This document shows, one piece after another, positions 1 to 64,000 of a stretch of 64,000 nt of DNA (its first letter is position 1; every line of letters starts with the position of its first letter). The stretch is from the IMG/VR virus record IMGVR_UViG_3300020186_000013, positions 62,001 through 126,000 of that record; one strand, written 5' to 3'. Both the position numbers and the translations under genes were made by a program. The notes beneath the pieces are model-generated. The model did not search any database, had not been told where the DNA came from, and saw only the letters and a program-made list of their open reading frames with translations.

Positions 1-241
1 GGTCCCACCCGATCTTCCGGAGGGCGTCAATCAGGTCGTCGTAGCCCCAGCTGTTGGGGCTGCTCTTCTTCACCTTGGCCAGCGTCCGGTTGATGTCGGA
101 TATGGCCCTCGCCTTCGTCCGCACGGCAGGCGGGGCTACCGCGATGCCGTGCGGATACGTGTCGTCACCCGACTCGTCGTAGAGGGTGACGTAAATCCGC
201 CCCTGGAAAGGCTTAGATTTGGTGTCCTTGTTCAGGAGCAT
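1..241 (-). CDS. Hypothetical protein (3' truncated by window edge)
   Basis: ATG at 241 overlaps the upstream stop (TGATG). The frame MLLNKDTKSKPFQGRIYVTLYDESG...LRKIGWD stays open to position 1. Confidence 0.7.
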   Translation of the reverse strand, partial: MLLNKDTKSKPFQGRIYVTLYDESGDDTYPHGIAVAPPAVRTKARAISDINRTLAKVKKSSPNSWGYDDLIDALRKIGWD

Positions 242-708
242 CACGTCTCCTGCGTGGGGTCGTGCTCGTAGTCGTCGTCTTCCTGGTTGGCCAGCGAGTC
301 CTTCACGAACTCCGGGTCGGCCAGGCCGATGTTCATCTCGACCGTGGCCACCCAGTAACGATCGTCGCCCTCGACGCGGAACAGCACGGTGGGGTGCATC
401 CCCGAGCCGTCGAGCATCCGCCCGCCCGCCATGAGCACCTCCGCGATGGTGCCGCCGGGCGTGATCGACAACTCGTCGTCGTCGAGGATGACCTCGCGGA
501 CCACGGCCGTCTTGGACAACTCGTCCGAGACCGAGTTGCCGTAGTTGATCTTCTCGCACAAGACGTCGATGTCGGACGCCGAAGGAGGGTCGACATCGTA
601 GAAGTGGTCGCTGTCCTTCATGGCGAGCATCAGGTCTTGGTTGAAGCTCTCTTGAAGGCGTCGGAGGGCGAACAGCACGGCGGCTGTTTCCTGCTTGTTG
701 AGTGTCAT
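241..708 (-). CDS. Hypothetical protein
   Basis: ORF 241..774. Start re-called to MTLNKQE (708) because of the TGATG overlap with the upstream gene. Confidence 0.7.
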   Translation of the reverse strand: MTLNKQETAAVLFALRRLQESFNQDLMLAMKDSDHFYDVDPPSASDIDVLCEKINYGNSVSDELSKTAVVREVILDDDELSITPGGTIAEVLMAGGRMLDGSGMHPTVLFRVEGDDRYWVATVEMNIGLADPEFVKDSLANQEDDDYEHDPTQET

Positions 709-923
709 CACAACCTTTCGGTTTGGTCCTTGTCCGCCTTGACGGACTCGGTCTCGCTGTCTTCGACGATCCACGCCTTGGCGGGGAAGCGACCCGACAG
801 GGCTGCCTGCACGGCGTTGTGCTCGGCCTCCTGCTGCGTCGCCCCCTCGACGGTGATGTCCATCGTCGAGTCAACCTGCTCACGCCGGAGGAGGGTTACC
901 CGCCACCGCTTTTTCTTTGCCAC
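708..923 (-). CDS. Small hypothetical protein
   Basis: 71 aa, GTG start with an AGGA-type SD, coupled to neighbouring genes. Confidence 0.65.
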   Translation of the reverse strand: MAKKKRWRVTLLRREQVDSTMDITVEGATQQEAEHNAVQAALSGRFPAKAWIVEDSETESVKADKDQTERL

Positions 924-1116
924 TGTCCTTCTCCTTGGTGTCGACCAGGAGCCACACGCGGACCCAGACCTGCTCGGTGCCCAGCGACACGTGGTCGGGC
1001 ACGTCGTGCTTGATGCCCTTCTCGGCGAGCATCTTCACGGTCGCGTCGACGTACTGCTGCTTGGTGGCCTCGCGTTGCTCGGGCGTCAACTTTTCGGGGT
1101 CGTATACGATAGGCAC
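880..1116 (-). CDS. Small hypothetical protein
   Basis: 78 aa, GGAG SD upstream of the GTG start. Confidence 0.65.
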   Translation of the reverse strand: MPIVYDPEKLTPEQREATKQQYVDATVKMLAEKGIKHDVPDHVSLGTEQVWVRVWLLVDTKEKDSGKEKAVAGNPPPA

Positions 1117-1189
1117 GTTTGGTCTCCGGGAATAGGGTCATGGTTTTGGAATTCCATGACCCCATAAAAAATCGAACTTAGGGTCGAGT

Positions 1190-1205
1190 TAGAAACCGGA
1201 TTCTA
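1190..1205 (+). repeat. Dispersed 16-bp quasi-palindrome, copy 1 (TAGAAACCGGATTCTA)
   Basis: Intergenic; matches the consensus TAGAAACYRGMWTCTA. Confidence 0.85.
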
Positions 1206-1213
1206 TGTCGAAC

Positions 1214-1720
1214 TTAAGCCGGCAGCGTTTCGTCTTCGTCCTTCTCGCGGAGTTCGAGCACCCGCTTTATGGCGTCTATGTGGTCGGTTTGCTCGACGCT
1301 GCGACTACCGGCGTCCGGGAAAGCCGCCTCCCTAACAGAGAGTTCTTCCCGAAGTTCCGGGGTGGTTATCAGCTTGTACACACGGATCAACGTGTTGTCG
1401 AACTCCTCCTCTTCTTCTTCCTCGGGGTTCTCACCGAATTGCTCCGTTGCTTCGTAGCGGAGCGTATCCCAGTTGACGCCCTGCTCAGCGTCGTGGTTAC
1501 GGTTCGCCTCCCGCAGCACCTCCATGGCCTGCTCGTCGGTCAGACCGGCGTAAATGCTGTGCACGTCCCTGACGTCCCACGTGATGGCGATTTTATCTTT
1601 CCAGTAGTCCTGAAGGAGTGCCAGGACTGCCTTATTGATCGCCTTCTTGGTCTTGAGCGGCTTCGCGGTCAGCTTCGCTGCGACCAGCTCGGCCATCTTC
1701 TCCAATTGGTGGCTGTACAT
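1214..1720 (-). CDS. Hypothetical protein
   Basis: 168 aa, SD GGAGAG, contains a poly-Glu stretch. Confidence 0.75.
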   Translation of the reverse strand: MYSHQLEKMAELVAAKLTAKPLKTKKAINKAVLALLQDYWKDKIAITWDVRDVHSIYAGLTDEQAMEVLREANRNHDAEQGVNWDTLRYEATEQFGENPEEEEEEEFDNTLIRVYKLITTPELREELSVREAAFPDAGSRSVEQTDHIDAIKRVLELREKDEDETLPA

Positions 1721-2018
1721 CGTCTCTCCGTTGGATGTAGTTGGCCGTCAGCCAGACGACCTCCGCTTCCTTCGCCACGCCCTCGCGGTCGAACGTGTGT
1801 GTCAGGCAGACCCGGTACTTCTCGTCGCCCGTGGCGTCAGCCAGGTGGCTGAAGTCCACGTAGAACCGACCGGCGTTCGGGCCGTCCTCCACCGTATTGA
1901 TGATGGACGCCCGCCGCCGGCTGGCGGCAAAGTCCGGTCCAAACGCCTTCTCCCATGGGAAGTTGTCGTCGTGGATTGCCCGGACCTTGCCGCCTGGTGA
2001 GAACTTCAGCCGGACCAT
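1632..2018 (-). CDS. Conserved small protein accompanying the DUF1257/DUF2997/AAA module
   Basis: Pattern GKVRAIHDD...RRAS...GRFYVDF...F.REG.A..AE..WL resembles the small gene that accompanies this module in planctomycete mobile elements (recalled, not searched). Confidence 0.55.
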   Translation of the reverse strand: MVRLKFSPGGKVRAIHDDNFPWEKAFGPDFAASRRRASIINTVEDGPNAGRFYVDFSHLADATGDEKYRVCLTHTFDREGVAKEAEVVWLTANYIQRRDDVQPPIGEDGRAGRSEADREAAQDQEGDQ

Positions 2019-2020
2019 GG

Positions 2021-3454
2021 TTACTCCTTGCCGAACATCTCCTGGAACTTCTTCGCCCCCGTCACCTTCCGCCGGACGACGCGAACCTCCTCGGCCGTCG
2101 ACCCCAGCTTCTCCATCGCGTCGGTGATCGCCGTCGCGAGGTCCTTGCGGTACGACACACCCGACTTCACCTCGGTCGCGACCTTCTGGGCGAGCGAGGC
2201 GTTGTCGTCGCCGTGCTTCCGCAGCTTGTCGAGGGTCGCTGCCAGGTTGTCGAAGCTGGCGTCGATGTTGTCGCCGTAGGCCCCGAGCATCTGCTTCTTC
2301 TTCGTCCGGATCTCCTGCATCTCCTTCAAGATGCCCTCGATCACGTTCGGGAAGATCTTCTTTTGTTCATCGACCTCGGTCGGCCGCACTTTCTCTTGGT
2401 ACGCCTTCTCGGAGATCGGCCCGACCCAGTGCGTCTTGCGGGTCTGCACCGGCTTGCCGGCCTCCTTGCTCAGCTCGGTATCGTACGTCTTGTACGACAG
2501 GTACACGTAGATCTCATCTTCCGTCTCGGCGGGCTTGGTCTTGATGACCTCGGCGTCCGGGTACAACGCCTTCCACGGGTGGTCGGCGACCGGGTCGATC
2601 CGCACCCGGTTGACCAGCTCGTTCAAGAGCGTGCCGAACCCCCTGTTGAGGTCGTCCACCATCCGGACGGTCGCGGCCTCCAGGTCACCTGACAGCTTCT
2701 CCATGAGCCGCTGCTCGGCCCGAGCGTAGATCTCGGGGGCGAGCTTCGTGCTGACGTGGTACTCCCGGAACATCTCGTCCGTACCTGTTACGCCGACGAC
2801 CTTGGTCACGTCCTCGGGGTAGTCCGAGGCGTCCCAGGCGTCGCCGCAGTTCATCTTGTCCATCTCCTTGATGGACGGGACGATGATCTGCTGGTTCTTC
2901 TTGTCGTAGTGCGTGGTCTCGTGATCCACAGCGTGCTGGACCTTGGCGGCGGCGTCCGTGATCCGCTTTGCCCTCTCGATCACGCCCTCGTAGAACTCCT
3001 GGTGATCGGCCTCGAAGATCAGCCGCACCCCGCCCAGGATCTTGCTCTTGCCCGAGTCGTCCTCGACGACGTCGGCACTCTTCACGATCGTGAAGGCGTT
3101 GCGGTATTCGTCGAGCTGGCGGATCACCGCGTTCAGCTCGCTCACCGCCGGGTGCTCGGACGTGAAGATCGACTTCGACGCCCGCACGCCCTTCGTCTTG
3201 CCCTTCACGCTCTTCGCGATCTCCGTCGCCATCTTGCCGCCGATCTTCCGGCTCTTCGGCAGGCCGTGGACCGTGAACTGAACCTCGAAACATTTTTCTT
3301 TCAAACTCTTCACCGCCGACACGTGCTCTTCGAGCGTGACGACCTTCAACTGCTTCTTGCCCGACTGGGCCTTGGGTGCCGGCTTGGTCATGGTACTCGT
3401 CATGGGTTCGTAGACCTTAAAAAACGAGCCAAGGGTGCCCGACATTATCGTCAA
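2021..3454 (-). CDS. Hypothetical helical protein downstream of the AAA ATPase (start may be 3403)
   Basis: 477-aa ORF with Lys/Glu-rich, helical composition; function not recognised. Confidence 0.75.
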   Translation of the reverse strand: MTIMSGTLGSFFKVYEPMTSTMTKPAPKAQSGKKQLKVVTLEEHVSAVKSLKEKCFEVQFTVHGLPKSRKIGGKMATEIAKSVKGKTKGVRASKSIFTSEHPAVSELNAVIRQLDEYRNAFTIVKSADVVEDDSGKSKILGGVRLIFEADHQEFYEGVIERAKRITDAAAKVQHAVDHETTHYDKKNQQIIVPSIKEMDKMNCGDAWDASDYPEDVTKVVGVTGTDEMFREYHVSTKLAPEIYARAEQRLMEKLSGDLEAATVRMVDDLNRGFGTLLNELVNRVRIDPVADHPWKALYPDAEVIKTKPAETEDEIYVYLSYKTYDTELSKEAGKPVQTRKTHWVGPISEKAYQEKVRPTEVDEQKKIFPNVIEGILKEMQEIRTKKKQMLGAYGDNIDASFDNLAATLDKLRKHGDDNASLAQKVATEVKSGVSYRKDLATAITDAMEKLGSTAEEVRVVRRKVTGAKKFQEMFGKE

Positions 3455-3499
3455 GCACCCTTGGCCATCCTAGCTCAGTAGTCGGTTACACGCCGACCG

Positions 3500-5185
3500 T
3501 CACAGCAACTTGCGGACCTTACGCTTGGCCCGCACGCCCACGGGGAGGTGGCCCGTCGATTCCGGTGCCGCCTCCTTGTTCTTCCGATAGATCTTGCCCG
3601 TCTCCGCGTCGAGCACGCGACCGTCCGCCCAGTCGCGGAGACGCTCGATCTGATCCGCCACCCGCACGCTCGACGGGATGACGATCTCGCTGGCCTCGAC
3701 CAGGGTGAGGTTGAGGTTGTCGGCCTTGCGACAGCACCCCTCGATCTCGACGCCGGCCCAACCCTTGTCGTCCGGGAGGGTCTGTTCCTCTAGCCCGTAC
3801 TTCTGCATGCAGATGTCCCAGATCTTCGCCTTCTGTTCCTTGCCCGGCAGGCCGACGTACCAGATGGCGTCGACGCGACCTTCACGGGTCAAGGCCATGT
3901 GCATCTTCGACATGTCATTGGCGGTCATGACGACGAGGACGTCGTCATGATCCCTGTGCGTGTCGAGGTACTCCATGAGTTGCTGCTTCAGGGCCTTGTC
4001 GACCGAGTGGCCATCCGACTCCTCGCCTCCCACCTGCTCGTTCACCTCGTCGATGTACGCGACCAGGTCGTGCATCGCCGTCAACTGGCTGAACAGCCTG
4101 CGGGTATTGGCCTCGGACTCCCCCACCCACTTGCTCTTCTGGTTGGAGAGGTTCATGCCGTACGTCTTCCGCTGCACGGCGTTGCCCAGGGCTTTCGCCA
4201 GGAGCGTCTTGCCCGTACCCGGAGGGCCGATGAGCAGCACCGCCCCCATCTTCGACCGCTTCTTGCGGCTCTCGGGTTGCATGATCTTCATCAAGAAGTC
4301 CTTGCAGGCGTCGTTGCCCCCGATGTCGTCCCACAGCGGCCAGTCCCGCTTCGGCCCGTCAGGCTTCTGCGGATCGACGGGCACCTTCATGTCCCAACGC
4401 TTAAGCAGCCCGTTGGCGTTCAAGAGCTGGTTTTTGATCTCCTCCACGATCTCCGTCTTGACCTTGCTGCTGCGGGTGAGGCTGCGGCCGTACGCACCCC
4501 CAGCCTGGAGCCGGGTCATGCCCGTGGACGCCTTGGCCAGAACGGACGCCTCCTCGTCGCTCAACTCGACGGGCTCGCCGTCGAGTTCCAACTCGTTCAA
4601 GATCGGCAGGAAGTCCTCGGCCTTGGGGAGTTCGTGCTTGATAATACTGAACAAGGGCATCCACTCGTTGGGGAGGGTGGTGCCCGGCGGGCAAAGAAAG
4701 ACGAGTGACTTGCACTGGCTCTTGCCGACCCGGACGAACTCCTCCACCAGGTGGAGGAAGATCATCTTGACTTCCGGGTTGGGGCTGAACAACGGCTCCC
4801 ACAGCATGTGGGCGTTCTTCATCAGGAGGACGGCCATCGGGTCGTCGTCCTGCTTGACCTTCTTCAGGAGGTACTTCACCGCCGCCAGGGCACTAGCACT
4901 GCCGCCGCCCCCGCTCTTCGGCGTCGACGCCGTGGTCGGAGCCAGGTGGGACGCGGGCGACTCTTCGTCGCCGGGCTGGGGCTTCGTCTCGTCCACCTCC
5001 ATCCCTTCCGCCGCGTTCCAGGTCATCAGTGACCAACCCTGGAACCGGCAGCTCTCGCTGATATCGACGGCCGCGTCCTCCCGCTCATCCGACAGCAACA
5101 GGATGCCGGCCTGCCCGGAACAGACGCACTCGTTGAAGTCCCGCCGCAGCGGGTTGGTCGACTTCTTCTTCTTGTCCGTGCTCAT
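3500..5185 (-). CDS. AAA+ ATPase, Ycf46-like
   Basis: WDDIGG, Walker A GPPGTGKT, SKWVGESE, Walker B YIDE, sensor TAN, SRH LTREGRVD, and a degenerate N-terminal ATPase-like domain. Confidence 0.85.
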   Translation of the reverse strand: MSTDKKKKSTNPLRRDFNECVCSGQAGILLLSDEREDAAVDISESCRFQGWSLMTWNAAEGMEVDETKPQPGDEESPASHLAPTTASTPKSGGGGSASALAAVKYLLKKVKQDDDPMAVLLMKNAHMLWEPLFSPNPEVKMIFLHLVEEFVRVGKSQCKSLVFLCPPGTTLPNEWMPLFSIIKHELPKAEDFLPILNELELDGEPVELSDEEASVLAKASTGMTRLQAGGAYGRSLTRSSKVKTEIVEEIKNQLLNANGLLKRWDMKVPVDPQKPDGPKRDWPLWDDIGGNDACKDFLMKIMQPESRKKRSKMGAVLLIGPPGTGKTLLAKALGNAVQRKTYGMNLSNQKSKWVGESEANTRRLFSQLTAMHDLVAYIDEVNEQVGGEESDGHSVDKALKQQLMEYLDTHRDHDDVLVVMTANDMSKMHMALTREGRVDAIWYVGLPGKEQKAKIWDICMQKYGLEEQTLPDDKGWAGVEIEGCCRKADNLNLTLVEASEIVIPSSVRVADQIERLRDWADGRVLDAETGKIYRKNKEAAPESTGHLPVGVRAKRKVRKLL

Positions 5186-5382
5186 ACTTTTTCCTGGGGG
5201 TTCATTTGAGCGACCGTGTAGGCACGCTCGGGCTCTTGGCTCTCGTCCGTAGGAACTTCACTGTGGGTGGAGCCCGCCATGTGCTTGCGGATGTGGGCGG
5301 TGACGTTCTGGCACTCCTTGCCAGGGTAACCCTCGGGGGAGATGGTCACCTTGCCGCCTCGGTCGAATTTCATTCGGATCAC
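5182..5382 (-). CDS. DUF2997-family small protein
   Basis: IRMKFDRGGKVTISPEGYPGKECQNVT matches the G-x-V-x4-G-x-x-G-x-x-C pattern; lies between a DUF1257-like gene and the AAA gene. Confidence 0.65.
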   Translation of the reverse strand: MIRMKFDRGGKVTISPEGYPGKECQNVTAHIRKHMAGSTHSEVPTDESQEPERAYTVAQMNPQEKV

Positions 5383-5391
5383 GGTCTCTCC

Positions 5392-6045
5392 TCAATACTG
5401 GGGCGGGGCCGGGATGGCCTGGTTGAGCCCCGTGTTCGCGGTGTCTGCGACGCCCTCGTACGTCCCGTCGGCGAGCTTCTTGAAGTTGATGTCCCAGCCT
5501 GACTCCTGAGCCGCCAGTTTGGCGGACATCATCTGGTAGAACATCAGGTACTCTCCGTGTGCGGAGATGACCTTCTTGCTGCTCCGGTCCACTTCGGTCT
5601 TGCCGACGATGTCTTCGATCCCGTACCCGCCCTGATAGAAGTCGTGGGCCAGGGAGTACGTGATCTCGCCGGTCTTCTTGTCGACGTGTGGGACCAGCCC
5701 GATCTCGTAAGGGGCCGTCCCGTAGCTCTTCACCTTCGACTTGTCCTTCACGCGGAGGATGGCCACCGCGTTCTCGCCGACGTCCGCGAGGGTCATGCCC
5801 GTCGGCATCGGCCAGTCGCCGACCAGCCGCCCCGAGTGGTCGTCCTTCCAGGTGCGGTAGTGCATACCGCCCTTGGTGACCAGTTGCCCGTTGGCGTCCC
5901 GGACGTGGCCGTCCTCGCCGATCGTATGCCCCTTGGGGAGCACCAGCTCCAGGTTGTCCTGGCACTCTGCCGCCATCTTCGCTGCGGTGATGTTCCGCAG
6001 CTTCTGCTCGACCGCACCGGGTGCGTACTCCACAACGTGTGACAC
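5392..6045 (-). CDS. DUF1257 (Ycf35)-like protein
   Basis: N-terminal MSH, YEIGLV, and C-terminal helix followed by GW...ADG; gene order DUF1257-DUF2997-AAA. Confidence 0.5.
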   Translation of the reverse strand: MSHVVEYAPGAVEQKLRNITAAKMAAECQDNLELVLPKGHTIGEDGHVRDANGQLVTKGGMHYRTWKDDHSGRLVGDWPMPTGMTLADVGENAVAILRVKDKSKVKSYGTAPYEIGLVPHVDKKTGEITYSLAHDFYQGGYGIEDIVGKTEVDRSSKKVISAHGEYLMFYQMMSAKLAAQESGWDINFKKLADGTYEGVADTANTGLNQAIPAPPQY

Positions 6046-6059
6046 AGCCTACCTCCTAT

Positions 6060-6094
6060 AATGAAAGACGCCGCCCCTATTGTAGTGGCGGCGT
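6060..6094 (-). terminator. Probable intrinsic terminator
   Basis: Minus strand ACGCCGCC-N11-GGCGGCGT followed by CTTTCATT. Confidence 0.5.
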
Positions 6095-6116
6095 ACCTCT
6101 CATCCGATCTCAGTCT

Positions 6117-6542
6117 TCACTCTTCTTCGTCGTCATCTTCATCGTCTTCATCGTCTTCATCGTCGTCCCAGTCATCCTCGTCGTCATCAAAATCGAGATC
6201 GTCGTCCTCGTAGTCATCGTCCTCGTCACTGTCCTCGTCGCTGAAGTCGTCATCTTCCTCGTCGGTGTCGTCCACGGCCACGCATTCGTGCCGGGCAGCG
6301 ATGTCGTTAAGGAAGTCGTCGTCTTCGTCCACGTCGTGGAAGTCGTCCTCAACGGCCTGGGCGGACAGATCGTCCGCGATCCGCTGCCGCAGGAAGGCGT
6401 CCAGGTCAGCGAGTATCGCCGGCCTGGTCATGCTCTGCTCGCGGATAAACTCGACGAGAAGAAACCGGATCTCTTCATCGTCCCAGTCGATTTCAGCCGC
6501 CAGTGCGTCCACGGCGTTCAGTAGTTTGTCCACGTTAATCAT
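6117..6542 (-). CDS. Protein with an extremely acidic C-terminal tail
   Basis: The last ~50 aa are mostly Asp/Glu (DDTDEEDDDFSDEDSDEDDDYEDDD...). Confidence 0.75.
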   Translation of the reverse strand: MINVDKLLNAVDALAAEIDWDDEEIRFLLVEFIREQSMTRPAILADLDAFLRQRIADDLSAQAVEDDFHDVDEDDDFLNDIAARHECVAVDDTDEEDDDFSDEDSDEDDDYEDDDLDFDDDEDDWDDDEDDEDDEDDDEEE

Positions 6543-7330
6543 TGCGGGCCTCCAAGTTGAGAAGCAGCATCGCTTGCGGCCTCTGCCTTCTGGGCGATAC
6601 TGCCGACACGTTCTTCCAGCTCCTTCGTAGTCCCCTCACGCAGGGGGAGTGCCTTCAGTTGCTGTACCAGTTCCTGCGTGCCCTGGCGGATGACGGCGTC
6701 GACGTCGTCCGATTTGTCTTGCTGGTTCTGGTAGATCATTGAGAACATTTCCGGGTCGTCACTAAAGTTGAAGCGGACCTGGTTGCTCAGGTCGGCCCCG
6801 ATGGCGATCCGGAGAATGTCCGGAGGGGTAACGTACCCCTCTTCCTTCAGAAGGTGCGAGATGTAGTGCCGGATGTCGCCGCAGAACGGTTCATCCTCGT
6901 CTGGCGGCGACAGTAACAGGGCCTCGGTCAGAGCCCACGCGGTCTCAGCCGAGTCGGGGTGCGAGACCTCGTCCGGTTGGAACTCCTCGCCCGACAGGAC
7001 GGTGGCGAGGACCAAGAAGCGAGACAAGTCCTTAAAGAACAGGTCCGTCGTCACGATCGTGATCGCCGCCATCAGTTTGTCGAAGGTCAGCTTGATTGGC
7101 TCGACGCCGGTGTCCCGCCGGATCTCGTGCATGATGGTTTCGGGTGCCCAGACGAACACATTGGGCTGCTTCGTCTCAGGGTCGAACCCGAAGTGGTCGA
7201 TGGCCCACACCAGCACGGTGGTAGCGTACGTGCCCTCGCCACGCAGCATGTCGCGGACGGCCTTGGTCGGGCCGTGCCCGAAGTCAGTCACCGTTGCTGT
7301 TGCGGACGTCCTTATGAGACTTGTCGGCAT
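6539..7330 (-). CDS. Hypothetical protein (possibly virion/late)
   Basis: 263 aa; the start codon sits in a GGC-ACGGAT-GCC hairpin like those at structural genes. Confidence 0.75.
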   Translation of the reverse strand: MPTSLIRTSATATVTDFGHGPTKAVRDMLRGEGTYATTVLVWAIDHFGFDPETKQPNVFVWAPETIMHEIRRDTGVEPIKLTFDKLMAAITIVTTDLFFKDLSRFLVLATVLSGEEFQPDEVSHPDSAETAWALTEALLLSPPDEDEPFCGDIRHYISHLLKEEGYVTPPDILRIAIGADLSNQVRFNFSDDPEMFSMIYQNQQDKSDDVDAVIRQGTQELVQQLKALPLREGTTKELEERVGSIAQKAEAASDAASQLGGPQ

Positions 7331-7808
7331 CCGTGCCCCCGTAGATCTGGCGTATCCGGTTCATCGTCTTCAGGTACAACGCGGTCACGTCGCAGTTGAC
7401 GTGGGTGATACAGGCGTCGGGAAGCTCCGGGATCTCCTCGTCGATTTGCAGGTCCAGCCAGAACTCGTTGGCTGTCGTCGACACATACCGCATGTCGGAG
7501 ATAGTCAGTACGAACGACGGTAGTTCTTCCCTCGCGTCGCCGTCGTCCAGGCCGATGCCGAGGAACGCCTGGTACTCGGCCAGGTCGCGACTGCGGCGGG
7601 TCAGAATGAGCTGCTGCTGCTGGTCGCTGATGAACCCGATGTAGTGCATCCAGTCGGCCAGCATCAGCTTTAGCTGCACGAGGAGCGGGACGTTCTTGGC
7701 CTGGTGGGGCTGCACCTTCAGGTAGCCCCGTACCAGGTAGGCGAACCGCTCCGGTTCGAGCATCACCAGGACCCGCTTCAACTGCTCAACGGTCACCGGC
7801 GTCATCAC
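7284..7808 (-). CDS. Hypothetical protein
   Basis: 174 aa, coupled to the stop of the upstream gene. Confidence 0.7.
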   Translation of the reverse strand: MMTPVTVEQLKRVLVMLEPERFAYLVRGYLKVQPHQAKNVPLLVQLKLMLADWMHYIGFISDQQQQLILTRRSRDLAEYQAFLGIGLDDGDAREELPSFVLTISDMRYVSTTANEFWLDLQIDEEIPELPDACITHVNCDVTALYLKTMNRIRQIYGGTDADKSHKDVRNSNGD

Positions 7809-8173
7809 AGGAGCGGCCTCGTCAGCGGGACGTCGATGCGGTACGCCGCCGGCCGCATCTTGGGGTGCGTGAGGGGCAGCACCTCGTCCTTGTCGCCGCG
7901 TACCGCCTCCAGAGGCTTGCCCTCGACGTTGACCGGGTACGCCGGGCCGACGTTCCCGTTGATGCGGGGGCTGCCCATGCCCTTCTGGGCGGCAAACCCG
8001 GCAGCGAGCGTGCGGGTCTGGGTCGACCCCAGCTCCTCGATAGCCAGGCCGAAGTTGGCAGTGTTGTCACTCTCGACAACGACGACGCCGCGACTGAAGT
8101 CTTCCTCGAACTTACTCTCTTCCGAGACGACCTTCAACATGATGCGATCTTCCGATTGGTAAAGAAAAGGCAT
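7805..8173 (-). CDS. Hypothetical protein
   Basis: 122 aa; the start is preceded by a GGTACAC/GTGTACC hairpin. Confidence 0.7.
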   Translation of the reverse strand: MPFLYQSEDRIMLKVVSEESKFEEDFSRGVVVVESDNTANFGLAIEELGSTQTRTLAAGFAAQKGMGSPRINGNVGPAYPVNVEGKPLEAVRGDKDEVLPLTHPKMRPAAYRIDVPLTRPLL

Positions 8174-8207
8174 GGGTACACGGCTGAAGTGTACCTCATG
8201 CCGACCC

Positions 8208-8286
8208 CGGTGGCCAGGCTAACGGGCTGCACATGAATCTCCCTTAAGCGGGAGAACTGCATGTGCAGGCCGCAGCCTGGTCACCG
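8208..8286. other. Long imperfect hairpin (~79 nt), candidate structured RNA or processing site
   Basis: Nested stems cggtggccaggct/agcctggtcaccg, ctgcacatg/catgtgcag and tctccc/gggaga. Confidence 0.6.
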
Positions 8287-8408
8287 TATGGCCGTCCGAA
8301 GAGCGAACCAGGCACGCCGCCCGGTCGCGAGTTGTTGCAACTGCCGCCAGTTGGCAGCCTCACGTCGTTCCTCCAGTTCCTGAGCGGCGGCTGTCACCTC
8401 GTCGTCGC

Positions 8409-8843
8409 TCAGGCCGGGCAGTTTGGGACCAACGCCCTCACCGCCTCCTTCGCCGCCAACTCCGACTCCGTCATGTTCAAACCCGTCTGACGGTAGAGTG
8501 TTGCCAGACTCGCCTCCAACGCCGTCGTCTTCCTCCGTAGAGCCGGCAGAAGGACGATCGTCATCGGGCTCTTCTGTCCGAGCTGGGTGTTCAGCTCGGT
8601 CAACCTTTCGGCGACTTCGCTTAATGCTGCTTCTGTCACGCTTGCTTGTACCATCTCGAACTCTGACAGGATCGACGTCCGTACCGTCGCCAGCAGACTC
8701 CGCAGACGCCCGGCCATCTCCTCCCGTGTCCTCGTCATCACGAGGAGCGGGTCGTCGCTTTCGTCCCTGGTCACGACGGGGACCAAGGCATCGGTCGAGC
8801 TGGGCTCGAACGACTCCGAGGTCGCTTCCTTCTTCTTCGCCAT
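8409..8843 (-). CDS. Helical hypothetical protein; possible -1 frameshift extension to 8281
   Basis: 144 aa, SD GGAGGAG; slippery C CCA AAC at 8427-8421. Confidence 0.7.
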   Translation of the reverse strand: MAKKKEATSESFEPSSTDALVPVVTRDESDDPLLVMTRTREEMAGRLRSLLATVRTSILSEFEMVQASVTEAALSEVAERLTELNTQLGQKSPMTIVLLPALRRKTTALEASLATLYRQTGLNMTESELAAKEAVRALVPNCPA

Positions 8844-8912
8844 TCATGACTCCTCCGAGTAGGGACGAGGACCGAGTGGTCCTCGTCGGGTATGTGGAAA
8901 TGGAAACTGTGA

Positions 8913-9518
8913 TCACTCGTCGTCGGCATCATCATCCAGATGACGGGCATACTCGACTTCCTCGGTCGCCCATCTCTCTTCCTCTTCCTTGTGGTAGAGT
9001 CGCGACGCGACGTTGTCGCCGAGTAGCTTATCCAAACTCAACCACGTCACCCAGAACACCATTCCGAGCGACCCGGCTACCGGGTACTCGACGGTGACCA
9101 CGCCCAACAAGAACAGCACACACGCGAGTACGGTGCTCTTATAAACTCGGCGTCGGTTGGCCTTGCTCTTGAACTCGACCGACAAAGCCGCCAAGTACGG
9201 CACCTCCAACACCAGCACGATGCCAGTTACAGCTGCCAAGCCGAACTGCCACGGGAACGCATACCCGGTGATCACCAGACACGTCACCACGAACACTGCG
9301 GTGGCGACGTACTGCCAGTACGTCGTCTTTACCTGCGGGGCCAGCGGGTCGATCTTCAGACCGAAGGCTGACGACACCGCGTTGTAGAGCATGGTCGCCG
9401 TCGTTACGGCCATGTACCACAACCCTCCGAAGATCGAGCCGATGAGGCTGGTCGGCTTCGCCTCGTCGTCCTTGACTTCGGTCTTGGTCTTCTTCTTGGA
9501 CGTTGTTGCCGTTGCCAT
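8913..9518 (-). CDS. Multi-pass membrane protein
   Basis: 201 aa with 4-5 hydrophobic segments; SD AGGAG; follows the promoter-like motif. Confidence 0.8.
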   Translation of the reverse strand: MATATTSKKKTKTEVKDDEAKPTSLIGSIFGGLWYMAVTTATMLYNAVSSAFGLKIDPLAPQVKTTYWQYVATAVFVVTCLVITGYAFPWQFGLAAVTGIVLVLEVPYLAALSVEFKSKANRRRVYKSTVLACVLFLLGVVTVEYPVAGSLGMVFWVTWLSLDKLLGDNVASRLYHKEEEERWATEEVEYARHLDDDADDE

Positions 9519-9550
9519 GTGAGACTCCTGAAGAGGGTAAACGAGAAGAG

Positions 9551-9595
9551 GTAAGATACCTCTCAGATAATATGACGCAGATCAGTGTTTAATTT
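9551..9595 (-). promoter_or_regulatory. Promoter-like element, copy 1
   Basis: Minus strand AAATTAAACACTGATCTGCGTCATATTATCTGAGAGGTATCTTAC, closely similar to the copy at 56439-56483. Confidence 0.6.
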
Positions 9596-9641
9596 AGTAG
9601 ACGTGCTCGGGACGTGTCCGGCGTGTCCGGCCATCGAACTT

Positions 9642-9672
9642 AACGAAAAGACCTCCGGGATCACCGGAGGTC
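9642..9672 (-). terminator. Intrinsic terminator ending the structural/glycosyltransferase operon
   Basis: GACCTCCGG-TGATC-CCGGAGGTC followed by TTTTCGTT. Confidence 0.75.
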
Positions 9673-9679
9673 GTGTGGC

Positions 9680-9695
9680 TAGATTCCAGTTTCTA
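9680..9695 (-). repeat. Dispersed 16-bp quasi-palindrome, copy 2 (TAGAAACTGGAATCTA)
   Basis: Begins with the TAG stop codon of 9693..10016. Confidence 0.85.
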
Positions 9696-10016
9696 GAAGG
9701 TCTTCTGGATCGTCCGGGCACCGCCGTCTTGGTACACGATCCTGACCTGCTGGGCGTTCAACATTTCCTTAAGCCGCCGCTTGCTGTCCACGTCCATGTT
9801 GGCCAGACTGGACTTAGCCGAGAGCAGTAGCTGGTTCCGTTCCCGTCCCTTGCCGCCGCACGTGCCACACCCTTGCTTGGGGACACGCAGCTGAGGATTC
9901 TGGAGGGCTGCCAGGAACGGAAAAGCGGCAACGAATTTGGCGTTCGCCGCCATACTTAGAAGCGTGCCGTCTTCGATGACAACTAGCTTGCGTTGTGGTT
10001 GTGGGGTCGGCGTCAT
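9693..10016 (-). CDS. Small CxxC protein, paralogue of 10499..10849
   Basis: GCGTCGG motif; C-terminal RIVYQDGGARTIQKTF. Confidence 0.75.
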   Translation of the reverse strand: MTPTPQPQRKLVVIEDGTLLSMAANAKFVAAFPFLAALQNPQLRVPKQGCGTCGGKGRERNQLLLSAKSSLANMDVDSKRRLKEMLNAQQVRIVYQDGGARTIQKTF

Positions 10017-10039
10017 CGCTATCTCCTTGCAGCTTGATG

Positions 10040-10489
10040 CTACGGGGCCGGTTCACTTAGAGATCCCTGCGGATCTTCAGGGTACGGGCCGATCCAGACT
10101 TCCTCAACCGGCTCCAAATCTTCGAGGCGGTTCAAGGCGTGCACCAAAGTGGTAGCTTCCTCGACGATCAACCTCCATGCCTCATCAGCCAAGGCGGTCG
10201 ACCGGAAATCGAGTTCGACGAACCGCTTCCGGAAGAACGGGTACGCCTTCTGAGGGTCCGGCTCCTCGGACGGGTATTCGGCCATGTCAACCGGGCTGGC
10301 GATCGTGAAGAACGTGTCGAGCACGTCGCCGGTGTACGGGTTAGCCAGGTCCCGGCGGTACACGAAGATCTGGGGCTCGATCCCGTGGGTCAACTCGACC
10401 TCGACCCGCAGCCGAAAGGCACTGAGGTACAGGTAGTCGACGTTGAGGACGGCCAACTTCTTGAGTTTGATCGCACGCTCGACGGGCAT
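10040..10489 (-). CDS. Hypothetical protein (probable virion-associated)
   Basis: 149 aa, SD AGGAGG, lies in the late operon. Confidence 0.75.
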   Translation of the reverse strand: MPVERAIKLKKLAVLNVDYLYLSAFRLRVEVELTHGIEPQIFVYRRDLANPYTGDVLDTFFTIASPVDMAEYPSEEPDPQKAYPFFRKRFVELDFRSTALADEAWRLIVEEATTLVHALNRLEDLEPVEEVWIGPYPEDPQGSLSEPAP

Positions 10490-10498
10490 CCGTGCCTC

Positions 10499-10849
10499 CT
10501 ACATCGTCAGGGTCTGCACACGTCCTGTGTCATCCCTATAGTACAGCAAGATCGGAACCGGGCGGTAGCGACGTTTGGCCGTGATGAACGCCACCAAGCC
10601 CGCCCGCGTGGCCTCGGACGCCGCCGCAACGGCCCCGAGCTTCCACAGGAGTTCGTTCAGTTCGCCCTTACCCTCGCCGCAGCTGCCGCAGCCTGTGCCA
10701 CGCAGGGAGCCGTCCAGAGCCCGCTCGTAGACGCCGGCTCCCTCCACAGCCCACGACTCGATTCCAGGGACCTTGTAGAAGTCCGGGAACTTGAGGGCCT
10801 GGAGCAGGGTCAGACGGTCGAAGACGAAGGTCGTACGCGGCCGTCCCAC
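10499..10849 (-). CDS. Small CxxC protein, paralogue of 9693..10016
   Basis: GCGSCGEG motif; C-terminal LLYYRDDTGRVQTLTM. Confidence 0.7.
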   Translation of the reverse strand: MGRPRTTFVFDRLTLLQALKFPDFYKVPGIESWAVEGAGVYERALDGSLRGTGCGSCGEGKGELNELLWKLGAVAAASEATRAGLVAFITAKRRYRPVPILLYYRDDTGRVQTLTM

Positions 10850-12813
10850 GGGAACTCCTTGTTCTTGGGACCATGGGACACGCCACGAGGCGAGTGCCCG
10901 GAACTGTGCACGAACTTCTTCCCCTCGTTGAAATTCTTGATCTTGAACCCGCCCTGCCGAACCATCTCGCCAATAACTATGTCACCACCGTTGTGCCGCA
11001 GTCGCACATCAGGGATGCCGCACCGGCGGATGGCCTCGGTCGCGACGCACCAGAAGCCGCCAGCCACGAAGTCGACGACCGACCCGTTGGGGGCAGGTTG
11101 GTCGACGTGCTTCAGGCGGAAGTTGACGTGCCTGTACCAGTCGCCGCCCCGGAACCACAGGTCGGGGCGGTGGCCGTCCTTGGCGTAGTGGTTGAAGTCG
11201 TGCTGGAACTTCCACCCATACAGTCGCGAGCCGTGGGGGTGGTTGGCCACGATCGTCTCGGTCAGTTTCTCCAGCCACAGGGGGTCGACCACGAAGCTGT
11301 CGTCATCAAACCAGATGACGTGGCTAGTCTCGATCGGCGTCTGCTGGTCCCAGAACATTTCCCGCATCACCGGGTACTTCAGCTTGTTCACGGGGTTGAC
11401 GTAGACCCGCGTGATCGGCTGGTCCCGGACGTACTGAAGGGTCTCAGGGCAGCACTCGTTGCACGCGACCCGTAGGTCGATGCAGTTGGGCGGCACGTAC
11501 CGAAGGATGGAGTCGATGCACCGCTTGGCCAGTTCGGGATGATTGCCGTAACAGAGGACGCACACGGTGAACTTACCGTTGATGATCGGGTGGGACAGAA
11601 GGTTCGGTCGGTGGGGGGCCTTGGCGAAGATCTCAGGAGGCAACATCTTGTTCTGTATCGGCTGCGTCTTTGCCGCCTCGGCCGGCGGGCGGGTGAACTC
11701 CAAGGTGGACTCGGGCTGGCCGTTGACGTACAGCCCGACCTCGTTGCCATGGTCGTCGACCAATGGGTAGTTCGCCGGGACGATCACGGGCAGGCTGTAC
11801 TTGCCGCTGGGCTTTCCGATTGGTGGTAACACGCCATCCTCGTAGTAGGACATCACGGCCTCAACCACATGGTCGACACTGATCATATCAAGGCACAGCG
11901 GCACGGGCATGCTGCCCTGTGGCCGCACAGGTTCAGAGCACAGACGCTTCTGGGCGTTGCCGGGTAGCAGGTCTTCTTTGTCGATCGGCACGGTCAGCCG
12001 CTTCCAGCACCCCTTGTCCTTGCAGCAGTAGATCATGCCCAGGGTGTGCAGATATTTGTGGGGCACCTTCACGGGCGGGCACGCCGGCCCAAAGGCTGTT
12101 GGGTAGTAGTCGTTGACGTACCCCTCCCACCACGGAGCCTCCCGACCGCCACCGAGGACGACGCACGGCTTGTCGAAGCACGCCGCGATGTGCATGGCGG
12201 CGGTCACCCCGCACACCACCCCGTCGGCGTTGGCGATCAGCGAGAGTAGGTCCCTGACGTTCTCGGTCCGGCCCACGGCGTTGAGGGCTCCGGCCAGCGG
12301 AGGGTGGACGTGGTGTTGGTGGGTCGCCCCGGCCTGGACGAACTGGACGCCCTGATGGGCCAGCGTGTCGATGACCTGCTGGTAGCGGTCAACGTGCCAG
12401 TGTTTGGTGGTGATGTCGAGCTTGCCACCCGACAAAATGACCCAATACCGTCCTTTGACGAGAGGCTGCTTCTCGGTCTCGGCCAAGAACAGCTCGCCTT
12501 TGGGGGCCGTGACGGGTACGCGGATGCCGGTCTTCAGCTCGAAGTCGCGATGGAACCACGCCAGGAAGTGAACCTTCTCCCGGTTGTTCGCTTCCTGGAT
12601 GCCGTCCTTGTAGGACAGCTCGATGACCCGTTGGTTCTTGACCGTGAAGTCCAGGGGCACGACGCGGGAGTTGTTCCACCACACCGGCGTCCAGTGTGTG
12701 TCGACCATGAGCCGGTACTGGTTCGGGTACGCCAGCTGGATGTCCCGCACCAGGGCCGTCACGAGGACGGTGTCACCCAGTGCAAACTTGTGTCTTAGAA
12801 TCAGCGTTTGCAC
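10810..12813 (-). CDS. Bifunctional glycosyltransferase: GT9 (heptosyltransferase-like) + GT2 domain
   Basis: ALGDTV, TKHW...YQQVI, LLSLIANADGVVCGVTAAMHIAACFDKPCVVLGG (GT9). C-terminal VCVLCY...RCIDSI...WFDDD (GT-A). Start re-called to GTG at 12813 with SD GGAG. Confidence 0.8.
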   Translation of the reverse strand: MQTLILRHKFALGDTVLVTALVRDIQLAYPNQYRLMVDTHWTPVWWNNSRVVPLDFTVKNQRVIELSYKDGIQEANNREKVHFLAWFHRDFELKTGIRVPVTAPKGELFLAETEKQPLVKGRYWVILSGGKLDITTKHWHVDRYQQVIDTLAHQGVQFVQAGATHQHHVHPPLAGALNAVGRTENVRDLLSLIANADGVVCGVTAAMHIAACFDKPCVVLGGGREAPWWEGYVNDYYPTAFGPACPPVKVPHKYLHTLGMIYCCKDKGCWKRLTVPIDKEDLLPGNAQKRLCSEPVRPQGSMPVPLCLDMISVDHVVEAVMSYYEDGVLPPIGKPSGKYSLPVIVPANYPLVDDHGNEVGLYVNGQPESTLEFTRPPAEAAKTQPIQNKMLPPEIFAKAPHRPNLLSHPIINGKFTVCVLCYGNHPELAKRCIDSILRYVPPNCIDLRVACNECCPETLQYVRDQPITRVYVNPVNKLKYPVMREMFWDQQTPIETSHVIWFDDDSFVVDPLWLEKLTETIVANHPHGSRLYGWKFQHDFNHYAKDGHRPDLWFRGGDWYRHVNFRLKHVDQPAPNGSVVDFVAGGFWCVATEAIRRCGIPDVRLRHNGGDIVIGEMVRQGGFKIKNFNEGKKFVHSSGHSPRGVSHGPKNKEFPWDGRVRPSSSTV

Positions 12814-14317
12814 GCTTCTCCTCCAGTTTGCGTGCCGTCCGGCCTTCCGCCTGCCCCCAGCGGCGGAAGTGCTCGTACCCGCTGCCCACCTCACCCTTCT
12901 GGACACTGTAGAGCACGTCCAGGTGCTTCGTCAGATAGTAGTCTTCGTCGAACTCCTCCTGCGACACGTACCCGGAGACGGTAGGCACCAGGGCCATCGC
13001 CGACAGGTGGTCGCACGTCACGCCCCAGTCGAGCTTGGCGGCGTCCTTGAGTTGCCCGTAGAAGTGGGTGTCGTAGCACTCCTGCTCGGAGAACACGAAG
13101 TTGCGGACGACGCTGCTCCGCAGCAGGACGCAGCCGAAGCCATTGCCCGCCACCTTGACGACGCCCGTGCCGGGGGTCTTGATGATTACGTCCGGGCGGG
13201 ACACCCAGGCAACGAAGCCCTCGCGGTAGCGGTGGGCGTAGGCCCCGGACACGCTGGCGGTCTTCTCGTCCATGGCGTAGAAGAGCCGCAGCAGGGCGTC
13301 GTCCGGGGGGATGACGTCGTCCTCTAGCACCCAGGCGTAGTCCGTCGTCAGGTTGCGGGCGAACAGGTTGTAAATCTTGGCCATCGCCCGGTTGGTGGCC
13401 CGCAGTACGGCTTGATCCATCCGGTCGGCGTCCGCGAGGCCGGGCTCGCCGACTCGCTGGTTGATGTACCGGTAGTCGGCGTAGTCCGACTTCGCCAGCC
13501 AGCTCTGCACGGCGTAGGAGAACCCGCTGCTGTCGCACGTGCTGGTCGTATCGAGGATGACGAGCTTGACCTGGTCGTGGGGCCACGTCTGCCGTTCGAG
13601 GTACGTGCTCAGTTTGGCCCAGCAGTCGAACCGACCGGACATCGGGATGAACAGTGTCACCTTCTCCAGGGACAACGCGGCCCGGCGGAAGAAAGAGTGG
13701 TCGTTTCGCTTGTTCACGAGGCTACTCCCGTGCTTGCGGTAGCGGTACGCAGCCGCCATCTTCACGGCGTCGTACCCGGCCGCGACGATCCGCCGCCACA
13801 GGAGCCAATCCTCGTGGGCGTGGGGGAGTACGGGTATGGAGTACACATCCGCCACGCTGTACGCGATCTTGCGAACGACCGGGCCGCAGTGGATGCAGTT
13901 CTCCCGAGCCAGGTAGTCCGCCGTGGCCGTGTCGGGGAAGGAGGTCACGTCCGACTGATCGCCGAAGTGGGCGAGGTCGGAGTAGACGATGCCGACCTTG
14001 GGGTCGGCGAAGTACGGCAGGGCGTAGTCGATGTACGCCGGGGACAGTTTGTCGTCGGCGTCGACGCAGACGACGAGGTCGCCCCGAGCCGTCTTGATTC
14101 CCGCCAGCCGCGTCGGCAGGGGGTGGTTGTACCTGACCTTCAGGTAGCGGACGGACGGATACCGCGTGACGACCTTGACGGTCTTGTCCGTGGAGTCGTC
14201 GTCGACGACGATGATCTCGTCGGGCGGGCGTATTTGGTGGAAGATGCTGTCAAGGCATTCCCCCAGGTAGTGACCGTAGTTGTGGCACGGAACTACAACG
14301 CTGACGCGATGGCTCAT
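12773..14317 (-). CDS. GT2 glycosyltransferase with a second GT-A-like domain
   Basis: VSVVVPCHNYGHYLGECLDSI, VVDDDSTD, VDADD, HEDW; a second LEDDV motif; C-terminal FDEDYYL...HF...G..EGR motif. Confidence 0.88.
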   Translation of the reverse strand: MSHRVSVVVPCHNYGHYLGECLDSIFHQIRPPDEIIVVDDDSTDKTVKVVTRYPSVRYLKVRYNHPLPTRLAGIKTARGDLVVCVDADDKLSPAYIDYALPYFADPKVGIVYSDLAHFGDQSDVTSFPDTATADYLARENCIHCGPVVRKIAYSVADVYSIPVLPHAHEDWLLWRRIVAAGYDAVKMAAAYRYRKHGSSLVNKRNDHSFFRRAALSLEKVTLFIPMSGRFDCWAKLSTYLERQTWPHDQVKLVILDTTSTCDSSGFSYAVQSWLAKSDYADYRYINQRVGEPGLADADRMDQAVLRATNRAMAKIYNLFARNLTTDYAWVLEDDVIPPDDALLRLFYAMDEKTASVSGAYAHRYREGFVAWVSRPDVIIKTPGTGVVKVAGNGFGCVLLRSSVVRNFVFSEQECYDTHFYGQLKDAAKLDWGVTCDHLSAMALVPTVSGYVSQEEFDEDYYLTKHLDVLYSVQKGEVGSGYEHFRRWGQAEGRTARKLEEKRANADSKTQVCTG

Positions 14318-14320
14318 GGT

Positions 14321-15235
14321 TCACTTCGCTTTAGGCCCGTCATAGTAGAAGTTGTTCTCCGGCACGTCGAACTGGACGCCGCCGATGCTGTGCTTCTCTC
14401 CGAGGAGCTGACGCTCGATCGCCCCGTAGTCGAACGCCTGCTTACCGCGTTTCCGTATGTGCTCGCAATACAGTAACGCCATCGTGCCGCCGCTGACCAG
14501 GGCGAAGTCGTACTGCCCCTCGAACTTGTCGATCGCGGCGTAGACGGCGGGCAGGCGTGACCACTTGGGCACCTCCCACCGCTTGGGCGTGTCGACGAAG
14601 CCGACGACCGTGTACCCCTTCTCGATGCCGCACCGGCGGTGCCGCTCCTGGAACGCCGGGTCGGCCAGCACCCGAGACACCTTCTCCGACATCCCGCCGA
14701 CGACCAGGACCCGCTTGCCGTCGAAGCACGGGAAGAAGTTGCCGTGCGTGTTCATGCTGTAGCAGGCGTTGACGTCGATCTTCGGCTTGCCGAGGTCGGT
14801 CAGGTTGAACCCCATCCGCTTGAAGATCTGGGCCTGGGCCATCTCGACCGGGACCCACCAGTACATGAGCAGGTAGACCGGCGAGTTGGCCATCGCCTCG
14901 CGGATGTTGTGCCGCAGGATGTAAGAGTCCTCGACCGTCGACCCGGCACACCGTAGGGCATGGACGACCAGGTGGGGGTTCAGGTCGGGCACGTCGAGCA
15001 ACGCCTCGGGGCAAGCGGGGATGATGTCCGAGTCGCCAAGGCTGACGACGGACGCCGGGGCGTCCCCGGTGAAGAGTTCTCGGATCTTGGCGGTGGCCTC
15101 GGTGCCCCGCAGGAAGTTGGCCCGCCACGCGAACAGGTCGCTGTCCGGCGGCGGCGTCCACTGCTGGGCGATCAGGTCGTGCCATGCCTTCGGAATGTTT
15201 TTAACGCACCACTGAAGGTTCTCGTACACGGTCAT
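14321..15235 (-). CDS. GT-D-fold-like glycosyltransferase
   Basis: SVVSLGDSD, GKRVLVVG, DFALVSGG...CEHI...GKQAFDYG. Confidence 0.55.
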   Translation of the reverse strand: MTVYENLQWCVKNIPKAWHDLIAQQWTPPPDSDLFAWRANFLRGTEATAKIRELFTGDAPASVVSLGDSDIIPACPEALLDVPDLNPHLVVHALRCAGSTVEDSYILRHNIREAMANSPVYLLMYWWVPVEMAQAQIFKRMGFNLTDLGKPKIDVNACYSMNTHGNFFPCFDGKRVLVVGGMSEKVSRVLADPAFQERHRRCGIEKGYTVVGFVDTPKRWEVPKWSRLPAVYAAIDKFEGQYDFALVSGGTMALLYCEHIRKRGKQAFDYGAIERQLLGEKHSIGGVQFDVPENNFYYDGPKAK

Positions 15236-16173
15236 CCCCCAATATAACCCGGTCGACTACGCCACGGCTCGACGTGGAAGTCCTCTCGCAGTGGCATGCG
15301 GTGCTTGTCGGCAAGGTTGTGGTACTCGCCGAGACTCGTCACCTCGTGCCAGTACGTGTCGGGGTGCCAGACGGCACGGCCCAGCCCGAGTAGCTCCCAC
15401 ACCATGAAGGTTCCGCCCAGTTTTGTCCAGACCTCCTCGATCAGGGCCTGCTCGGCCGCGATCGTGATCGGCCGTGGGCACAGGTCGGCGATGAGTCCCG
15501 GCTGCGTCCATGCGGCGACGTCGAGCAACATGGCCTCAGTCCGCAGTGGGAAGCCCGTGCTCATGCAGGCGTTGCTGGCGAGCGGGCGACCCGACTCCGC
15601 GAGCAGCCTGGCCCCGTCCTGGAGCCAGTTGGTCCTGTCGATCATGAACCGCTGGGACAGCTTGGCCAAGACCTTGACCTGGGTTGCCTTGGCCCATTGC
15701 AACCCCTTCCACAGGGCCGACAGGTCACCGCCGGAGTGCCCGACACGTTGGACGCTCGGCCACATGACCACGTTCGGGTAGCGGTGCTGGAGCCACTCCA
15801 GGCGGTCGTAGGCCGTGTCGCCCGTGCGGTCCATCATCCCGTCGCTGTTGTCGTCCGCAATGAGTATCGGGGTGTCCGGCCCGCAATGGTGCCGGACCAG
15901 GCGGATCTGAAGTTCGACGGCGGACGGCATGTTGTAGCTGCCGATGACGACCGCGACCGGCACGTCGGCAGCTTTAAGCGAGAGCGGCGGCGGCAACTCG
16001 CCCTCGCCACCCTCGGTACTGAGGAGTCCGAGCAGGTCGGCCTTATACACCTTGAGGGCGTCCAGCAGAGGCTCCGGGACCAGCTCGGCGGGGTAGAACC
16101 TGATGTTCTCCCCGCTTCGCCACACGCGGACGCCGAGTTCGTTGAGGTTCGCAAGTACGTTCTGTGCTGACAT
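15232..16173 (-). CDS. GT-A-like glycosyltransferase with an N-terminal TubC_N-like domain
   Basis: Start re-called to MSAQNVL (TGATG overlap). N-terminal L..LGVRVW..GENIRF.....L..LK..K..LL..L, then VVIGSYN...ILIADDNS. Confidence 0.55.
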   Translation of the reverse strand: MSAQNVLANLNELGVRVWRSGENIRFYPAELVPEPLLDALKVYKADLLGLLSTEGGEGELPPPLSLKAADVPVAVVIGSYNMPSAVELQIRLVRHHCGPDTPILIADDNSDGMMDRTGDTAYDRLEWLQHRYPNVVMWPSVQRVGHSGGDLSALWKGLQWAKATQVKVLAKLSQRFMIDRTNWLQDGARLLAESGRPLASNACMSTGFPLRTEAMLLDVAAWTQPGLIADLCPRPITIAAEQALIEEVWTKLGGTFMVWELLGLGRAVWHPDTYWHEVTSLGEYHNLADKHRMPLREDFHVEPWRSRPGYIGG

Positions 16174-18446
16174 CAGATGGTCCCCACGGTGCCCTTGAGT
16201 GCGAGTGCTCCGCTGCCCGTGCACGGGCAGCCCGGCGGGAACGTAATGTCCAGCTCGAACTTCCAGCGACAGCACTCAACAACGGAGACCTTAAACGTCG
16301 CCGCCGGTACGGGACCGGTCCTGGTCGTCACAACGGAGTCGAAGATCCAGTTACACGGCCCCGGCAGGAACAGGTTCAGTTCGAGATCGAACTTGCAGTC
16401 GTCGTTGCAGATGATTTGGAAGTTGCCCTGCGGCCGGGAGCACGGCCCGGTGACGAGGATGTAGAGCTTAGGCGTAATGTCCGGGCACGGGAAGTCGACG
16501 TTCAAGTCGAGTTCAAACTCATTCTGGACGTACCCGACGGCCCACTGAACACGAGGCTTCAGGTTGCACTCGTACCGCCACGTCGGGTTCCGGAGGATGA
16601 TGTCCGGGATCGGAAAGGCGACCCGCAGCTTGAACGTGAACTCGCAGTCCGTGATCTCGACGTTCCAGCTGACCAGACCGAACCCGCCCGGCGGTTGTAG
16701 GAACCACAGCGGGTAGTTGAGGATGATCGACGGGCACGGAAAGTTGACGTTGAGGAAGAAGTCGAAGATGCAGCCCGGACTGCTGGTGATCGTGAACACC
16801 ACGCTCGGGAACTGCCCGGCGGGAAGCCACCGGACCAGCGGCGGTAGCGTGCGTAATCGAGGGCACGGGAAGTCGATCCGCAGGAAGAAGTCGAACGAGC
16901 AGTTCGCGTTGTTCGTGATGATGAACTGGACGAACGGGGGAAACCCGGACGGCAGGTAGTTGACGACCGGCGGCGGTCCACCGACGAACGGGCACGGGAA
17001 CCCGATCGTCAAGTCGACACGGAACAGCCAGACCGCCGGGTTCGTGACCGTCAGGATGACGATCGGGCCGAAGCCGGGTGGTCGCTGGAACACAATGGGG
17101 ATGCCAGCGACGACGACGGGGCTCGGGAACTGGACCGTGTACGTGAAGTTCCAGGTGCAGTTCGCAGCCGGGGCGATGTTGACGAGGAACAGGCCGGGAC
17201 CGCCGGGGGCCTGACGGCTGACGGCCACACCGGCGAGTTGCAGGGTCGGACACGGGAAGTCGACATCGACCGATACATCGAACGTGCAGTCGTCACGGCC
17301 GTCGATGGTGAGCAGGACGCGAGGGATTCCCCCCGGCGGCAGCACTCGGACCGTGGACGGCAGAACGACGAACGTCGGGCACGGGAATGCGATGTCGACG
17401 TTGAATTCCCACGTACAGTCGGGCAGCGGGATGATGTTCAGGACGAACACCGGCTGCGACCCCGGACCGAGGTATCGCGTGAGTACGGTGCCGGTCCGTA
17501 GCAGCGGACACGGGAACCCGATGTCGATCGTGAAGCCCCACGTACAGTCCGCCGTCGGGACGATCAGGAACGCCAGTGTGGGCGGCGAACCGGGTGGCAG
17601 GTAACCAACTGTCGTTGAGTTGACCTGCAACAGGGGGCAGGGGAAGTCGATCTCGAAATCGAAGTCAAACGAGCAATCGCTGTTCGACGTGAGGGTTAAT
17701 GTGAAGTCCGGCGGCAAGCCGGGGGCCAGGTAGTTGACTTTGCCGTCGCCCTGGCCCGATAGGACCGTGGGACCGGGCCTGCCGTTGAGTAGGATGAGCG
17801 GGCAGGGGAAGTCGATCTCCAGGTCGAAGTCGAACGAACAGTCCGCTCCGACGGTCAGCGTCAAGCGGAACTCAGGCTTGGACCCAGGCCCCTTCTGGAT
17901 CGCCTTGCCGGCCCCGCAGGTGACCGAGCCGCCGTTGGAGGGGCACTGACCGCAGATGCAGATCTGAGGACACGGGAAGTCGATCTCAAAGTCAAAGTCG
18001 AACGAGCAATCGGGGCCAACAGTGAGGATGAAGCGGAAGTTTGGCGTCTGGCCCGGAGGCAGCTGGACCGCCTGTCCCTCGGCGAGACCGTCGAGGACCA
18101 TGGAGCCGCCGGTGCACGGCGGTGCCTGGCCCTTCAATAGCAGGGTCGGGCACGGGAAGTCGATGTCGAGGTTAAAGTCGAAGTTACAGCAATCCAGTGG
18201 GACGATTTGGAACGTGAAGCTGCCGGTCGGTTGGCAGGTCGACACGGTCTTAGTTGCGACGATGTTTGTGGCCGGGATGCCGGGGCACGGCGGCGGCTCG
18301 GGCACCGGCGTCGGGATTTCGGCCGGGCAGTCAGGGATGTCCGGAGGAGGTGCGGGTACACTCGGGTCCGTGAGCATGTGCTCGTTCGGGACCGGGTGAA
18401 TCGGCTCGATTACGCACTTGTGCGTATTGAAGACCGGGTCTGCCAT
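16173..18446 (-). CDS. Cys/Pro-rich repeat protein (probable fibre/spike), ~15 repeats of ~43-55 aa ending C-x-F-D-F-x3-I-D-F-P-C-P
   Basis: Repeats are directly visible in the translation; last gene of the fibre cluster. Confidence 0.75.
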   Translation of the reverse strand: MADPVFNTHKCVIEPIHPVPNEHMLTDPSVPAPPPDIPDCPAEIPTPVPEPPPCPGIPATNIVATKTVSTCQPTGSFTFQIVPLDCCNFDFNLDIDFPCPTLLLKGQAPPCTGGSMVLDGLAEGQAVQLPPGQTPNFRFILTVGPDCSFDFDFEIDFPCPQICICGQCPSNGGSVTCGAGKAIQKGPGSKPEFRLTLTVGADCSFDFDLEIDFPCPLILLNGRPGPTVLSGQGDGKVNYLAPGLPPDFTLTLTSNSDCSFDFDFEIDFPCPLLQVNSTTVGYLPPGSPPTLAFLIVPTADCTWGFTIDIGFPCPLLRTGTVLTRYLGPGSQPVFVLNIIPLPDCTWEFNVDIAFPCPTFVVLPSTVRVLPPGGIPRVLLTIDGRDDCTFDVSVDVDFPCPTLQLAGVAVSRQAPGGPGLFLVNIAPAANCTWNFTYTVQFPSPVVVAGIPIVFQRPPGFGPIVILTVTNPAVWLFRVDLTIGFPCPFVGGPPPVVNYLPSGFPPFVQFIITNNANCSFDFFLRIDFPCPRLRTLPPLVRWLPAGQFPSVVFTITSSPGCIFDFFLNVNFPCPSIILNYPLWFLQPPGGFGLVSWNVEITDCEFTFKLRVAFPIPDIILRNPTWRYECNLKPRVQWAVGYVQNEFELDLNVDFPCPDITPKLYILVTGPCSRPQGNFQIICNDDCKFDLELNLFLPGPCNWIFDSVVTTRTGPVPAATFKVSVVECCRWKFELDITFPPGCPCTGSGALALKGTVGTI

Positions 18447-18473
18447 CCTTGACTCTTTGTTGTCGTCCTGCCA

Positions 18474-19445
18474 TCAGATGCTCTCAGACACCTGCGACAC
18501 TCCGTTGCACGATTGCAACCCCACCATGCTGACGTCAATCACCAGCGTGTTGTTGTCCGGATCGGGCTGAATCGACACCCCTTGTCCTGGGGTGATTGTG
18601 AAATTCGGCCCACCTTGCCCGTTGATCGACCGCAGCGTCTCGTTACATGTCGGCCCGCCCGCGTAGAGGCTACTGTCGTTCGGCGGCTGCTCCCCGGCGA
18701 ACACCGGGGTCTCGACACACGGCTGCCCATCTCCCGCACCGGGCACGGCCCGAAACACCAGGCCGTTGTTCGCGGCGTCCTGGTAAATCGAACAGTTGTA
18801 CCCCGGCTTAAAGAGGATGTCGCCCTGGATGCACCGTGCTCCAGGATAGATTACGCCTGTCGGGAACGGCCAGGTGACCGGCGGGCAGCCCTCGGGGGCC
18901 ACAACTCGGGTCCGGTCGCCGTTGGCCAGACTCACGCCGCGTACGTAAGTGTGAGCCAGGTTCTGGATCAACGCCGGCTCGACGGTGGCGTCATCGGCCT
19001 GCCGCTCCAGTGAGCCGTCGGTCGGAAGCAGTGCTACCAGATCGTCGATTCTCCCCGAAACCATGTACCCGGACCAGAGGGGTTCGTCGCACGGTCCGGC
19101 CGACTGGCTGGTCAGGTGCACCTCCCACTCGTCGACGTGCTCCGCTAGGTATCCGTTGTCGCCGAGGAAGCGGACAAACACGAGCTTGGTGCCGACCAGG
19201 TTGGCCGCGTCCGAGCCGAACTCGAAGCGGAACGCGGAGCCGGTCCGTCGGACGCGGGCCAGGTAAATCTTGTTGACGTCCGTGATGAACCCGGCATTGT
19301 TGCCGACAATGAACCCGGCGTCGACGACGACAGAGTTGGGCAGGTGCCGCAGCGTCGCCGGCCCGAGGACCTGCGAGTTGACGGTGCCGAGCAAGAACGG
19401 GAACGCACGGTTGCGGTTCTCGTTGTAGAAGCCGGGGCGGGCCAC
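18474..19445 (-). CDS. Putative tail fibre/baseplate protein, paralogous family member
   Basis: FYNENRNRAFPF N-terminal motif; LRSINGQGGPNFTI. Confidence 0.65.
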   Translation of the reverse strand: MARPGFYNENRNRAFPFLLGTVNSQVLGPATLRHLPNSVVVDAGFIVGNNAGFITDVNKIYLARVRRTGSAFRFEFGSDAANLVGTKLVFVRFLGDNGYLAEHVDEWEVHLTSQSAGPCDEPLWSGYMVSGRIDDLVALLPTDGSLERQADDATVEPALIQNLAHTYVRGVSLANGDRTRVVAPEGCPPVTWPFPTGVIYPGARCIQGDILFKPGYNCSIYQDAANNGLVFRAVPGAGDGQPCVETPVFAGEQPPNDSSLYAGGPTCNETLRSINGQGGPNFTITPGQGVSIQPDPDNNTLVIDVSMVGLQSCNGVSQVSESI

Positions 19446-19454
19446 GATGACTCC

Positions 19455-19470
19455 TAGAAACTGGCTTTTA
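19455..19470 (+). repeat. Dispersed 16-bp quasi-palindrome, copy 3 (TAGAAACTGGCTTTTA)
   Basis: Lies in the 22-bp gap between genes and overlaps the stop codon of 19468..20289. Confidence 0.85.
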
Positions 19471-20289
19471 GCCGGACGAGGGCGACCCGACAGCTTCGAT
19501 GATCATACCGCCATCGACCGCCCGCACGCGAAGGACAGTGTCCGGGGCCAGATCGTTAATGACCGTCATCTTTAGTTCGCCGTTGGCGTCCGGTCCGCAG
19601 ATGAACTGCGTATTCTTCGCCACCACCCGGACCTTCTGAATGAACCGTGGCGTCTTGAACAGTGAGTGCGGGTTGCACAGGCGGCGGCGAAACAGCGGGT
19701 CGCCAACGATGTCCACGCGGATGACCCGTGCCGACCCCGTGACGCCGCACACCGGAGGTAGGGCGACGGTCTCCTCGGTGAGCACCACACCGTCCTCGCC
19801 GACGATCCACACGTCCCCCGTCATGACTGTCCCGTCGGGGAGCTGAAACCCCCGGACACCGGTCTCGGGCGTCGGGAAGCAGACCGTGGCGGCGAACCCG
19901 GTCTCGGTCGCCAAGAACTCCTGCGTGCCGATCGACCACGATTGGAAAATGCCGAGGCGGGCGGTCTCGCTCACCAAGACGCCGGCCGGTCGACCGAACC
20001 CGTCCACCAGGCTCACCAGGTTTGGTGGGTTAATGAGAGGGAACGTCGCCGACGCGATGGCCGGGTTGTCCAGGTCGCCGATGATCACGGTCACGGACTG
20101 GTGGTCGACCGTGACGGACGAGATGTACAGGCCGACGCCGCCGCCAATCGGGTAGAGGGCGGCGTCCAGGAACGTGCCTTCGATGACCGCGAAGCCGGCA
20201 TCGTTGATGAGTGTGGAGTCGTCACCGAACGGGTACTTCGTCGTCTCGTTCTGCTTCCGCCACTGGGGGTAGAGGACACGTTCCGGCAT
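19468..20289 (-). CDS. Putative tail fibre/baseplate protein, paralogous family member
   Basis: WRKQNETTKYPF N-terminal motif; GVRGF...TGDVWIVGEDGV. Confidence 0.65.
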   Translation of the reverse strand: MPERVLYPQWRKQNETTKYPFGDDSTLINDAGFAVIEGTFLDAALYPIGGGVGLYISSVTVDHQSVTVIIGDLDNPAIASATFPLINPPNLVSLVDGFGRPAGVLVSETARLGIFQSWSIGTQEFLATETGFAATVCFPTPETGVRGFQLPDGTVMTGDVWIVGEDGVVLTEETVALPPVCGVTGSARVIRVDIVGDPLFRRRLCNPHSLFKTPRFIQKVRVVAKNTQFICGPDANGELKMTVINDLAPDTVLRVRAVDGGMIIEAVGSPSSG

Positions 20290-21935
20290 TACGGTGCGAC
20301 CTCCACGTGGAAGTAGGAAAAGCTGGTGATCGACCGGTTAGAGTGGAACCCGAACACTCCGTCCGACGTCCCGTAGCTGTTGGTGGTCACCGGCCCAAGG
20401 GTTGCGGCGACGACACCGCCGATCTCGGTAACCTGCGTTGTGATGCCGGCTTGCCCCGCGTAGAGGACAGGGGACACTTTCACGCTCACGCGATACCACT
20501 TCTCCCGAACCAGTCCGGGCAAATCGAGCGACGCAACGGGCAGGTACACGGACCCATTGAACCGTTCGAGCTTCAGCTGCTGGGTGTCGACGTCAAGGGA
20601 AGCAACAAAGTATTCAAACAACCCGGCAACAGTCGTATGCGGCCGGTAGTTGATAACGACACCGCCGTTAGACCGGGAGCCGCTCGGGCCGTCTTGCATC
20701 TTCAGTGTGGTGACCACGCGGCGACCGATCGTGGTCGTGTCGAACCCTCGCCACAGGGTGACGTTCTCCCGTGAGGCGTCCTGGGTCTGGTAGCTCGCGT
20801 GCGGGTAGACCAGGGAGTACGGGTTGTCCAGGTCCGCCGGGCAGTAGAGTAGCTCGTCCGGGGTATCCGTCGTCGAGAAGCCCCATGTCCCGGACAGCTC
20901 CTGGAAGTACAGGCCGAACTCCTCGTCGAAGCATTCGGTGTATGGCAAGGAGCCGATGATGACGACTGATTCGGCGGGCGGCGGCACCACCGGCACCACC
21001 GGCACGGGTGGCGGCACGGGCACGTTCGCCGGAGGCACCTCGAACGGAAGCAGGCCGTCCTCGTTCGGCAGGTACTTGGGCGGGCACGCGGCAGACAGGC
21101 CGAGGTTGCAGTCGATGGCGATGCCGCACGCTTCGGCGATTTGCGACAAGATCGAGCAGCCCCGGAAGTCCAGGGTGATCATTCCGGTGCAGTCGGGTCC
21201 CACGGTGTTGACGGACTGGATCGGCTGCGGGTCGCCGCAGGTAGCGGACTCCGGTCGCCCGCTGCACGGCCCGGCAAAGTCGGCAAACGTGCTGGTGTTC
21301 GATAGGGTGCCGGTTGTCGCGGTACTGGAGGACGCGGCCTGGTCGTTAGTCACCAGCCGGACGACGATCACGTCTCGGAGAACATTGTCGATCTCCCTGG
21401 CCTCTTTGACGATCTCTAGCGGCGAGTCGGCCGACAGTTGCACGATGTCCGTTAGGTCTGCGGCGAGGCCGAGCGTGCGGACGCCTGTAACGGGTAGCTT
21501 GGCGTATCCCCGGCAGGACCGGGGGGTCAGCAAAGATTGCTGGGGGGATGAGAACCGCCCACGGTAGCCGACCTGATCGAGTGCCCCCTGACCGAAGACG
21601 ATCCAGCCGCCGACGCCGTCGACCTGGGCCTGCACGGCGACGTGAGAGTGGATGGGAACAGGCTGAGGGACGGTCACCACACACAGAGGCGTGAACCGGG
21701 TGGGCATGACGGGGTTGTCGGCGACCTCGAAGACGAGTGTAACCAGGTTGGCGGTCACCGACACGGCCGCGAGGAACGGGTACGGACCCAGGTCGCGAGG
21801 GTAGCGAATGGAGAGGTCGGCGAGGATGTCGGACGGCAGATACTTGCCGGCGTCATCGACGTTGGACGCGGACTCGTCGACGGGGTACGGCGTGCCCTCG
21901 TTTCGCGTGTACCAGTTCTCGTTAATGACACCCAT
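20289..21935 (-). CDS. Putative tail fibre protein with a C-terminal beta-sandwich (lectin-like) domain
   Basis: WYTRNEGTPYP motif; IQSVNTVGPDCTGMITL; Pro-rich linker; beta-rich C-terminus. Confidence 0.6.
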   Translation of the reverse strand: MGVINENWYTRNEGTPYPVDESASNVDDAGKYLPSDILADLSIRYPRDLGPYPFLAAVSVTANLVTLVFEVADNPVMPTRFTPLCVVTVPQPVPIHSHVAVQAQVDGVGGWIVFGQGALDQVGYRGRFSSPQQSLLTPRSCRGYAKLPVTGVRTLGLAADLTDIVQLSADSPLEIVKEAREIDNVLRDVIVVRLVTNDQAASSSTATTGTLSNTSTFADFAGPCSGRPESATCGDPQPIQSVNTVGPDCTGMITLDFRGCSILSQIAEACGIAIDCNLGLSAACPPKYLPNEDGLLPFEVPPANVPVPPPVPVVPVVPPPAESVVIIGSLPYTECFDEEFGLYFQELSGTWGFSTTDTPDELLYCPADLDNPYSLVYPHASYQTQDASRENVTLWRGFDTTTIGRRVVTTLKMQDGPSGSRSNGGVVINYRPHTTVAGLFEYFVASLDVDTQQLKLERFNGSVYLPVASLDLPGLVREKWYRVSVKVSPVLYAGQAGITTQVTEIGGVVAATLGPVTTNSYGTSDGVFGFHSNRSITSFSYFHVEVAP

Positions 21936-24535
21936 CAGCAGTCACCGCACGGGTAAGTCCGTGCCACGGGGTTGAGGGGTATGGTTTTCTGGATGAACCC
22001 ACGGACCGGCGACGGCGAGTCGGTCCACAGGGCCGAAACGTCGGCCGGAACTGCGACGACCGGAACCGGGCACGACACGCCGGCGTCGTTGGGGAGCGGG
22101 TCGGGTGCGTGTGCCGTCATAGTCATCTTGAGGGACCAGTTCGGGTTGCACCCCTTCGTGCAAACACGGAACTGTACGGAGGCGTTCGATTGCGGGTCCA
22201 TCTGGGGGATCGTGGCCTTGTAGACCGGGAACTCCCCGCCCATCGCGTACGGCTCGCGACCGACCCACGGCGACCCGGTGACGAAGCTCTCACTGATGGT
22301 GGCCTGAATGGTGCCCGACGGGATCGGTGTGACTCCGTCAAACAGCTGGGCCGTGAACCGAAGCTCGGTCTCCTGGAGACAGCATACCGAGAAGTTGCAG
22401 TAGGTGCCCGCGAACTGTCCGTTGCACTGCTTCTCCGTGAAGCCGATGAGTTTAACGGGGTGTTCGAGCCGGCACTGGTACTGCTCCAACCACCGCACCT
22501 TGTCCTTCTCGTACAGGTCCCTGACCCGTTCTCCGTGCTGGGCGACATCGAGCCAAGTGAACCACACGTGCCGCAGACCCTTGTACACGCGGGCGTAGTC
22601 ATCGCACTCACAGCACGGCTTGCAATCGTTGTCGAGGCGGATGGCGGACGCGGCCTGCTCCGGTGTCAGCGTGTCGCTGAAGAACGAGGCCGTCCGGGGC
22701 GGGCCAGCGTTGATCTTCAAGGGCATCTGGATGCGGTAACAATCGGTCGCGTCGATCGTGAAGTTGCCGCTGTCTGTCGGCTTGATGGTGTTGATTCGCC
22801 GCAGGATCGGCTCGACGGACTCGCAGCCGGGCGAGCGGCCTTGCCCGCTGCCGGGCGTCGCGTCGATGGTGGCCCGTGTCACGAACCTGCCGCCGTCCAC
22901 CCTGGTCGTCGCGGCGTAGGTGAGGGTGACGTTGTACCCGTCAGTGAGTTGGACGTTGTGGTCGAACCGGTCGAGGCCCAATTGCAGGCTCCGCACCCGA
23001 GGCGGCAGCCGCTCATACGTCCGGCTATCCAGCTCGCTGTTGACGGGTTGGATGAACACGTCGTAGTCGCGGGTCGACGTTCCATCCGACGGCCACGCCG
23101 TGTGTTGCACAATCCGGCAGACGGTGTCGCCGTGGTGCCACTCGCAGATGAGCAGGCGATCACCCCACGGCCGTTCGACGTAGGACTCGGCCAGGGTGCT
23201 GTCGAACACGCGGTTACCGAGAGCGTCGACGACGATCAGATCCCGCCGATGGGTCGGCTCGGGGAAGCCGGGGATTTCGTCGTTGAGTCGGCAGCCGAAG
23301 CCGTACAGCCAGTCGAGGAAGAGTGGGTACGTGAACTGACAGCCCTGGTCTGGGTACGACAGGTAGAAGTCGCTGAACAGGAGCTGGATGTCGTCCGACG
23401 GGGCCACCAAAGGGTAGTCGTGGCCCATCCCCTGCGAGGCGTTGACCGTGGTCGGTTGGCGACCACGCAAGTCATAGTTCGTGACACAGATCGAGATCCG
23501 CCCGAATTTCTCAGCCGACGGGATGCCCGTCATCAAGATCCGCTGGTCGATCTGTCCGACGCCGAACGACTCGTCAGTGGGGATGCCGACAGGGCGAACG
23601 CCGGTGCCCAGTCGTGGCGTGCCGAGTGCCTCGGCCGACGTGATACCGGCCGGGTTGACAACACGGGCGATGTTCGGACGTCCGACCGCGTCTGAGCGGA
23701 ACCCGGTCGGGCGGATGAGGCGGGCAAGTGACGGGGTGCCGAACGCCTCCTCGGTTGGGATACCCGACGGCCGGATGCCGTCCGCGAGCTTCGGCGTCCC
23801 GAACACCTCCTCAGTGGGGATGCCGGTCGGGTAGATCGGTCGACCCAAGGACGGGACGCCGATGGCCCCGGCCGACGCGATGGCTGGCGGCTTGATGCCG
23901 AAGGCGACTGAGTGCGATCCGAATGCTTCGACCGACGCAATGCCGGTGGGCTGGAGGAAGCTGTTGGCGATCGAGATGATGCCGAACTGCTCGCGGCTGA
24001 CGATCGGCGACGGCTGGATCGTCCACAGCAGGCTGGGCGTGCCGAACACTGCTGCGGATGCGATCCCTTGTCCGGAGACGTCGATGACCGGGGCGTTGAT
24101 GTTCGGCGTGCCGAACGCTTCCTCGGACGGGATGTCGACCGGAATAATTCGCGGGCCGGTGAGCGTCGGCGACCCCACCGCCTCTGAGGACACGATGCCG
24201 GCCGGGTTGATGCCCTTGCCGACACTGGCATAGCCGATCGCTTCACCGGAGTCGATGCTGGTCGGGTGGATGTTGTCGGGGAGGGTCGGCGTCCCAAACG
24301 CCTCCTGCGACGGTATGCCGGTGATGAGCTGGATAACCGACGCGATCAGATGTGGGATGCCGAAAACGACGCCGCCGCCGATTTGGACCGGGACGATGAT
24401 GCGGTCCAACTCGTGGGAGCCGAACATCTCCCCGGAGGCAATGCCGGTCACCGTCAGCTTCAGCACGGCTCCCGGCGAACCGAGAGCCTCGCCGGAGCCA
24501 ATAGCTTCTCCGCTAAGGTCGATGAAGTCTGCCAC
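21935..24535 (-). CDS. Putative tail fibre protein: ~20-aa repeats fused to a paralogous-family domain
   Basis: N-terminal ~350 aa of I-x-P-x-G-I-x-S/T-x-E-A-F-G-T-P-x-L repeats; C-terminal half has LRRINTIKPTDSGNFTI and DCKPCCEC. Confidence 0.7.
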   Translation of the reverse strand: MADFIDLSGEAIGSGEALGSPGAVLKLTVTGIASGEMFGSHELDRIIVPVQIGGGVVFGIPHLIASVIQLITGIPSQEAFGTPTLPDNIHPTSIDSGEAIGYASVGKGINPAGIVSSEAVGSPTLTGPRIIPVDIPSEEAFGTPNINAPVIDVSGQGIASAAVFGTPSLLWTIQPSPIVSREQFGIISIANSFLQPTGIASVEAFGSHSVAFGIKPPAIASAGAIGVPSLGRPIYPTGIPTEEVFGTPKLADGIRPSGIPTEEAFGTPSLARLIRPTGFRSDAVGRPNIARVVNPAGITSAEALGTPRLGTGVRPVGIPTDESFGVGQIDQRILMTGIPSAEKFGRISICVTNYDLRGRQPTTVNASQGMGHDYPLVAPSDDIQLLFSDFYLSYPDQGCQFTYPLFLDWLYGFGCRLNDEIPGFPEPTHRRDLIVVDALGNRVFDSTLAESYVERPWGDRLLICEWHHGDTVCRIVQHTAWPSDGTSTRDYDVFIQPVNSELDSRTYERLPPRVRSLQLGLDRFDHNVQLTDGYNVTLTYAATTRVDGGRFVTRATIDATPGSGQGRSPGCESVEPILRRINTIKPTDSGNFTIDATDCYRIQMPLKINAGPPRTASFFSDTLTPEQAASAIRLDNDCKPCCECDDYARVYKGLRHVWFTWLDVAQHGERVRDLYEKDKVRWLEQYQCRLEHPVKLIGFTEKQCNGQFAGTYCNFSVCCLQETELRFTAQLFDGVTPIPSGTIQATISESFVTGSPWVGREPYAMGGEFPVYKATIPQMDPQSNASVQFRVCTKGCNPNWSLKMTMTAHAPDPLPNDAGVSCPVPVVAVPADVSALWTDSPSPVRGFIQKTIPLNPVARTYPCGDC

Positions 24536-24544
24536 GAGTGGGCC

Positions 24545-24946
24545 TTACAGCTTGAAGATGCGGTTCGCACCGTTATCCCATTGCACGATGATGTCACCGC
24601 CGCCCGGCGTCACGGGCAGGCCCAGGGCCGTGTCGATGTAGGCGATCAACGGACTCGTCGCGGCACTGCCGGTATCCTTGTAGATGATCACCTGCTGCGA
24701 CGCCGGACCCACGACGGCCGAGAACGTGACGTCCGCCGCGTCGGCCACACCGCCCGTGGAGGTCTTGGTGGCGAGATTCGGCGAGGTCGCTGTGATGTTG
24801 CCGCCGGGAACGTCGGACAGGAACTCATGCAACGACAGGTTCACGGTGTAACCGTTCACCAAGATGCACTTGATGTTATCGGTCAGCCACAGAATGCTCC
24901 CTTCGAGAAATTTCTGCCTGCCCTTTTCAAACAAAGCGTTGGCCAT
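24545..24946 (-). CDS. Conserved small virion structural (tail) protein
   Basis: MANALF..GRQKFL...GVADAADVTF...IYKDTG...SPLIAYID...PVTPGGGDIIVQW is a recognisable phage tail-associated family. Confidence 0.7.
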   Translation of the reverse strand: MANALFEKGRQKFLEGSILWLTDNIKCILVNGYTVNLSLHEFLSDVPGGNITATSPNLATKTSTGGVADAADVTFSAVVGPASQQVIIYKDTGSAATSPLIAYIDTALGLPVTPGGGDIIVQWDNGANRIFKL

Positions 24947-24956
24947 GGTCTTCTCC

Positions 24957-25913
24957 TCAACAGGTGATACAGGAACGGTCGCCCAGGCGACTGCCCAGGA
25001 CGATGGAATCGAACGTGCTGATTGCGGTGTCCAGGCGGTTCACGAATTCACCGACGCTCAGGGCCTCGGCCTGCAACCGTTCGAGGTCTCGGGTGATGGT
25101 CTCCAGCTCCGGGCATCCGCAGCACGGCTGGGAGCACGTGTCGACGAGCTGGATGCCGTTGGCGATCGGCCTCACTTCCAGGCAGCTGTTGCCGATGATC
25201 GTGAAGTCCCCGGCTGCCGTCGGACCGATGCCGTCGATCGACTTGATGGGCAGCGAGGTCTGATCTTCCCCGGTGCAGACGCACTCGTCAATGGTGCCCT
25301 CGCCGGAGATGGCGTTGATGCGGATCTTGGGGTCTTGGCCGGATACGAAGATGGGCACCAGTTGGATGTTCGTGCCCGCGACTAGCTCGATGTCGCCGTA
25401 TAGCGGGGGTGACAACTGGCCCCGGTTGCTAAGGACGATGGAGCTGACGCCGCGAATGATCGGGCGAATGGCATCAGGATCGAGACGACCTCCGTCCAGG
25501 TCGAACGTATGGAAGCCGGGGGGTTGGTCGTCGATGGCTTCGAGTCGGCCGATGACGATCTTGCCGACCGTGTCGTCGAATGGGGCGACGCCGCCAAGGG
25601 CGTAGACCTTGTTGCGGGTGTGAAGCGGACGGGCGATCAAAGCCGTTGCCACGGGGATCGGGGCCGACAAGTCGACTGGCTGGTAGCCGATCACGACCGA
25701 GTACCCGGTCGCATAGGCACCGATGTGGAGGACGAAGAACTGACCGGGGGCGACGTCAAGGCCGGCGTGGACAGCCAGATCCAGTTCGACGATGAAGTCG
25801 TCGGGAATAGCGAAGTCGCCGGTCGTGGAGACGCCGGTGGCGTCTTCCGCGATCGGGTAGTTTCTCTGGCTGTTGAGGTTCAGCCATTCCAGGTTCCACG
25901 CACCGAGTGGCAT
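24957..25913 (-). CDS. Putative tail fibre/baseplate protein, paralogous family member
   Basis: WLNLNSQRNYP motif; LYGDIELVAGTNI; IKSIDGIGP...GDFTI; DTCSQPCCGC followed by a coiled coil. Confidence 0.65.
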   Translation of the reverse strand: MPLGAWNLEWLNLNSQRNYPIAEDATGVSTTGDFAIPDDFIVELDLAVHAGLDVAPGQFFVLHIGAYATGYSVVIGYQPVDLSAPIPVATALIARPLHTRNKVYALGGVAPFDDTVGKIVIGRLEAIDDQPPGFHTFDLDGGRLDPDAIRPIIRGVSSIVLSNRGQLSPPLYGDIELVAGTNIQLVPIFVSGQDPKIRINAISGEGTIDECVCTGEDQTSLPIKSIDGIGPTAAGDFTIIGNSCLEVRPIANGIQLVDTCSQPCCGCPELETITRDLERLQAEALSVGEFVNRLDTAISTFDSIVLGSRLGDRSCITC

Positions 25914-25931
25914 CCGTGCCTCCTAGTCGAA

Positions 25932-27758
25932 TTACGCTCCGCTGACGGCACCAACCAGCTGCAACAACCCGATCTCACCGTTGTAGCCGTCGGGGGCGTT
26001 TCGGGTGATGCTGAAGAAGACGATGTCACCGGGGGCGATGGCAAACGGCAGTGACTCGGCCTCGTAGCACAGGTTGGCGGTGACCAAGGTCGTCTGGAAG
26101 TTGATCGTGATCGGGAACTCCGTGGCTAAGAGCGGCAAGGGCACCAAGGTAGCCAGAGGCGTCGAGGGTCGCGGCACGCGACGGGCCGTTACGGTCATCT
26201 GCGGTGTCGTGCCGATGTTACGACCGAGCACCCGGAACCGAAGGGACAGCATCGGGTTGGGGACGACCAGGTCGTAGGGCACGTGGATTTTGGCCCGGAG
26301 GCTGGTCTGCTCCGTGGCCCCGAACCCCAGGTACATGAGGTTCTGGTAATACTCCTCGGTCACACTGTCGAGCCTGACCAGCTGTGTATCCAGTTCCAGC
26401 GTGTTCTGGGGCGTCACTGCGACTGTGACGATGTCCTGATAGAGCGTCGCCGACAGGGGATTATTTGGGTCCACTGGTCGCGTAACCGGAGACGATAGCA
26501 CGACATTCGGAGAGCCTTTAAGCAGGCCCTCCACCACACGACCACGCCGGAACTGGTTTCCCGTTAGCTCCTTGAACGCCAGCGACCCGACGGCCGTATC
26601 GTTCTGAATGAGGAAGCTGAAGTCCAACATGAGTTCGAGGTCGCCGGCCGTGGCGGGCAACCCCGTCTGAAGACAGAGTACCTTGATGCGGGGGTCGATC
26701 GACCGCAGGCTGGTGACCGCCGTCGTGTCCGTGGCGAAGTTGATTCGGGTGAACCAAAGGTCCATCCGCATGTCCGGAGTGTACGGGCACTCGCCCAGGC
26801 TCTGCGACGACACGTTCGGGAAGGCCGTGTCGAGGGTCGCCGGCCACGGGCAATCGCCGTTGCAGTCCGTCAACCACCACAGGCCGTTGCGGTCAATGAT
26901 CGCCATGCCGCCGGCCCCGAGTGGTACGCCGCCGCCGAAGGGGAGGGGGGTGCCGCTCAAGATGACGTTGTCGCCCCGGTTCCATTCCAGGTAGGAGTTC
27001 TGAGCCGGCAGGGGAGGCCATGCGGCGTTGAGCTGTTGGTGAGCTTTGATGTTGTACCCGAACACGGCCCCTGGAGGGGCTAGTCCGTTGAAGACCGCGT
27101 GATTGGCGGGCAACCAGCCGACCAGATTCGGATCAGGGTTGGTGATGATGTGCCGCCCACCGGGGGCAGGTGGCATCGTATCGCCAGCCGGCTGGCAGTA
27201 CAGGCCGAAGTGGTAGTGGATGTGCCGGTCGAAGAAGTCGACCAGCGTCGGCGTTACGAACACCATGCCGTTGCCGTCGGACCGGAGTACCGGCACGGCG
27301 ACGGGCGGGCGGTTGACGTTCATCTTGCCCGGCGTGACGCCCGACAGGAAGTACACGCCCGCGACCACCGGGCCGTCGACGGCCAGGGTCAGGTCCAAGG
27401 GGGCGTAGCCGTAGAGCAGGAGGTCGGCGAGGGTGGTGTCGAACTTCTCGTAGATGACGCCCCACACGTTCGTGCTCGGGGACGTCCGGAGGACGCCGCT
27501 GGAGAGGTCCGTCTCCAGGGACGTGACCGCCCGCTCGAACCGCTGAGTCGCCGGGTTGTAGTAGACCGGCATGCCGGGGACGGCACCGGGCTCGACGGTG
27601 ACCTGGCGGGCGAAGATCGTCGACCCGATCGTGGCTGCTTTGATCAGGTCGTACAGGTAGCGTACGTTCTGGTTGAGCTGCACGAGCGGGTCATTAACAC
27701 TGCCCTCGATAACCGGGTCGCCCCGCTTGATGAGTTGCAGCTGGTCCTTGAAGGCCAT
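25932..27758 (-). CDS. Putative baseplate/tail fibre attachment protein
   Basis: Start re-called to MAFKDQL. Has VNDPLVQLNQNVRYLYD (typical fibre N-terminus) and GVYFLSGVTPG. Confidence 0.6.
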   Translation of the reverse strand: MAFKDQLQLIKRGDPVIEGSVNDPLVQLNQNVRYLYDLIKAATIGSTIFARQVTVEPGAVPGMPVYYNPATQRFERAVTSLETDLSSGVLRTSPSTNVWGVIYEKFDTTLADLLLYGYAPLDLTLAVDGPVVAGVYFLSGVTPGKMNVNRPPVAVPVLRSDGNGMVFVTPTLVDFFDRHIHYHFGLYCQPAGDTMPPAPGGRHIITNPDPNLVGWLPANHAVFNGLAPPGAVFGYNIKAHQQLNAAWPPLPAQNSYLEWNRGDNVILSGTPLPFGGGVPLGAGGMAIIDRNGLWWLTDCNGDCPWPATLDTAFPNVSSQSLGECPYTPDMRMDLWFTRINFATDTTAVTSLRSIDPRIKVLCLQTGLPATAGDLELMLDFSFLIQNDTAVGSLAFKELTGNQFRRGRVVEGLLKGSPNVVLSSPVTRPVDPNNPLSATLYQDIVTVAVTPQNTLELDTQLVRLDSVTEEYYQNLMYLGFGATEQTSLRAKIHVPYDLVVPNPMLSLRFRVLGRNIGTTPQMTVTARRVPRPSTPLATLVPLPLLATEFPITINFQTTLVTANLCYEAESLPFAIAPGDIVFFSITRNAPDGYNGEIGLLQLVGAVSGA

Positions 27759-27774
27759 CCTTGACCCCCCTCTT

Positions 27775-28440
27775 TCACTGGAGTGTGAGTTCCCATTCAA
27801 GGCCGATCTGCCCGGTCGGCAGTTTGGGCTTCTGCTCCGGTACGTCAAAGTAGAACCGGCTAAGGACCAGGTCCTCGGTCGCATCGTCCGGGTTCGGGGT
27901 CGCAACCAGGGCCGCACCGATGACCGTCGAGTTGTACACGTCGCCGAACGGCTTGCTGTGGACGCCGACGGTGCCTTGCGTCTGGGCAAAGAAGGTGACC
28001 AGGTTGCCCTTCGGGTACAACACCGGGTCGGACGTGTCGACCGGGGCCGCGATGATCGGCACCCGCAGGTAGTCGTTGGCGGGGTTGGTGATGAGGGCGT
28101 TGTAGTACGTCACGCCCGAGGCCGGGTTGCGGTCGAACGTCGGGATAGGGGCCGGGTCGCCAGGCAGAGCGACGTTGGCGTACTCGATGTACATGGTGCC
28201 GATGCGGTACTCGCGACGGCCGGATGCCAGCAGCTGAGCACCGATCGCTGCCCACTCCCGTAGAACCAAGTTCGATTTCCAGTCGGTGATCGGCTCCCAG
28301 TTCTTGCGGATAGCACCGACGAAGGTGGTGACCATGGAGGTGGTGCTCTTGCCGATGGCCCGGCCACAGGGGATCACCATCATGGCGGGGACGTGGTGGG
28401 CCTTCACCCGGCCACGAGGCAGCGGCAGTGTCTCGGTCAT
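27775..28440 (-). CDS. Putative baseplate wedge/collar protein
   Basis: 221 aa; SNLV...IGTMYIEY...LVLSRFYF...GLEWEL; position in the baseplate cluster. Confidence 0.55.
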   Translation of the reverse strand: MTETLPLPRGRVKAHHVPAMMVIPCGRAIGKSTTSMVTTFVGAIRKNWEPITDWKSNLVLREWAAIGAQLLASGRREYRIGTMYIEYANVALPGDPAPIPTFDRNPASGVTYYNALITNPANDYLRVPIIAAPVDTSDPVLYPKGNLVTFFAQTQGTVGVHSKPFGDVYNSTVIGAALVATPNPDDATEDLVLSRFYFDVPEQKPKLPTGQIGLEWELTLQ

Positions 28441-28452
28441 GGAATCCCTTCC

Positions 28453-30015
28453 TTACAGGCACTGCCCGCTGTGGTATCGTGCCCGCACGCTCTCACGGAT
28501 GAGGGTGTAGGGCAGCGACTCTTGGTACGCCGTGCCGGTGAATGTTTTGACGGACTCGGTGAACCCCGGTCGCAAGTCATCCCCTGGTGCGTCCAGTGTA
28601 ACCGGGTCGTCTTGAAAAACCAATTCCACCAGCACGACGCAGCACTGCCCAGGGGGCACGAGGCGGCGGGCCAAGGTCGCGACCGACATGCCCAACGCAC
28701 CGGGACCGAACGACGCGGTCCGCAGCTTAACGACAAACAGGTTGTCGCGGAAGAGGTTACTCGTCAGGAAGCCCAGCGGGTTGACGGTCGCGGGCAGGGC
28801 CATCGCGGTCGGCTGACTGGTCCGAGCGGACGCCGGCCGCTGGTCCAGGAGCATCGCCAACGTCTGCCCGGAGGCCACGCCGTTTCGGTGCACGTCGGCC
28901 CAGAAGGCTTCAGCGTCGGCCGGCACGCCACCCACCTCGAACGATACCTTGGTGTACCCGTCGACGTCCTCTTCGACGACCAGGGGTACTACTTTGTTCT
29001 CAAACACGAGGTCTTGGAAGTACCCGGACCCGAGCAGTCCCTCGCCGACCGCGAGTGCCCGCAGGTCGGGGGGCAGCTGGCCTCGGTTGAACTCGAACAC
29101 CGTCAAGGCGTCCGACAGGCTGTCGCCCTTGCGGATGGTGTCGCCCACGGCGGGAACGATCGTCGACCGGGGGTTGAATCGGTAAACGAACTTGTCGGTG
29201 ATGACGAGGGTTGTGTTCGGCTCGTAAACAATGTCCTCAACGACCTCGGTGCCGTGGGCCAAATCCACGCCCGCCACGGTCGCGAACAGGCGGTCGAGAG
29301 ACAACGACGAGCCGCCGTCGATCAGGCCATCAAAGACGGCGTTAATCAGTTCCCGGTAGCCCTCGGACGAGGACAGGTGGACGCCGAGGGCGTAACCGAA
29401 CTGCTCGTACACGGTATTGAGGTCGAGTTCGCCCCGGTAGATCCACAGCCCAGCCTGACGGTCAATGACTTTGTTGTCCTTGAGCAGCGTCCGGATCGGG
29501 GTCAGCGGGTCGGCGAACGGGTCGTCGCGGAACGTGAGACTTGTTTTCCCGTTGTTGGCATTTTTCTCAAGCAGGAAATCAACCCCGTTTAAGAAAGTCA
29601 GGCTGGGGTCGGTGATGCGGTTGGTGATCGCCGGCACATCGACCAGCTGCGGGTCCACGTTCCAACTGAACATCGACCCGGCGACAGGGATGCCGTATTC
29701 GAGGTCGCCCGGCTGGTAGGCGTGGGTGCCGATGTACCTCGCCAGATTGGCGTCCGATAGATTCCTCTGCGACTCCAGCAGCTCTAGAAAGTACCAGTTC
29801 TCCTTGCGGAATACGGGGACCGTGTACCGACTCACGGAGGCCAGTAGGTCGAGGGTGTTGAGGTAGAGTTGGGCGTCGAGCTGGCCGCGAGCGTAGAGGT
29901 AGCTTTGGACGGGGAACGACCCCTGGTAGACGTTCTCCCAGAACGTCCCGACCAGAGCGAGCAACGCCTCTGGCTTGTCCAGTTGGTTCGTCGGATAGGT
30001 GTAGGGCTGCGTCAT
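28453..30015 (-). CDS. Putative baseplate wedge protein (gp7/P2 I-like position)
   Basis: 520 aa; FGYALG...YRELINAVF...GSSL; follows the J-like gene once the cargo cassette is removed. Confidence 0.55.
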   Translation of the reverse strand: MTQPYTYPTNQLDKPEALLALVGTFWENVYQGSFPVQSYLYARGQLDAQLYLNTLDLLASVSRYTVPVFRKENWYFLELLESQRNLSDANLARYIGTHAYQPGDLEYGIPVAGSMFSWNVDPQLVDVPAITNRITDPSLTFLNGVDFLLEKNANNGKTSLTFRDDPFADPLTPIRTLLKDNKVIDRQAGLWIYRGELDLNTVYEQFGYALGVHLSSSEGYRELINAVFDGLIDGGSSLSLDRLFATVAGVDLAHGTEVVEDIVYEPNTTLVITDKFVYRFNPRSTIVPAVGDTIRKGDSLSDALTVFEFNRGQLPPDLRALAVGEGLLGSGYFQDLVFENKVVPLVVEEDVDGYTKVSFEVGGVPADAEAFWADVHRNGVASGQTLAMLLDQRPASARTSQPTAMALPATVNPLGFLTSNLFRDNLFVVKLRTASFGPGALGMSVATLARRLVPPGQCCVVLVELVFQDDPVTLDAPGDDLRPGFTESVKTFTGTAYQESLPYTLIRESVRARYHSGQCL

Positions 30016-30018
30016 GGT

Positions 30019-30034
30019 TAGAAGCCAGTTTCTA
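30019..30034 (-). repeat. Dispersed 16-bp quasi-palindrome, copy 4 (TAGAAACTGGCTTCTA)
   Basis: Ends 3 bp upstream of the ATG at 30015; identical to copies 5 and 6. Confidence 0.9.
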
Positions 30035-30040
30035 ACGAAT

Positions 30041-30070
30041 GAGGGGTCAGCCCGTCAGAGCTGACCCCTC
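30041..30070 (-). terminator. Hairpin closing the cargo cassette
   Basis: 11-bp stem GAGGGGTCAGC/GCTGACCCCTC followed by ATTCGTT (weak U tract). Confidence 0.5.
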
Positions 30071-30100
30071 GTTGCGGGCAGGGTACGCAAGGTCACCGAA

Positions 30101-30796
30101 TCAGTGGCACTGGGCGATGTACTGCCGTTGCGGTGCCGTCACGATGTACTGCGGGGCCTGCACGTATCTAACGTACTGCGGGGCCTGCACGACCTGCTGC
30201 ACCTGCGGCGGGCAAGGATCGACAACGGACAACGGAGTGGCGTCAGGGGCCTTCACCGGAGCCGGTGCGACCATTGGAGCCGGTGCTACCATTGGGGCTG
30301 GCTGGACAACTGGAGCCGCCTGCACGACCTGCACCGGTTGCACGTACTGGTACGCCGGCACCTGAATCACTTGCTGCGGAGCGTACTGAATGTTCTGAAC
30401 GGTGTTGTACGGCGTGTAGCTGTACGTGTTCAGCTGGTTCAGTTGCAGGCGTTGACCAACCAGGAGTTGCTGCTGCTGCACGTGCTGCACCTGCACGACC
30501 TGTTGGACGTGCTGCACCTGCACCTGCTGGATCTGCTGCACGTGCTGCACCCGCACCTGCTGCACGTGCACCGGGGCAACGAGCAGACGCTGCCGGGGGA
30601 CAATCACCCGCTGAGGAGCGACGATCACCCGCTGGGGGGCGACCACGATCCGCTGTGGAGCGATGAAGCCGCCGCCGACCTGCACGATATTGGTCCGACG
30701 GCCGAGGAGGCCACGGTTGTTGACGACAGTGACCTGGCCGAAGGCGTCGGTGACGAGGCAGAGAAGGGCCAGAGTGGCCAAAGCGAGAGTCCGCAT
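30101..30796 (-). CDS. Secreted Gln/Val-rich low-complexity protein
   Basis: Start re-called to MRTLALATLALLCLVTDAFG (signal peptide, SD AAGGAGG). Contains APQR and QHVQQ repeats. Confidence 0.75.
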   Translation of the reverse strand: MRTLALATLALLCLVTDAFGQVTVVNNRGLLGRRTNIVQVGGGFIAPQRIVVAPQRVIVAPQRVIVPRQRLLVAPVHVQQVRVQHVQQIQQVQVQHVQQVVQVQHVQQQQLLVGQRLQLNQLNTYSYTPYNTVQNIQYAPQQVIQVPAYQYVQPVQVVQAAPVVQPAPMVAPAPMVAPAPVKAPDATPLSVVDPCPPQVQQVVQAPQYVRYVQAPQYIVTAPQRQYIAQCH

Positions 30797-30867
30797 AACT
30801 AACCTCCTTGTAACTGCGATTACCATCCAGACACACATGCCTGCCGGTAGGTTCCAGAGACCGTATT

Positions 30868-31566
30868 CTACGGCGAAACGGTCCACTTCAGCAAGGCCGG
30901 CAGGTATTCCTGTTTCAGGGCCTTGCTGCCGTCATTGACGGCCTCGGGCGGCATGACGCCGGTCGACGCCTGCCCGTAGATCATCCACTTCCGCTCTTTG
31001 CCGTGTTTGGCGAGGGCGTAGTTGCCGTTCTGTTCGTACAGGAGCCGCAGGTTGCCCTTGGTCCCCATGGAGCCGCCGTGGCACTTGTAGCACGTCCCCA
31101 CGAACGCGGCGATCACTTGGGGGTCGCCCTTGTCGTCGATACCAAGGTCAGTCCGGACTCCCGACTGGGTCACAGGCGGTTGGATCATAGGAGCGGGGGC
31201 CACGGCAGGGGGCGGCGTATATGTTGCCCCCGGAGCGACGGGCTGCCCCTGGGTGGCCAAATAGTTGCGAAGTTCTTCGCGGATCACGTCGCGGATCGCG
31301 GCCCGCTGCTGGTAGGCGTCGTGGACCGAGTAGTAGTGTGTCGCCCCGTACGCCTGAATTGGGACAGCGTAGCTGACAACGGGGACGGTCACGACCAGGG
31401 GAGCGACGACCACCTCTTGGGCGACGACCTTTTGGACCGGGGCAGTGTAGTAGTTGTACCCGCTCGACTGATACGTCGGCTGGTAGTACGTCTGGCAGCG
31501 GATTTGAGCCTTCGCCTCGGCCGCGACGAGCAGCAGTGCGACGGCCGCGATTGCGGTGCGGAACAT
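30868..31566 (-). CDS. Secreted protein with a planctomycete-type cytochrome c domain
   Basis: Signal peptide MFRTAIAAVALLLVAAEAKA; CYKCHG...KGNLRL...MPP...L..W. Confidence 0.7.
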   Translation of the reverse strand: MFRTAIAAVALLLVAAEAKAQIRCQTYYQPTYQSSGYNYYTAPVQKVVAQEVVVAPLVVTVPVVSYAVPIQAYGATHYYSVHDAYQQRAAIRDVIREELRNYLATQGQPVAPGATYTPPPAVAPAPMIQPPVTQSGVRTDLGIDDKGDPQVIAAFVGTCYKCHGGSMGTKGNLRLLYEQNGNYALAKHGKERKWMIYGQASTGVMPPEAVNDGSKALKQEYLPALLKWTVSP

Positions 31567-31618
31567 GTGGACTCCTTCCCATATGTGCGTGCGGACACGC
31601 GGGTTGCATTATCCCTGG

Positions 31619-33388
31619 TCACGGGGCTACGGACAAGGGCGGTAGCCCTCGCAGCTCGCGGTCCGCCTGGACGGCCTTGCGGTACTCCATCAAAAGGAGG
31701 AACGCCTCCTGGTATCCGCCCCTCTCCCACGTCGTGCGGGGGATCGGCTTGCCGTCGAGGATCAATCGACCGATGCGGCCCTTGGTCGACAGCGATATAG
31801 CGTCGGCAAACTCTTGGGGATTGCTGCCGCACTCACGGGCGGCTTGCTCCAGGCTCAGTGGGGCGATGTACCACAGGCGGTGTTTCTTGAACTGCTCGGC
31901 GTTCTCGTCACCCGACAGCCCGTTGCACTCTTTGATGAAGTCCTTGTAGGCTTCCTGGTCGTTCCGCACCAGCCGCTGGATGTTCGATAGGTAGAAGGAC
32001 TGGATCTGTTGCTTGGTTTGAATGTTGGCGTTCAGCTTGACACCACTGCGAAGGATCGCACTTACCTCGTTCTTGGGGGTGATGATGCCCTCGACGTGGC
32101 ACGCCACGCAGCTCTTCCATGTTAGCACGATACCCTTCTCGCCCGATATCGTGTCGTGTACGACGCGAGGGTCGCCGAACTCCACACGCTGGTTCTCGCC
32201 GTTGGTGAGCAGGTAGTATTGGGCACCCTTCATGTCCTGGAAGATGATCTCGGCCGCATCGAACTTCGTCGGGGGTACGGGTAGGGTCTCCAGGAAGTCC
32301 TGGTCCCCGGCGGTGCGGAATACGTCGTACGTCTGCCACAGCACGCCCCCTGGCCCCTGAATGCGTCGCAGTACGCGGTTCTGGTACGACACGTAGCTCT
32401 CGCCCTGGTCGACGACAACACCGCGATCCGCGTACCGTTTACGAGCCTGCTTTTCGTCCACGCCCCAGAACTTGAAGAACTCGTCCGTCGTCTTCGGGAC
32501 TGTCCCGGCAATCTTCTGCTTGACGGTCTTCTTGGTCTTCTGAACGACCTTCCGGGTGGCGTACTCTTTCTCCATGTACTTGTGGCCCTTCGGAAACACG
32601 GTCCCCTTGAGATCGGGACCACCAGGCCAGATCTTCTCCACCATCCGCCCGGTTTCGTACGCCTCATCGGTCGAAGTCTCGACCTCAGTCTCGACCTCCT
32701 TCTCGGCCGTGCTGTACGAATACAGGAGCTGGTAGTAGAAGGCGTTGTCAGCTTGAGTCGCGGCCGACGCCAGGAATTGGGTGGTGTCGCCAACGTAGTA
32801 GACGAACCAGTCGGACCGGACGACGCCGTTGCCGATCATGCTTTTCGTGTATGCCAAACCTCGGCTGTCCGACGGGATCAAGGGCTCGCGGAAGTAAGGG
32901 TCCTCGGCCGAGATCTTCTCGAACACTTCGGGCGTCCAGCAGTACCACCGCAGGTCGATCCAGTAGAGGCGGTTGTCCGTATTCGGGACTACGCGGGGTC
33001 GCTCGACGACTGGCCCGGCCGAGGCCGAGTTGCAAGTGAAGAGGAGGGACGCAGTGGCTTCAGGGAGGCGATTACGCGGCACGCCCGACAGGTCGAAGAA
33101 TCGCAGGTAGGCGACCTCCTCCGTTGCCTTCTTCTCTGCTGTTCGCAGATCAGATCCACCGGCGAGGAAGTCGGCTGTGAAATACTTGTGCATGACCGAT
33201 ACGTGCTCGGCCACCCGTTCCACGACATACGCGGGACTCCACGCGGGCAATTCGGGGTTGAGCTTCAATCGGAGTTTTTCCCATCCCGCGTCCGGTGGTT
33301 CCAATACGTCCGACTGGCCTCCCGCCGGCAGGATTGCCAGCAGGAGGCCGAGCAGGACGGCCGGAATCAGTGCGACCCGTGGGGTCAT
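31619..33388 (-). CDS. Secreted protein with a single CxxCH haem-binding motif
   Basis: Signal peptide; NRV..R...G..WQTYD...AAEIIF...YLL...SCVACH, a pattern recalled from planctomycete exported proteins. Confidence 0.6.
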   Translation of the reverse strand: MTPRVALIPAVLLGLLLAILPAGGQSDVLEPPDAGWEKLRLKLNPELPAWSPAYVVERVAEHVSVMHKYFTADFLAGGSDLRTAEKKATEEVAYLRFFDLSGVPRNRLPEATASLLFTCNSASAGPVVERPRVVPNTDNRLYWIDLRWYCWTPEVFEKISAEDPYFREPLIPSDSRGLAYTKSMIGNGVVRSDWFVYYVGDTTQFLASAATQADNAFYYQLLYSYSTAEKEVETEVETSTDEAYETGRMVEKIWPGGPDLKGTVFPKGHKYMEKEYATRKVVQKTKKTVKQKIAGTVPKTTDEFFKFWGVDEKQARKRYADRGVVVDQGESYVSYQNRVLRRIQGPGGVLWQTYDVFRTAGDQDFLETLPVPPTKFDAAEIIFQDMKGAQYYLLTNGENQRVEFGDPRVVHDTISGEKGIVLTWKSCVACHVEGIITPKNEVSAILRSGVKLNANIQTKQQIQSFYLSNIQRLVRNDQEAYKDFIKECNGLSGDENAEQFKKHRLWYIAPLSLEQAARECGSNPQEFADAISLSTKGRIGRLILDGKPIPRTTWERGGYQEAFLLLMEYRKAVQADRELRGLPPLSVAP

Positions 33389-33399
33389 GGCTCACTCCG

Positions 33400-34383
33400 T
33401 CAGGCAATCTTCTTACCGTCGAGGAAGATCCCCGTGGCCCCCTCAATGAGGAGGAACGACTTGTTGCCGGGGGTTGACGGCGTAGTCGGACCCGGCGGCA
33501 CGGGAACCGTCGGAGGTACGGGAGTCGGCGGCGGTACGTTGTCGGGCGGGCCGTACCGGGCTTGGATACGGGGTACGTCGTCGTTGCCTTGGGGGCCGCT
33601 GATGTTGACGTTGTAGTACGGGGCCATGAGGGCCGAGCCGACCTTGCTGTGGTCGAGGCCGAGCAAGTGGCCGAACTCGTGACAAGCGACGTTCATCATC
33701 AGAATGCCCCGTTGGTTGGGGTCCGTGATCCACGTCTCGTCCACGTCGAACCGCATCTGCAACTGCTGGTCGCTGCCGTCGGGCAAGTACGCCCAAGCCA
33801 GGACGCCGCCGGAGCCATCGAAGTTCGATTTCTGCCCCTGGCCAGTACCGATTAAGATGTCGCACGACTCGCCCGACCGGGCCTTCTCGATGTTCAGCTT
33901 GGCGACCCGCATCCAGCGGTTGAACGCCTCTTGGAGGATCGCGTCCTGCTCGATCTTGCCGAGGCCACTGACGTAATCCGTGATGCAATACTTGATCGAC
34001 GTCTTCCGCCACCGGGGCAGGTTCAGCTCGGCGAACTGCTTCATCTTCATGTACTGGGCACCGCTGGCCGTGTCCGGCTGCACCAGGTCGGGGCACCCGC
34101 ACCGTTGCAGCTCCATCGCCCGGACGGTCTTGGCGTCGATCTGCCCGCTCTCCTTCAGGCCGAAGAACTTCTGGAACGCCGAGACAGCGTTGACGATGTC
34201 CCCCAGGCTGATGTCCGTCCAGCCGGACAGTTCCTTGCCGAGGTAGCCGAAGGCGTCGAGGTAATTGAGGGCGAACCGGGCCTCTGGTTTGGCCGATCGC
34301 GAGTCGTTGATTCGGTTGAAGTCGGTCAGGGCTTGCACGGCGTGCTCGACGTGCCCGCTGCTCGGATCTGTGCTCGAATTCAT
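33400..34383 (-). CDS. Matrixin (M10/MMP-like) zinc metalloprotease with a peptidoglycan-binding-like prodomain
   Basis: YLDAFGYL...AFQKFFGL...G.ID..T; cysteine switch RCGCPD; FDGSGGVLAWA; HEFGHLLGLDHS; Met-turn ALMAP. Confidence 0.9.
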   Translation of the reverse strand: MNSSTDPSSGHVEHAVQALTDFNRINDSRSAKPEARFALNYLDAFGYLGKELSGWTDISLGDIVNAVSAFQKFFGLKESGQIDAKTVRAMELQRCGCPDLVQPDTASGAQYMKMKQFAELNLPRWRKTSIKYCITDYVSGLGKIEQDAILQEAFNRWMRVAKLNIEKARSGESCDILIGTGQGQKSNFDGSGGVLAWAYLPDGSDQQLQMRFDVDETWITDPNQRGILMMNVACHEFGHLLGLDHSKVGSALMAPYYNVNISGPQGNDDVPRIQARYGPPDNVPPPTPVPPTVPVPPGPTTPSTPGNKSFLLIEGATGIFLDGKKIA

Positions 34384-34401
34384 TGCCGTCCTCCTTGACA
34401 G

Positions 34402-36054
34402 TTACACGTTCGTGGGCACCGCCGAGACTACCGCAATCCCGACGTCGGCGGCGTCCAAGAAGAACTGCACCGTCCGTGGTGTCACCATGTTCGCCGGAGA
34501 GTTCGGGACCTGGAGGGTCTCGTCACTCCGGATGTATTTGATCGAGTTGTTAGGGTATCTGATGCGGCCGAACATGTCGATAGCACCGGTGCTCATGCCG
34601 TCCGACAGGTAGGGGGCGATGACGGCTTGGAGCGTGCTGGCACTGACGGTGCCTGTGAACCCGGTAGTGTTGACGGTGTGGACCAGGGCGTTGGCAATCG
34701 CCGCGACGTCCGGGTCGGCTGACAAGTTCCGCTTGACGATCTTGAACGACAGCTGGACGAAACACGGCACCGGGGCCTTGACCAAAACGTCAGTACCGCG
34801 ACTGCGGACCTCGGGCATGTTGATCGTGTCCTGGATGTCGCCAATGAGGGGTAAGCACCGGACTTCGAGGGTGTACAGGTTCGTTGCCCCCGGTAGCAGG
34901 CCAGTCGTCGGCGTGACGGTATCGGTGAACTGGATCACGGCCGTCTGGTAGCGGGTGTACGCCCCCTCGGCCAAGGTGCGGATGTCGGGGACGAATCCGG
35001 TCAACCCGGTGAAGTCGAGGGCACGGGCGTCTGAGTTGATCGTGAACCCGCCGATGACGTTCTCGGCGTCAGCCCGGCGGATGTTGGCGACCTCGTAGAA
35101 GCCTGGGGCGTCGTCGCGGCTTACGTTGAACTGCCATAGGCCGCTACCATCATTGTTGACCCGCACCAAGCTGGCCGTCTTCGAGAGGGCCAAGTGGAAC
35201 AGGTCGTCCTGGGACCGGATGTACCAGTCGGCCCGCCCGCCGTAACTGACGGGGAAGATGGTGTGCCGATCCCGGTGCATCTCAGGGTCGCCGTAGCCGA
35301 TGACGGATGTCACGGGCACCGCACTGTACGCCGTGATCGACCGCAGGAAGGCGTTCATGTTGACGCGGTTCGACAGGGTCTTGGCGGCGATGCCCTGCTG
35401 GAGACGGTTGATCAGTTCCTGGTTGGTCTCGGTGTTTCGCCCCTCGGTGAAGTCACTGACCACATAACTGCGGAGGTAGTGCGACGGCAGCTGAGTCGGA
35501 ACGATCGGCGTGTCCTTCTTGAGCAGCCCGGCCGACCCGACGGCCTGGGCGAACACGGTGATCGTGAACACGTAGGTGCCGTCCTGGAGCAGCGTCAGGA
35601 GTCGGTCGCTTGCGTCGTTGATCTGGGCCGGGTCGTTCTTCGCCGCGTACACCTGGTCGGTCTGGAAGATCTGCCCGTCGGCCTCGAAGGTGGTGCCCAG
35701 GGACAGCGTGACGATCGTGTTCGTTGACAGGACGATGGCGACCTCACCCTGGGCGACCGTCCCGGCGTACCGGAACAAGCCGAAGTTCGACAGCACGCCG
35801 TCGACCGTGTCTGGGTCGGCCAGGGTCGGATCGGCCTGGATGTCGATGAGGCTGCGGGCCGACAGGTAATCTTTGACGTTGGCGTCGAGCTGGGCTTCGA
35901 GGACCGCATGGTAGTAAGCGAGGAGGTTGTGCAGCACCCCGAACCGAAGGTCCAAGGTCGGGTTGTCCTCCTGCACCCGTGCCGTGACCTCGGACAGGTT
36001 CTGAGCCACGACGGCCGCGTCCAGGGTCGTCAGGTCTCGGAGTGCAATCGTCAT
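34402..36054 (-). CDS. Baseplate J/gp6-like protein
   Basis: DLRFGVLHNLL, AQGEV, GTTF, AQAVGSAG, GRNTETNQELINR, GGRADWY. Confidence 0.75.
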   Translation of the reverse strand: MTIALRDLTTLDAAVVAQNLSEVTARVQEDNPTLDLRFGVLHNLLAYYHAVLEAQLDANVKDYLSARSLIDIQADPTLADPDTVDGVLSNFGLFRYAGTVAQGEVAIVLSTNTIVTLSLGTTFEADGQIFQTDQVYAAKNDPAQINDASDRLLTLLQDGTYVFTITVFAQAVGSAGLLKKDTPIVPTQLPSHYLRSYVVSDFTEGRNTETNQELINRLQQGIAAKTLSNRVNMNAFLRSITAYSAVPVTSVIGYGDPEMHRDRHTIFPVSYGGRADWYIRSQDDLFHLALSKTASLVRVNNDGSGLWQFNVSRDDAPGFYEVANIRRADAENVIGGFTINSDARALDFTGLTGFVPDIRTLAEGAYTRYQTAVIQFTDTVTPTTGLLPGATNLYTLEVRCLPLIGDIQDTINMPEVRSRGTDVLVKAPVPCFVQLSFKIVKRNLSADPDVAAIANALVHTVNTTGFTGTVSASTLQAVIAPYLSDGMSTGAIDMFGRIRYPNNSIKYIRSDETLQVPNSPANMVTPRTVQFFLDAADVGIAVVSAVPTNV

Positions 36055-36067
36055 GGCGTCCTGCCCC

Positions 36068-36559
36068 TTATCGCAACGTCACAGGGATGGGGGCGATAAA
36101 CGCCCGCTTGGTGCCGGCCTCGCTGACCAGAGCCAGCCGGAGGATAACATAATCGGGTGCCGTCAGCACGATCGACAGCACCGTCACGCCGTTGAACCGC
36201 TCGTCGGGCGGGTCAGTCGCCAGCTGGAGTGCCCGCAGTTGCCGCTTGACGTCAACCATCGAGAACGAGAACGATTGGAGCACGTCGGTGGACGTCCGCC
36301 ACCGCCCCTGGCGGGCGTCTTGCATGAACGGGCAACCGGCGTCGGGGTTGTACGGCTGTGACCCCTTGTCCGTGAGGAGCAGCATGAGGAACCTCTGGGC
36401 CAGCTTGAAGATGCCCGTGAGGACCTCGCCGCCCTCGCCCGGCTGGGCGATGGCCTGGTCGACCTGCTTGTCCGTACCGTAGCCGGCACCGTGAAAGCAG
36501 CTGATGTCGATCGTGCGTCCGACGTAGTCGACGACCGTGGTCTTGGGGGCAATGGTCAT
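36068..36559 (-). CDS. Baseplate wedge gp25/W-like protein
   Basis: TGIFKLAQRFLMLLLTDKGS..Y.P..G; start re-called to MTIAPK (ATGA overlap); directly upstream of the J-like gene. Confidence 0.65.
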   Translation of the reverse strand: MTIAPKTTVVDYVGRTIDISCFHGAGYGTDKQVDQAIAQPGEGGEVLTGIFKLAQRFLMLLLTDKGSQPYNPDAGCPFMQDARQGRWRTSTDVLQSFSFSMVDVKRQLRALQLATDPPDERFNGVTVLSIVLTAPDYVILRLALVSEAGTKRAFIAPIPVTLR

Positions 36560-37017
36560 TGCGGTCCTTTCGCCCTCTTGATAGAGCGGCTGACAAACTC
36601 GATCCCGCACTCTTTGAACACCCCAAGGCTAGACCCCTGGCCATGTCGCGTCCCCGCGAGGTGGGCGAACCGCCGCGATCGGTTCATGGTCATGCGTGCC
36701 CGGAACGACCGCTCCATCACCGCGAGGTAATCGACCATGGTGCAGGCGTTGATGATGTCCTGCACCACACCCGGCGTGTTGGGGCTCTCGATCGCCCGGA
36801 CCGCATCATTGTTCGACTTCGACCGGTCGAACGGGGTCGCCATACCGGTGTGGTCGAACGGGTTGCCGTTCCACCCCGTCGGCCGCATCCACCGGATCTG
36901 CCCGCCGGTGCGGAGCTGCTGCTCCTGCTCCTGGCACAGCTGCTGGACCCGCTCCAGCTGCCGCTGGAACACGGGGTCCATGTCGACCTTGGACACGGGC
37001 TTGGCGACGTCGGGCAT
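36556..37017 (-). CDS. Hypothetical protein
   Basis: 153 aa in the baseplate operon. Confidence 0.7.
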   Translation of the reverse strand: MPDVAKPVSKVDMDPVFQRQLERVQQLCQEQEQQLRTGGQIRWMRPTGWNGNPFDHTGMATPFDRSKSNNDAVRAIESPNTPGVVQDIINACTMVDYLAVMERSFRARMTMNRSRRFAHLAGTRHGQGSSLGVFKECGIEFVSRSIKRAKGPQ

Positions 37018-37024
37018 GGTGTCC

Positions 37025-37753
37025 TCAGAACGGCGACAGCTCGTCGCCCTTGTTCAGTTGCTCTTGGATGTACTTCTTCCGCTGGCTGACGAGGCCGGGG
37101 CTGCGGCGGATCTTGTCGGCGATCTGGTGGTTGGCCAAGACCTTCTTGCCGTTGTACCCGAGGGTGTGCTCGAAGATCAGCTTGTCGGTGGGCGTCAGGT
37201 CGTCGTACACGATCTGGTGCCACATGGTTGATTTGGGTGAGCCGGTGCCGCCGAACACCATCTGCTCGGGGTTCGACGCCTCCAGGGTCCCCTCGGCCAC
37301 AGCCGGGTTGTACGTCCGCACGTGCTTCATCCGCTTGTGGGAGAAGCCGGTGCGATCGGCCAGCTCGGCGTCCGACGGGTCGCGGCCCAGTTCGTGCGAC
37401 AGCTCTTGGTGGGCGTTCTCCATGTTGTACCGGTCGAGGGACACCCGCTCGGGGACCTTCATGACCGACCCTTGCTGGCGGCTGACTCGCTTCAACCCTT
37501 GGAGCTGGTTGAACAGGTGCGTCTGCAACCGGGACCGCTTTGGGTCGTACGTGCCGAGTGAGTCGAGGGTCATCCGCCGAGCCCGGCTGGTAATTAGCGG
37601 GTTGGGCTCGCCGACGTGGGTACGAATCGCCTTGTCGATGGTTGGTTGGAGGTGCGTGAGGATGGCGGCATTGGCCTCGGGGGTCTTGGCCCCCTTCCAC
37701 GTCCCGAAGGCTTCCGTGTGTTCGGGTTCCAACATGCTGGTGCTAGGTAACAT
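37025..37753 (-). CDS. Sigma-70-family (FliA/SigB-like) RNA polymerase sigma factor
   Basis: Region 2 (YDPKRSRLQTHL...MKVPER), region 3 (ELGRDPSDAELADRTG), region 4 HTH (LTPTDKLIF...G...QIADKIRRSPGLVSQRK). Start re-called to 37753 with SD GGGAGG. Confidence 0.8.
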   Translation of the reverse strand: MLPSTSMLEPEHTEAFGTWKGAKTPEANAAILTHLQPTIDKAIRTHVGEPNPLITSRARRMTLDSLGTYDPKRSRLQTHLFNQLQGLKRVSRQQGSVMKVPERVSLDRYNMENAHQELSHELGRDPSDAELADRTGFSHKRMKHVRTYNPAVAEGTLEASNPEQMVFGGTGSPKSTMWHQIVYDDLTPTDKLIFEHTLGYNGKKVLANHQIADKIRRSPGLVSQRKKYIQEQLNKGDELSPF

Positions 37754-39494
37754 CGCTGCCTCCCAAATCGCCGCCGAAATTCCCGTCACTACGATTCAAG
37801 TTCTCGTGACCGGGGACCAGAGGCATGCCGGCCTGCACTCTGCTGCCGAATAGCGGATGCACAGGGACGCTGGTCCGCCCGTCCGTACTGCTATTCTCGG
37901 TGTTGGTCCGGACGTGTGACAAGCTGAATGTCGTTTGGGCCTGGGCAGACTCGGCGTTGATCGCGATCGTGACGCGGGCGACTGAGCCGACGAGGTCCAT
38001 GGCCAGGCTGTCCTCGCCGGCCAGGAACTTCTCCTCGGACGCCTTGACGATGATGATTGATCCGGGGCCGATGTCGAACCGGAGTTTGCCGCCGACCAGC
38101 CCGGTGCGGCCCCGGAGCATATTAGCGACGTACACCGATTGGGCGTACCGGTTGAACAGATCGAGCACGTCCTTAGCGAGCTTGTCGCCCTTGGGGTCGG
38201 GACCGGCAACGCCCTTTGCGTTGGGCGTGGTGGCGGTCTTGGTGACCTTGTCGTTGCCGATGCCGGACGTGCCCGATACGTTGTCGGTCGCGTCCTTGAT
38301 GCCGGCCAGCCACGCGGGCGGCGACACATACTGGACAACGCCGTCACTTGCGTCGACAGAGGTGGCTGAGAAACAACCACCGACGATCGGAATGGACCCG
38401 TACCGCCCGGCCTGGACGAGGCCGTAGTCACCGGAGTAGTTCGAGATGACGCCCACGGCCCGCAGCGGGCGGTCGAGTTCAGCTTGCATCTGGAAGCTGT
38501 CGTACTCGTCCGGAGTGATGGCCTTCCACGGCTCGCCGTTGTATGCCGGGGTATCGGCCGCGACGCACGCGAACTCGACCGACGGGTAGATCGCCATGTT
38601 GAACTGGGGGAAGAAGGTCCCCAACATCTTGTCCCAAAAATTGGTGTTCGCGTACGACTCAACAGCTCCCTGGGACAGTGCCCGTGACACGGACTCGGTT
38701 GCCATCGGCACGCTCGCGACGTCCAACTTGAGAGGCGTGCCGTACACGTACGCCTTATCGCAGTTCGGAGCGTTCGTGCCCTTGGCACCAGGACCCTCAA
38801 TCTTTTTGAGTGCGTTCGAGGCCCGGTCATTCTTGACAGCAGCTTCCGTCCCGGCTCCCGAGCACTTGGCATCCCCGACACCAGGTTCGGCTTTGACGTC
38901 GGCGAGCTGACAGAACAGTCCCTTCATCGCCCCCCACAGGTCGGCGGTGACCGTATCGACAGTCGTCTTGTACCATACCATCGACGCAATGTAATTGCCC
39001 TTGCCGAGGTTCGCTCCGGTGAGGTTGCCGTTGGCCATGACAGCCCGTGAGGTCATGGCCCACGGGTTAGCGGGGTGACTGTTCTTGGCTAGGCAGCTGG
39101 AGTTGGCCAGGTCGATCAGCCAGTGCCGAAGGTTGGCGATCACCTGGATCTTGCCGCTAATCTTGGTGTACGCGAGGCCGACCATGTACCCTTCAAAGAT
39201 CACGAACGGATCTTCGGGCCACTGGATGCCTTTGGTGTCCCAATCGCCCTTGAGTTGCAGGGTGACCCTCGCCGGCTGCATCTGCTTGACCTTCGAGAAC
39301 ACACTGTGGATAACGGCGTCTTCTAGTGTCCGGGCGTTGCGACCCACGGCCAAAAGGATCTGGGCACTCGGGATCTCATTCACCGCGAAGCTACTCGTGA
39401 ACTGGCTCACGTCGAACTTGAGACCGTTGACTTCGAGTGTCAGCGTCGTGCCCTCGCCCAGGTGCGTCAGTGCCCACTGCTTAGTTTGTCCCAC
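37743..39494 (-). CDS. Putative baseplate hub (gp27/gp44-like)
   Basis: 583 aa; FAVNEIPSAQILL, IFEGYMVG, GKLRFDIGPGS...V.RVTI; position after the tape measure gene. Confidence 0.55.
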   Translation of the reverse strand: MGQTKQWALTHLGEGTTLTLEVNGLKFDVSQFTSSFAVNEIPSAQILLAVGRNARTLEDAVIHSVFSKVKQMQPARVTLQLKGDWDTKGIQWPEDPFVIFEGYMVGLAYTKISGKIQVIANLRHWLIDLANSSCLAKNSHPANPWAMTSRAVMANGNLTGANLGKGNYIASMVWYKTTVDTVTADLWGAMKGLFCQLADVKAEPGVGDAKCSGAGTEAAVKNDRASNALKKIEGPGAKGTNAPNCDKAYVYGTPLKLDVASVPMATESVSRALSQGAVESYANTNFWDKMLGTFFPQFNMAIYPSVEFACVAADTPAYNGEPWKAITPDEYDSFQMQAELDRPLRAVGVISNYSGDYGLVQAGRYGSIPIVGGCFSATSVDASDGVVQYVSPPAWLAGIKDATDNVSGTSGIGNDKVTKTATTPNAKGVAGPDPKGDKLAKDVLDLFNRYAQSVYVANMLRGRTGLVGGKLRFDIGPGSIIIVKASEEKFLAGEDSLAMDLVGSVARVTIAINAESAQAQTTFSLSHVRTNTENSSTDGRTSVPVHPLFGSRVQAGMPLVPGHENLNRSDGNFGGDLGGSDVT

Positions 39495-40284
39495 GTTCAG
39501 CTCTCCACGCTTGGTCCATGCGGTACGCCACGGCCATCAGCAACGCACTGAGCCGCAGTGGCAGCTCTTTCTGATTCTTCCACAGATTGCGGAAGGTCAG
39601 GTAAGGTTGCTCGGCCGTGATGCCGAACAGGGCGTTCAGGTTGGGCTCGCCGATGTTAGTAAGACTCGCCAGCAGGTCCGCTAGGTCCGCCTGGGGGCGG
39701 TTCCGGACGACGACGTCCCAGGCCATTCCGGGGCTCGTTGTCGTCAGGCGGACCGAGTATCCGGACTGGCCGAGTGGGACCGCGTCCGACAGGCCGTCCG
39801 TCAGGGCGAAAGGTAGAAACTGGCTTCTAGATGTCGGTGTGATCTCCTGCACCTGTACGGACGTCGGGCCGGCAACGCGGACCTCGACGGTCGTTTCGAT
39901 CTGCCCAGTGGTATCCGGAGCGGTCGGTACGCCCTGAACGTAGAGTGTAGTCGGTACACCTTGGAGCTGCATCACAACCGGCATAAATGCGGCGGCGGGC
40001 ACGAGGGCGGCGTCGGTCAAGGAGTACGTCACGCGGGGGTCGAGTTGGAACACGTAGTCGACCAGTGGCGTGGCGTGGATCAGGCGAACGAACTGCCGGC
40101 ACCGGTAGTTCACCATGTGGCGATCGGGCTTGGAGCCGAATAAGAGGGACCGAACCACGGTCAAGTACCCAGGGACGGCCTTCAGGGGCACGAAGTCCGT
40201 GGGCGTAGCTTCCTCGGCGAGGTACGACGCCGAGCCGTTGAAAGATGCCTGGTTGGCCAGCATCGTGCGTGCGTGGTTGTACAC
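39481..40284 (-). CDS. Putative baseplate/tail protein
   Basis: ORF 39481..40428; start re-called to GTG (VYNHARTML) next to the stop of the upstream gene. Confidence 0.6.
   Translation of the reverse strand: MYNHARTMLANQASFNGSASYLAEEATPTDFVPLKAVPGYLTVVRSLLFGSKPDRHMVNYRCRQFVRLIHATPLVDYVFQLDPRVTYSLTDAALVPAAAFMPVVMQLQGVPTTLYVQGVPTAPDTTGQIETTVEVRVAGPTSVQVQEITPTSRSQFLPFALTDGLSDAVPLGQSGYSVRLTTTSPGMAWDVVVRNRPQADLADLLASLTNIGEPNLNALFGITAEQPYLTFRNLWKNQKELPLRLSALLMAVAYRMDQAWRAERGTN
39814..39829 (+). repeat. Dispersed 16-bp quasi-palindrome, copy 5 (TAGAAACTGGCTTCTA), inside a CDS
   Basis: Encoded within S-R-S-Q-F-L using the AT-rich codons TCT AGA ... TTT CTA. Confidence 0.9.
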
Positions 40285-40285
40285 T

Positions 40286-40765
40286 TCAAGTCTCCGGGAG
40301 GGTCTGCATGCTGAGACCCCACTGAACCATGCCCGACTCGGGCTCGACCGTGTCGAAGGTCGAGCTGGTGACAAAACCCTCGATCGTGTTATTCGGATTC
40401 GTGCCGATGGTAATACGGACCGGGGCACCGGTCTTGGAGACGCGGTTTCGCCTGTACCAATCCATCATCAGGGCCATGCCGTGGTCCTGGTTGGTGTCGC
40501 ACGGGGCCGCGAAGGATAAGCCCGCCAGACTCAGACTGCCGATCCGGTCGCCGAATACGTACACGTAGATCGAGGCCCCTAGGGTGTGCAGGAACTGCAC
40601 GTTCGCCTGTTGGCTGAGTGTCACCCGCGTGATGATCGACTGCTGTGACTCGAAGTCGATCTCCTCCCGCACGTCCTGGAACCCGACGAAGCCGACGCGA
40701 GCCTGGGCGGTCGGATCGTCGACACGGACGACAGTACCGCGATTTTTCTCAAAGATGACGGGCAC
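40286..40765 (-). CDS. Tail tube initiator-like protein
   Basis: 159 aa; QFLHTLG..IYVYVFGDRIGSLSLAG, tube-fold-like; follows the tape measure gene. Confidence 0.55.
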   Translation of the reverse strand: MPVIFEKNRGTVVRVDDPTAQARVGFVGFQDVREEIDFESQQSIITRVTLSQQANVQFLHTLGASIYVYVFGDRIGSLSLAGLSFAAPCDTNQDHGMALMMDWYRRNRVSKTGAPVRITIGTNPNNTIEGFVTSSTFDTVEPESGMVQWGLSMQTLPET

Positions 40766-40774
40766 GGGGGCTCC

Positions 40775-43700
40775 TTACGGCTTTGTGACCGGGTTGAGGG
40801 GGTTGCCGCTACTCGCACCGTCGACTTCGGCCTGGCTGCCCTTAATCGTAAGCGTGCCGGTGAACTTGACATTGTCCCACTTCGACCCACCCTTGTCGGT
40901 GTCAGCTTGCGGCAGTCGCTGTCCACCCTGTTCCATGATCGTGTACGCCTTATTAAGCTGTTCAAGGGAGACGTTGCCGTCCTTGTTCCGCTCCAGCAGA
41001 CCCTGCTGCTGCTGGACCTCCAGGGCACCCTTGACCTTCTCCCATTGATGGTCGTCTCCGATGTGCAGTTTGCTCCGGAGATTGTTGAGGTTCTCGGTCC
41101 TCTTCTTCTCGTCGGAGACGTTGACCGTCGCGTCGTTGAATGCCTTGCCGAGTTCGCCCACGTTGGCAAACGACTTCTGGCTGCCCTGGACCGCACCCTT
41201 GAGTTCATTCTCCGAGTTGACGATGCTCTCCGTACCCGCCGCCGACTGGGAACCGATCCTCCCGGCGAGTGCGGACCACTTCTGCCCGTCTCGCTCGGCT
41301 TCGTCGATGCCGAAGACGTTGCCGACCCGCGTCAGCCGCATGCTGCCGCTCTCCCTGGTCCGGTCGTAATACTTTTCCGCCGCCGCCTTTTGCACCTCGA
41401 TGACGCCAATCGCACCGGGCAGTGCCTCGGCCGACACGCCGATCTTCGTGGCGATTTTCTCCATCTGGGCCTTCTGTTCCGTCGTGGCCTTGTCGCCCGC
41501 TGCCATGATGGTGCGAACGGACTGTTCTTCCTCGCCCGTCATCTTGCGGGCGATGCCGACGTTGTCCGCCTGCTTCTTGAGGAGCACCCGGCGGGCGAAG
41601 TCGAGCGGGTTAAGGCCCTCGCCGTTACCCTTCTCCAGTCGCTTCATCTCCTCGTCGGTTAGGCCCATCAGGGTGTGGGCCTCCTTCATGTTGCCGACTT
41701 GCTCCTGGCGGGCGACGACACGCTTCTTGTAGTCCTCGTCTGTCTCACCGGCCTTCTTGGCTTCAATGTCCTTCTTGGCCTGTTCCTCGTCGCCCAACCA
41801 GAACTGACGACCGAGTTTGCCGGTAGTATCGTGCAACATCCCGACGATGCCGCCCTGTTCGGTTTGGAGTTCCTTGATCTCGTTCATGACCTTCTCGTAC
41901 GTCTCCTTGTTCCCGAACGTCTGGATGTCGCCGTGCAGGAGCTTGGCGATGTCGCCGCCTGCGTACTTGAGGGCCAGCTCATGTTTGCGGGTCGTGATGT
42001 CGTTAAGCCGCGTGTGTGCCGCGATACCACGGGTGCCGAACCGTTGGGCCGATGGGGCGGTAACGGCTTTGTCGGCAATCGTCTGGTAGGCGTCCTCGGA
42101 CCGCATGATGCTGCTGCGGGCCATCTTCCCGTCGTCGGTACGCCAGAACTCGCCGAACCGATCCGATCGGTCCTGGAAGCGTTTCTCCAACATCGTCTTC
42201 CTGGCTGTATCAATGTCCCCGTCCTTGATGCCTGGGTTCGCCTTCCTGACGTCATCGTCGGATACGTTGAAAATCACCTTCTCCTCCCGGTCGATCAGTT
42301 CGCCGAGCTTCCTGCGTTCATCGGCCGGGGTGAACGGGGTCTTGGCGGCTTCAGCTGCCTTCCGGGCCTCGTCGATCTCGTGGCTGAACCCCCACCGCTT
42401 AGCCCGTTGACGAGCTGCGGCAAGTTCCTCCGCGTCGGCAGGAGACATGCCGCCCTTGATCAGGGCGTCGACGGCTGCTCGCGGCGGACGGAACCCCGTC
42501 GCCCGGCGTTCGGCGATGATGACGGCACGGGCCTGTTCGTCCGTTGTGATTTGGCCCTTCTGCATCTCCAGTTCCATGTCTGAGTGACTGATCTGCGACA
42601 TATCGCGACCCTTGGCGTCGCGGGAGCCGGGCTTCGTCGACCACGTGGCAATCTGGTTGTTGATGATCTCGTTGCGGGCATCATCCTCCGAGAGTACCGT
42701 GCGGTCGAGGGCCTTGCGTCGTTGGATGGTGGCGTCGATGTCCTCCTTGGAGATCGCTGACTTGTCGGTCCGCATCCGCTCAATCGTCTCCCGTCGGCGG
42801 GCGATGATGGCGGCTGCCGCTTGGTCGGTGGTAACTGGCTTGTTGACCCGGTAGTCCCTTTTGACTGCGTCGATCTCGGGCCGTTCGATCTGCGAGCCAG
42901 ACGCACTGCGGATGCCGGCCGTCTCTGCGACTTCTCGGGAGATGTCGCGGGCGGCACTCAACGCCTCCTTGGTGTCCTTCGCGGAGACGCCGGTCTCGCC
43001 GAAGAACCCGAAGTCAGCTGACACCTTGGCCAGGTTCGATGCGTCGTCGGTTAGCTCCCTCATCCCGGTGTCGTGCTGCTCTTGGAGTTTGTCGCGGGCC
43101 TCACCGGGCTTCTCCTTGAGGATCTTTGCCTGCAACTCTTCGAGGGCGGCTCGCTTCTCTTGGAGCTTCTGGAGGGGGGCGACAAGGGCCTTGTTGACGT
43201 CCTCGTTCTTGACACCGCCGAAGGCCGTCGCGATCAGCTCGATCGGACTGTCGGTCGACTTGGCGTTCTGGAGGAACTGCATGGCCCGCGACAGGGCCGT
43301 CCCCTTACCCAGCGGGGAAAGGGCGTCCTGTAACTGTCCGGTGAAGTTCTGGCGTTGTCGGTTCCGATCGGCCGCTGCCATCGTCTCGGGGTTGAAAATC
43401 CGCTGGACGTTGCCGACGTTCTCCAGGCCGGCGAAGCCCGAGTTCTGGAGGGCGAGGTTGGACTGACCCTTCCACCGCTCGGCGGCAAGACCGAAGAACT
43501 GGTTACGTTCCTGATCCGGCATTGCCGCCAGGGCCTTGCCGGCGTCGGTGCCGGCCAGCTGGGTCTCCATGATCTTCTGGAAGTTCGCCTTGAACTTCTG
43601 TGGGTCGTTGAAGTCCGCCGTCGACATACTAAAGACCTGCTTCGTTGCCTCAGCGGACACCTTACCCATCGCCTCCTTGGCGGCGTCCTCGTTGATGCCC

Positions 43701-45370
43701 TTCGCCTTCAGCTTCTCGACCATCGTCTCGTGCATGCGGTCGGCGAGAAATGGCATCACCTGCTTCTCGCCCTGGAGCCCACGGACGGAGTCACCGATCT
43801 TGTACTTGTCGACTTGCTCTCGGTTGTCGAACTGCTGGGTGAGCATCTCCTGGACGTCATTCTGGGTGATGCCCCGCGACTTGCCGCTGGCGTCGACGCC
43901 GTGGGTGAGGGTGTGAATGAGGTCTTCCTCGGACAGGGCGATCGACTTGAATTTGCCGTCTGCTCCTCGGTACTCCTTTTGACCCGTCTTGATCGCCTTA
44001 ATCAGGTTGGCGGCTTCTGAGTCTTTCTTGAACCCGCCCACGGAGTCCGCGACGCGGACGGCCGCACCGAGGCGGTTCGCCATGTTGGAGCCAGACGCCG
44101 ACGTGGTCAGGTTGGCGTCGAGTTGCGTCAACTGGTCGGAGTTCATCGCCCCCCAGGCCGTGACCGCCCCCTCGCCGCGAGCCCGGTAGGCCCCGCCGAA
44201 GGCCAGAGCGTGCTGCGTGGCTGAGACACCGAACTGCGACTCGATACCCAACGCCGCTGCGTGCTGGGAGGCGTGGCCCTGGATCATCAGGGCGTTGTCG
44301 ATTGAGACGCCGGTCGACTTGGCCAGATTGTACGTCTGGCGGGCAATCATGCCGGCCTTGGCCGGGTCCATCTGGGCCAGGTTGCCGCCCGTCAGCTGTT
44401 CAAGGCCCCGCATCAGCTCGGACATGGGGGCGTTAGGCCGACCCTGGTCACCAAAGATCTCCCGCATCGCCGACACAGCCCCGGCGTAGTTCTTGATCGA
44501 CTTCGCGATCCGCCCCGTGTCGATGGACCGCATTTTCTCCGAGACCGCCGGATCGAGGGACAGCTTGTCGATGTCTTCGGCGGACAACTTCTCGACGCCG
44601 CCGGCCGGCAGGGTCATTTTCTGGCGGCTGGCAGCCTTCTGGAGTTGCTCGGCTGACATCCCCCGGACGACGTCCGACGTCTTGGTCCCCACCGACCGGG
44701 TGTCCTGGTCGACCATGCCCCGCATCTGGAGTTCCTGGAACAGCGACCCGGCCTGGCCCGCCGTGACGCCCTTCATGTCGCCGATCTTGGCCTTATCGCC
44801 ATAGAGCTTTTCGTACAGCTCGCGTGACTGCTGACCGACGGTCTCGGCCGACATGCCCATCCGGCCGGTGGCCGGGTCCATGCGGTAACGACCGCCCTCG
44901 ATCATGCGGCTGGCCATCACCGTCGCCGAGCCCCGGAGACCGCCGAGTTGGTCGAGCGTGTCCGGGGCGATCTGAGCCATAATGGGAGCGGCAAACTGGG
45001 CGGCGTCCGCCAGCGTACCGGCGGCACGCCGCTGGGACGCACCAAACTCCTGGCCGCTCATTGCGGCTACGCCCCGGAACGTCCGCATGAAACTCTGGCG
45101 ATCTACTGCCGAGGCGTCGGACATGGCCTGTCGCTGCATCGCGGTGAATTCGCGGTGCTTAAGCGTGTCCCACGCATTCTGATCGTGGCCGAGACCCATC
45201 GGGGTCATGTTCATCCCGCCCATTGCGTTCATCAACAGCGGCGACGCCGCCATCCCGACGAGCGGGTTGCTGGAAATGAACGGAGCCCCCTCAAGCCCGT
45301 ACCGGTACTGGGGGGCGTAACCTGCGGCCATGGGGGCGTACCCCATCGCCTGTCGCTGCATCGGGTCCAT
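40775..45370 (-). CDS. Tape measure protein
   Basis: 1531 aa, Ala/Gly/Gln/Lys-rich and helical; downstream of the chaperone pair. Confidence 0.8.
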   Translation of the reverse strand: MDPMQRQAMGYAPMAAGYAPQYRYGLEGAPFISSNPLVGMAASPLLMNAMGGMNMTPMGLGHDQNAWDTLKHREFTAMQRQAMSDASAVDRQSFMRTFRGVAAMSGQEFGASQRRAAGTLADAAQFAAPIMAQIAPDTLDQLGGLRGSATVMASRMIEGGRYRMDPATGRMGMSAETVGQQSRELYEKLYGDKAKIGDMKGVTAGQAGSLFQELQMRGMVDQDTRSVGTKTSDVVRGMSAEQLQKAASRQKMTLPAGGVEKLSAEDIDKLSLDPAVSEKMRSIDTGRIAKSIKNYAGAVSAMREIFGDQGRPNAPMSELMRGLEQLTGGNLAQMDPAKAGMIARQTYNLAKSTGVSIDNALMIQGHASQHAAALGIESQFGVSATQHALAFGGAYRARGEGAVTAWGAMNSDQLTQLDANLTTSASGSNMANRLGAAVRVADSVGGFKKDSEAANLIKAIKTGQKEYRGADGKFKSIALSEEDLIHTLTHGVDASGKSRGITQNDVQEMLTQQFDNREQVDKYKIGDSVRGLQGEKQVMPFLADRMHETMVEKLKAKGINEDAAKEAMGKVSAEATKQVFSMSTADFNDPQKFKANFQKIMETQLAGTDAGKALAAMPDQERNQFFGLAAERWKGQSNLALQNSGFAGLENVGNVQRIFNPETMAAADRNRQRQNFTGQLQDALSPLGKGTALSRAMQFLQNAKSTDSPIELIATAFGGVKNEDVNKALVAPLQKLQEKRAALEELQAKILKEKPGEARDKLQEQHDTGMRELTDDASNLAKVSADFGFFGETGVSAKDTKEALSAARDISREVAETAGIRSASGSQIERPEIDAVKRDYRVNKPVTTDQAAAAIIARRRETIERMRTDKSAISKEDIDATIQRRKALDRTVLSEDDARNEIINNQIATWSTKPGSRDAKGRDMSQISHSDMELEMQKGQITTDEQARAVIIAERRATGFRPPRAAVDALIKGGMSPADAEELAAARQRAKRWGFSHEIDEARKAAEAAKTPFTPADERRKLGELIDREEKVIFNVSDDDVRKANPGIKDGDIDTARKTMLEKRFQDRSDRFGEFWRTDDGKMARSSIMRSEDAYQTIADKAVTAPSAQRFGTRGIAAHTRLNDITTRKHELALKYAGGDIAKLLHGDIQTFGNKETYEKVMNEIKELQTEQGGIVGMLHDTTGKLGRQFWLGDEEQAKKDIEAKKAGETDEDYKKRVVARQEQVGNMKEAHTLMGLTDEEMKRLEKGNGEGLNPLDFARRVLLKKQADNVGIARKMTGEEEQSVRTIMAAGDKATTEQKAQMEKIATKIGVSAEALPGAIGVIEVQKAAAEKYYDRTRESGSMRLTRVGNVFGIDEAERDGQKWSALAGRIGSQSAAGTESIVNSENELKGAVQGSQKSFANVGELGKAFNDATVNVSDEKKRTENLNNLRSKLHIGDDHQWEKVKGALEVQQQQGLLERNKDGNVSLEQLNKAYTIMEQGGQRLPQADTDKGGSKWDNVKFTGTLTIKGSQAEVDGASSGNPLNPVTKP

Positions 45371-45383
45371 AGGCGTCCTGCCT

Positions 45384-45860
45384 TTATGTCTTCTTCAACT
45401 CGCGGAATCGGCGGTTGATCCTCTCCTCGTCGGTCTCGGCCTGAGCAACCGGGACGTACCAGTCGCGGATCTCCTGGGCCAACTTCCTCTTAAACTCGGG
45501 ATCATCGGGGTCGCCGATGATCTTCTTGAACTGTTCCTTCAGCCCGGCGATCTCAGAATCCTTACCCGCCTCACGGGCGTTCCAGGGGTGCAAGAGGCCG
45601 ATGATGTTGTTGAACGTCTCCACGGCGTTCTTCGTTGACTTTTTCCAGCTCTCGTCCGTCAGGCTGGAGTTCGCAACCAAGGCGAGGTGGTAAGCGTAGG
45701 CCGCTTGCGACAACTTGAGGTCGTCCTCGCGGGACATCCCGTCGATCAGGATGTTCACCTTACGCCACCATCGTACGTCCAGCAGCCTCGCCTGGCGAAA
45801 GTCGATGACGCCCTTCGTGGCTGCCTGAATCGTCAGGACTGCTCCTCGGTCGCGTTCCAA
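45384..45860 (-). CDS. Tail assembly chaperone C-terminal extension (GT-like, -1 frame)
   Basis: TTG start with no SD, coinciding with G GAT TTT at the end of the upstream ORF. Confidence 0.6.
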   Translation of the reverse strand: MERDRGAVLTIQAATKGVIDFRQARLLDVRWWRKVNILIDGMSREDDLKLSQAAYAYHLALVANSSLTDESWKKSTKNAVETFNNIIGLLHPWNAREAGKDSEIAGLKEQFKKIIGDPDDPEFKRKLAQEIRDWYVPVAQAETDEERINRRFRELKKT

Positions 45861-47044
45861 AAATCCGAGTTGTCGACCATGCCCTCCAGTCGCGACACCA
45901 GGCGGTTAAACCGCTGGGCCTGGTTCGCGATAACGCGGTTGAGACTCTCGCTGCGGAGTACCTTTTCCAGCACGTACTTCTCGATGTGCTGGAGCCCCGT
46001 GTCGGACGGGTCGGCCGGGTCGGGCAGTTTCCAGTGGGCCTCGGCGTTTGGGTTCGATTCCTTCGATAGGCCATCGGGCAGGTCTTCACTGAACTGCGTC
46101 GAGCGGAACTGCTGGATCTGGAGGTACAGCCGCAGGCGGTTGACCCGTTCCCAAAAGTCCAGCTCGGTCGGCAGGAGGCCCCGGAACCGTTCCTGGTAGG
46201 CATGCTTGAAGACGACGTCCAGTTCCTGGGTCGTTAGCGTGCGGAATACGACGGACACCGCCCCACCGAACAGCGGGTACTCCTTGACGAAGCACTTCAA
46301 GCCGAGGATCGCGTGCAGGAACGACATCTTCTCGCCGTACGGCGGCGTGGGGATGTCCTCCTGGTTAAGCGGCCACTCGCAGTGCGGACAGTGCGACATT
46401 AACTTGTCCGCACCGAGATCCGTTGTCGGAGTCGGTGTAGCCGTGGGTGGCGTGGGTGGCGTGGGTGGCGGTGCCGCCGCCGGAGGAGGCACCTGCTCCA
46501 TGTCATTGACAATCATGGGCTCTTCCCGCCGCCGCTGGCCGATCGCCCGGTCGGCGTCGGCCTCCAGTTTTCGGACGCCGGACTCGATCTGGGGCGGGAG
46601 GGCGGATGAGGTCGGGGAGAACGCCGTCAGCGTCTCGGATATCTTCCGACGGATCTCGGCTTGCTGCGTGGGCGTCAGGTCCTTCTCACTGACCGTGGCG
46701 ACTTCAAGGTCCTTGAGCCGTGGGTCGGCGGACAGGGCGGTGTTCGCGATCTCCTTGGCCGAGTTGGCCTGGACCTGGCCGAGTATGTCCGCCATGTTCG
46801 ACGGAACGTCCTCGCCCTCCCGCCAGCCGACCTTCTTCAGGTCCTTCTTCTCCTCCTCGGAGAGGGAGCTGGCCTTGATCACGGTCACCGGTCGGTCGGT
46901 CGGGAGCGGCAGCGTGCCCTTGACGCCGGGGATCTGCCGACCGCCGGGCGGCACGGGCATGGTCGCCTTGGCCACCTTTGCCTTGATGTCGTCGTAGGTG
47001 ACGGGCGGCTTGCCGGCTGCGGAAAGGTCAACTTCCTTGGCCAC
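45833..47044 (-). CDS. Putative tail assembly chaperone (G-like) with a long Pro-rich N-terminus and CPHC motif
   Basis: 403 aa; VVFRTLTTQE motif typical of chaperones; precedes the tape measure gene. Confidence 0.55.
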   Translation of the reverse strand: MAKEVDLSAAGKPPVTYDDIKAKVAKATMPVPPGGRQIPGVKGTLPLPTDRPVTVIKASSLSEEEKKDLKKVGWREGEDVPSNMADILGQVQANSAKEIANTALSADPRLKDLEVATVSEKDLTPTQQAEIRRKISETLTAFSPTSSALPPQIESGVRKLEADADRAIGQRRREEPMIVNDMEQVPPPAAAPPPTPPTPPTATPTPTTDLGADKLMSHCPHCEWPLNQEDIPTPPYGEKMSFLHAILGLKCFVKEYPLFGGAVSVVFRTLTTQELDVVFKHAYQERFRGLLPTELDFWERVNRLRLYLQIQQFRSTQFSEDLPDGLSKESNPNAEAHWKLPDPADPSDTGLQHIEKYVLEKVLRSESLNRVIANQAQRFNRLVSRLEGMVDNSDFWNATEEQS

Positions 47045-47055
47045 CGTGGGCCTCC

Positions 47056-49803
47056 TTAGTTTGGTTTGACGATCTTGAAATTTTGGGCCAGTGACGCCGT
47101 CTCGTTCTCCGGCAAGGTCGGCGACTCGTACTGACTTTGGTTACTACTGCGTTCCTTGTCAACACCGCGACCCCAGTCGTACAGGCCGAGCTGGGCCAGC
47201 CGGAGGAATACGGAGGAGTCTTCCCACTTGGCCTTGCCGGGCCACGGGTACAGTTGTCGTCCCTGGTAGCTGACGGGCTTCTCCTCCCACGTGTCGCCAC
47301 CGGACCCGCCGCCCAGCCGCTGGATCTGGTGCCACCGGCTCTCCACAAACTGCAAGGTGGTCGTGTGGTACTGCTTACCCGGTTCGTCCGAGTCGCGGTA
47401 GCTGAAGCCGATCGCACTGATGGTGTCGTCGCTGCCGAGGGACTGCGTCCCGTACCACGGCACGGTGACGTCGCCCGTCATGGCCAACTGCCCGTCTTTC
47501 GTGACCTTTTGGAGGGCCTGGCAGGCGTCCTGGCATAGCTCGGTGACGGCCGTAGCCGCCTGATCGCCGCCGGGGCCGACGAGGCCCTCCTTCTTGGCGA
47601 TGTACTGCCCGCCGCTCGCGACACCCTTCACGGCGGCAATGCTGCCGTTGACGGCGAGGTTGCCGCTGCCGCACGAGCCGACGATCAGGCCCTTGGCCAA
47701 GACCATCGACCCCTCGTGTGTCACGTTGTTCTGGCCGAACCGGTGGCTCTTCACCATCGACGGTGCCGTGGTGCCGGAGATCGAACCCGAATAGTGCCAG
47801 ATGGTGAAGTCGTTCTTGACGTACGCATCGACCTTCTTGGCGTTGACGGCGACCGTGCCCAGGCCCTTGCCTGCGTCGAGGACGATGTCACCTGTTTGCT
47901 TCTTCGCACCCGATCGGATATACACGTCCTCACCGAGTAGCCCGACGACACTGGCAGACTTGAGGACGATGCCGCCCGCGTCGACGTCCTCGCCGATCTT
48001 GTCCTGGTAGTCCTGCGTCTTGCTGGTGCTCTTGGACTCCACGAGGACGGTGTTCTCGCCGAGGATCTGGAGGTTCTTGAACGCCCGCAAGCGGACGTCC
48101 TTGTTCGACGACGAGATGTCGACCGAGTCGTGGCTCTTGACGATGACCTCACCCGACATGATGAGGGCCGTGCGGCCGGGCAGGATCTGGACGGACCCAG
48201 GAGCCTCGATCCGGACATTGCCGGCCGTCATGGTAATCTGCGACCCGAATCCGTCGGCAATGGCGATGCCGCCGTCGTCGAGGAAGGCGATGAACGCCTC
48301 ACGCTGGAAGTATTCGACGTCGTTGTACCGCTTGTCGATGCGGAGGACCTTGGGCGTGGGGTCCGACATGTACGACTGGGACGACAGGACGCCGAAGTCG
48401 AGGTTGTCCATCGTGCGGCTGAAGAACTGGCTCTGACTCTCCTCGGCGACCTGGTAATCCTTCTTGTGGTAGTGGAACGGGTGGAGCCGCTTCCAGTTAA
48501 TGTTCCACGCCAGGATGTCCTGCACGCCGCCGACCCGCCGGATGGACCGGTTGGTGCCGGTCACCTTCATGTCGTTGACCTTGTGGTCCTCGCCGCTACC
48601 GAACTGGGACGAGAACTTGTAGTTGCCGGCTTCGGCGTCGTCGCCCGTCGCATCGTTGACGAGCTTCTGCTGCTTGGGCACCGGGATCAGGCACCGCTTG
48701 GCGAAGATCATGCTCTTGGCGGACTGCACCACGTACGAACCGTCGAGTCCAACGTGCTGGGCGAACACGCCCTCGTCGGCGACCGGATCACTGTACCGCT
48801 GGACGCCGGAGTCCCGTTGCAGCTTGACGACGTAGTCGAGCCCGCCTTGGCCGAGGTAGCCGCCGTAGTGCCGGACCCGGTGGATGGGCTGGACGTCCTT
48901 GCCGGTGTCGGGCAAGTCGACCTTGCCGACGGGCTTGTTGTACTGCACGTCTTCGTCACTGTACTCCTGGGTGAAGTCCGTACCGGGGGCGTATAAGCCC
49001 AGAGCCTCCCACGGATACGTCGCCACCATGTGCTGGTAGTTCGCCTCACCCTCATCGGCGTACGCCTGCTCGTCGTGGATTGCTGACGTGATCTCCAGCT
49101 GGGAGCCCGCCAGGCTGCATAGGCCGTCCCAGAAGCTCAGGGATAGGCCGCACATCTCGTTGACGCGAAGGAACGCCATGAAGCTGTCGATGTGGATGCC
49201 GACGCCCGTCTCGGTGATCTTGTTCCATTCCAGGCTCGTCGAGTCAACGGGGGACTGGCAGGAGAAGTCCTGGATGCCGCCGGACCGCTCCATGCCCTTG
49301 GCGACCTGCTTGTGAATGCGTTCCCGCTTGTACCCTGCCTGACTGCCCTGGGAGATCCAGCCGGGGCAGGCGACGCCGTCGTCCTCCAGGGCGTGAGGGA
49401 CGACGCCGAGGATGGCGGACGGCCCCGATCCCGACTCCGTCGGGCAGAAGATGATGACCGTGCTGCCGGCCGTCAGGGGTGCCCCGGAGCGGGGGCCGAG
49501 GGGAGTCTTGATGGAGTCCGACAGGTGATAGGCGGCGACCCACCCGGAGTCGCCGAGTTGGACCTTGTACCAGTTGAGGCCGGGGATCGAGTGGACGATG
49601 ACGCCGATCCGGAGGCCGCTGTGGCGTCCCGGATGGTTCAGAAGACCCGCAATGACGCGGGCGGGGTCGCGGGTGAGGCGATTGGCTTGCTGACCCAGGG
49701 CGTCGAGTTCGCTCTGGAGGTTGGTGATCCCCTGGATGCGACCGTCCGGCTGGGACACGCCCATACCGGGGTCCTGGGAACCCCGATGTGACTCGGTTGA
49801 CAT
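47056..49803 (-). CDS. gp5/VgrG-like baseplate spike/hub protein
   Basis: N-terminal OB-fold-like YKVQL...GSTVII...ILG; beta-helix-like segment DDGGIAIADGFGSQITMTAGNVRIEAPGSV. Confidence 0.6.
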   Translation of the reverse strand: MSTESHRGSQDPGMGVSQPDGRIQGITNLQSELDALGQQANRLTRDPARVIAGLLNHPGRHSGLRIGVIVHSIPGLNWYKVQLGDSGWVAAYHLSDSIKTPLGPRSGAPLTAGSTVIIFCPTESGSGPSAILGVVPHALEDDGVACPGWISQGSQAGYKRERIHKQVAKGMERSGGIQDFSCQSPVDSTSLEWNKITETGVGIHIDSFMAFLRVNEMCGLSLSFWDGLCSLAGSQLEITSAIHDEQAYADEGEANYQHMVATYPWEALGLYAPGTDFTQEYSDEDVQYNKPVGKVDLPDTGKDVQPIHRVRHYGGYLGQGGLDYVVKLQRDSGVQRYSDPVADEGVFAQHVGLDGSYVVQSAKSMIFAKRCLIPVPKQQKLVNDATGDDAEAGNYKFSSQFGSGEDHKVNDMKVTGTNRSIRRVGGVQDILAWNINWKRLHPFHYHKKDYQVAEESQSQFFSRTMDNLDFGVLSSQSYMSDPTPKVLRIDKRYNDVEYFQREAFIAFLDDGGIAIADGFGSQITMTAGNVRIEAPGSVQILPGRTALIMSGEVIVKSHDSVDISSSNKDVRLRAFKNLQILGENTVLVESKSTSKTQDYQDKIGEDVDAGGIVLKSASVVGLLGEDVYIRSGAKKQTGDIVLDAGKGLGTVAVNAKKVDAYVKNDFTIWHYSGSISGTTAPSMVKSHRFGQNNVTHEGSMVLAKGLIVGSCGSGNLAVNGSIAAVKGVASGGQYIAKKEGLVGPGGDQAATAVTELCQDACQALQKVTKDGQLAMTGDVTVPWYGTQSLGSDDTISAIGFSYRDSDEPGKQYHTTTLQFVESRWHQIQRLGGGSGGDTWEEKPVSYQGRQLYPWPGKAKWEDSSVFLRLAQLGLYDWGRGVDKERSSNQSQYESPTLPENETASLAQNFKIVKPN

Positions 49804-49843
49804 TGCCTCACCTCAAGGGTGCGTTTGTGGGCTTAAAGCCCTG

Positions 49844-49869
49844 GAGGGGGAGGGCCGTCCCTCCCCCTC
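49844..49869 (-). terminator. GC-rich hairpin after the tail tube gene
   Basis: GAGGGGGAGGG-ACGG-CCCTCCCCCTC; U tract weak. Confidence 0.45.
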
Positions 49870-49874
49870 AGAGT

Positions 49875-49890
49875 TAGAAACTGGCTTCTA
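49875..49890 (+). repeat. Dispersed 16-bp quasi-palindrome, copy 6 (TAGAAACTGGCTTCTA)
   Basis: Lies between the tube stop codon and the hairpin. Confidence 0.9.
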
Positions 49891-49893
49891 GGG

Positions 49894-50370
49894 TCAGTTG
49901 CCGTAGAAGACCATACTGGCGAAGACCATCTGCGACTGCTCATTGACGATCATATCCTGAGCCGCCACCGAAATGCCGACCTGGGTCAGGCAGCACCCGT
50001 AGAGCCCGTACCCGCCGTACCCGCCGGCAGGCGGGCAGGAGAGCGGGTTGAACTCCAGCCCGATGTTGTTGTACTGGGCGTTGCAGACCTTCCCGAACTT
50101 GTTGTAGAAGGCGGAAATGGTTGTCGTCGGCCCCAGGACCCGACCGAGGCCGAGCGTGCCCTGCGTTCGACCGCCGACGTAGTAGATGTTGGTTTGGCCG
50201 TAGGTGCCGTTGCCCACTTCGTACAGGCGACTGATGTTCTGGACGTAAGTGGCGTTGACGTTCTGGACGAGGGCGTTGCTTACCACCCCGCCGAAGTTTA
50301 ACTTGGCGAGTTCGGCCGAGAATGCACCGCCGAGCTGTGCACCGTTCGCCAGGAAGATATCACCGGGCAT
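49894..50370 (-). CDS. Tail tube protein
   Basis: 158 aa directly after the sheath; QNISRLYEVG...YYVGGRTQGTLGLGRVLG. Confidence 0.75.
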   Translation of the reverse strand: MPGDIFLANGAQLGGAFSAELAKLNFGGVVSNALVQNVNATYVQNISRLYEVGNGTYGQTNIYYVGGRTQGTLGLGRVLGPTTTISAFYNKFGKVCNAQYNNIGLEFNPLSCPPAGGYGGYGLYGCCLTQVGISVAAQDMIVNEQSQMVFASMVFYGN

Positions 50371-50429
50371 GGAAAAAACCTCCGTGTGTGAAGCCGAGCC
50401 TTACCACAGGCTTGGCGGCTGTCCTTATA

Positions 50430-50464
50430 GGAAAGCTCCCCCCGGCATACGTGCCTGGGGGAGT
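50430..50464 (-). terminator. Hairpin between the sheath and tube genes
   Basis: CTCCCCC-A-GGCA-CGTA-TGCC-G-GGGGGAG followed by CTTTCC. Confidence 0.4.
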
Positions 50465-50476
50465 TGGTGGCTGGGA

Positions 50477-53299
50477 TCAGAACGTCAGGTGGATCTCGAT
50501 GTTGTTCAGAGCGTACGGGACGACGAGGGACAGGTTCACGACGATCCGGTCCTTGAGTGTCGGGTGCTGGTGCACGTCGATTACCGTGCCGTCGATGAGC
50601 TGTCCGCCCAGCAACTTTGTCGAGGATTCGATCTTGAGCACGTTGATCAGCGTGTTCGTGTCGAGGCGGATGCGGGACACCGTTCCGGGGGTGACGTTGG
50701 TGACCCCGATGAACGGGGCGAACGTGTCCTTGAACCGGTAAGAGATCGAGTCCACGTTGCGGGTGATCATCTCCTCCCGCTTGTTGATGTCACTGTTCAA
50801 CGCGGTCGTGACCGCGTGTCGCGTGAAGATCGTGCCGACGATTGGGTCCTGGGTGACAATCCAGGTGCCTGCCAGGGCCATGGCGTCGAGCTGGGCCTTG
50901 TTGAACTTCGCGGTTGTCCGGTCCACGTTCGAGTACCCGGTGATCTCCAGGTGCGTGAGTCCCTGGTGGGGCAGCACGCCGCCGGACAAGGCCGCGAGCG
51001 AGCAGCACAGGAAGGTCCCGTCCATGATCGTGCCGGCCGACTCGATCTGGTCCGGCCACACCGCACGAATGCGGCGGTCGCCCCAGCTGCCAGCCGACAG
51101 AGCGATCTCCTGGGACTCTTCGCCGGCACTGAGGTGCCGCCAGATTTCCGTCTTGGCCCCGACGGACAGCGGGCCGGACGGGCCGACGAGAAGCCGGAGC
51201 TGGTCCTCGGCAGTAACCACGTCGACGACGAACTCGGTGTACGAGTAGTTACCGAAGCCGTCGCCGGTGTACTCGGTCCGGACGATGTCGCCGGGGCGGA
51301 CGTTGTTGGTGATGAACCCGCCGTTGTCGCTCGTGCACCGGAGGATGGTGAAGCTCGACCCGATGAAGAACGGGTCCTGCTCGACGACGCACAGACAGAC
51401 ATCGCCGTCCGTCGTGGTGGCCGTCAGGTGGTTGGCGACCGTCGACCCGGACGAGACGATCGGGATGAGTGGGACGCCCATCAGGTTGAACCAGGTAACC
51501 CGCCACAGGGCGGCGGTTGCCACCGACTGGTCATCGACGTGAGCAGCCCACAGGTCCTGGACCGTGCGGTTCTTCGTCAGCGGGACGAGCCCGTAGACGT
51601 CGTCGCGACCGATCAGGATGCCGAGTACGTCGGCCCACGAGGAGACGTCGGCCGGGTTGCACACCGACGAGAATTTGACGTCCGTGCCGTTCGCGTTCTC
51701 CAGGGCCTTGAACACGCCCCACTTGAGGGGGTTGTCCGGGTGCAAGGCACCGCTGATCTGGTCGTTGATGGTGCCGACATCATTGATCGTGAACACCTCG
51801 TTGCAGAGGTCCGACAGCCAGGCCCGGTATTCGACGTACACTTGGCCGTACTGCTTGCTTGCTTCCGACGACAGGGGAAGGGCAACCGGAACTCCGCTGT
51901 TCGTCCAGGTCGCGTCGAACGCCTGGATGCCGTCGTTGATCGTGATCTGTTCGGCAGTCTGGTCCCAGTTGGTCAGCGGGGCGGACCCGATGCGGTTCTT
52001 TTCGATCTGGAGTACCGGCTTGCGGATGAACAAGGTCAGGTCCAGTTCGTTGCCGGCCGGGATGGCGGACGGCAGGTTCTGGCCCAGTTCAATTGCCTTG
52101 ATCGGTCCCTCGGCTGCGGACAACACGGGGACATAGAAGCGGTCACCCGTCCGCAGGGCGACGCCCGAGAACATGATGGTCGCCCCGAGCGTACCGATCG
52201 GCACAGCCGTGGCGGACGCCGGGACAACAATCGGCCCGCTGATGTCGATGCCGTTCGTGGTCGTGATGTTGATCTGAGGGTCGTTCGGGTACGTACCACC
52301 CCGGTTGACGACCACGATGTAGGTCGTGTCGTTGAGGCCGGTGTACGTGCCGCCCGATGTCGCAGACGGGGCCGTGAACAGCTGGTTCACGGTCACACGC
52401 CACCGCTGGCCGACCACGATGTCTGCCGGGAGGACGCCGTCGCCGATGGCCGAGATCGAGTCGCCGCCGCTACCACTGCTGTCAAACGTGACCGTGAGGC
52501 CACGGGTGCCGATCGGCGTGGGCACGTTCATGCCGTTCGGGACCACCGACAGGATGTCGTCCGTACCCGAACCGGAGATGATGCGGATCTTGCCTTTGGT
52601 CAGGTCACTGCTGACCGACGTCTCAGTGACGATGATGTCGTACGTTTCGGTAATGTACCCCGATGCCAGGCCGTCGTAGGCTGTGCCGTCAGGGATCAGG
52701 ATGATGGCGTTGTCAGGGCCACTGACCTTGGTGTACGAAGCCGAGTACGACTGCGTGGGCTTGTTGTTGACGTCGTTCGCCGCCGCCAGGACCGAGCTGG
52801 CGATCTGGTCGCCGTGCAGAGCCTTGACGTAAGTCCACAGCGTGACCGGGGACAAGGTGTTGTCCAGGCCGCGAACCTTGACCACGTCGCCCGGCTGAAC
52901 GTCGCGGTCGAGGAACTCGTTCGAGCGGACGTAGATCCCGTTCTCGGCGAAGTTCAGGTTGGTCGAGTGGATGCGGTTACCGTACGACGCCATCTTGGTG
53001 ACCATGTGGCCACCGCCAATGAACGTGGTGAAGTATTGGAGCAGGGCGTCCTTGACCCACACCTTCGTGTAGGTCGCGTCGACGATCCCGCCAGCCGGCC
53101 GGTGCGGCCATGCGTGCGGCTGCGGCAGGAGGTTGTCGTAGTAGCCGAGGAAGCCCTTGGCCTGCTCGTCGGTCTCGTTGTAGCGGAGCAGCTGGGCGTG
53201 CGGCCCGGTGATGTGCGACCGCAGCGGGTTTGCGACCGCCGCCGGGACGATGTTGAACTCTTGGAAAACCAAAACCTGGGGAAGGACGTACGTCGCCAT
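50477..53299 (-). CDS. Contractile tail sheath protein
   Basis: N-terminal YVLPQVLVFQE; C-terminal LPHQGLT...QLDAMALAGTWIV...RHAVTT...E..ITRNVD...VPYALNNIEI, typical of a sheath C-domain. Confidence 0.88.
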   Translation of the reverse strand: MATYVLPQVLVFQEFNIVPAAVANPLRSHITGPHAQLLRYNETDEQAKGFLGYYDNLLPQPHAWPHRPAGGIVDATYTKVWVKDALLQYFTTFIGGGHMVTKMASYGNRIHSTNLNFAENGIYVRSNEFLDRDVQPGDVVKVRGLDNTLSPVTLWTYVKALHGDQIASSVLAAANDVNNKPTQSYSASYTKVSGPDNAIILIPDGTAYDGLASGYITETYDIIVTETSVSSDLTKGKIRIISGSGTDDILSVVPNGMNVPTPIGTRGLTVTFDSSGSGGDSISAIGDGVLPADIVVGQRWRVTVNQLFTAPSATSGGTYTGLNDTTYIVVVNRGGTYPNDPQINITTTNGIDISGPIVVPASATAVPIGTLGATIMFSGVALRTGDRFYVPVLSAAEGPIKAIELGQNLPSAIPAGNELDLTLFIRKPVLQIEKNRIGSAPLTNWDQTAEQITINDGIQAFDATWTNSGVPVALPLSSEASKQYGQVYVEYRAWLSDLCNEVFTINDVGTINDQISGALHPDNPLKWGVFKALENANGTDVKFSSVCNPADVSSWADVLGILIGRDDVYGLVPLTKNRTVQDLWAAHVDDQSVATAALWRVTWFNLMGVPLIPIVSSGSTVANHLTATTTDGDVCLCVVEQDPFFIGSSFTILRCTSDNGGFITNNVRPGDIVRTEYTGDGFGNYSYTEFVVDVVTAEDQLRLLVGPSGPLSVGAKTEIWRHLSAGEESQEIALSAGSWGDRRIRAVWPDQIESAGTIMDGTFLCCSLAALSGGVLPHQGLTHLEITGYSNVDRTTAKFNKAQLDAMALAGTWIVTQDPIVGTIFTRHAVTTALNSDINKREEMITRNVDSISYRFKDTFAPFIGVTNVTPGTVSRIRLDTNTLINVLKIESSTKLLGGQLIDGTVIDVHQHPTLKDRIVVNLSLVVPYALNNIEIHLTF

Positions 53300-53348
53300 T
53301 GAGAGTGCCTCCGTGCACGAACGGGTGTGTCAGGAACGAAGAATGGTT

Positions 53349-54053
53349 TTAGCACGACAGTAGCGTGCTGAGGGCAATTCGCCGCAGCTTCATGGACTCC
53401 AGTTCGAGCCGCCAGTTCTCGGCGTAGGCCCAGCCTATCGTGATCGGAACGACGAAACTCTCTTTGGACTCCTCGATCTCAGCGATAGCTCCGACTTCGG
53501 TTACGTTCCATCGGAGCAGCCCCAGGTACTCGACAATTACCTGGTGGAAGCGATTGAGGTAGCTTACCACTTCAGTCGCGAGTATCTCGACACTGGCACC
53601 CGTTCCATGGATGCAAAAGACGGTGTGCGAGCCGACCCATCCGGTCGTGAACTCAACGTGGCCGTCTTCGGTTGTGCGTACGCGGTCTGCGATTCCGAAT
53701 CGCATGTTCTGGTACGCATTTCGCTTCATGATGATCGCGGGACGCTTCTCTACGAGATCGCCACGCCACCGATGAATGCTTTCAATGAGAATACCAGTTG
53801 GCGGGTTCTCGTTCCAGATGTACTTGCGGAGGTCTTCTTCCGTGATGTTGCTCGGCACCGCGAAGTGCCGCACCAGCATGTCCCGCAGGAGTCCGGTGAT
53901 CAAGATGGGTCGCCAGCCCTTCGAGCATAGATTGCTGAATAGACCGGGGATGATCTGCGTCGCGGGCGGCTCCGTAAACGGCGACGGGTCGGGGTTCTGG
54001 TTGCCCGGATTGTTCGGGTCGTTCGGGTCGCACCATCCTGGTGGAACGGCCAT
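53349..54053 (-). CDS. Putative tail completion/terminator protein
   Basis: 234 aa directly upstream of the sheath; KRPAIIMKR motif. Confidence 0.55.
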   Translation of the reverse strand: MAVPPGWCDPNDPNNPGNQNPDPSPFTEPPATQIIPGLFSNLCSKGWRPILITGLLRDMLVRHFAVPSNITEEDLRKYIWNENPPTGILIESIHRWRGDLVEKRPAIIMKRNAYQNMRFGIADRVRTTEDGHVEFTTGWVGSHTVFCIHGTGASVEILATEVVSYLNRFHQVIVEYLGLLRWNVTEVGAIAEIEESKESFVVPITIGWAYAENWRLELESMKLRRIALSTLLSC

Positions 54054-54316
54054 TACTGCTTCTCCTTCTTCTTCTCCGGTCGCACCAGTCCGGCGGTACG
54101 CTCGTCCTTGTAGATCTCGCGGTCATTGAACAAGTGCTTAGCGACTGTCAGCGGGTCCACGTCGAACTTCCACAGGCTGATCTTGTCGAGGCCGACGGTC
54201 TTACGGATCGCGGACTGGTCATCCTTGGCGACCGGAGGCAGGCTCGCTTTGTTCTGCTTCGGGGCCTGCGTTCCGGGGGTTGCGGACGACAGCTTGCGGG
54301 GTTGGTCGTTTGGCAC
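54053..54316 (-). CDS. Small hypothetical protein
   Basis: 87 aa, TAATG overlap with the next gene. Confidence 0.6.
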   Translation of the reverse strand: MPNDQPRKLSSATPGTQAPKQNKASLPPVAKDDQSAIRKTVGLDKISLWKFDVDPLTVAKHLFNDREIYKDERTAGLVRPEKKKEKQ

Positions 54317-54324
54317 GGTGTCTC

Positions 54325-55275
54325 TTATGGTTCGGGGAAGTTCGGCCCGTACGACGAGTAGCCCTCGTCGGGCGTGTGGGCTGGGTCAGGGAAGTCGATG
54401 CCGGCGTCGGGCAGTTGCCCGAGGTGGGCCAGCTGGTCGGGTATCTTGATGTCGTAGACCACGGACGAGTACGCGATGGGCCTCATCTCGACGTTGCCGA
54501 TGAGCGGGCACCCCCGGATCTCACTGACGTGGTCGATCTTGTGGATGTAATACCGGTCGTCGGTCCTCTTGTTGACCCAGATGTCGTCCTCACCCATCAG
54601 GTCAGTAAGCAGCATGCGGGCCTGAACGACGATGTCATTGACGGTTGCTCGGGTCTCGCCGTCGATGTGAATGCGACGGCTCTTGGGGCTCAGGTCGGCC
54701 CAGGTACAAGCCATCGGGTAGAAGTACCCACACAGGAAGCCGGTGCCGTAGCAATACTCGCAGTTGGCGTCCGTGACCTCCTGCGTCTGGTAGTCGAGGC
54801 AGTGCGTGCACCGGACACCCGTGACACGACGTTTGAGCAGGTAACCGTCCTGCCCCGCCCCGATGCGGAACCGGAGCTTCTCCTTGCGGATAATCTCGCG
54901 GGCATTCCGCCAGTCGCGACGGTCGAGAGTGCCGATAGCCGCGACCGGCTGCGACACGTAGGTGCCCTTGGAGCTGGTGACCAGGACCCGGTAGTACGTC
55001 CAGTTGGTCTTACCGAAGACTCGCTTCTCGGGGTCGATGGCGTAGAAGGCGTTCTCGATGGGTCCGCCCACGTTGGCCCAGTCGTCGGCGTCCTGATTGG
55101 CGGACTGGCCGACCTGGAGTTGGAAGACGAGTGGGTTGGGGTCCGTGAAGGTGTCGAGCAATTCCCACATGATGCGGGTGCCGCCCCGGATGAGGTAGCT
55201 CACCACGACCCGGTCGAAAACGGGTTCACACTGGTTGGGGCAGAGGCGGCACCGGTGGAAGTGTGAGTTGGCCAT
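54325..55275 (-). CDS. Putative neck/head-closure protein with zinc-finger motifs
   Basis: Start re-called to MANSHF because a terminator lies just upstream. Contains RCTHC...CEYCYGTGF. Confidence 0.55.
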   Translation of the reverse strand: MANSHFHRCRLCPNQCEPVFDRVVVSYLIRGGTRIMWELLDTFTDPNPLVFQLQVGQSANQDADDWANVGGPIENAFYAIDPEKRVFGKTNWTYYRVLVTSSKGTYVSQPVAAIGTLDRRDWRNAREIIRKEKLRFRIGAGQDGYLLKRRVTGVRCTHCLDYQTQEVTDANCEYCYGTGFLCGYFYPMACTWADLSPKSRRIHIDGETRATVNDIVVQARMLLTDLMGEDDIWVNKRTDDRYYIHKIDHVSEIRGCPLIGNVEMRPIAYSSVVYDIKIPDQLAHLGQLPDAGIDFPDPAHTPDEGYSSYGPNFPEP

Positions 55276-55296
55276 CCGTGGCCCCCGCTGATAGGT

Positions 55297-55331
55297 AAAA
55301 AAAGGCGTTCCTTCATGATGAAGGATACGCC
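55297..55331 (-). terminator. Intrinsic terminator
   Basis: GGCGTATCCTTCA-TCA-TGAAGGAACGCC followed by T7. Confidence 0.8.
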
Positions 55332-55342
55332 CAAAGCAAAAC

Positions 55343-55543
55343 TCAATCAACCCGCGTGGCCCGCTCTCCTGTCGAGTGGGCCACCCTGGCTGCTGTACGA
55401 TTGATCGGGCGACTACGATGTGTCGCCGCCCGCCGACCGAACCCGCCCCTCTGGTAACCCATCGCATATGGGTTATCCTCGAACATTGCCACCTCTTGCT
55501 TGGGTGTGAGTTGTTCACCGTGGTTGTTCTTCTTTGCGGACAT
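55343..55543 (-). CDS. Small basic hypothetical protein
   Basis: 66 aa, SD AAGGAG, ends just before the terminator. Confidence 0.55.
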   Translation of the reverse strand: MSAKKNNHGEQLTPKQEVAMFEDNPYAMGYQRGGFGRRAATHRSRPINRTAARVAHSTGERATRVD

Positions 55544-55670
55544 GGAAGACTCCTTCCGCCCATGTAGGACGGTGGGTAAAGAAACACCCCGACCGAATTG
55601 GCCGGGATCAGTACCGAATCGGCACTTCTCCGCACCCCGGTGCCGTCACCGGGGCAGGAAGAAAAGTCGA

Positions 55671-56006
55671 TCAGGATCGCGAGTACACCTCGTCCTCGGG
55701 GAACCGTTCACGGACCTCTTCCTCGTCGTCGCCCGTGTCGACTACATCGACACACGGGTCAGCCTTCTTCGGCGTCTCCGTGACACGGGCATCCCGTGTC
55801 AGGAGATAAACTGTCACTACCGCACTCGCAAAGAGTGCGATCCACGGGAGGGCCTCCAGCACCATCTCGGACTTTTTTTCCGTGGCCCGCTTCTCAACGA
55901 GATAGCGGGTCCACTGCACCGTCCGAACCACCAACATGAACCCGAACGAGACCGCGAACGCAATCACGAACGCGGGGGCGAACGACGCCCAGAAGCCATC
56001 GAACAT
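55671..56006 (-). CDS. Two-TM membrane protein with an acidic tail
   Basis: Two hydrophobic segments; SD AGGAG. Confidence 0.7.
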   Translation of the reverse strand: MFDGFWASFAPAFVIAFAVSFGFMLVVRTVQWTRYLVEKRATEKKSEMVLEALPWIALFASAVVTVYLLTRDARVTETPKKADPCVDVVDTGDDEEEVRERFPEDEVYSRS

Positions 56007-56070
56007 AATGCTCTCCTGTTATTCCCCGCCCAATGGGCGAGGAGGGATGGGAAAAAAAGACACCGCGACC

Positions 56071-56376
56071 TCACCAGAACTTCAAGGCGTGCCACCAACG
56101 CCGTTTCTTCTCAGCCTCGATCCGGGCCAGTTCGGCCTCCTCACGGGCCTTCCGCTCCGCTTCGAGCCTGGCCAATTCTTCGGCCCGCTCCTTCACCTTG
56201 GTGACTTCCAACTCCACGGCTTGGCGGTGAACCTCCATGGCCTTCGCCTGCTCCTGGAGCGTCGACACGCTCTTGTCCTGCCGAGCGATCTCCTTCTGGG
56301 GCTGGAACCCCAGGTCGTTCCGGGCGAAGACGTACACGATCCCGAGCACGAACACGGTCATAAGAACTGCTTTCAC
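56071..56376 (-). CDS. Membrane-anchored coiled-coil protein
   Basis: N-terminal TM, EKAR-rich coiled coil, C-terminal KRRWWHALKFW. Start re-called to GTG at 56376 (ORF is open to 56415). Confidence 0.65.
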   Translation of the reverse strand: MKAVLMTVFVLGIVYVFARNDLGFQPQKEIARQDKSVSTLQEQAKAMEVHRQAVELEVTKVKERAEELARLEAERKAREEAELARIEAEKKRRWWHALKFW

Positions 56377-56438
56377 AGGAACACCCTCAAAGAACCACAC
56401 CCTAGTGCTCGCCAACCAAAGTGGTCGACGTCTAGGGT

Positions 56439-56483
56439 GTAAGATTTCTCTCAGGTAATATGACCCGTTTCGGTCGTTTATTT
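56439..56483 (-). promoter_or_regulatory. Promoter-like element, copy 2
   Basis: Minus strand AAATAAACGACCGAAACGGGTCATATTACCTGAGAGAAATCTTAC. Confidence 0.6.
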
Positions 56484-57399
56484 AGAAGCCACGCATCCCG
56501 CCGTAGGGGCTGCCCACGTGGCCCGAAACCTGCATCATGTTCAGCTCCAGCTTCTTCAGGTTCACGAACTCCGTCCACTCGGCCATCAGCTCCTTGCTGG
56601 CCTGGCCGTACTCGTTGAACCGGTTGAGGTCGTCGATGGCCGTACCACCCGCTTGATACGACAGGTGGTTCCGCCGGTAGTTGGTCGCGGCGAACTCGTA
56701 CAGGTGAGCCAGTGCCGCCTTACGCCACGCCTCCCGGAACGGGAAGTTGCGGGTCGAGAACTTGTACCCGAGGGGCGGCGGACGCTCGTTGAAGTAGTCG
56801 ATCGGCCGGGTGAGGGCCAGGAGGATCTGCTCGGCCCCGAACTCGATGTCGTCGAGCCGCAGGTTCTCCGACGGCGACGAGTCCATCATCGTCATCCGCA
56901 GTTCTTGGACAGTCAGCGACCCCATACCGTCCATGACGTTGTTGATGTCCATCGCGAAGAGGCTGGCCTCCACGCTCATGATCGCGTTGTCGACGCAGAG
57001 GATCTTCTTGTTGGCGTCCTCGATTGCCCAGCACAGCTGGTAGACGCCCCGGCGATCGACGATCTTGGGGTCGAGAGTGGCTCGGACGACGCCCATGCTG
57101 GGGGCGTAGTCCCAAGCCGGGTTCTCCCACAGCGGGTTCTGCTCCGGGCTCAGCCCCCTACCGACGGCCTCCTTGATCCGGAGGCGGACCTTGCCCCCGG
57201 CCTCGGCCGTGCTGACGCTGTTGTTCTCGGGGCCGAAGATCGGGCTCAGGTCGATAGGGTTGCCCTTGCGGTCCCTGAACGTGTGCTCCAAAGTCGCGTG
57301 TGTCCCCTGGTCGACCAAGAACGCCTTCAAGCGGGTCAAGACCGGGCACTCGTCGACCTCCGGGATGCCGGCCGTAATGATGCCGAGTTCGCTGGCCAC
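56482..57399 (-). CDS. Putative head-tail adaptor (neck) protein
   Basis: 305 aa; ELRMTMMD..P.EN.RLDD.EF...FNE.PP...RNHLSYQAGG.AIDD. Confidence 0.6.
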   Translation of the reverse strand: MASELGIITAGIPEVDECPVLTRLKAFLVDQGTHATLEHTFRDRKGNPIDLSPIFGPENNSVSTAEAGGKVRLRIKEAVGRGLSPEQNPLWENPAWDYAPSMGVVRATLDPKIVDRRGVYQLCWAIEDANKKILCVDNAIMSVEASLFAMDINNVMDGMGSLTVQELRMTMMDSSPSENLRLDDIEFGAEQILLALTRPIDYFNERPPPLGYKFSTRNFPFREAWRKAALAHLYEFAATNYRRNHLSYQAGGTAIDDLNRFNEYGQASKELMAEWTEFVNLKKLELNMMQVSGHVGSPYGGMRGF

Positions 57400-57420
57400 G
57401 TGCTGTCCTCCCTGATGGGT

Positions 57421-57457
57421 AAAAAAAAAAGGCTGTGACCCTTGCGGGTACAGCCTT
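57421..57457 (-). terminator. Strong intrinsic terminator ending the head operon
   Basis: GGCTGTACCC-GCAA-GGGTCACAGCC followed by T10. Confidence 0.88.
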
Positions 57458-57531
57458 AATCTTACCGATCTCTACGAGCCCACGCATCATCGCGTGGTTT
57501 CTCGTTGAGCCACCGGGGTGGTTCGTTGTAG

Positions 57532-57897
57532 TTAGCTCGGACCTTCCTCGACCACCGAGCCGGGGTTCGCCCAGCACGGGTCGACGACGCCGAGAGCCCC
57601 GCCCGACAGCTGAAGCATCTTGATGGCCTGCGTCGCCTGGTCCTGGAAGATCGGGGCCGGGGTGTGCACGATGACCATGTCGCCACGGGAGATGGCGGAC
57701 TCGAACGCCTGGATGTCACGCCGCGACGAGACGCGGTCACCACGGCGGTGGGCAATCAGGTCGATGATGTTGCCGAAGACGGTGAACTCCTCGCCAGCTT
57801 GCAGCTCCCGCCCGTGCGGGGGAAGGAAGCCGAAGAGGATGCGACCGGCGGTGTTGTTCCGCACGGTCGAGAACAGGCAGTGGGTGTCTTGAGACAC
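57532..57897 (-). CDS. Hypothetical head-associated protein
   Basis: 121 aa, GTG start, SD AGGAGG. Confidence 0.7.
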   Translation of the reverse strand: MSQDTHCLFSTVRNNTAGRILFGFLPPHGRELQAGEEFTVFGNIIDLIAHRRGDRVSSRRDIQAFESAISRGDMVIVHTPAPIFQDQATQAIKMLQLSGGALGVVDPCWANPGSVVEEGPS

Positions 57898-57954
57898 GTA
57901 CGGTCCTCCTATGACCTGTCCGACGCGGGAGACCCGCGACGGGGTTGTTGGTGG

Positions 57955-58386
57955 TTATCGACCCTGGGCAGCCATCGCGGCGTAGCTGTCGGCCTCGTGG
58001 GCCTTCAACGCCAGGACGCTGTCGTAGATCAGGGGGTCCTGCATGACGATCGAAGCGGCCTGCTTCATCGACATGAGTTCGTCCTGCTCGGCCGCAGCCT
58101 TGACGGAGCCGAAGCCCGCCTGGGCCAGGACCTGGTCAAGAGCCGAGTTTGCGGCGGCGAACGGGTCGTAGGCGTCTTCCGCCTGCTTCACCGCCGCCTC
58201 CTCCTCGACGAGCCGCAGCTTGCCGGCGAGGTCGAGGAGATCGGACGCCTGCTTCTGCGTCCGGGGCACGTGGCCAAGCTGGGCCAGCTTGTGGAAGAAG
58301 ACCCGCTGGGCAACCCCGTCGAACACGTTCTGGTAGGCCGTCTGAGGGTCAGGAAGAGCGGCCTGCTGATTGGCGGTCCCTGCCAA
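57955..58386 (-). CDS. Ala/Gln-rich internal head protein candidate
   Basis: 143 aa, TTG start with SD AAGGAGG; five K-x-A motifs. Confidence 0.65.
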   Translation of the reverse strand: MAGTANQQAALPDPQTAYQNVFDGVAQRVFFHKLAQLGHVPRTQKQASDLLDLAGKLRLVEEEAAVKQAEDAYDPFAAANSALDQVLAQAGFGSVKAAAEQDELMSMKQAASIVMQDPLIYDSVLALKAHEADSYAAMAAQGR

Positions 58387-58407
58387 GGGACACCTCCTTG
58401 ATGGTTC

Positions 58408-58423
58408 AAGAATCTGGTTTCTA
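58408..58423 (-). repeat. Dispersed 16-bp quasi-palindrome, copy 7 (TAGAAACCAGATTCTT)
   Basis: Intergenic. Confidence 0.8.
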
Positions 58424-58450
58424 GCCGCTCTCCGGTGAGGGCCAGTTGGG

Positions 58451-58813
58451 TCAGCCGGTGATCACCGCCGGTCCACCAGTCGTTGCCGGCAGAGCAGGGG
58501 TCGGGTTGTTCACGTTGTCGAAGACGGAGGCGACGCCGCCGTTCTTCGAGTAGTCGTTGCCCCGGTTCCAGTACGCCGGTGCGATCGGGGTCGCGTCGGT
58601 GTGGCTGAAGCCGGACTTTTGGGCCTCGTTGACGTCGGCCGCACTGTACGGGTCGTACACCGTCGTCAGCTGGTGGTTGTTGACCCCGGTGTTGGCCGGC
58701 GGGGCGGGCTTCGGCGTCTGGGTGAAGTTGTCGGGGTTGCTGCCGGTCACCGTCCCAGGGGACTGGTACGTGTCCGCACTCAGCGATCCGAACTTGTTGG
58801 CGTTGGCACTCAC
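58451..58813 (-). CDS. Small Asn/Pro/Thr-rich head-associated protein
   Basis: Start re-called to GTG at 58813 (SD AAGGAGG in a 6-bp hairpin). Confidence 0.65.
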   Translation of the reverse strand: MSANANKFGSLSADTYQSPGTVTGSNPDNFTQTPKPAPPANTGVNNHQLTTVYDPYSAADVNEAQKSGFSHTDATPIAPAYWNRGNDYSKNGGVASVFDNVNNPTPALPATTGGPAVITG

Positions 58814-58894
58814 GACTGTTCCTCCTTGAACAGGGGTCGGTTTGTGAAGCAAGGCCGGGTCCCATGACCCGGCCGACGCGACCGTCAAGGTCGA

Positions 58895-59833
58895 TTATCG
58901 GTAGTCGATTCGGGCGAGCCCGCTCGTGTGACCGATGGTGCCGCCCATCGTCTCGTACGCGAAGAACTCCAACATGTACGCCTCGCGGCGAATGTACATT
59001 GTGGTGTCCTCAAGAACGTACGACTTTCCGATGAACTTGGGATCAGCGAAGTGGTACATGGTGTTGGTGGCCACCAGACCCTTCTTGATCGTGACCAGCC
59101 ACTTGCACCCCATGAACTCTTGCAGGCTCCAGCCCTGCTTCATGATGTCCTGGGCGAGGTCGCCGCCCATTTCGTTGCGGGTGAACTTCCCGACTTCCTT
59201 GATGGTGATGTTGTTCAGCAACACCATGTGGACTTCGAGGTTCGACGGCGTGTTGGGCATCACCTTCAGTGAGTCCCACAACGTGTCGCGGGTGATGCCA
59301 CCGGCGATCACCTCGTACTGCACCACGCCCGAGGTCGGGACGATGAGGCCCGGTCCGACGAGGGCCGTGTTTACGGCTCGAAGGAACTTGCCGTCTTCTT
59401 CCGCCAGCATGTCCTTGATCGCGTTGTCGCTGAGGACCTGGCGGATGTCCATGATCCACGTCCTCAATTCATCCACGTCCTTCGTGAATCGAGGGGTCGC
59501 GATCCGGTCAAACATCACGCGGTAGCGGGGACCACGGATGTAGAGGTTCTGGGGCAACGTCGCGAACGGAATGCTGATGGCCGCAGGGCTGTCAGGTTCC
59601 TTGTCGACGATCTTCACCGGCTTGTCGGTGTCGACCTGGCGGTCGAGTTCGTCGTTGGTGATCGGGATCGGCGGCATGATCCGCCGGTAGAAGCCGTCTT
59701 CACGCATCTTCGTGCGGGTGAAGTCGTTGACGGCGTCGATCGCCTGCTTTTCGAGGACGGGGTCCCGAGAAGACAGCTTCTCGAAGATCGTCTCGTTGAG
59801 GAGTTTCGCCTCCTCCTGGGTGGACATGGCCAT
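58895..59833 (-). CDS. Major capsid protein (HK97-like fold)
   Basis: 312 aa; REDGFYRRIMPP, ELRTWIMDIRQV, AEEDGKFL, C-terminal FFAYETMGGTIGH..GLARIDY; follows protease, scaffold and decoration genes. Confidence 0.8.
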   Translation of the reverse strand: MAMSTQEEAKLLNETIFEKLSSRDPVLEKQAIDAVNDFTRTKMREDGFYRRIMPPIPITNDELDRQVDTDKPVKIVDKEPDSPAAISIPFATLPQNLYIRGPRYRVMFDRIATPRFTKDVDELRTWIMDIRQVLSDNAIKDMLAEEDGKFLRAVNTALVGPGLIVPTSGVVQYEVIAGGITRDTLWDSLKVMPNTPSNLEVHMVLLNNITIKEVGKFTRNEMGGDLAQDIMKQGWSLQEFMGCKWLVTIKKGLVATNTMYHFADPKFIGKSYVLEDTTMYIRREAYMLEFFAYETMGGTIGHTSGLARIDYR

Positions 59834-59913
59834 CGAATGAGTACCTCCGTGTAACGTCGAGCTGCTAGGGGCAGCCTTATTGGTTGAGGGTTAGAGTCCT
59901 TCCTGTCCCCGGA

Positions 59914-60456
59914 TCACGGGTTGGACGGGATGTAGATCGGCCAGAACGCGATCGCGTCGTAGCCGTATCCGTTATCGACGACGCCGCGAGACACAATACC
60001 GCAGATGGTATCGGTCCAGACGGTGCCCACCTTCAGCTGCCCGGCGTCAATGGCCGGCGAGACCGTCGACGTCAGGTGGTCGTTCGGAGCGTACGTGCCC
60101 GCCACGAACGCGGTCGAGACGAGTTCGTACGCACCAATCGCGACGAGGGCCATGGCCTGGCCGGTCGGATTGATGGGGATGAACACGCCCTTGGTGGTCG
60201 AGGCGTCTGCCGAGTTGTTCATGACGTCCGGGTCGTCCGACCCGTTGAACATGAACAGGGGCATCACCTTGAGGTCGCCGACGCCGAGCAGGTACTGGCC
60301 GGCGGGCGAGAGGTGAACAACAGAACCAGGGAGCACGACGGCGTTGCCCGCGATTACGGTCGGGTCGAACGTCGTGTTGAAGTCAACGGCTGCCGGCTGC
60401 GGCCACCCCTTGAGTGCGTTGAGGGTGTACTGCGTCATCTGCCGTGGGGCACCCAT
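59914..60456 (-). CDS. Capsid decoration/cement protein candidate
   Basis: 180 aa, beta-rich (PGSVV, YAPNDHLT, CGIVS); immediately upstream of the capsid gene. Confidence 0.6.
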   Translation of the reverse strand: MGAPRQMTQYTLNALKGWPQPAAVDFNTTFDPTVIAGNAVVLPGSVVHLSPAGQYLLGVGDLKVMPLFMFNGSDDPDVMNNSADASTTKGVFIPINPTGQAMALVAIGAYELVSTAFVAGTYAPNDHLTSTVSPAIDAGQLKVGTVWTDTICGIVSRGVVDNGYGYDAIAFWPIYIPSNP

Positions 60457-60526
60457 GTGTCAAATCCTCCGTGAAAAATCTAGTGGCCGCGAGGGCCACT
60501 AGGTGGAAATCGTTTCCGAACACTTA

Positions 60527-60973
60527 TCAGCGGTCGGGAGACCCGAGCACGGCCAACATGGCCATATCGGACGCCTTCTTTTGGGACGTCTTGCGACCCA
60601 CGAACGGGTCGTTGAGGCTGTCGTAGTCGGTCGGGACCGAGCCGTTGAGCCCGGCCTGCTTCTCGTCCACGCCCTTGCCCAGGTCGCTGCCCTTCTTGAG
60701 CCGCTCCTTGTGCAGTTCGTCGACGGCGTTCTTGAGCAGTTGCAGGGTCTCCGCGTGGCTGCCCAGCATGGCGGCGGCTGCCGCACGCTGGTCCTCGCGG
60801 ACGGCCCCTGTCTTAATCATCAGGTCGAGCACCGGACCGGTGAGGTCCGACGCCTTCTTCTGCATCGACCGGTGAACCTCAATTTCGTCGCACGCCCGCT
60901 TCATTCCGAAGCTGCCGATTTCGACGAACTTGAGGGTATTGTCGATGAACTGCTGCATGAGTGCAGGGTTCAT
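60527..60973 (-). CDS. Helical head assembly protein candidate
   Basis: 148 aa with KKAS/KQAG motifs. Confidence 0.65.
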   Translation of the reverse strand: MNPALMQQFIDNTLKFVEIGSFGMKRACDEIEVHRSMQKKASDLTGPVLDLMIKTGAVREDQRAAAAAMLGSHAETLQLLKNAVDELHKERLKKGSDLGKGVDEKQAGLNGSVPTDYDSLNDPFVGRKTSQKKASDMAMLAVLGSPDR

Positions 60974-61028
60974 TAGCGAATCTCCTCCATGAGAAAAGGC
61001 GGTAGGTTACTGTCGGTTCAAACGCGGA

Positions 61029-62510
61029 TCAACGGCCGCTGCGACGCGACCGCTGGATGACTTCGGTGATGTAGTCCTTCATGCCGTCGCGGTGGTTACC
61101 CTGCTTGGCAGCTGCCTGCTTGGGCCGGTTCCGACGGTCATGACCCATCTTCGGTTCGCCGCCGCCATCGCCCATGGCGTCGCCGCCAGGAGGTGCGTCG
61201 CCGCCCGGAGGGGGAGCACCGCCGCCCGCATCGGCACCGCCGCCACCGCCACCGCCCTCTTGGGCCATAGCCTGTTGCAGTTCTTCCGGCGTGACGCCGA
61301 GCTGGTCGAGGAGGTCAGCCAGGTGCTGGGCCTCGTCACCGCCGCCTCCCTCGCCACCGCCCGGAGGGGCACCGACGTCGCCGCCACCGCCGCCCGCATC
61401 GGCACCGCCGCCGAGAGCGGCCATCATGCCGCCCGCGTCGCCGCCACCGCCAGGAGGGGGAGCACCGCCACCCATGGGGTCACCGCCGGGAGCACCGCCA
61501 CCACCGCCGGCCATCATGGCCGGGTCGATCGGAGGCATCTCGCCGCCACCGCCCATCGGGTCACCTTCGGCCTGCTTCTGAGCCTGGAAGAAGTTGTCGA
61601 GGAAGTGGGCCACACGAACGGCGTCGTCGTTCGCGGTCTTGATGACGCCGGTGAGGGCCTCGTGGACCATCTGGTCGGCGGCTTGCTTGTCGAAGTTGTT
61701 GGTCGCCAAGCCGGCCAGTTCCCAGCCAGCCTGCATCTGGAGGCTGGCATCGGCGTCGCCGGCCTGCTTCCGTTGCCCGCCGCCGTTGTTGGCCGCGTGC
61801 TGGCGGGCGTCAGCCGCCGTCTTGGAATTGCCGAGTTGCTCGGACATCTGGCTGATCTGGGCACAGATCAGGTTGCCGAGGCCCTGCATGTCCGCCGCGA
61901 TCTTGTGCAGCGGGGTATCTGAGGCGTACTTGTGGCCGTCGAGGGACTCGTTGTCCGTCCGGGCCGGGTGCAAGGAACCGGGGTCCTTCTTGCCTGCCTT
62001 GACACCCTTGGTCTCGATGTCGGGCGTCTGCCCGGTCGGCTGAGGGTTCAGCGGGCTATCGACGTGATCGTCGGCAGCGGAGCCGGCCGTCTGGACGGCA
62101 CCCTCGGCCTTCTTGAGGCGGGCCTTCTTGTCGCGACCCTTCTTCTCGTCCGACTCGTCGGAGTCCGACGACTCGGCCTTGAGGTCCTGCTCGACCTTCT
62201 TCATGAAGGGGTTCTCGGCCTTCTTGGAGAACTGGCCCAGGAACGCCGACGCCGTCTTGGCTTTCGCCTCGGCGGTGCTGTCGACGCTGATGGCACCCTG
62301 CTCTTCCTTGACGTCCTTTTCGTTCTCCTTGGAACGAGCACCAGTCTGTGCGACTTCGGTGCGGTCGTCGACGTTTTTGACGGGGTGCTCGGTCTCACCG
62401 CCGATGGAGCCCGCTTCGGTGTGGGCCTCCTCGGCTGACTTGGTGTGACCGACGCGGCTGAGAAACGATTCGATGGTGGCCATCGAACTCTGTGCGGATT
62501 TGGTTGCCAT
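61029..62510 (-). CDS. Scaffold/internal head protein with Gly/Pro-rich low-complexity regions
   Basis: Start re-called to MATKSA (SD AAGGAG); about 14 K-x-A motifs; GGGAPPPGG repeats. Confidence 0.65.
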   Translation of the reverse strand: MATKSAQSSMATIESFLSRVGHTKSAEEAHTEAGSIGGETEHPVKNVDDRTEVAQTGARSKENEKDVKEEQGAISVDSTAEAKAKTASAFLGQFSKKAENPFMKKVEQDLKAESSDSDESDEKKGRDKKARLKKAEGAVQTAGSAADDHVDSPLNPQPTGQTPDIETKGVKAGKKDPGSLHPARTDNESLDGHKYASDTPLHKIAADMQGLGNLICAQISQMSEQLGNSKTAADARQHAANNGGGQRKQAGDADASLQMQAGWELAGLATNNFDKQAADQMVHEALTGVIKTANDDAVRVAHFLDNFFQAQKQAEGDPMGGGGEMPPIDPAMMAGGGGGAPGGDPMGGGAPPPGGGGDAGGMMAALGGGADAGGGGGDVGAPPGGGEGGGGDEAQHLADLLDQLGVTPEELQQAMAQEGGGGGGGADAGGGAPPPGGDAPPGGDAMGDGGGEPKMGHDRRNRPKQAAAKQGNHRDGMKDYITEVIQRSRRSGR

Positions 62511-62595
62511 AGCTGGCAGCACTCCTTTGCTTCGGTTACCTGTGTTGGTCCGTATCGCCAGTCCCTGAGCGGACCTCAGCCACCGTTAGGAGGCG

Positions 62596-64000
62596 TCAGA
62601 TCACCTGATTCTGGACGATACCCAGTCTCGCTGTCAACATGAACTCGTCGTCGAACGCCGCGATGCGTTGCAACGCCGCGACCTTGTAAAGGGCGTACGC
62701 CCTCGCGAGTTCTTCCGCCTCGTGCTTGTCCGAGGCGGACTTCTCGCTCCAGATTCCAGTTTCTAGAACTGGCATCCGGTAGGACCGGATCGAGGCGAGC
62801 TGGCAGCGGTGGTCGACCGCCGCCTTCTCCAAGGACAGCCCGTCCCGGATTTGCAACACCCAGCGGCGAAGCTGGGCCGATGCGGTTTTGGTGGAGAGAG
62901 CAAACGGATTGTTCGTCAGCCGCCGCTCCAAGGACCCGTCAGTAATCATTCGCCCGTAAACGCCACGCAACGCCGCCGCTGCGGGGGCCACGAACTCGGC
63001 CTTCTTGGTGAGCTTCGCGAATTCGCGGAGCGGCAGGATGACCTTCTCGACCGCGAGTGCAGCCAGGGCCTCGGCACACTTCTGCGTGCCGGGTTCGCCC
63101 AGCATCGCAGGATCGACTTTTCCTTGCAACCGGTCGTCGAAGGCGAGCTTGTAGATGTCGTGTACCTGGCGGCGGTCCATGGTCCGCTCCAAGTGGTCGA
63201 GCCCTGCGGCCAGCTTCACCTGTTGGTCAACGTCCGTGGGGTTCATCCGGGAGAAGTAGTCGTCGGCCATCATGACAGCCAGGGGAGCAGAAACGCCCAG
63301 GTCCTCGGCCACCTTGCTGCTGTACGCCCCGTAGGTGCCGTCCCAGCGATCGGACGCAGCCTTGGTGAGGTAGTCCGCCCGATTAGCGTACGCGATGCGG
63401 TCCGCCGGACGGAAGACGTTACTCATGTCGAACCACGTCGGGCGGGGGTTGTCGACGTGCAGCTGGTGGACGTCGTTGCCGACCTTCACCAGGCGGCTCA
63501 GGTTGTCCTTGCACCCGCCGGCCTTGCAGCTGGCTTCTTTGCAGTAGTCGTCGCGGGTCCTGGCCTGATTGCCGCACCACGAGCACGTGTCGTACGGGAC
63601 GCGGCACGCCATCGACACGGCGATGTCCTCGCCACGTGCCAGCTTCTCCATCTCCTTGTCGGCGACCAGCCCGCCGTTGCGTTCCGCCGCCGACTTCTCC
63701 TTGTTCAGGAACGCCAGCAACTCGACGCGACGCATGGTCTCGTTGTACGCGGACTTCTTGATGATCCCGTACGACGCCTGGGGGTCCTTGTTCTTGTGGT
63801 TCCGATACCACCGGGCGAACTTCTCGAACGTGTTGTGGTACTCGCGGCAGGTGGCCTCCTTGAAGCCGTCGCCGTTGCGGTTGGGGCCGTACGCCTCAGT
63901 CGCCCCGTGGGACAAGACGTGGACAGGCTCCTCGTCCTTCGCCGCCTTGATGTTGTCGATGACATCGAGAAAGGCGTGGGACGCCCGCTTGACGAAGTCC
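62596..64000 (-). CDS. Prohead (capsid maturation) protease, 5' truncated
   Basis: Frame is open to the window edge (DFVKRASHAF...). Motifs NRNGDGF, YRNH.NKD, VSMAC.V..D.CSWCG are typical of large-myovirus prohead proteases. Confidence 0.7.
   Translation of the reverse strand, partial: DFVKRASHAFLDVIDNIKAAKDEEPVHVLSHGATEAYGPNRNGDGFKEATCREYHNTFEKFARWYRNHKNKDPQASYGIIKKSAYNETMRRVELLAFLNKEKSAAERNGGLVADKEMEKLARGEDIAVSMACRVPYDTCSWCGNQARTRDDYCKEASCKAGGCKDNLSRLVKVGNDVHQLHVDNPRPTWFDMSNVFRPADRIAYANRADYLTKAASDRWDGTYGAYSSKVAEDLGVSAPLAVMMADDYFSRMNPTDVDQQVKLAAGLDHLERTMDRRQVHDIYKLAFDDRLQGKVDPAMLGEPGTQKCAEALAALAVEKVILPLREFAKLTKKAEFVAPAAAALRGVYGRMITDGSLERRLTNNPFALSTKTASAQLRRWVLQIRDGLSLEKAAVDHRCQLASIRSYRMPVLETGIWSEKSASDKHEAEELARAYALYKVAALQRIAAFDDEFMLTARLGIVQNQVI
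62750..62765 (-). repeat. Dispersed 16-bp quasi-palindrome, copy 8 (TAGAAACTGGAATCTG), inside a CDS
   Basis: Encoded within L-E-T-G-I-W using CTA GAA ACT GGA codons. Confidence 0.75.

Follow-up and report, generated by a model that had tools for sequence, protein, structure and literature searches.

Why should a single 16-bp near-palindrome recur every few kilobases along a phage genome, and do the copies serve individual genes or the DNA molecule as a whole? The question was raised by a first-pass annotation of a 64,000-bp stretch of DNA (hereafter the window), which comprises positions 62001-126000 of the 208,145-bp uncultivated jumbo phage contig IMGVR_UViG_3300020186_000013 (= JGI Ga0163153_10000043). 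That annotation listed eight copies, roughly 10 kb apart, and inferred binding sites for a dimeric protein acting on a physical scale, with parS/matS-like organisation or segregation, packaging or ejection marks, programmed nicks and stoperator-like roadblocks as options.

Copy number and spacing of the motif

The eight copies listed in the first-pass annotation are all real. The consensus TAGAAACYRGMWTCTA is matched exactly by five of them and with one mismatch by the other three (Table 1), whereas the number expected in shuffled sequence is 0.00 for exact matches and 0.85 with up to three mismatches. The only other match with up to three mismatches is background, its position weight matrix (PWM) score being well below the minimum of 16.7 for true sites. 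The spacings of 8490, 9775, 10564, 9795, 10061, 8533 and 4342 bp, the identity of copies 4-6, the mixed orientation and the location of all genes on the minus strand are likewise confirmed, as are the two copies inside ORFs and the two providing stop codons. Within the window alone, the evenness of placement corresponds to a CV of 0.24 (P = 5.5e-4 against uniform placement).

Table 1. Window coordinates of the motif copies and of other features. Gene coordinates are given within the context column.
Feature	Position	Strand	Sequence	Mismatches	PWM score	Context
Copy 1	1190..1205	+	TAGAAACCGGATTCTA	0	28.4	Intergenic, 13 nt after the stop of gene 1214-1720 and about 75 nt before the start of gene 880-1116
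Copy 2	9680..9695	-	TAGAAACTGGAATCTA	0		TAG is the stop codon of upstream gene 9693-10016; canonical hairpin plus T-run terminator follows at 9672-9650
Copy 3	19455..19470	+	TAGAAACTGGCTTTTA	1		On the coding strand, TAA is the stop of upstream gene 19468-20289; GGAG and GTG of gene 18474-19445 follow directly; position conserved in relatives L079 and L080
Copy 4	30019..30034	-	TAGAAACTGGCTTCTA	0		Intergenic, just after a GC-rich hairpin and 3 nt before the ATG of gene 28453-30015, which has no Shine-Dalgarno (SD) sequence
Copy 5	39814..39829	+	TAGAAACTGGCTTCTA	0		Inside the 262-aa gene 39481-40266 at about codon 150, read as TCT AGA AGC CAG TTT CTA; motif at the same codon position in relatives L079, L083 and L102
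Copy 6	49875..49890	+	TAGAAACTGGCTTCTA	0		Intergenic, 3 nt after the stop of gene 49894-50370, followed by a GC-rich hairpin, then SD and ATG of gene 47056-49803
Copy 7	58408..58423	-	TAGAAACCAGATTCTT	1	23.1	Intergenic between genes 58451-58888 and 57955-58386
Copy 8	62750..62765	-	TAGAAACTGGAATCTG	1	25.3	Inside the 439-aa ORF 62596-63915, read as CTA GAA ACT GGA ATC TGG
Background match	30855				12.4	Not counted as a site
Sigma70-like protein gene	37025-37789					
Tubulin-family GTPase gene	L038 9765-11180	-				Coordinates on L038, not window

To determine whether the series continues outside the window, the remainder of the genome was recovered to about 98% of its length. In total, 24 copies were found, with PWM scores of at least 16.7 (mostly above 21) against a best background score of 13.2 and no intermediates. 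The 20 consecutive spacings from 35.6 to 198.5 kb range from 4342 to 10567 bp (mean 8145, CV 0.228), and none of 200,000 random placements reached a CV of 0.36 or less. The series crosses structural, RNA-polymerase and nucleotide-metabolism modules. However, one interval of 16,493 bp, the replication module, contains no site, indicating that the limit on spacing is not absolute. The placement is even, not periodic at 10 kb, and no lattice period was found.

Sites strongly prefer tiny intergenic gaps: 17-18 of 24 are intergenic (six of eight in the window), in a genome with about 5% non-coding DNA, and nine supply the stop codon of the upstream gene. Six lie inside genes. The view of the first-pass annotation that position along the DNA matters more than gene context is thus too strong. 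Sites are nevertheless found within ORFs where no gap is at hand.

Architecture and conservation of the site

Only the 16 bp are conserved, together with a preference for C before and G after, whereas the wider flanks are not. Including these flanking bases, the element reads C-TAGAAAC-YR-GMWTCTA-G, that is, two inverted heptamers two bases apart, always with a pyrimidine-purine step at the centre. The site is clearly asymmetric, as exactly one half carries A at position 6 in 23 of 24 copies. Its orientation is divided 15:9, although the genome is transcribed in one direction.

Related phages with about 50% protein identity carry co-varying versions (TAAAWTCYRGAWTTTA) at the same positions, and the half-sites change together between lineages (TAGAA..TTCTA, TAAAA..TTTTA, CAAAA..TTTTG and TAAAT..ATTTA). 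In phages with only 45-60% protein identity, position is conserved after the roughly 275-aa gene, at codon ~150 of the 262-aa gene and, in 13 phages, about 2.3 kb upstream of RNAP beta. At the second of these positions the encoded amino acids differ while the motif stays (SRSQFL, SKNRLL, PKVVY, QKTFF). At another intragenic site, encoding AKIWNLT, the codons AAA ATC TGG AAT are invariant in 10 of 10 relatives, while all nine flanking conserved degenerate codons vary, pointing to constraint at the nucleotide level.

Spacing is also kept when gene content changes. Compared with relative L079, our phage has four extra genes between two conserved sites, and its middle site sits two genes earlier, at a different gene boundary, giving intervals of 9795 and 10564 bp. 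At the L079 position, the split would be about 12.0/8.3 kb. In both phages the middle site lies near the midpoint. The evenness statistics refer to our phage only; in the 21-23 kb loci compared from relatives, clear sites lie 3.6-11.6 kb apart.

An assembly or adapter artefact is excluded, as the same sites occur in four independent JGI assemblies and are built into reading frames and stop codons, and diverged versions occur in ENA, Logan and TARA assemblies. Selfish or recombinational palindromes, serving as joints for cassette exchange, could be suggested by the four-gene insertion, which ends exactly at site 30019, and by relative L125, in which the motif directly follows the baseplate-J gene. 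Selfish spread, however, does not give even spacing, positional conservation over about 50% protein divergence or frozen synonymous sites, and this explanation is already largely refuted.

Possible transcription and RNA-level signals

The preference for gene boundaries, the frequent overlap with stop codons and the SD abutting the motif in many phages would also suit a gene-expression signal. The phage encodes its own multisubunit RNA polymerase, consisting of beta (1038 aa) and a split beta' (582 + 1285 aa), as well as a sigma70-like protein, an alpha-CTD-like protein and a sigma-region-4/GerE-like protein. The sites could be a promoter core, or the binding site of an activator or antiterminator for this polymerase, breaking a 200-kb one-directional genome into units of about 8 kb. 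Even spacing would then reflect limited processivity or the need to reload a factor. Consistent with this, the motif is the only over-represented intergenic 7-mer besides the SD sequence in 112 kb, and most sites lie just upstream of a gene start. Several downstream genes lack an SD and start 2-5 nt after the motif (window 30015, contig 27786, and relatives L079, L080 and L125), which would fit leaderless transcripts. In addition, two sites follow a terminator-like hairpin and precede a start codon.

On the other hand, the asymmetric site points both ways, no further conserved bases lie at promoter distances, and the distance to the next start codon ranges from 3 to about 285 nt. At four or five sites the motif sits before the hairpin, twice before a canonical terminator with a T-run (contig 11293 and window 9680), and six sites are intragenic. 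Relatives manage without any signal at the same gene junctions, using translational coupling instead. Furthermore, at least eight hairpin-bearing gaps in the window have no motif, so it cannot be the general restart signal, nor is the motif specifically coupled to terminators. Operon-driven signals have no known reason to reach a CV of 0.23. We consider a transcription signal the main alternative, but a doubtful one.

An RNA-level role, as a processing site, translational enhancer or protein-binding hairpin in the polycistronic mRNA, is very unlikely. In its favour, the motif is a rare AU-rich patch at gene junctions in a 63% GC transcriptome, its U-rich arm replaces the SD before several start codons, and the phage encodes a CsrA homologue. 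However, the core hairpin is worth only 0 to -2.0 kcal/mol and does not form in context, its loop differs with orientation, and GGA, the CsrA target, is on the mRNA strand in only about 3 of 15 sites. A search of the window against Rfam gave no match, and intragenic sites lie far from any start codon.

Possible partition systems and strand breakage

The phage was next examined for genes of recognised partition and DNA-processing systems. No ParB (ParBc) hit was obtained among the 61 window proteins, among 20 further proteins or in precomputed Pfam annotations for 19-59 kb and 138-196 kb. Neither were ParA, MatP-like, KorB, SMC-loader, topoisomerase, nickase or HNH genes recognised in the parts scanned. 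Since most proteins have no Pfam hit and about 20 kb fell outside these scans, this does not prove absence. Sixteen-bp palindromes are the usual format of parS and similar sites, and the length and dyad symmetry of the motif fit this format, but its sequence is not known to be related to parS or OB.

A tubulin-family GTPase is encoded (Pfam Tubulin, E = 9.7e-11), whose best solved relative is the plasmid-partition protein RepX/TubZ (4ei7, E = 1.8e-10), ahead of FtsZ at about 5e-7. The sites might be centromere-like attachment points for this TubZ-like system, or for an unrecognised ParB/KorB-like clamp, that position, segregate or condense the phage DNA. Yet the neighbours of the tubulin gene are a glycosyltransferase and proteins of 104-265 aa with no DNA-binding hit, and no TubR-like adaptor was found. 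The motif is dispersed, with the nearest copy about 2 kb away, while known tubC and parS centromeres are clustered next to their operon, not spread every 8 kb. In other jumbo phages, tubulin (PhuZ) works without a known DNA centromere. This reading is regarded as improbable.

Alternatively, a site-specific nickase or a sequence-specific topoisomerase would act on one strand at each site, as in the nicked genomes of T5, tf or phiKMV, releasing torsional stress during transcription, packaging or ejection. Even, genome-wide spacing fits a topological purpose, a kinkable YR step lies at the centre, and the asymmetry at positions 6 and 11 (23 of 24 sites) would make an enzyme with symmetric arms act on one strand only, avoiding double-strand cuts. 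Against this, the orientation is mixed, whereas nicks in the known nicked phages lie on one strand. Furthermore, relatives have perfectly palindromic versions such as TAAATTCCGGAATTTA and CAAAAAACGTTTTTTG, which on this logic would be cut on both strands. Inferred from sequence alone and without a recognised enzyme, nicking is unlikely.

A putative chromosome-scale binding site

Taken together, our tentatively favoured reading is that the element is an operator-like, cis-acting DNA site for one phage-encoded sequence-specific protein, either an HTH dimer or a single chain with two HTH units, serving a distance-limited process on the scale of the chromosome. In this view, the sites are not signals for individual genes but are spread so that almost no part of the 208-kb chromosome lies more than about 5.3 kb from one, as would be demanded by anchoring, loading or barrier sites that cut the unidirectionally transcribed chromosome into domains of at most about 10.6 kb. 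Selection would keep the largest gap small and place each site in the nearest harmless spot, a tiny intergenic gap if there is one and otherwise a tolerant stretch of a gene. The copies themselves, their evenness, context, conservation and co-variation, and the nucleotide-level constraint are demonstrated by our analysis, whereas binding by a protein, the identity of that protein and what it does once bound are inferred.

Two candidate binders, neither of them linked to the motif by any test, are a stand-alone 75-aa LuxR/NarL/GerE-type HTH protein and a 93-aa protein with two HTH-like halves, the latter of which would suit the systematic asymmetry of the site. The family of the former includes NarL, whose dimers bind 7-2-7 inverted heptamers with outer TA, as in our 16-bp site. 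Those operators, however, sit at fixed promoter distances of particular genes.

The interpretation in the first-pass annotation is thus partly supported: the sites behave as would DNA-level protein-binding sites whose spacing is itself under selection, but no ParB, ParA or MatP-like gene was found in the parts scanned, and nicks and packaging or ejection marks remain hypothetical. Its stoperator alternative fails, as it had itself anticipated. Like our motif, stoperators of Cluster A mycobacteriophages are short sites dispersed in many copies, often at gene junctions, and they are bound by a phage protein. They are, however, asymmetric 13-mers co-oriented with transcription that serve an immunity repressor of temperate phages (PMC4351075), whereas here the sites are dyad-symmetric and of mixed orientation, and no repressor or integrase was seen.

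Dispersed dyad repeats as such have a precedent in Cluster O mycobacteriophages, a descriptive resemblance and not one of homology. In Corndog, a 17-bp repeat (5'-TGTTCGGNNNCCGAACA) is present throughout the genome in 34 copies, many intergenic and about a third inside genes, and its asymmetric centre is not oriented with transcription; its authors predict binding by a dimeric protein in a process other than transcription initiation, with function unknown (PMC4351075). The Corndog repeats are denser towards one genome end and not reported as evenly spaced, their sequence is unrelated with a 7-3-7 layout, and host and phage type differ, Corndog being a siphovirus without its own RNA polymerase. 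KorB-OB of plasmid RK2, ParB-parS and the dispersed centromere sites of prophage N15 likewise comprise palindromic 13-16-bp sites scattered over a replicon in promoter-proximal, distal and intragenic contexts. These serve a protein acting at a distance by sliding or spreading over kilobases, which offers a rationale for spacing, but their sequences are not known to be related to the motif and none has been described as evenly spaced over 200 kb. The site-specific nicks of T5, tf and phiKMV also involve short sequences that recur along a phage genome and work at the level of the DNA molecule, but their consensus sequences are unrelated and asymmetric and they are not known to be evenly spaced.

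A more speculative possibility, which we regard as unlikely although not excluded, is that the sites form a chromosome-wide ruler. A phage protein bound at them would serve a process with finite reach along DNA, such as loading a sliding or loop-extruding factor, anchoring to the TubZ-like cytoskeleton or forming topological domain barriers, with selection enforcing a maximum gap of about 10.56 kb. If true, this would be the first case of a virus genome whose cis-sites are selected for even spacing, shared by a large uncultivated clade of jumbo phages with their own RNA polymerase. The three longest of the 20 consecutive intervals are 10,564, 10,567 and 10,564 bp, a coincidence with a chance of about 2.5e-5 under smooth spacing distributions, as computed after the fact.

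Distribution of the sites along the phage chromosome

The window was searched with the pattern TAGAAACYRGMWTCTA. Five exact copies and three copies with one mismatch were found (see table), while shuffled sequence gave 0.00 exact matches and 0.85 matches with up to three mismatches. An alignment of the eight copies with 60-nt flanks showed that only the 16 bp are shared. Judged by the GC3 signature, all plausible genes of the window are on the minus strand. The first-pass annotation, which had described eight copies of a 16-bp quasi-palindrome in mixed orientation on DNA with all genes on the minus strand, is therefore correct in what it observed.

Exact-pattern scans of the viral collection placed the window at bases 62001-126000 of the 208,145-bp contig IMGVR_UViG_3300020186_000013 (JGI Ga0163153_10000043). 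Nearly identical contigs occur in three other samples. By walking along this contig and a 99.98%-identical one, all of the sequence was read except 4977-6293 and 205187-208145. This also revealed copies between 139 and 190 kb, which are CCAG variants not covered by the exact patterns. In total, 24 sites were identified. A position weight matrix (PWM) built from the copies separates them cleanly: true sites score 16.7-29.2, mostly above 21, whereas the best other 16-mer scores 13.2. Of the sequence records read (L numbers), L283-L287 were scanned by mismatch count only.

From 35.6 to 198.5 kb, the 20 consecutive spacings have a mean of 8145 bp and a CV of 0.228, while the lowest CV among 200,000 uniform placements was 0.36. 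The spacing is even, not periodic, as a periodogram gave nothing significant: the best period, 2015 bp with R = 0.60, is not significant after multiple testing. The three longest intervals, each measured within one record, are 10,564, 10,567 and 10,564 bp, which looks like a sharp upper limit. The chance of this under smooth distributions is about 2.5e-5, computed after the fact, and no mechanism known to us measures 10.5 kb to within 3 bp. One interval of 16,493 bp breaks the rule, has no site and is the only long stretch of this kind. It is the replication module and holds a family-A (PolA-type) polymerase fused to a UDG-like domain, primase-like and helicase-like proteins, and an SbcC/SbcD-like pair. 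A non-coding origin within this interval was considered but rejected, as the 680-bp stretch in question is coding.

Positions of the sites and of other features. Positions are on the contig, in the window (w) or in sequence records (L numbers)
Feature	Contig position	Window or record position	Strand	Distance to next site (bp)	Remarks
Site	1349				
Site	11293			16493	
Site	27786	L288 11814-11837			Gene start 2-5 nt after the motif, no Shine-Dalgarno sequence
Site	35672			7537	
Site	43209			6428	
Site	49637			6343	
Site	55980			7210	
Site, window copy 1	63190	w 1190	+	8490	Exact; in a gap of 64-97 nt
Site, window copy 2	71680	w 9680	-	9775	Exact; supplies the stop codon of the upstream gene
Site, window copy 3	81455	w 19455	+	10564	One mismatch; supplies the stop codon of the upstream gene
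Site, window copy 4	92019	w 30019	-	9795	Exact; in a gap of 64-97 nt
Site, window copy 5	101814	w 39814	+	10061	Exact; inside an ORF
Site, window copy 6	111875	w 49875	+	8533	Exact; in a gap of 64-97 nt
Site, window copy 7	120408	w 58408	-	4342	One mismatch; in a gap of 64-97 nt
Site, window copy 8	124750	w 62750	-	7659	One mismatch; inside an ORF
Site	132409			6030	
Site	138439			9891	
Site	148330			10567	
Site	~158897			7443	
Site	~166340			6369	
Site	~172709			9169	
Site	~181825			10564	
Site	192389			6132	
Site	198521				
Three longest intervals		w 19455-30019; L284 8076-18643; L287 3333-13897			10,564, 10,567 and 10,564 bp
Site-free interval	11293-27786	L289, L288			Replication module
Gene start without Shine-Dalgarno sequence		w 30013-30015			2-5 nt after the motif
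The same in relatives		L079 21451-21473; L080 21540-21560; L125 11702-11724			2-4 nt after the motif
Baseplate-J-like protein		w 34402-36054			
Sigma70-like protein		w 37025-37789			Inside the baseplate module
RNA polymerase beta and the two beta' pieces	134.5-145.8 kb	L283 12548-15664, 16065-17813, 19919 onwards			1038 aa; 582 and 1285 aa
Alpha-CTD-like protein		L161 10839-11180			113 aa
Tubulin-family GTPase	about 200.4-201.8 kb	L038 9765-11180	-		
CsrA homologue		L284 12205-12399	- (of the locus)		64 aa
Sugar and modification enzymes		w 10810-15235 and 33400-34383; L284-L287			
Second element, TCATATTAYCTGAGAGRWATCTTAC		w 9551-9574 and 56439-56462	-		
9-mer TAAGTTCGA		w 1172, 1208, 8106, 9634	-		
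ORF of about 261 aa		w 30101-30886			Equally long ORF on the opposite strand, 30104-30802

Genomic context

Seventeen or 18 of the 24 sites are intergenic, although only about 5% of the DNA is (5552 of 112,257 nt in gaps). By a binomial estimate, the chance of this is below 1e-12. In nine sites, the TAG or TAA of the motif is the stop codon of the upstream gene, and six sites are inside genes. The base before the motif is mostly C and the base after it mostly G. The next start codon follows at anything from 3 to about 285 nt.

Two genes of this phage start 3 and 5 nt after the motif without a Shine-Dalgarno sequence, as does one gene each in the relatives L079, L080 and L125, whereas most other genes have a strong one. 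The U-rich arm of the motif may stand in for it, or the transcripts may be leaderless. Apart from the Shine-Dalgarno sequence, the motif is the only over-represented intergenic 7-mer in 112 kb. These observations, together with the polymerase and sigma genes, favor the main alternative reading, a transcription signal of the phage's own polymerase, which nevertheless appears unlikely given the mixed orientation, the sites placed in front of terminators, the intragenic sites, dispensability in relatives and the evenness.

GC-rich hairpins lie next to about seven sites, two before the motif and five after it, two of the latter being canonical terminators. As more hairpin-bearing gaps in the window lack the motif than have it, a specific coupling between motif and terminator hairpins was rejected.

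Site architecture

The site consists of two inverted heptamers two bases apart, TAGAAAC-YR-GMWTCTA, with a central step that is always CG, TG or CA. In this phage it is systematically asymmetric: in 23 of 24 copies exactly one half has A at position 6, while the other half has G or T. The orientation of this asymmetry is 15:9 along a genome in which nearly every gene points the same way, the CsrA homologue being one of the few on the opposite strand. An array of stoperators fails on this orientation test. Programmed nicks, as in T5, or swivels would explain both the asymmetry and the spacing, but this reading is considered unlikely, as it sits badly with the perfect palindromes of relatives.

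As RNA, the core folds at 0 to -2.0 kcal/mol and does not form in context, and Rfam finds nothing in the window. Binding of CsrA was rejected because GGA is rarely on the mRNA strand. RNA-level roles are thus largely excluded, as are selfish, recombinational or artefactual origins.

Sites in related phages

The baseplate-J-like protein has more than 500 homologues at about 50% identity on contigs of 180-240 kb. Complete contigs of this size in the clade include Ga0233415_10000004, Ga0114978_10000006, Ga0209702_10000089, Ga0207952_1000023 and ERZ27257313 k141_2268, and an 88%-identical relative (protein P0127) is represented by a 26.5-kb Logan contig. Loci of relatives around this gene and around the RNA polymerase beta gene show the same kind of element with co-varying arms: TAAAAACCGGATTTTG and CAAAAACCGGCTTTTG in L079, TAAAAAACGGTTTCTA in L080, CAAAAAACGTTTTTTG in L102, TAAAAAGTACTTTTTA in L125, and TAAAWTCYRGAWTTTA in many freshwater and marine members with 43-54% GC. 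Some members, such as L082, show none. A pattern scan for the relative's variant AAAAACCGGNTTTTG gave no useful result, and a loose pattern scan of all relatives was too noisy in low-GC genomes for reliable statistics on context or spacing. In the loci examined, clear sites of relatives lie about 3.6-11.6 kb apart.

Positions are conserved after the roughly 275-aa gene (our site at window 19455; L079 and L080), at codon ~150 of the 262-aa gene (our site at window 39814; L079, L083 and L102), and about 2.3 kb upstream of RNA polymerase beta in 13 phages, where the motif supplies the stop codon and abuts the Shine-Dalgarno sequence. In the 262-aa gene, the encoded residues nevertheless differ: SRSQFL, SKNRLL, PKVVY and QKTFF. 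The protein next to site 158897 was too poorly conserved to serve as an anchor for relatives.

At an intragenic site in a conserved protein (…EDEFGAKIWNLTELARYCNHQ…), the codons AAA ATC TGG AAT are identical in ten relatives, while every one of nine flanking conserved degenerate codons varies. By a Fisher estimate, 0 of 3 against 9 of 9 gives P of about 0.005, and the constraint is therefore on the nucleotides. Other relatives have plain translational coupling at the junction where ours has the site at window 19455, so the element is not needed there for expression.

Between the two conserved sites at window 39814 and 19455, our phage has four extra genes. Its middle site (window 30019) sits before the 520-aa gene and splits the distance 9795/10564, whereas L079 has its middle site two genes further on and splits 8344/7266. 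At the L079 position, the split in our phage would be about 12.0/8.3 kb.

Among isolated phages, no match to the baseplate protein was found, and RNA polymerase beta retrieved only distant phages (Salmonella phage Arash, Vibrio D69, 32% identity). The 50 kb of Arash examined has genes on both strands and no such motif. Relatives are binned into MAGs of unrelated taxa (Nannocystaceae, Nanopelagicales, Aquaspirillum, Gemmataceae; records L372-L377), and the bins give no reliable host.

Gene content and candidate binding proteins

The phage encodes its own multisubunit RNA polymerase, with beta' in two pieces; in relatives the beta gene is often fused to beta' or carries inteins. It also encodes a sigma70-like protein, whose L125 orthologue, inspected by eye, shows sigma regions 2-4, an alpha-CTD-like protein, a 75-aa stand-alone LuxR/NarL/GerE-type HTH, and a 93-aa protein with two HTH-like halves. 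Pfam and PHROG scans of nearly all window proteins gave few hits and, inside the window, no DNA-binding candidate except the sigma-like protein.

The best solved relative of the phage tubulin is plasmid-partition TubZ/RepX (E = 1.8e-10), to which it is closer than to FtsZ; no TubR-like neighbor was recognized. A TubZ- or ParB-type centromere array has only this gene in its favor and is very doubtful. No ParB, ParA, nickase or topoisomerase was recognized, although most proteins have no family hit.

Interpretation of the dispersed sites

Dyad symmetry and a kinkable center, co-variation of both arms between lineages, indifference to orientation, a negligible RNA fold and frozen synonymous sites argue for a DNA site bound by a phage protein. 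The extreme evenness, its extension across functional modules, the use of coding sequence where no gap is available, and the shift of the middle site with gene content argue that distance along the DNA is selected. The strong preference for gene junctions is what one expects if a 16-bp AT-rich palindrome is costly inside genes, and does not by itself indicate an expression signal. We therefore tentatively favor operator-like sites serving a distance-limited, chromosome-scale process, such as domain anchors, barriers or loading sites. While the sites, their spacing, context and conservation, and the constraint on the nucleotides were observed directly in the sequences, binding by a phage protein, its identity and the process served are inferred. 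The proposal of the first-pass annotation, that a dimeric protein binds these sites and acts on a physical scale, is thus partly supported.

Dispersed palindromic repeats of unknown function occur in a few phage groups. The nearest described case is the 17-bp dyad repeat of Cluster O mycobacteriophages, which has more than 30 copies, intergenic and intragenic, with orientation unrelated to transcription, and is predicted to bind a dimeric protein in an unknown process (PMC4351075). Those repeats are denser at one genome end and are not reported as evenly spaced. ParB-parS and KorB-OB share the logic of action at a distance, but no such protein was found among the proteins scanned. Compared with these dispersed dyad repeats, the new and unexplained property is genome-wide even spacing, which the loci of relatives suggest is conserved in a large uncultivated clade. 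To our knowledge no such spacing has been described, and literature searches found none.

Here the spacing itself seems to be the selected trait, as it is kept when gene content changes and sites are pushed into coding sequence with frozen synonymous positions. With a defined 16-mer, 24 known positions and a short list of candidate binders, it becomes directly testable what such repeats do and whether phage chromosomes have a higher-order organization. The clade includes hundreds of environmental jumbo phages that carry their own multisubunit RNA polymerase, a sigma-like factor and a tubulin. Should the element turn out to be an unusual promoter or regulator of the phage polymerase, it would still define the main cis-signal of an unstudied transcription system.

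Other sequence features

The second conserved element, TCATATTAYCTGAGAGRWATCTTAC, occurs twice, each time preceded by CTAAAT(T)AAAC about 13 nt upstream and located in the leader of a gene, and looks like a promoter. The 9-mer TAAGTTCGA recurs on the coding strand near motif copies 1 and 2, and there are 8 matches to the 10-mer TTAAGTTCGA with up to 1 mismatch, against 1.1 expected. The ORF of about 261 aa and the ORF opposite to it show the same codon-position GC pattern, so that either strand may be the coding one. Many sugar and modification enzymes are encoded: GT2, GT9, a GT-D-like protein, GT1, sulfotransferase-like, radical-SAM, methyltransferases and a UDP-glucose dehydrogenase. A matrixin-type metallopeptidase with a peptidoglycan-binding domain sits next to the baseplate genes.

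Follow-up and report, generated by a model that had tools for sequence, protein, structure and literature searches.

Do the short GGA-loop hairpins that overlap translation starts in an uncultured jumbo phage form a genuine set of CsrA-type sites, and if so, which CsrA might read them? The window analyzed was a 64,000-nucleotide stretch (positions 62,001 to 126,000) of the 208 kb contig IMGVR_UViG_3300020186_000013. A preliminary description of this window, made from sequence alone, listed 18 such hairpins on mostly virion genes, and proposed that a host or phage CsrA-like protein gates virion translation as a late-gene switch, perhaps released by a sponge RNA. The hairpins were confirmed as a real, non-random feature of translation starts, although not at every listed site. 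The proposed interpretation was supported in part.

Hairpins at translation starts

All 18 listed strings were located at their coordinates on the minus (mRNA) strand. A loose definition (any 5–7 nt loop containing GGA, stem ≥3 bp) was applied first and was only weakly positive: translation initiation regions (TIRs) gave 31/62 against 23.2 expected from chimeras, with rates of 0.43 for GGA inside genes and 0.52 on the antisense strand. The strict literature definition was then applied (A-N-G-G-A-N hexaloop directly on a stem of ≥3 bp, G-U allowed), and 14/32 hexamers in TIRs (44%) were stemmed, compared with 15/258 at other sense-strand sites (5.8%) and 8/145 on the antisense strand (5.5%; Fisher p = 5.6e-8). 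The chimera null gave an expectation of 2.3 (p = 1e-8). Two starts (55275 and 7330) were set as in the preliminary description. Independent JGI gene calls supported five starts (62510, 60973, 60456, 59833 and 58813) and were split on 7330.

Thirteen of the 18 sites met the strict definition (7326, 10485, 25909, 55270, 27753, 18442, 53305, 59842, 58816, 60981, 62519, 34388 and 28441), as did one unlisted site at the g31566 start. Of the others, 60465 and 50378 have only 2-bp stems in this genome, 57902 has a 7-nt loop, and 45371 and 36055 have 5-nt AGGAC loops. About a third of the listed sites were either not conserved or did not fit the motif, and the AGGAC-loop class was not supported. Starts 1720, 2018, 8843 and 9518, described as lacking the hairpin, were confirmed to lack it.

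Two classes were distinguished (Table 1). In class 1 the loop plus the closing G is the Shine-Dalgarno sequence (SD; C-A[C/U]GGAG-G). In class 2 (C-A[A/C]GGAU-G) the loop ends in the AU of the AUG, the G of the AUG is the closing base, and the last two G of the real SD are in the 5' arm.

Table 1. Hairpin elements at translation starts in the window (all on the minus strand; positions are those of the window), with their occurrence in relatives.
Coordinates	Gene	Element	Position and class	Occurrence in relatives and other evidence
59842..59853	g59833 (58895-59833), major capsid gene; 30% identity to the Salmonella phage Arash major capsid protein	UAC-ACGGAG-GUA	SD, class 1	Strong, with covariation. 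53 unique elements: pairs 1-5 62-91% paired with 3-6 pair types each, pair 6 at background; 82.3% paired vs 64.2 shuffled (0/500), 36 cells changed on both sides vs 10.9 expected
60465..60474	g60456 (59914-60456)	UC-ACGGAG-GA	SD, class 1; only 2 bp in this genome	Strong, with covariation. 59 unique elements: pairs 1-5 53-93% paired; stems include AGAC/GUCU, GAUC/GAUC, AAC/GUU, UUC/GAA, GAAU/GUUC, AGCAU/GUGCU and UUGAC/GUCAA
53305..53318	g53299 (50477-53299), virion protein (sheath role putative); C-terminal half matches a protein annotated 'structural protein' in Arash	GUGC-ACGGAG-GCAC	SD, class 1	Strong, with covariation. 35/41 unique orthologues with ≥3 bp; pairs 2, 3 and 5 z = 3.5-4.3; RNAfold -5.1 kcal/mol
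27750..27769	g27758	GGGGGUC-AAGGAU-GGCCUUC	AU of the start codon in the loop, its G in the closing pair, SD just 5' of the stem; class 2	Strong, with covariation. 5' arm covaries with codon 2 (GGUC/GGCC, GGAC/GUCC, GCUC/GAGY, UGCC/GGCA); 70.5% paired vs 55.6 shuffled (0/500); covariation 0.441 vs ≤0.150 when slid
10485..10496	g10489	GGC-ACGGAU-GCC	Start codon, class 2	Moderate or partial. About 8 of 20 unique orthologues, with changed arms and loops (GGCC-AGGGAU-GGCC, GGCC-AAGGAU-GGCC, UCGC-AAGGAU-GCGA)
25909..25920	g25913	GGC-ACGGAU-GCC	Start codon, class 2	Moderate or partial. About 9 of 42 unique orthologues (GGC-AAGGAU-GCC, GGU-AUGGAU-GCC); family-wide statistic weak
62518..62531	g62510	AGCA-AAGGAG-UGCU	SD; A-U closing pair	Moderate or partial. 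15/21 orthologues with ≥3 bp (GGUCA/UGACC, UUGCA/UGCAG); pairs 2-4 z = 2.4-3.2
60981..60994	g60973	UCUC-AUGGAG-GAGA	SD	Moderate or partial. 11/19 orthologues with ≥3 bp; per-pair statistics weak
18442..18453	g18446	GUC-AAGGAU-GGC	Start codon, class 2	Weak. 3-4 of 11 orthologues (GCC-ACGGAU-GGC, GUC-AAGGAU-GGC)
7326..7337	Candidate start 7330; uncertain, inside the 3' end of the upstream ORF	GGC-ACGGAU-GCC	Start codon, class 2	JGI gene calls disagree on the start (263 aa vs 250 aa); orthologous N-termini could not be aligned
58816..58833	g58813	CUGUUC-AAGGAG-GAACAG	SD	No orthologues detected; RNAfold -6.7 kcal/mol
34386..34401	g34383	CUGUC-AAGGAG-GACGG	SD	Only 4 orthologues, one with ACAC-AAGGAG-GUGU
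31568..31581	g31566	UGGG-AAGGAG-UCCA	SD	Too few orthologues
55270..55283	g55275	GGCC-ACGGAU-GGCC	At the start; fits the motif	Not conserved. 1 of 16 unique orthologous starts
28441..28452	g28440	GGA-AGGGAU-UCC	Upstream; fits the loop motif	Not conserved. None of 3 other unique orthologues
50378..50387	g50370	AC-ACGGAG-GU	SD; 2 bp, marginal	Weak. 12/24 orthologues with ≥3 bp; per-pair z only 1.1-1.6

Conservation and covariation in related contigs

Orthologous starts were compared across 40–60 related uncultured jumbo-phage contigs, leaving out 7326, 58816, 34388 and 45371 for want of orthologues. In four families (capsid, g60456, g53299 and g27758) the stems covaried while the loop stayed fixed. 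Internal controls were included: the next outer pair fell to background (pair 6 in class 1; pairs 5–6 in g27758), slid registers fell to 0.17–0.64, and neighboring gene families were flat. Across the clade, the strict motif was stemmed at 253/822, 80/281 and 51/347 starts, compared with about 5.5% elsewhere (p down to 1e-98). G-U pairs occurred and the excess was confined to the sense strand, which argues for RNA rather than DNA structure. RNAalifold predicted no consensus structure. The hairpins are weak on their own (median dG -3 to -4 kcal/mol), and the capsid hairpin of the window did not fold in isolation, which fits a protein-clamped operator.

Chance complementarity around G-rich SD sequences in a 63% GC genome was considered, given the barely significant loose test, the 2–3 bp length of some stems and the absence of conservation at 55270, 57902, 28441 and 36055. 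It is refuted for the conserved sites by the strict-motif enrichment and by covariation that passed shuffle and slide controls, and is very improbable as a general account, but remains the likeliest reading for those four non-conserved sites.

Loop preference was A-[C/U]-GGAG (141 of 304 strict hairpins) and not AAGGAG (14), the commonest SD in the window, and in class 2 the looped GGA is not the SD at all. One shared loop in two different positional contexts points to a loop-reading factor. An alternative is that the structures work without a protein. In this view class 1 hairpins would display the SD in a loop, or stabilize the mRNA, to maximize translation of very highly expressed virion genes, and class 2 hairpins would enforce translational coupling by blocking independent initiation until a ribosome finishing the upstream gene melts them. 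Class 1 does sit on the genes expected to be most expressed (capsid, g53299) with GGAG single-stranded in the loop, and class 2 hairpins lie 3–21 nt after the upstream stop codon at tightly packed junctions. However, this reading does not explain why the loop is fixed as A-N-GGA-N in both classes while the stems drift, why A-[C/U]-GGAG is preferred, or why class 2 keeps a GGA next to the AUG that cannot act as an SD. SD-containing starts in other phages do not form these hairpins, and a csrA gene in the same genome (below) would be a coincidence. It was considered unlikely, although it is the strongest of the alternatives.

A csrA gene on the same contig

No CsrA domain was found among the 63 proteins of the window, in agreement with the preliminary description. 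The same contig, however, encodes a canonical 64-aa CsrA at 154,589-154,783, 28.6 kb beyond the window (Pfam PF02599, 85.6 bits against a cut-off of 27). The protein is 46% identical to E. coli CsrA with no gaps, and its best solved match is RsmE (PDB 2JPP; E = 2.6e-16). M1, L2, L4, R6, E10, A36, P37, V40, V42, R44 and E46 are invariant. At least eight other clade contigs carry csrA (9 contigs in total), and in relatives it sits among hairpin-bearing genes. At the syntenic slot csrA was found in only 7 of 51 relatives, a count that covers this slot alone and does not establish co-occurrence with the hairpins.

As a method control, 110 unrelated csrA-positive viral loci and the Arash/D69 capsid regions were scanned and showed no enrichment. 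The lack of such hairpins near csrA in unrelated csrA-encoding phages counts against the CsrA reading, as does the lack of the hairpin at the capsid gene in cultured distant relatives with CsrA-positive hosts (Salmonella, Vibrio). No sponge RNA was found in about 180 kb of sequence retrieved for this phage (overlaps included), and no FliW domain was seen among the Pfam hits for the genes examined; about 85 kb of the genome lay outside these searches.

Inferred mechanism

The hairpins have exactly the geometry defined as the high-affinity CsrA/RsmE site, an ANGGAX hexaloop directly on a stem (Duss et al., 2014; PMC4005645), and lie on the SD or the start codon. The explanation favored, with moderate confidence, is that a subset of the phage's mRNAs carries an operator hairpin at the translation start, a 4–5 bp stem closed by C-G and topped by A-N-G-G-A-N. 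The subset includes the major capsid gene, the gene just before it (g60456), g53299, g27758, and probably g10489, g25913, g62510 and g60973. A CsrA dimer (the phage's own, possibly also the host's) would clamp the otherwise marginally stable hairpin and cover the SD or start codon, and so would set when, or how much, these mRNAs are translated, with repression as the default expectation. The analysis itself established the elements, their conservation and covariation, their specificity to certain genes and to this clade, and the csrA gene, whereas binding, the direction of the effect, its timing and what relieves the block are inferred from sequence alone. Repression of the most-needed late proteins would require a relief mechanism. 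The proposed late-gene switch rests only on gene order: the hairpin was absent from about 27 early-looking small ORFs, but was present on at least one RNA-polymerase subunit gene and on genes of unknown class.

Class 1 sites have no conserved second GGA, whereas many CsrA targets use two sites. A doubtful alternative is that these sites bind CsrA in order to soak it up, such that very abundant late mRNAs with one high-affinity site each would titrate host (or phage) CsrA and reprogram host translation without being regulated targets themselves. The single sites on presumably abundant transcripts, the absence of a dedicated sponge RNA in the sequence searched, and host-directed roles proposed for phage CsrA (PMC8450108, PMC11879866) are consistent with this. 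However, a site placed exactly on the SD or AUG inevitably affects translation of its own mRNA, and a phage that also encodes extra CsrA would be working against a sponge strategy.

It is also possible, but improbable, that a different factor reads the loop and that CsrA is unrelated to these sites, for example an unidentified phage RNA-binding protein (most proteins of this phage have no recognizable domain) or a GGAG-directed endoribonuclease of the T4 RegB kind, which cleaves GGAG in SD sequences. Against this, loop and stem geometry match the CsrA consensus position by position, a canonical CsrA is encoded, class 2 loops are GGAU and not GGAG, and a nuclease site on capsid mRNA would be counter-productive.

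Comparison with known systems

A phage-run translational circuit of this kind, acting on the phage's own genes, was not described in the papers searched. Phage- and plasmid-encoded CsrA/Rsm homologues have been reported (Sobrero and Valverde, 2020, PMC7366521; Campa et al., 2021, PMC8450108; csrA homologue PTXU04_00028 in Adler et al., 2025, PMC11879866; plasmid RsmQ, PMC9928087), in which a mobile element likewise carries a canonical CsrA-family protein. Those reports propose or show action on host targets (CRISPR-Cas, motility), and none reports conserved cis-sites on the element's own structural genes.

In the RsmE-hcnA and RsmE-RsmZ complexes of Pseudomonas (PDB 2JPP, 2MF0 and related entries; PMC4005645), an A-N-G-G-A-X hexaloop lies directly on a stem and overlaps the ribosome-binding site. 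The class 2 loop ACGGAU with a C-G closing pair is the same loop as that of the hcnA RNA. In the phage, the putative targets are its own capsid and tail mRNAs, class 1 has G rather than U at loop position 6 because it doubles as GGAGG, there is usually a single site, the putative regulator is phage-encoded, and no RsmZ/CsrB-type antagonist was found in the sequence searched.

In the Bacillus subtilis CsrA-FliW-Hag partner switch, CsrA sits on the SD of a massively expressed structural-subunit mRNA, a possible logic for coupling subunit synthesis to assembly, although no evidence of assembly feedback exists here. Small hairpins that include the SD or AUG of a phage gene also serve as protein-bound translational operators in the MS2 coat protein-replicase hairpin and in T4 RegA or gp32 autogenous control. 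The loop sequence and protein family differ from these, and here one loop motif is shared by many genes, forming a putative regulon; class 2 resembles the MS2 layout.

Genome context and gene content

The 64-kb window, positions 62,001-126,000 of the 208,145-bp uncultured jumbo-phage contig IMGVR_UViG_3300020186_000013 (Ga0163153_10000043 in JGI), is 63% GC, and all 63 genes called in it lie on the minus strand. A megablast search against GenBank phages returned no near relative. The capsid protein was 30% identical to the major capsid protein of Salmonella phage Arash and to a protein of three Vibrio phages. Pfam and PHROGs searches returned no match for most structural proteins, and the labels "sheath", "tube" and "tape measure" used in the preliminary description therefore remain putative, although g53299 matched a protein annotated "structural protein" in Arash and g36054 is a baseplate wedge protein. 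Coordinates of features inside and outside the window were collected (L numbers denote fetched viral loci).

Table. Coordinates of genes and sequence features in the window, on the rest of the contig and in related loci.
Feature	Coordinates	Strand	Description
Capsid gene (g59833)	window 58895-59833	minus	major capsid protein
g9518	window 8913-9518	minus	with g8843, occupies the slot that holds csrA in relatives
g8843	window 8409-8843	minus	with g9518, occupies the slot that holds csrA in relatives
csrA	contig 154,589-154,783; L162:10001-10195; L167:3001-3192	opposite to all its neighbours	canonical 64-aa CsrA, 28.6 kb beyond the window
Putative intergenic module	window ~57,400-57,440 and ~55,280-55,310	minus	run of T followed by ACC(C/T)ATCAG just upstream of the g57399 and g55275 starts
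Identical 17-mer TAGGAGGCACGGATGCC	window 10,482-10,498 and 25,906-25,922	minus	at the starts of two non-homologous genes (g10489, g25913)
CACGGAGG	starts 60456, 59833, 53299, 50370	minus (sense)	four occurrences on the sense strand, always at a translation start
Glycosyltransferase cluster	window 10,810-15,235	minus	g12813 (GT9-like), g14317 (GT2), g15235 (GT-D fold)
Open reading frame at the window end	window 62,596-64,000; L147:14439-15947	minus	listed start 63915 (TTG), runs off the window end; 502 aa in the JGI call
Split RNA-polymerase genes	L147:1-5978 and L148:4665-9930 (contig ~134-146 kb)		Rpb1_2, Rpb1_5, Rpb2_6
Small sigma70_r4 and GerE-like proteins	L144:12242-12655, L160:1-226		sigma-like
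69-aa open reading frame	L163:11774-11983 and L165:11774-11983		weak hit to ribosome modulation factor (PF04957), 1.6 kb from csrA
Terminase-like locus	L146:16922-19251 versus L149:6151-9360		477-aa ORF next to a LAGLIDADG endonuclease ORF, versus a single 1069-aa ORF

Hairpins at translation starts

All 18 hairpin strings of the preliminary description were recovered at their positions, and the observation that CsrA-type hairpins lie on translation starts held. Hairpins were first counted under a loose definition (any 5-7 nt loop containing GGA, on a stem of at least 3 bp), which gave a result barely above chance; such structures surrounded 43% of GGA triplets inside genes and 52% on the antisense strand. 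This definition was replaced by the strict one, an A-N-G-G-A-N hexaloop placed directly on a stem of at least 3 bp, following the published geometry of the high-affinity CsrA/RsmE target (PMC4005645). Under the strict definition 14 of 32 ANGGAN hexamers at translation starts were stemmed, compared with 15 of 258 elsewhere on the sense strand and 8 of 145 on the antisense strand (Fisher p = 5.6e-8), and swapping of 5' and 3' flanks between genes predicted 2.3. Thirteen of the 18 sites met the strict definition, two had 2-bp stems and three had 5- or 7-nt loops; one further site, at the g31566 start, had been missed in the preliminary description.

In class 1 hairpins (SD in the loop) the loop started 13-17 nt before the start codon and contained GGAG(G), and in class 2 hairpins (start codon in the loop) it started 4 nt before the AUG. 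Loop position 1 was A in 79-89% of class 1 elements, whereas GGA was fixed by the anchoring for this class. For class 2, which was anchored on the start codon, G was the commonest base at positions -2 and -1 in 22 and 25 of 37 sequences. Many natural CsrA targets have two or more GGA sites within reach of one dimer. No second GGA was conserved beyond control levels in class 1, and in class 2 the GGA of the SD lay about 9 nt upstream of the loop GGA.

Conservation and covariation

Three sets of related viral contigs were fetched, 79 around the capsid gene (61-89% capsid identity), 53 around g27758 and 49 around g12813, and orthologous starts were located by tblastn. The clade has over 100 contigs in IMG/VR, of 150-235 kb. 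Searches for loci with the single proteins g25913 and g12813 found only 1-2 relatives, and alignment queries were used in their place. In the class 1 families of the capsid gene, g60456 and g53299, 80-90% of unique starts carried the hairpin. With sequences anchored on the GGA of the SD and every orthologue included, pairs 1-5 were 62-93% paired in most positions, each with three to six pair types, and pair 6 dropped to 0.29-0.38, which is background. In-register pairing was 0.69-0.75, against 0.17-0.61 when the 3' partner was slid. The stems were diverse (e.g., GGAAC/GUUCC, GCAC/GUGC, GAUC/GAUC, AAC/GUU, UUC/GAA, AGCAU/GUGCU and UUGAC/GUCAA), while the loop stayed A-[C/U>A]-G-G-A-G with a C-G closing pair. 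Explicit pair counting on a MAFFT alignment of 48 capsid leaders gave 82.3% paired against 64.2 +/- 1.9 for shuffles (0/500), with 36 cells changed on both sides against 10.9 expected and a covariation score of 0.329 against at most 0.173 when slid.

In the class 2 family of g27758 the loop A[A/C]GGAU ended in the AU of the AUG, and the G of the AUG paired with a C. The 5' arm covaried with the second codon (GGUC/GGCC, GGAC/GUCC, GCUC/GAGU, GCUC/GAGC and UGCC/GGCA) down to about 31% protein identity. Pairs 1-4 were 65-81% paired and pairs 5-6 were at background; pair counting gave 70.5% against 55.6 for shuffles (0/500), with covariation 0.441 against at most 0.150 when slid. The hairpin was seen in about 8 of 20 unique starts of the g10489 family, with changed arms and loops, in about 9 of 42 of g25913 and in 3-4 of 11 of g18446. 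The families of g57897, g57399, g58386, g55275, g54053, g36054, g30015, g20289, g21935, g19445, g36559 and g37753 were negative, so the sites proposed at 57902, 55270, 28441 and 36055 are most likely chance.

RNAalifold predicted no consensus structure for either alignment; the hairpins are too short and weak for an energy-based consensus, and pairs were therefore counted explicitly. The hairpins are thermodynamically marginal, with a median dG of -3 to -4 kcal/mol against 0.0 in a control family, and the 3-bp capsid hairpin of the window did not fold alone.

Specificity

Across the clade, ANGGAN hexamers at start-like positions were stemmed in 31%, 28% and 15% of cases in the three regions, compared with about 5.5% elsewhere (p from 4e-9 to 4e-98). 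No enrichment was found in 110 unrelated csrA-encoding viral loci (8.9% vs 7.1%), and in Arash and Vibrio phage D69 the count was 0 of 12. The element is therefore not a by-product of SD-containing starts. Among strict hairpins in the capsid-region loci the loops AUGGAG (77) and ACGGAG (64) dominated, whereas AAGGAG, the commonest SD in the window, was rare (14). The excess was on the sense strand only and G-U pairs were used, so the structure is in RNA.

In the window 14 of 63 starts carried the hairpin, from 7 kb to 62 kb. Outside the window it occurred on seven more starts on the structural/RNAP side, including that of an RNAP beta-like subunit gene (GGGCA-ACGGAA-UGCCU), and on none of about 27 starts in the small-ORF block beyond the low end of the window. 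This pattern would fit an absence from early genes, with temporal classes only presumed, and the set is not purely virion genes.

A phage-encoded CsrA

No CsrA domain was found in the window, in agreement with the preliminary description, and a phmmer search with E. coli CsrA of the first 3.15 Mb of loci returned nothing, as the gene lay outside that sequence. The contig was then walked using the Pfam hits of each gene, and a 64-aa PF02599 protein appeared and was confirmed on the window's own contig, next to 2H-SAK, NUDIX/AAA_33 and RNR genes. The protein scored 85.6 bits against the Pfam cut-off of 27 (model positions 1-52 of 53), and four other clade copies scored 56-75 bits. It was 46% identical to E. 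coli CsrA over 57 residues with no gaps, and its best solved relative was RsmE (PDB 2JPP, and the RsmE-RNA complexes of the 2MF series). Proteins of this family have about 60 residues and RNA-binding beta1 (MLxLxR) and beta5 (VxVHREE) segments that include Arg44; these segments were invariant, with M1, L2, L4, R6, V40, V42, R44 and E46 unchanged in alignment A5. The SD of the csrA gene itself sits in UCGA-AAGGAG-UCGA in the window phage, which hints at autoregulation, but the feature is not conserved.

Eight other clade contigs also carried csrA. In seven of them it was seen in a slot of the g12813 region, and for two contigs the slot was mapped between the orthologues of g10016 and g8173, where it lies among genes that carry class 2 hairpins in the window. 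Co-occurrence of csrA with the hairpins across the clade was not established, as a scan with the CsrA alignment was swamped by 356 unrelated viral contigs and a scan for NUDIX neighbours found only the phage itself.

Rfam returned no hit, Csr/Rsm families included, in the window or in 115 kb of further sequence for this phage, and no cluster of three or more strict hairpins per 300 nt was found. No sponge RNA of the CsrB, RsmY or RsmZ type was thus found in about 180 kb of fetched sequence, overlaps included, which left out about 85 kb of the genome (contig 1 to ~41.6 kb and 164.8 to 208 kb). No FliW domain occurred among the listed Pfam hits.

Interpretation

The best-supported reading is that these are operator hairpins for a CsrA-family protein, most simply the phage's own. 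In this view binding would clamp a marginal hairpin over the SD (class 1) or over the SD tail plus the AUG (class 2), and so control initiation. The analysis establishes the elements and the csrA gene; dimer formation, GGA-dependent binding, the direction and timing of any effect on translation, and its relief are inferred. Protein-free display of the SD or translational coupling, late mRNAs acting as a CsrA sponge, another loop-reading factor, and chance were weighed as alternatives, and are made less likely by the fixed loop shared by two positional classes together with a putative cognate csrA gene. The interpretation in the preliminary description, a late-gene switch gated by a host or phage CsrA-like protein and perhaps released by a sponge RNA, was supported only in part.

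A further hypothesis, considered about as likely as not, is a self-contained phage Csr circuit, in which a jumbo-phage clade encodes its own CsrA and has evolved high-affinity CsrA operator hairpins on the ribosome-binding sites of its capsid, tail and some other genes. The phage, not the host, would then set the timing or dosage of virion protein synthesis after transcription, and may couple synthesis to assembly as in the CsrA-FliW-flagellin switch.

Phage-encoded CsrA homologues have been catalogued since 2020 (PMC7366521, PMC8450108) and are assumed to act on the host. A 2025 study states that their role in the phage lifecycle had not been tested, and found a plaque-size defect on knock-down (PMC11879866). 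Literature searches found no report of conserved CsrA-type sites on a phage's own structural genes, and as far as these searches show the circuit would be the first defined regulon, and its hairpin the first cis-element, for a phage-encoded CsrA. The candidate phage-internal targets are 16-20 nt hairpins with natural compensatory variants across more than 100 contigs, and together with the putative cognate 64-aa protein they make the question directly testable in vitro and in E. coli reporters without culture of the phage. If confirmed, CsrA-type control would extend from bacterial physiology to virion gene expression, and would add a post-transcriptional layer to gene regulation in jumbo phages that carry their own RNA polymerases.

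Other features of the genome and its relatives

Relatives of this phage (L150-L157) were binned into MAGs labelled with six unrelated bacterial lineages (Nanopelagicales, Nannocystaceae, Gemmataceae, Phycisphaerae, Zixiibacteriota and Methylococcales), which is likely mis-binning of phage contigs and gives no reliable host signal. The split multisubunit RNA-polymerase genes and the sigma-like proteins mark this as a jumbo phage with its own transcription apparatus. Relatives of g55275 show TTTTT-AGCTATCAGC...GCTATAATCA upstream of the start, and this looks like a conserved terminator-plus-promoter intergenic module. A matrixin-type peptidase, a PG_binding_1 domain and a Sigma70_r3 hit were also detected in the window, none of them mapped to a gene.

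The protein-level alignment of the open reading frame at the window end continued upstream of the listed start, and its N-terminal part matched a protein annotated "structural protein" (gp222) in Arash. The open reading frame with the weak ribosome modulation factor hit was called in only some of the near-identical contigs. The two forms of the terminase-like locus come from near-identical contigs, the single long open reading frame having a faint terminase GpA_ATPase hit, and look like a homing-endonuclease or intein polymorphism in a terminase-like gene.

What the first reader, a model, noticed from the sequence alone, without database searches (positions are those of the whole stretch)
30101..34383. 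Secreted cargo cassette (MMP-like protease, two c-type cytochrome-like proteins, Q/V-rich protein) inserted in the baseplate operon
Seen: four co-oriented genes interrupt the baseplate J gene and the next wedge gene. Three have signal peptides, two have CxxCH, and the protease has an intact HExxHxxGxxH, Met-turn and cysteine switch. The cassette ends in a hairpin followed by palindrome copy 4. Exported haem-c proteins would need host Sec and cytochrome c maturation, which is unusual phage cargo, and late co-expression is implied. Inference: a periplasmic or surface module for envelope remodelling, non-canonical lysis of a protein-rich planctomycete envelope, or redox support for folding the Cys-rich fibres.
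Basis: partly seen in the sequence, partly recalled or inferred. Interest (0 to 1): 0.7.

Follow-up and report, generated by a model that had tools for sequence, protein, structure and literature searches.

The report
Phage protease plus exported cytochrome cassette
A giant bacteriophage from microbial mats carries, inside its tail-baseplate operon, a portable four-gene unit (a latent collagenase-like zinc protease followed by three exported proteins, two of them haem-c cytochrome-like) that recurs in many uncultured phages and whose job, probably acting on the host cell envelope late in infection, is still unknown.

Summary
Four co-oriented minus-strand genes (33400-34383, 31619-33388, 30868-31566, 30101-30796) lie between a Baseplate_J gene and the next conserved baseplate gene. 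They end in a strong hairpin plus a 20-nt palindrome. The genome is a 208-kb jumbo phage from microbial-mat metagenomes.

Gene 1 is a full pro-MMP-like matrixin with no signal peptide. Genes 2-4 have Sec-like N-termini. CxxCH is invariant in 52 homologues of gene 2 and 16 of gene 3; gene 3 also keeps an invariant Met-Pro.

Contigs from other runs bridge both junctions, so this is not a chimera.

The slot between J and the wedge gene is a hotspot. A baseplate-J tree puts all cassette carriers in one supported clade, consistent with one old gain. One lineage swapped the cytochrome trio for other genes. A complete relative lacks the whole cassette, so it is accessory.

The order protease, 590-aa haem protein, small cytochrome, low-complexity protein also occurs in unrelated contexts in other phages (GC 38-67%). 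A 595-kb phage has a papain-like ORF in the protease position.

Gene 2 belongs to a family with no Pfam model and about 3100 representative clusters.

Best guess (about 0.35): a late, periplasm-acting envelope proteolysis module. A planctomycete host is not shown.

The parts
34402..36054 (-). Baseplate J-like gene (550 aa). It is the upstream flank, not part of the cassette.
   Evidence: Pfam PF04865 E 1e-8 (35 bits, cut-off 21). PHROG 6 baseplate wedge subunit E 8e-14. 37-53% identical in 20+ related phage contigs.
33400..34383 (-). Gene 1: pro-MMP-like zinc metalloprotease (327 aa). It has a PG_binding_1-type prodomain with cysteine switch RCGCPD, a matrixin catalytic domain (HEFGHLLGLDH, Met-turn ALMAPYY), a Pro-rich linker and a short C-terminal beta-hairpin-like tail. 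It has no signal peptide.
   Evidence: Peptidase_M10 E 2e-33 and PG_binding_1 E 2e-7. It aligns to pro-MMP-10 residues 16-270, E 2e-33. In 9 phage homologues R94, C95, D99, H235, E236, H239, H245 and M253 are invariant. Maximum hydropathy is 1.06. AAGGAGG lies 7 nt before the ATG.
31619..33388 (-). Gene 2: exported 589-aa mono-CxxCH protein, called 'Cx589' here. It has a signal-peptide-like N-terminus, a helical N-domain, a long variable beta-hairpin, a beta-rich domain carrying CVACH (427-431) and a helical C-domain.
   Evidence: No Pfam or PHROG hit. 38 close homologues. About 3100 representative clusters at E<=1e-3. C427, C430 and H431 are invariant in 26 and in 52 sequences, together with R338, D355, E380, Y507 and R551. 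AlphaFold models have pLDDT 77 (whole protein) and 94 (C-terminal half). The fold matches AFDB and ESM clusters named 'cytochrome c domain-containing', which carry PSCyt1 hits.
30868..31566 (-). Gene 3: exported 232-aa protein. It has a signal peptide, a Tyr/Gln-rich stretch, a conserved hydrophobic segment plus helix, a Pro-rich linker and a C-terminal PSCyt1-like mono-haem cytochrome c domain (CYKCH ... GVMPP).
   Evidence: PSCyt1 E 9e-4, 20.2 bits, just under the cut-off of 22; 22.3 bits in the six-frame search. 7 of 16 family members hit PSCyt1, and others hit Cytochrome_CBB3 or Cytochrom_C. C159, C162, H163, M205 and P206 are invariant in 16 sequences. Residues 145-232 match PSCyt1 domains by predicted structure.
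30101..30796 (-). Gene 4: exported 231-aa low-complexity Q/V/P-rich repeat protein. It has APQRVIV and VQHVQQ repeats, the motif LNQLNTYSY and a Cys next to the C-terminus.
   Evidence: Translation. Positional counterparts in L001, L003, L053 and L079 share a signal peptide, Q/V/N/R-rich repeats, LNxLNTYxY and a near-C-terminal Cys. There is a weak tblastn hit in L006. There is no family hit, and the ESM model is disordered.
30041..30070 (-). GC-rich 13-bp hairpin, terminator-like, directly after gene 4.
   Evidence: MFE -37.6 kcal/mol for the 96-nt spacer, z -4.2, and 0 of 200 shuffles fold as well.
30017..30036 (.). 20-nt palindrome GTTAGAAGCCAGTTTCTAAC, ending one base before the ATG of the next baseplate gene. 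It belongs to a genome-wide family with core TAGAAnnnnnnTTCTA.
   Evidence: 1 exact match, 0 expected; 6 copies of the core in the 208-kb genome, most beside GC hairpins.
28453..30015 (-). Downstream flank: conserved 520-aa baseplate-module protein. In relatives without the cassette it directly follows J.
   Evidence: No Pfam or PHROG hit. 30-47% identical and syntenic in all relatives; adjacent to J in L009, L013, L019, L020, L022-24, L026 and L027.

Best explanation
The four genes form one portable, accessory functional unit of jumbo phages. In this lineage it was captured long ago into the gap between the baseplate J gene and the next baseplate gene, and it is expressed with the late tail genes.

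Proposed working (inferred):
1. Genes 2-4 are exported by the host Sec system.
2. The two CxxCH proteins receive haem from the host cytochrome-c maturation system. All three accumulate in the periplasm or envelope late in infection.
3. The MMP-like protease is made as a latent zymogen in the cytoplasm, held shut by its invariant cysteine-switch prodomain.
4. It acts on envelope proteins only when it reaches the envelope compartment, for example through holin lesions at the end of infection.
5. The result is help in breaching or remodelling a protein-containing envelope layer at exit. The haem proteins would act as partners, perhaps as redox triggers of the thiol-zinc switch.

Shown: gene content, motif conservation, export-type N-termini, portability and accessory status.
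Inferred: compartment, timing, substrate, and any redox link between the cytochromes and the protease.
For: 1. The protease and Cx589 are adjacent, in that order, in 10 independent loci covering at least four genomic contexts.
- J|wedge slot: window, L001, L003, L006/L007, L008, L053.
- After glycosyl- and methyltransferases: L054.
- Among dUTPase and acetyltransferase genes in a 38% GC contig: L079.
- Near an HNH gene: L070.
- L078.
This argues that the protease works together with an exported protein.

2. The full order protease, Cx589, small CxxCH..MP cytochrome, secreted low-complexity protein is kept in L079 and L053. In the 595-kb phage LR756511.1 the trio follows a papain-like ORF instead (Peptidase_C1 E 0.003, 18 bits, below the 20.7 cut-off). 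A protease of another class in the same position suggests that proteolysis is the constant theme.

3. In sister phages the same slot holds M10, small membrane or secreted ORFs and a second peptidase (phrog_16701, E 1e-5). In L054 a two-TM holin-like ORF precedes M10.

4. The cysteine switch, zinc site and Met-turn are invariant across 30-60% identical homologues. M10 is the best conserved protein of the module, at 54-60% identity in L001, L003 and L006 against 42-51% for baseplate proteins.

5. Six-frame searches of the 93%-complete genome found no SLT, phage lysozyme, Amidase_2, M15_4 or GH108, and only sub-threshold M23 hits. The only PG_binding_1 domain is in M10.

6. Tight spacing, a strong RBS and a terminator-like hairpin after gene 4 place the cassette in the late baseplate transcription unit.
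Against: - No experiment or transcript data exist; no RNA run was listed.
- The window cassette has no holin or spanin.
- Matrixins are not known to cut peptidoglycan. PG_binding_1 is simply the standard MMP prodomain.
- Complete relatives (G001, G002) lack both M10 and Cx589, so these phages can get out of cells without them. The module is at most an auxiliary exit factor.
- The absence of canonical endolysin families is weak evidence in a genome where most proteins have no family hit. GH108 did not ring in any control genome, so that search is uninformative.
- A papain-like partner would not be activated by oxidation, which weakens the specific redox-trigger idea.
- Export was judged from hydropathy only.
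- The complex prediction for M10 with Cx589 gave no answer.
Confidence: 0.35

Rival explanations
1. Receptor destruction or superinfection exclusion. The late-made protease and exported partners modify or strip surface and envelope proteins of the infected cell. Progeny are then not lost on debris, and competing phages cannot adsorb. This would resemble receptor-blocking proteins encoded next to receptor-binding genes in other phages (own knowledge).
For: The cassette is accessory and patchily distributed, like exclusion and moron genes. In this clade it sits in the tail and host-recognition module. It consists of a protease plus exported proteins.
Against: The protease has no export signal. 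In other phages the unit is not near tail genes. Nothing explains the need for two haem proteins.
Confidence: 0.15
2. Auxiliary redox metabolism. The two cytochromes boost or rewire periplasmic electron transport, or bind and detoxify NO or other small ligands in mat hosts during infection. The protease and the low-complexity protein would be unrelated neighbours or processing factors.
For: Gene 3 has the His/Met signature of soluble class-I cytochromes (invariant CxxCH and MP; PSCyt1 and CBB3 hits). Cx589 has no invariant distal Met or His. Its haem domain weakly resembles five-coordinate cytochrome c'-beta and P460: Z 5.4, 4.8, 4.0, 3.9 and 3.8, five of the top twelve hits. The source is microbial mats, which are redox-stratified.
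Against: The Z scores are below the tool's reliability bar of 8, and Foldseek found nothing significant. Strict linkage to a protease in at least four contexts is unexplained. Placement in a late structural operon is unusual for metabolic genes (own knowledge).
Confidence: 0.15
3. Virion-associated entry enzyme. The protease is mounted on the baseplate through its Pro-rich linker and C-terminal beta-hairpin tail. It digests a protein surface layer during adsorption. The exported trio would be a separate function.
For: In this clade the protease gene directly follows Baseplate J. It has no signal peptide. The linker and short C-terminal tail are conserved in type B and C cassettes. Latency through a cysteine switch would protect the assembling virion.
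Against: The same protease-Cx589 pair occurs away from any tail gene. Relatives with the same baseplate lack it. G003 and G005 carry M10 genes elsewhere in the genome. No PHROG structural family is hit.
Confidence: 0.1

Closest known systems
Matrix metalloproteinases (MEROPS M10A matrixins, e.g. pro-MMP-3/-10) and the bacterial matrixin karilysin
   Same: Prodomain of PG_binding_1 type with an RCGxPD cysteine switch. Catalytic HExxHxxGxxH and Met-turn. Alignment over both domains to pro-MMP-10, -1 and -3 (E 1e-31 to 1e-33) and to the karilysin catalytic domain (E 6e-23).
   Different: No signal peptide. In the pro-MMP-10 alignment, the positions I take from memory of MMP structures to be the four structural-zinc ligands read Q, Q, W and R, and the W is invariant in the phage family. 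No hemopexin domain; instead a Pro-rich linker and a roughly 20-aa tail. It is encoded by a phage and always followed by an exported haem protein gene.
PSCyt1 'planctomycete cytochrome c' domain proteins (Pfam PF07635) and class-I c-type cytochromes
   Same: Gene 3 has CxxCH followed about 40 residues later by an invariant Met-Pro, with marginal PSCyt1 scores. The bacterial fold relatives of Cx589 carry PSCyt1 or Cytochrom_C hits at the same motif.
   Different: Both are phage-encoded. Gene 3 has a long non-cytochrome N-terminal half. Cx589 is a roughly 560-aa multi-domain protein with no Pfam model and no conserved distal ligand. Haem binding is untested.
Cytochrome c'-beta / cytochrome P460 (beta-sheet mono-haem c proteins)
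   Same: Beta-rich domain with CxxCH near its C-terminal end and no conserved sixth ligand. These are the repeated top structural hits to residues ~297-476.
   Different: Z is only 3.8-5.4, identity is 10-15%, and Foldseek is not significant. The domain is embedded in a much larger protein. Treat this as a lead only.
Phage lysis cassettes (holin, endolysin, spanin) and auxiliary exit enzymes such as mycobacteriophage LysB
   Same: Late-expressed and envelope-directed. A hydrolase without a signal peptide is combined with exported or membrane proteins. It is accessory and swappable. Sister cassettes contain small TM proteins.
   Different: No recognised peptidoglycan hydrolase fold, no holin and no lipobox spanin in the window cassette. 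The enzyme is a protease. Two partners are cytochrome-like, which no described lysis system has (own knowledge; no paper found).

Membership tests
Peptidase M10 (matrixin) | Pfam PF00413 above gathering score | tested here: met
   115.8 bits against a cut-off of 24, E 2e-33.
Peptidase M10 (matrixin) | Zinc motif HExxHxxGxxH plus Met-turn | tested here: met
   HEFGHLLGLDH at 235-245 and ALMAPYY (M253). H235, E236, H239, H245 and M253 are invariant in 9 homologues.
Peptidase M10 (matrixin) | Prodomain with cysteine switch PRCGxPD | tested here: met
   QRCGCPD aligns with PRCGVPD of pro-MMP-10. R94, C95 and D99 are invariant.
Peptidase M10 (matrixin) | Structural zinc site (His, Asp, His, His) of animal MMPs | tested here: not met
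   In the pro-MMP-10 alignment the corresponding positions read Q, Q, W and R. Which residues are the ligands comes from my own knowledge of MMP structures.
Peptidase M10 (matrixin) | Secretion signal | tested here: not met
   No hydrophobic N-terminus; maximum 19-residue hydropathy is 1.06. SignalP was not available.
c-type cytochrome, PSCyt1 / class I (gene 3) | CxxCH conserved, with a distal Met | tested here: met
   C159, C162, H163, M205 and P206 are invariant in 16 sequences.
c-type cytochrome, PSCyt1 / class I (gene 3) | Pfam PF07635 above gathering score | tested here: inconclusive
   20.2 bits against 22 in hmmscan and 22.3 bits in the six-frame search. 7 of 16 homologues hit PSCyt1 at E<=0.01.
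c-type cytochrome (genes 2 and 3) | Covalent haem attachment after export | not testable with these tools
   N-termini are Sec-like by hydropathy. The phage has no Cytochrom_C_asm gene. Haem staining is needed.
c-type cytochrome (gene 2, Cx589) | Conserved CxxCH within a fold shared with annotated cytochrome c domain proteins | tested here: met
   CxxCH is invariant in 52 sequences. AFDB hits have E 1e-23 to 1e-15 and TM up to 0.62 by query and 0.79 by hit. ESM atlas hits have TM 0.61-0.67 over about 430 residues.
Cytochrome P460 / c'-beta | Beta-sheet haem domain fold | tested here: inconclusive
   VIA-align Z 5.4 (8brk), 4.8 (6hiu), 4.0 (7s5o), 3.9 (2je3) and 3.8 (6amg) on a pLDDT-94 model. 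These are below the reliability bar, and Foldseek gave E>0.4.
Canonical phage lysis cassette | Peptidoglycan hydrolase, holin and spanin genes together | tested here: not met
   No PG-hydrolase family is hit by gene 1 apart from the MMP-type prodomain. The window cassette has no TM-only ORF and no lipobox. PHROGs gave no lysis hits for sister cassettes.
Baseplate J (flanking gene) | Pfam PF04865 above gathering score | tested here: met
   35.2 bits against 21.1; PHROG 6 E 8e-14.

The most novel reading that the evidence does not exclude
The unit is a previously unrecognised kind of phage exit or envelope-breaching system. Phage-encoded periplasmic haem-c proteins (one with an open, ligand- or oxidant-reactive haem) would control a phage-encoded MMP-like zymogen by acting on its thiol-zinc cysteine switch. 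Envelope proteolysis would then fire only when the cytoplasmic protease meets the periplasmic cytochromes. The roughly 3100-cluster Cx589 family would be the signature of this system across uncultured phages.
Probability: 0.12. Interest if true: 0.85.

Novelty: new variant of a known kind. Interest (0 to 1): 0.62.

Why it matters
Exported c-type cytochromes are very unusual phage genes. I found no paper describing them paired with a protease. No record in a 50,697-genome phage collection matches the protease, and only one uncultured 595-kb phage matches the large haem protein.

The unit is nevertheless conserved, mobile and widespread in metagenomic phages. The large haem protein defines a family of thousands of sequence clusters with no Pfam model.

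Working out its role would assign function to a large block of viral dark matter. It could reveal how phages deal with protein-rich or otherwise unusual cell envelopes. It would also give a natural example of a bacterial-virus MMP-type zymogen with an intact cysteine switch.

The work also shows a clear insertion hotspot inside a baseplate operon. That hotspot is a useful marker when mining accessory genes in jumbo phages.

Tried and rejected
- Complex prediction of Cx589 (26-589) with the protease: score 0.00, no answer either way.
- Apparent natural fusion of M10 and Cx589 in L078 (818-aa called gene). Rejected: the HExxHxxGxxH motif lies in another reading frame, so the long ORF comes from a frameshift or a spurious high-GC ORF.
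- PDB fold searches of the whole Cx589 model and of its C-terminal half by Foldseek: nothing significant.
- Profile search of PDB sequences: only chance-level hits.
- Search for Cx589 relatives in 185,579 species genomes: none, so no prophage or host clue.
- The M10 profile in those genomes found seven loci. Three are contigs of this phage clade binned into MAGs (L067-L069). One is an M10-Cx pair in a Planctomycetaceae-labelled MAG contig with an HNH gene and otherwise no family hits, so it may be cellular or phage (L070). Three weaker matches were not examined (L071-L073).
- The weak M23 hits in the genome fall in two >1000-aa ORFs that PHROGs assigns to RNA polymerase beta subunit families. 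They are not lysins.
- A crude longest-ORF gene caller failed on the 69% GC relative G001. It was replaced by tblastn.
- The first J tree contained a wrong-frame L009 sequence and was redone.
- RNA runs: none was listed.
- Literature searches for phage PSCyt1, phage matrixins or phage cytochromes found nothing relevant.
- An eCIS-type (non-phage) contractile injection system was considered because of the AAA ATPase at 3500-5185. I set it aside because the record encodes a DNA polymerase, a helicase and multisubunit RNA polymerase subunits, and CheckV rates it a 93% complete virus.

Full report
WHAT THE WINDOW IS. The window is bases 62001-126000 of a single 208,145-bp virus record. The record is linear and CheckV rates it 93% complete. 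It encodes a DNA polymerase, a helicase, an SbcC-like nuclease and two large proteins that hit phage RNA polymerase beta subunit families. It also carries a long minus-strand structural block that includes a Baseplate_J gene. It is therefore a jumbo phage. Nine 2018 microbial-mat metagenome runs contain the region. Most of its proteins have no Pfam or PHROG hit. Neither the J protein nor the protease matches any of 50,697 deposited phage genomes.

OBSERVATION.
- Gene 1 (33400-34383) is a complete pro-matrixin. It has a PG_binding_1-type prodomain with QRCGCPD, HEFGHLLGLDH and a Met-turn. It aligns to pro-MMP-10, -1 and -3 across both domains at E about 1e-33. It has no hydrophobic N-terminus.
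- In the pro-MMP-10 alignment, the positions I take to be the four structural-zinc ligands of animal MMPs are replaced by Q, Q, W and R (the identity of the ligands is from my own knowledge).
- Genes 2, 3 and 4 have signal-peptide-like N-termini, judged from the sequences and hydropathy only.
- Genes 2 and 3 each contain one CxxCH.
- Gene 4 most likely starts at the ATG at 30796.
- The cassette ends with a 13-bp GC hairpin (30041-30070) and a 20-nt palindrome (30017-30036) that abuts the next gene's ATG. The spacer folds far better than shuffles (z -4.2). The palindrome core recurs six times in the genome, mostly beside hairpins.

(a) CxxCH conservation. The 589-aa protein ('Cx589') has 38 close homologues. 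C427, C430 and H431 are invariant in 26 full-length sequences. They remain invariant in 52 sequences down to 30% identity, together with R338, D355, E380, Y507 and R551. In the 232-aa family, C159, C162, H163, M205 and P206 are invariant in 16 sequences. That is the classical His/Met class-I signature. 7 of 16 members hit PSCyt1.
(b) Chimera. A 44.6-kb contig from one run spans the whole region, and that run may be the sample the window was assembled from. Shorter contigs from two runs not flagged as the source bridge both junctions: 29989-30622 and 29300-30508 across the lower junction, and 34181-35200 across the upper. No alternative joints were seen. A 100% identical IMG/VR contig and a 92% identical relative also exist.
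Both tests pass.

WHAT CX589 IS. It has no Pfam model, and none of 52 relatives hits one. A profile search of 1.84 billion representatives finds 3132 clusters at E<=1e-3 and 465 at E<=1e-30. AlphaFold gives a confident model: pLDDT 77 for the whole protein and 93.6 for residues 290-589. Foldseek finds no solved relative. It does find AlphaFold DB clusters named 'cytochrome c domain-containing protein' at E 1e-23 to 1e-15, one of them fused to a Ser/Thr kinase. ESM-atlas clusters share the fold over about 430 residues. Some are viral. Others come from Planctomycetota, Myxococcota and Pseudomonadota and carry PSCyt1 or Cytochrom_C hits. An exhaustive structural alignment repeatedly ranks cytochrome c'-beta and cytochrome P460 at the top for the beta-rich haem domain (Z 3.8-5.4). 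That is below the tool's reliability bar. Together with the absence of any invariant distal Met or His, it is only a lead towards an open, five-coordinate haem.

INSERTED OR NATIVE?
- Five related loci (J proteins 40-51% identical) have exactly the same order: J, M10, Cx589, small cytochrome, low-complexity protein, 520-aa gene. They are L001, L003, L006/7, L008 and L053.
- A J-protein profile retrieved 39 IMG/VR loci. In nine of them J is followed directly by the 520-aa gene.
- In five (L012, L014-16, L018) the slot holds M10 followed by six or seven different small membrane or secreted ORFs, including a second peptidase, and no CxxCH.
- Two further loci hold other contents.
- Two 100%-complete relatives lack M10 and Cx589 anywhere in the genome. 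Two others have an M10 gene elsewhere.
- Collinear comparison with the complete relative G001 shows the four genes as a clean indel between conserved neighbours.
- A maximum-likelihood J tree places all carriers of an M10-led cassette, plus the cassette-less L009/G001, in one supported clade (98/96). Outgroups are mostly empty. The root is by midpoint only.
- The simplest history is one old acquisition at this junction, long vertical retention, replacement of the trio in one sublineage, and at least one loss.
So 'inserted cargo' is right, with the qualification that the insertion is ancient and the slot is a hotspot.

A PORTABLE UNIT. More distant Cx589 relatives are again directly preceded by an M10 gene, but in unrelated contexts:
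- after glycosyl- and methyltransferases, with a two-TM ORF upstream (L054);
- among dUTPase, acetyltransferase and fatty-acid hydroxylase genes in a 38% GC contig, followed by a 250-aa CISCH...GYMP protein and two secreted low-complexity proteins (L079);
- beside an HNH gene (L070).
In the 595-kb uncultured phage LR756511.1 the trio (612 aa with CIVCH; 246 aa with CAQCH...GRMPP; 211-aa secreted repeat protein) follows a papain-like ORF instead of M10. An ENA contig shows Cx589, a small cytochrome and a 234-aa ORF. The constant theme is a protease without a signal peptide, a large exported mono-haem protein, a small exported cytochrome and an exported low-complexity protein.

HOW IT MOST LIKELY WORKS. 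Linkage of a cytoplasm-made, switch-latent protease to three exported proteins argues that the protease acts where they are, in the envelope of the producing cell. In this phage it is made together with late tail genes. Sister cassettes rich in peptidases and small membrane proteins point the same way, as does the failure to find any canonical endolysin family in this genome. My best reading is an auxiliary exit or envelope-remodelling function. I give this about 0.35, for these reasons:
- complete relatives manage without the module;
- matrixins are not known peptidoglycan hydrolases;
- the window cassette has no holin or spanin;
- nothing has been measured.
Rivals are receptor destruction or superinfection exclusion (0.15), auxiliary periplasmic redox or NO chemistry (0.15), and a baseplate-mounted entry protease (0.10). 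The remaining probability is 'something else'.

HOST. The planctomycete host is not established. PSCyt1-type motifs and fold relatives are commonest in Planctomycetota but also occur in Myxococcota, Verrucomicrobiota and Pseudomonadota. Clade members range from 38 to 72% GC. Their MAG bins carry three different phylum labels, and at least one looks like a mis-binning: a 43% GC contig in a Gemmataceae bin, a family I recall as high-GC.

NOVELTY. Each domain type is known. The combination, its presence in phages, its mobility and the size of the uncharacterised Cx589 family are not described in anything I could find. I class it as a new variant of a known kind (a phage accessory envelope-acting cassette). 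There is a modest chance (about 0.12) that it is a new redox-gated proteolytic exit system.

Noticed in passing
window 1190, 30019, 39814, 49875; genome 11293 and 158897: A 16-nt palindrome core, TAGAA-N6-TTCTA, occurs six times in the 208-kb genome. It usually lies right next to a GC-rich hairpin at gene ends, in either order relative to the hairpin. As the phage encodes its own multisubunit RNA polymerase, it could be a phage-specific promoter, terminator or operator signal.
   Followed up: partly
window 10810-15235 (-): A cluster of glycosyltransferase genes (GT9-like, GT2, GT-D fold) lies just downstream of the tail and fibre genes. The GT9-like gene is conserved in relatives L001 and G001. 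This may indicate virion or host-surface glycosylation.
   Followed up: no
window 3500-5185 (-): A 561-aa classical AAA ATPase (PF00004, E 2e-26) lies beyond the structural block. It is conserved at 29% identity in relative G001. It recalls the ATPases of contractile injection systems, but here it sits in a bona fide phage genome.
   Followed up: partly
window 58895-59833 (-): A 312-aa protein with no family hit is 85% identical to its counterpart in relative G001. The rest of the shared proteins are 24-63% identical. This is unusually strong conservation or a recent exchange.
   Followed up: no
L075 (genome 134565-138422 and 142656-145772): Two proteins of more than 1000 aa hit phage multisubunit RNA polymerase beta-subunit PHROGs. 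They also explain the spurious weak Peptidase_M23 hits.
   Followed up: partly
L004 (LR756511.1 481678-486247): A 595-kb low-GC uncultured phage carries the same exported trio. It comprises a large CxxCH protein, a small CxxCH..MPP protein and an A/P/V- and N/V/G-repeat secreted protein with curli-like repeats. It is preceded by a papain-like ORF rather than a metalloprotease.
   Followed up: partly
L078 5001-7457: A called 818-aa 'M10-Cx589 fusion' is not real. The M10 zinc motif is in a different frame from the M10 N-terminus, so this copy of the protease is frameshifted (a pseudogene or an assembly error).
   Followed up: yes
L067, L068, L069: Contigs of this phage clade sit in metagenome-assembled genomes labelled Gemmataceae, Ca. 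Nanopelagicales and Nannocystaceae. The 43% GC of the 'Gemmataceae' contig suggests mis-binning. The 72% GC Nannocystaceae contig might reflect a real myxobacterial host.
   Followed up: no
L051 (G005 55040-58507): In a relative without the baseplate cassette, an M10 gene elsewhere in the genome is followed by a secreted trypsin-like serine protease with a Cys/Pro-rich tail. This is another pairing of a protease with exported partners.
   Followed up: no
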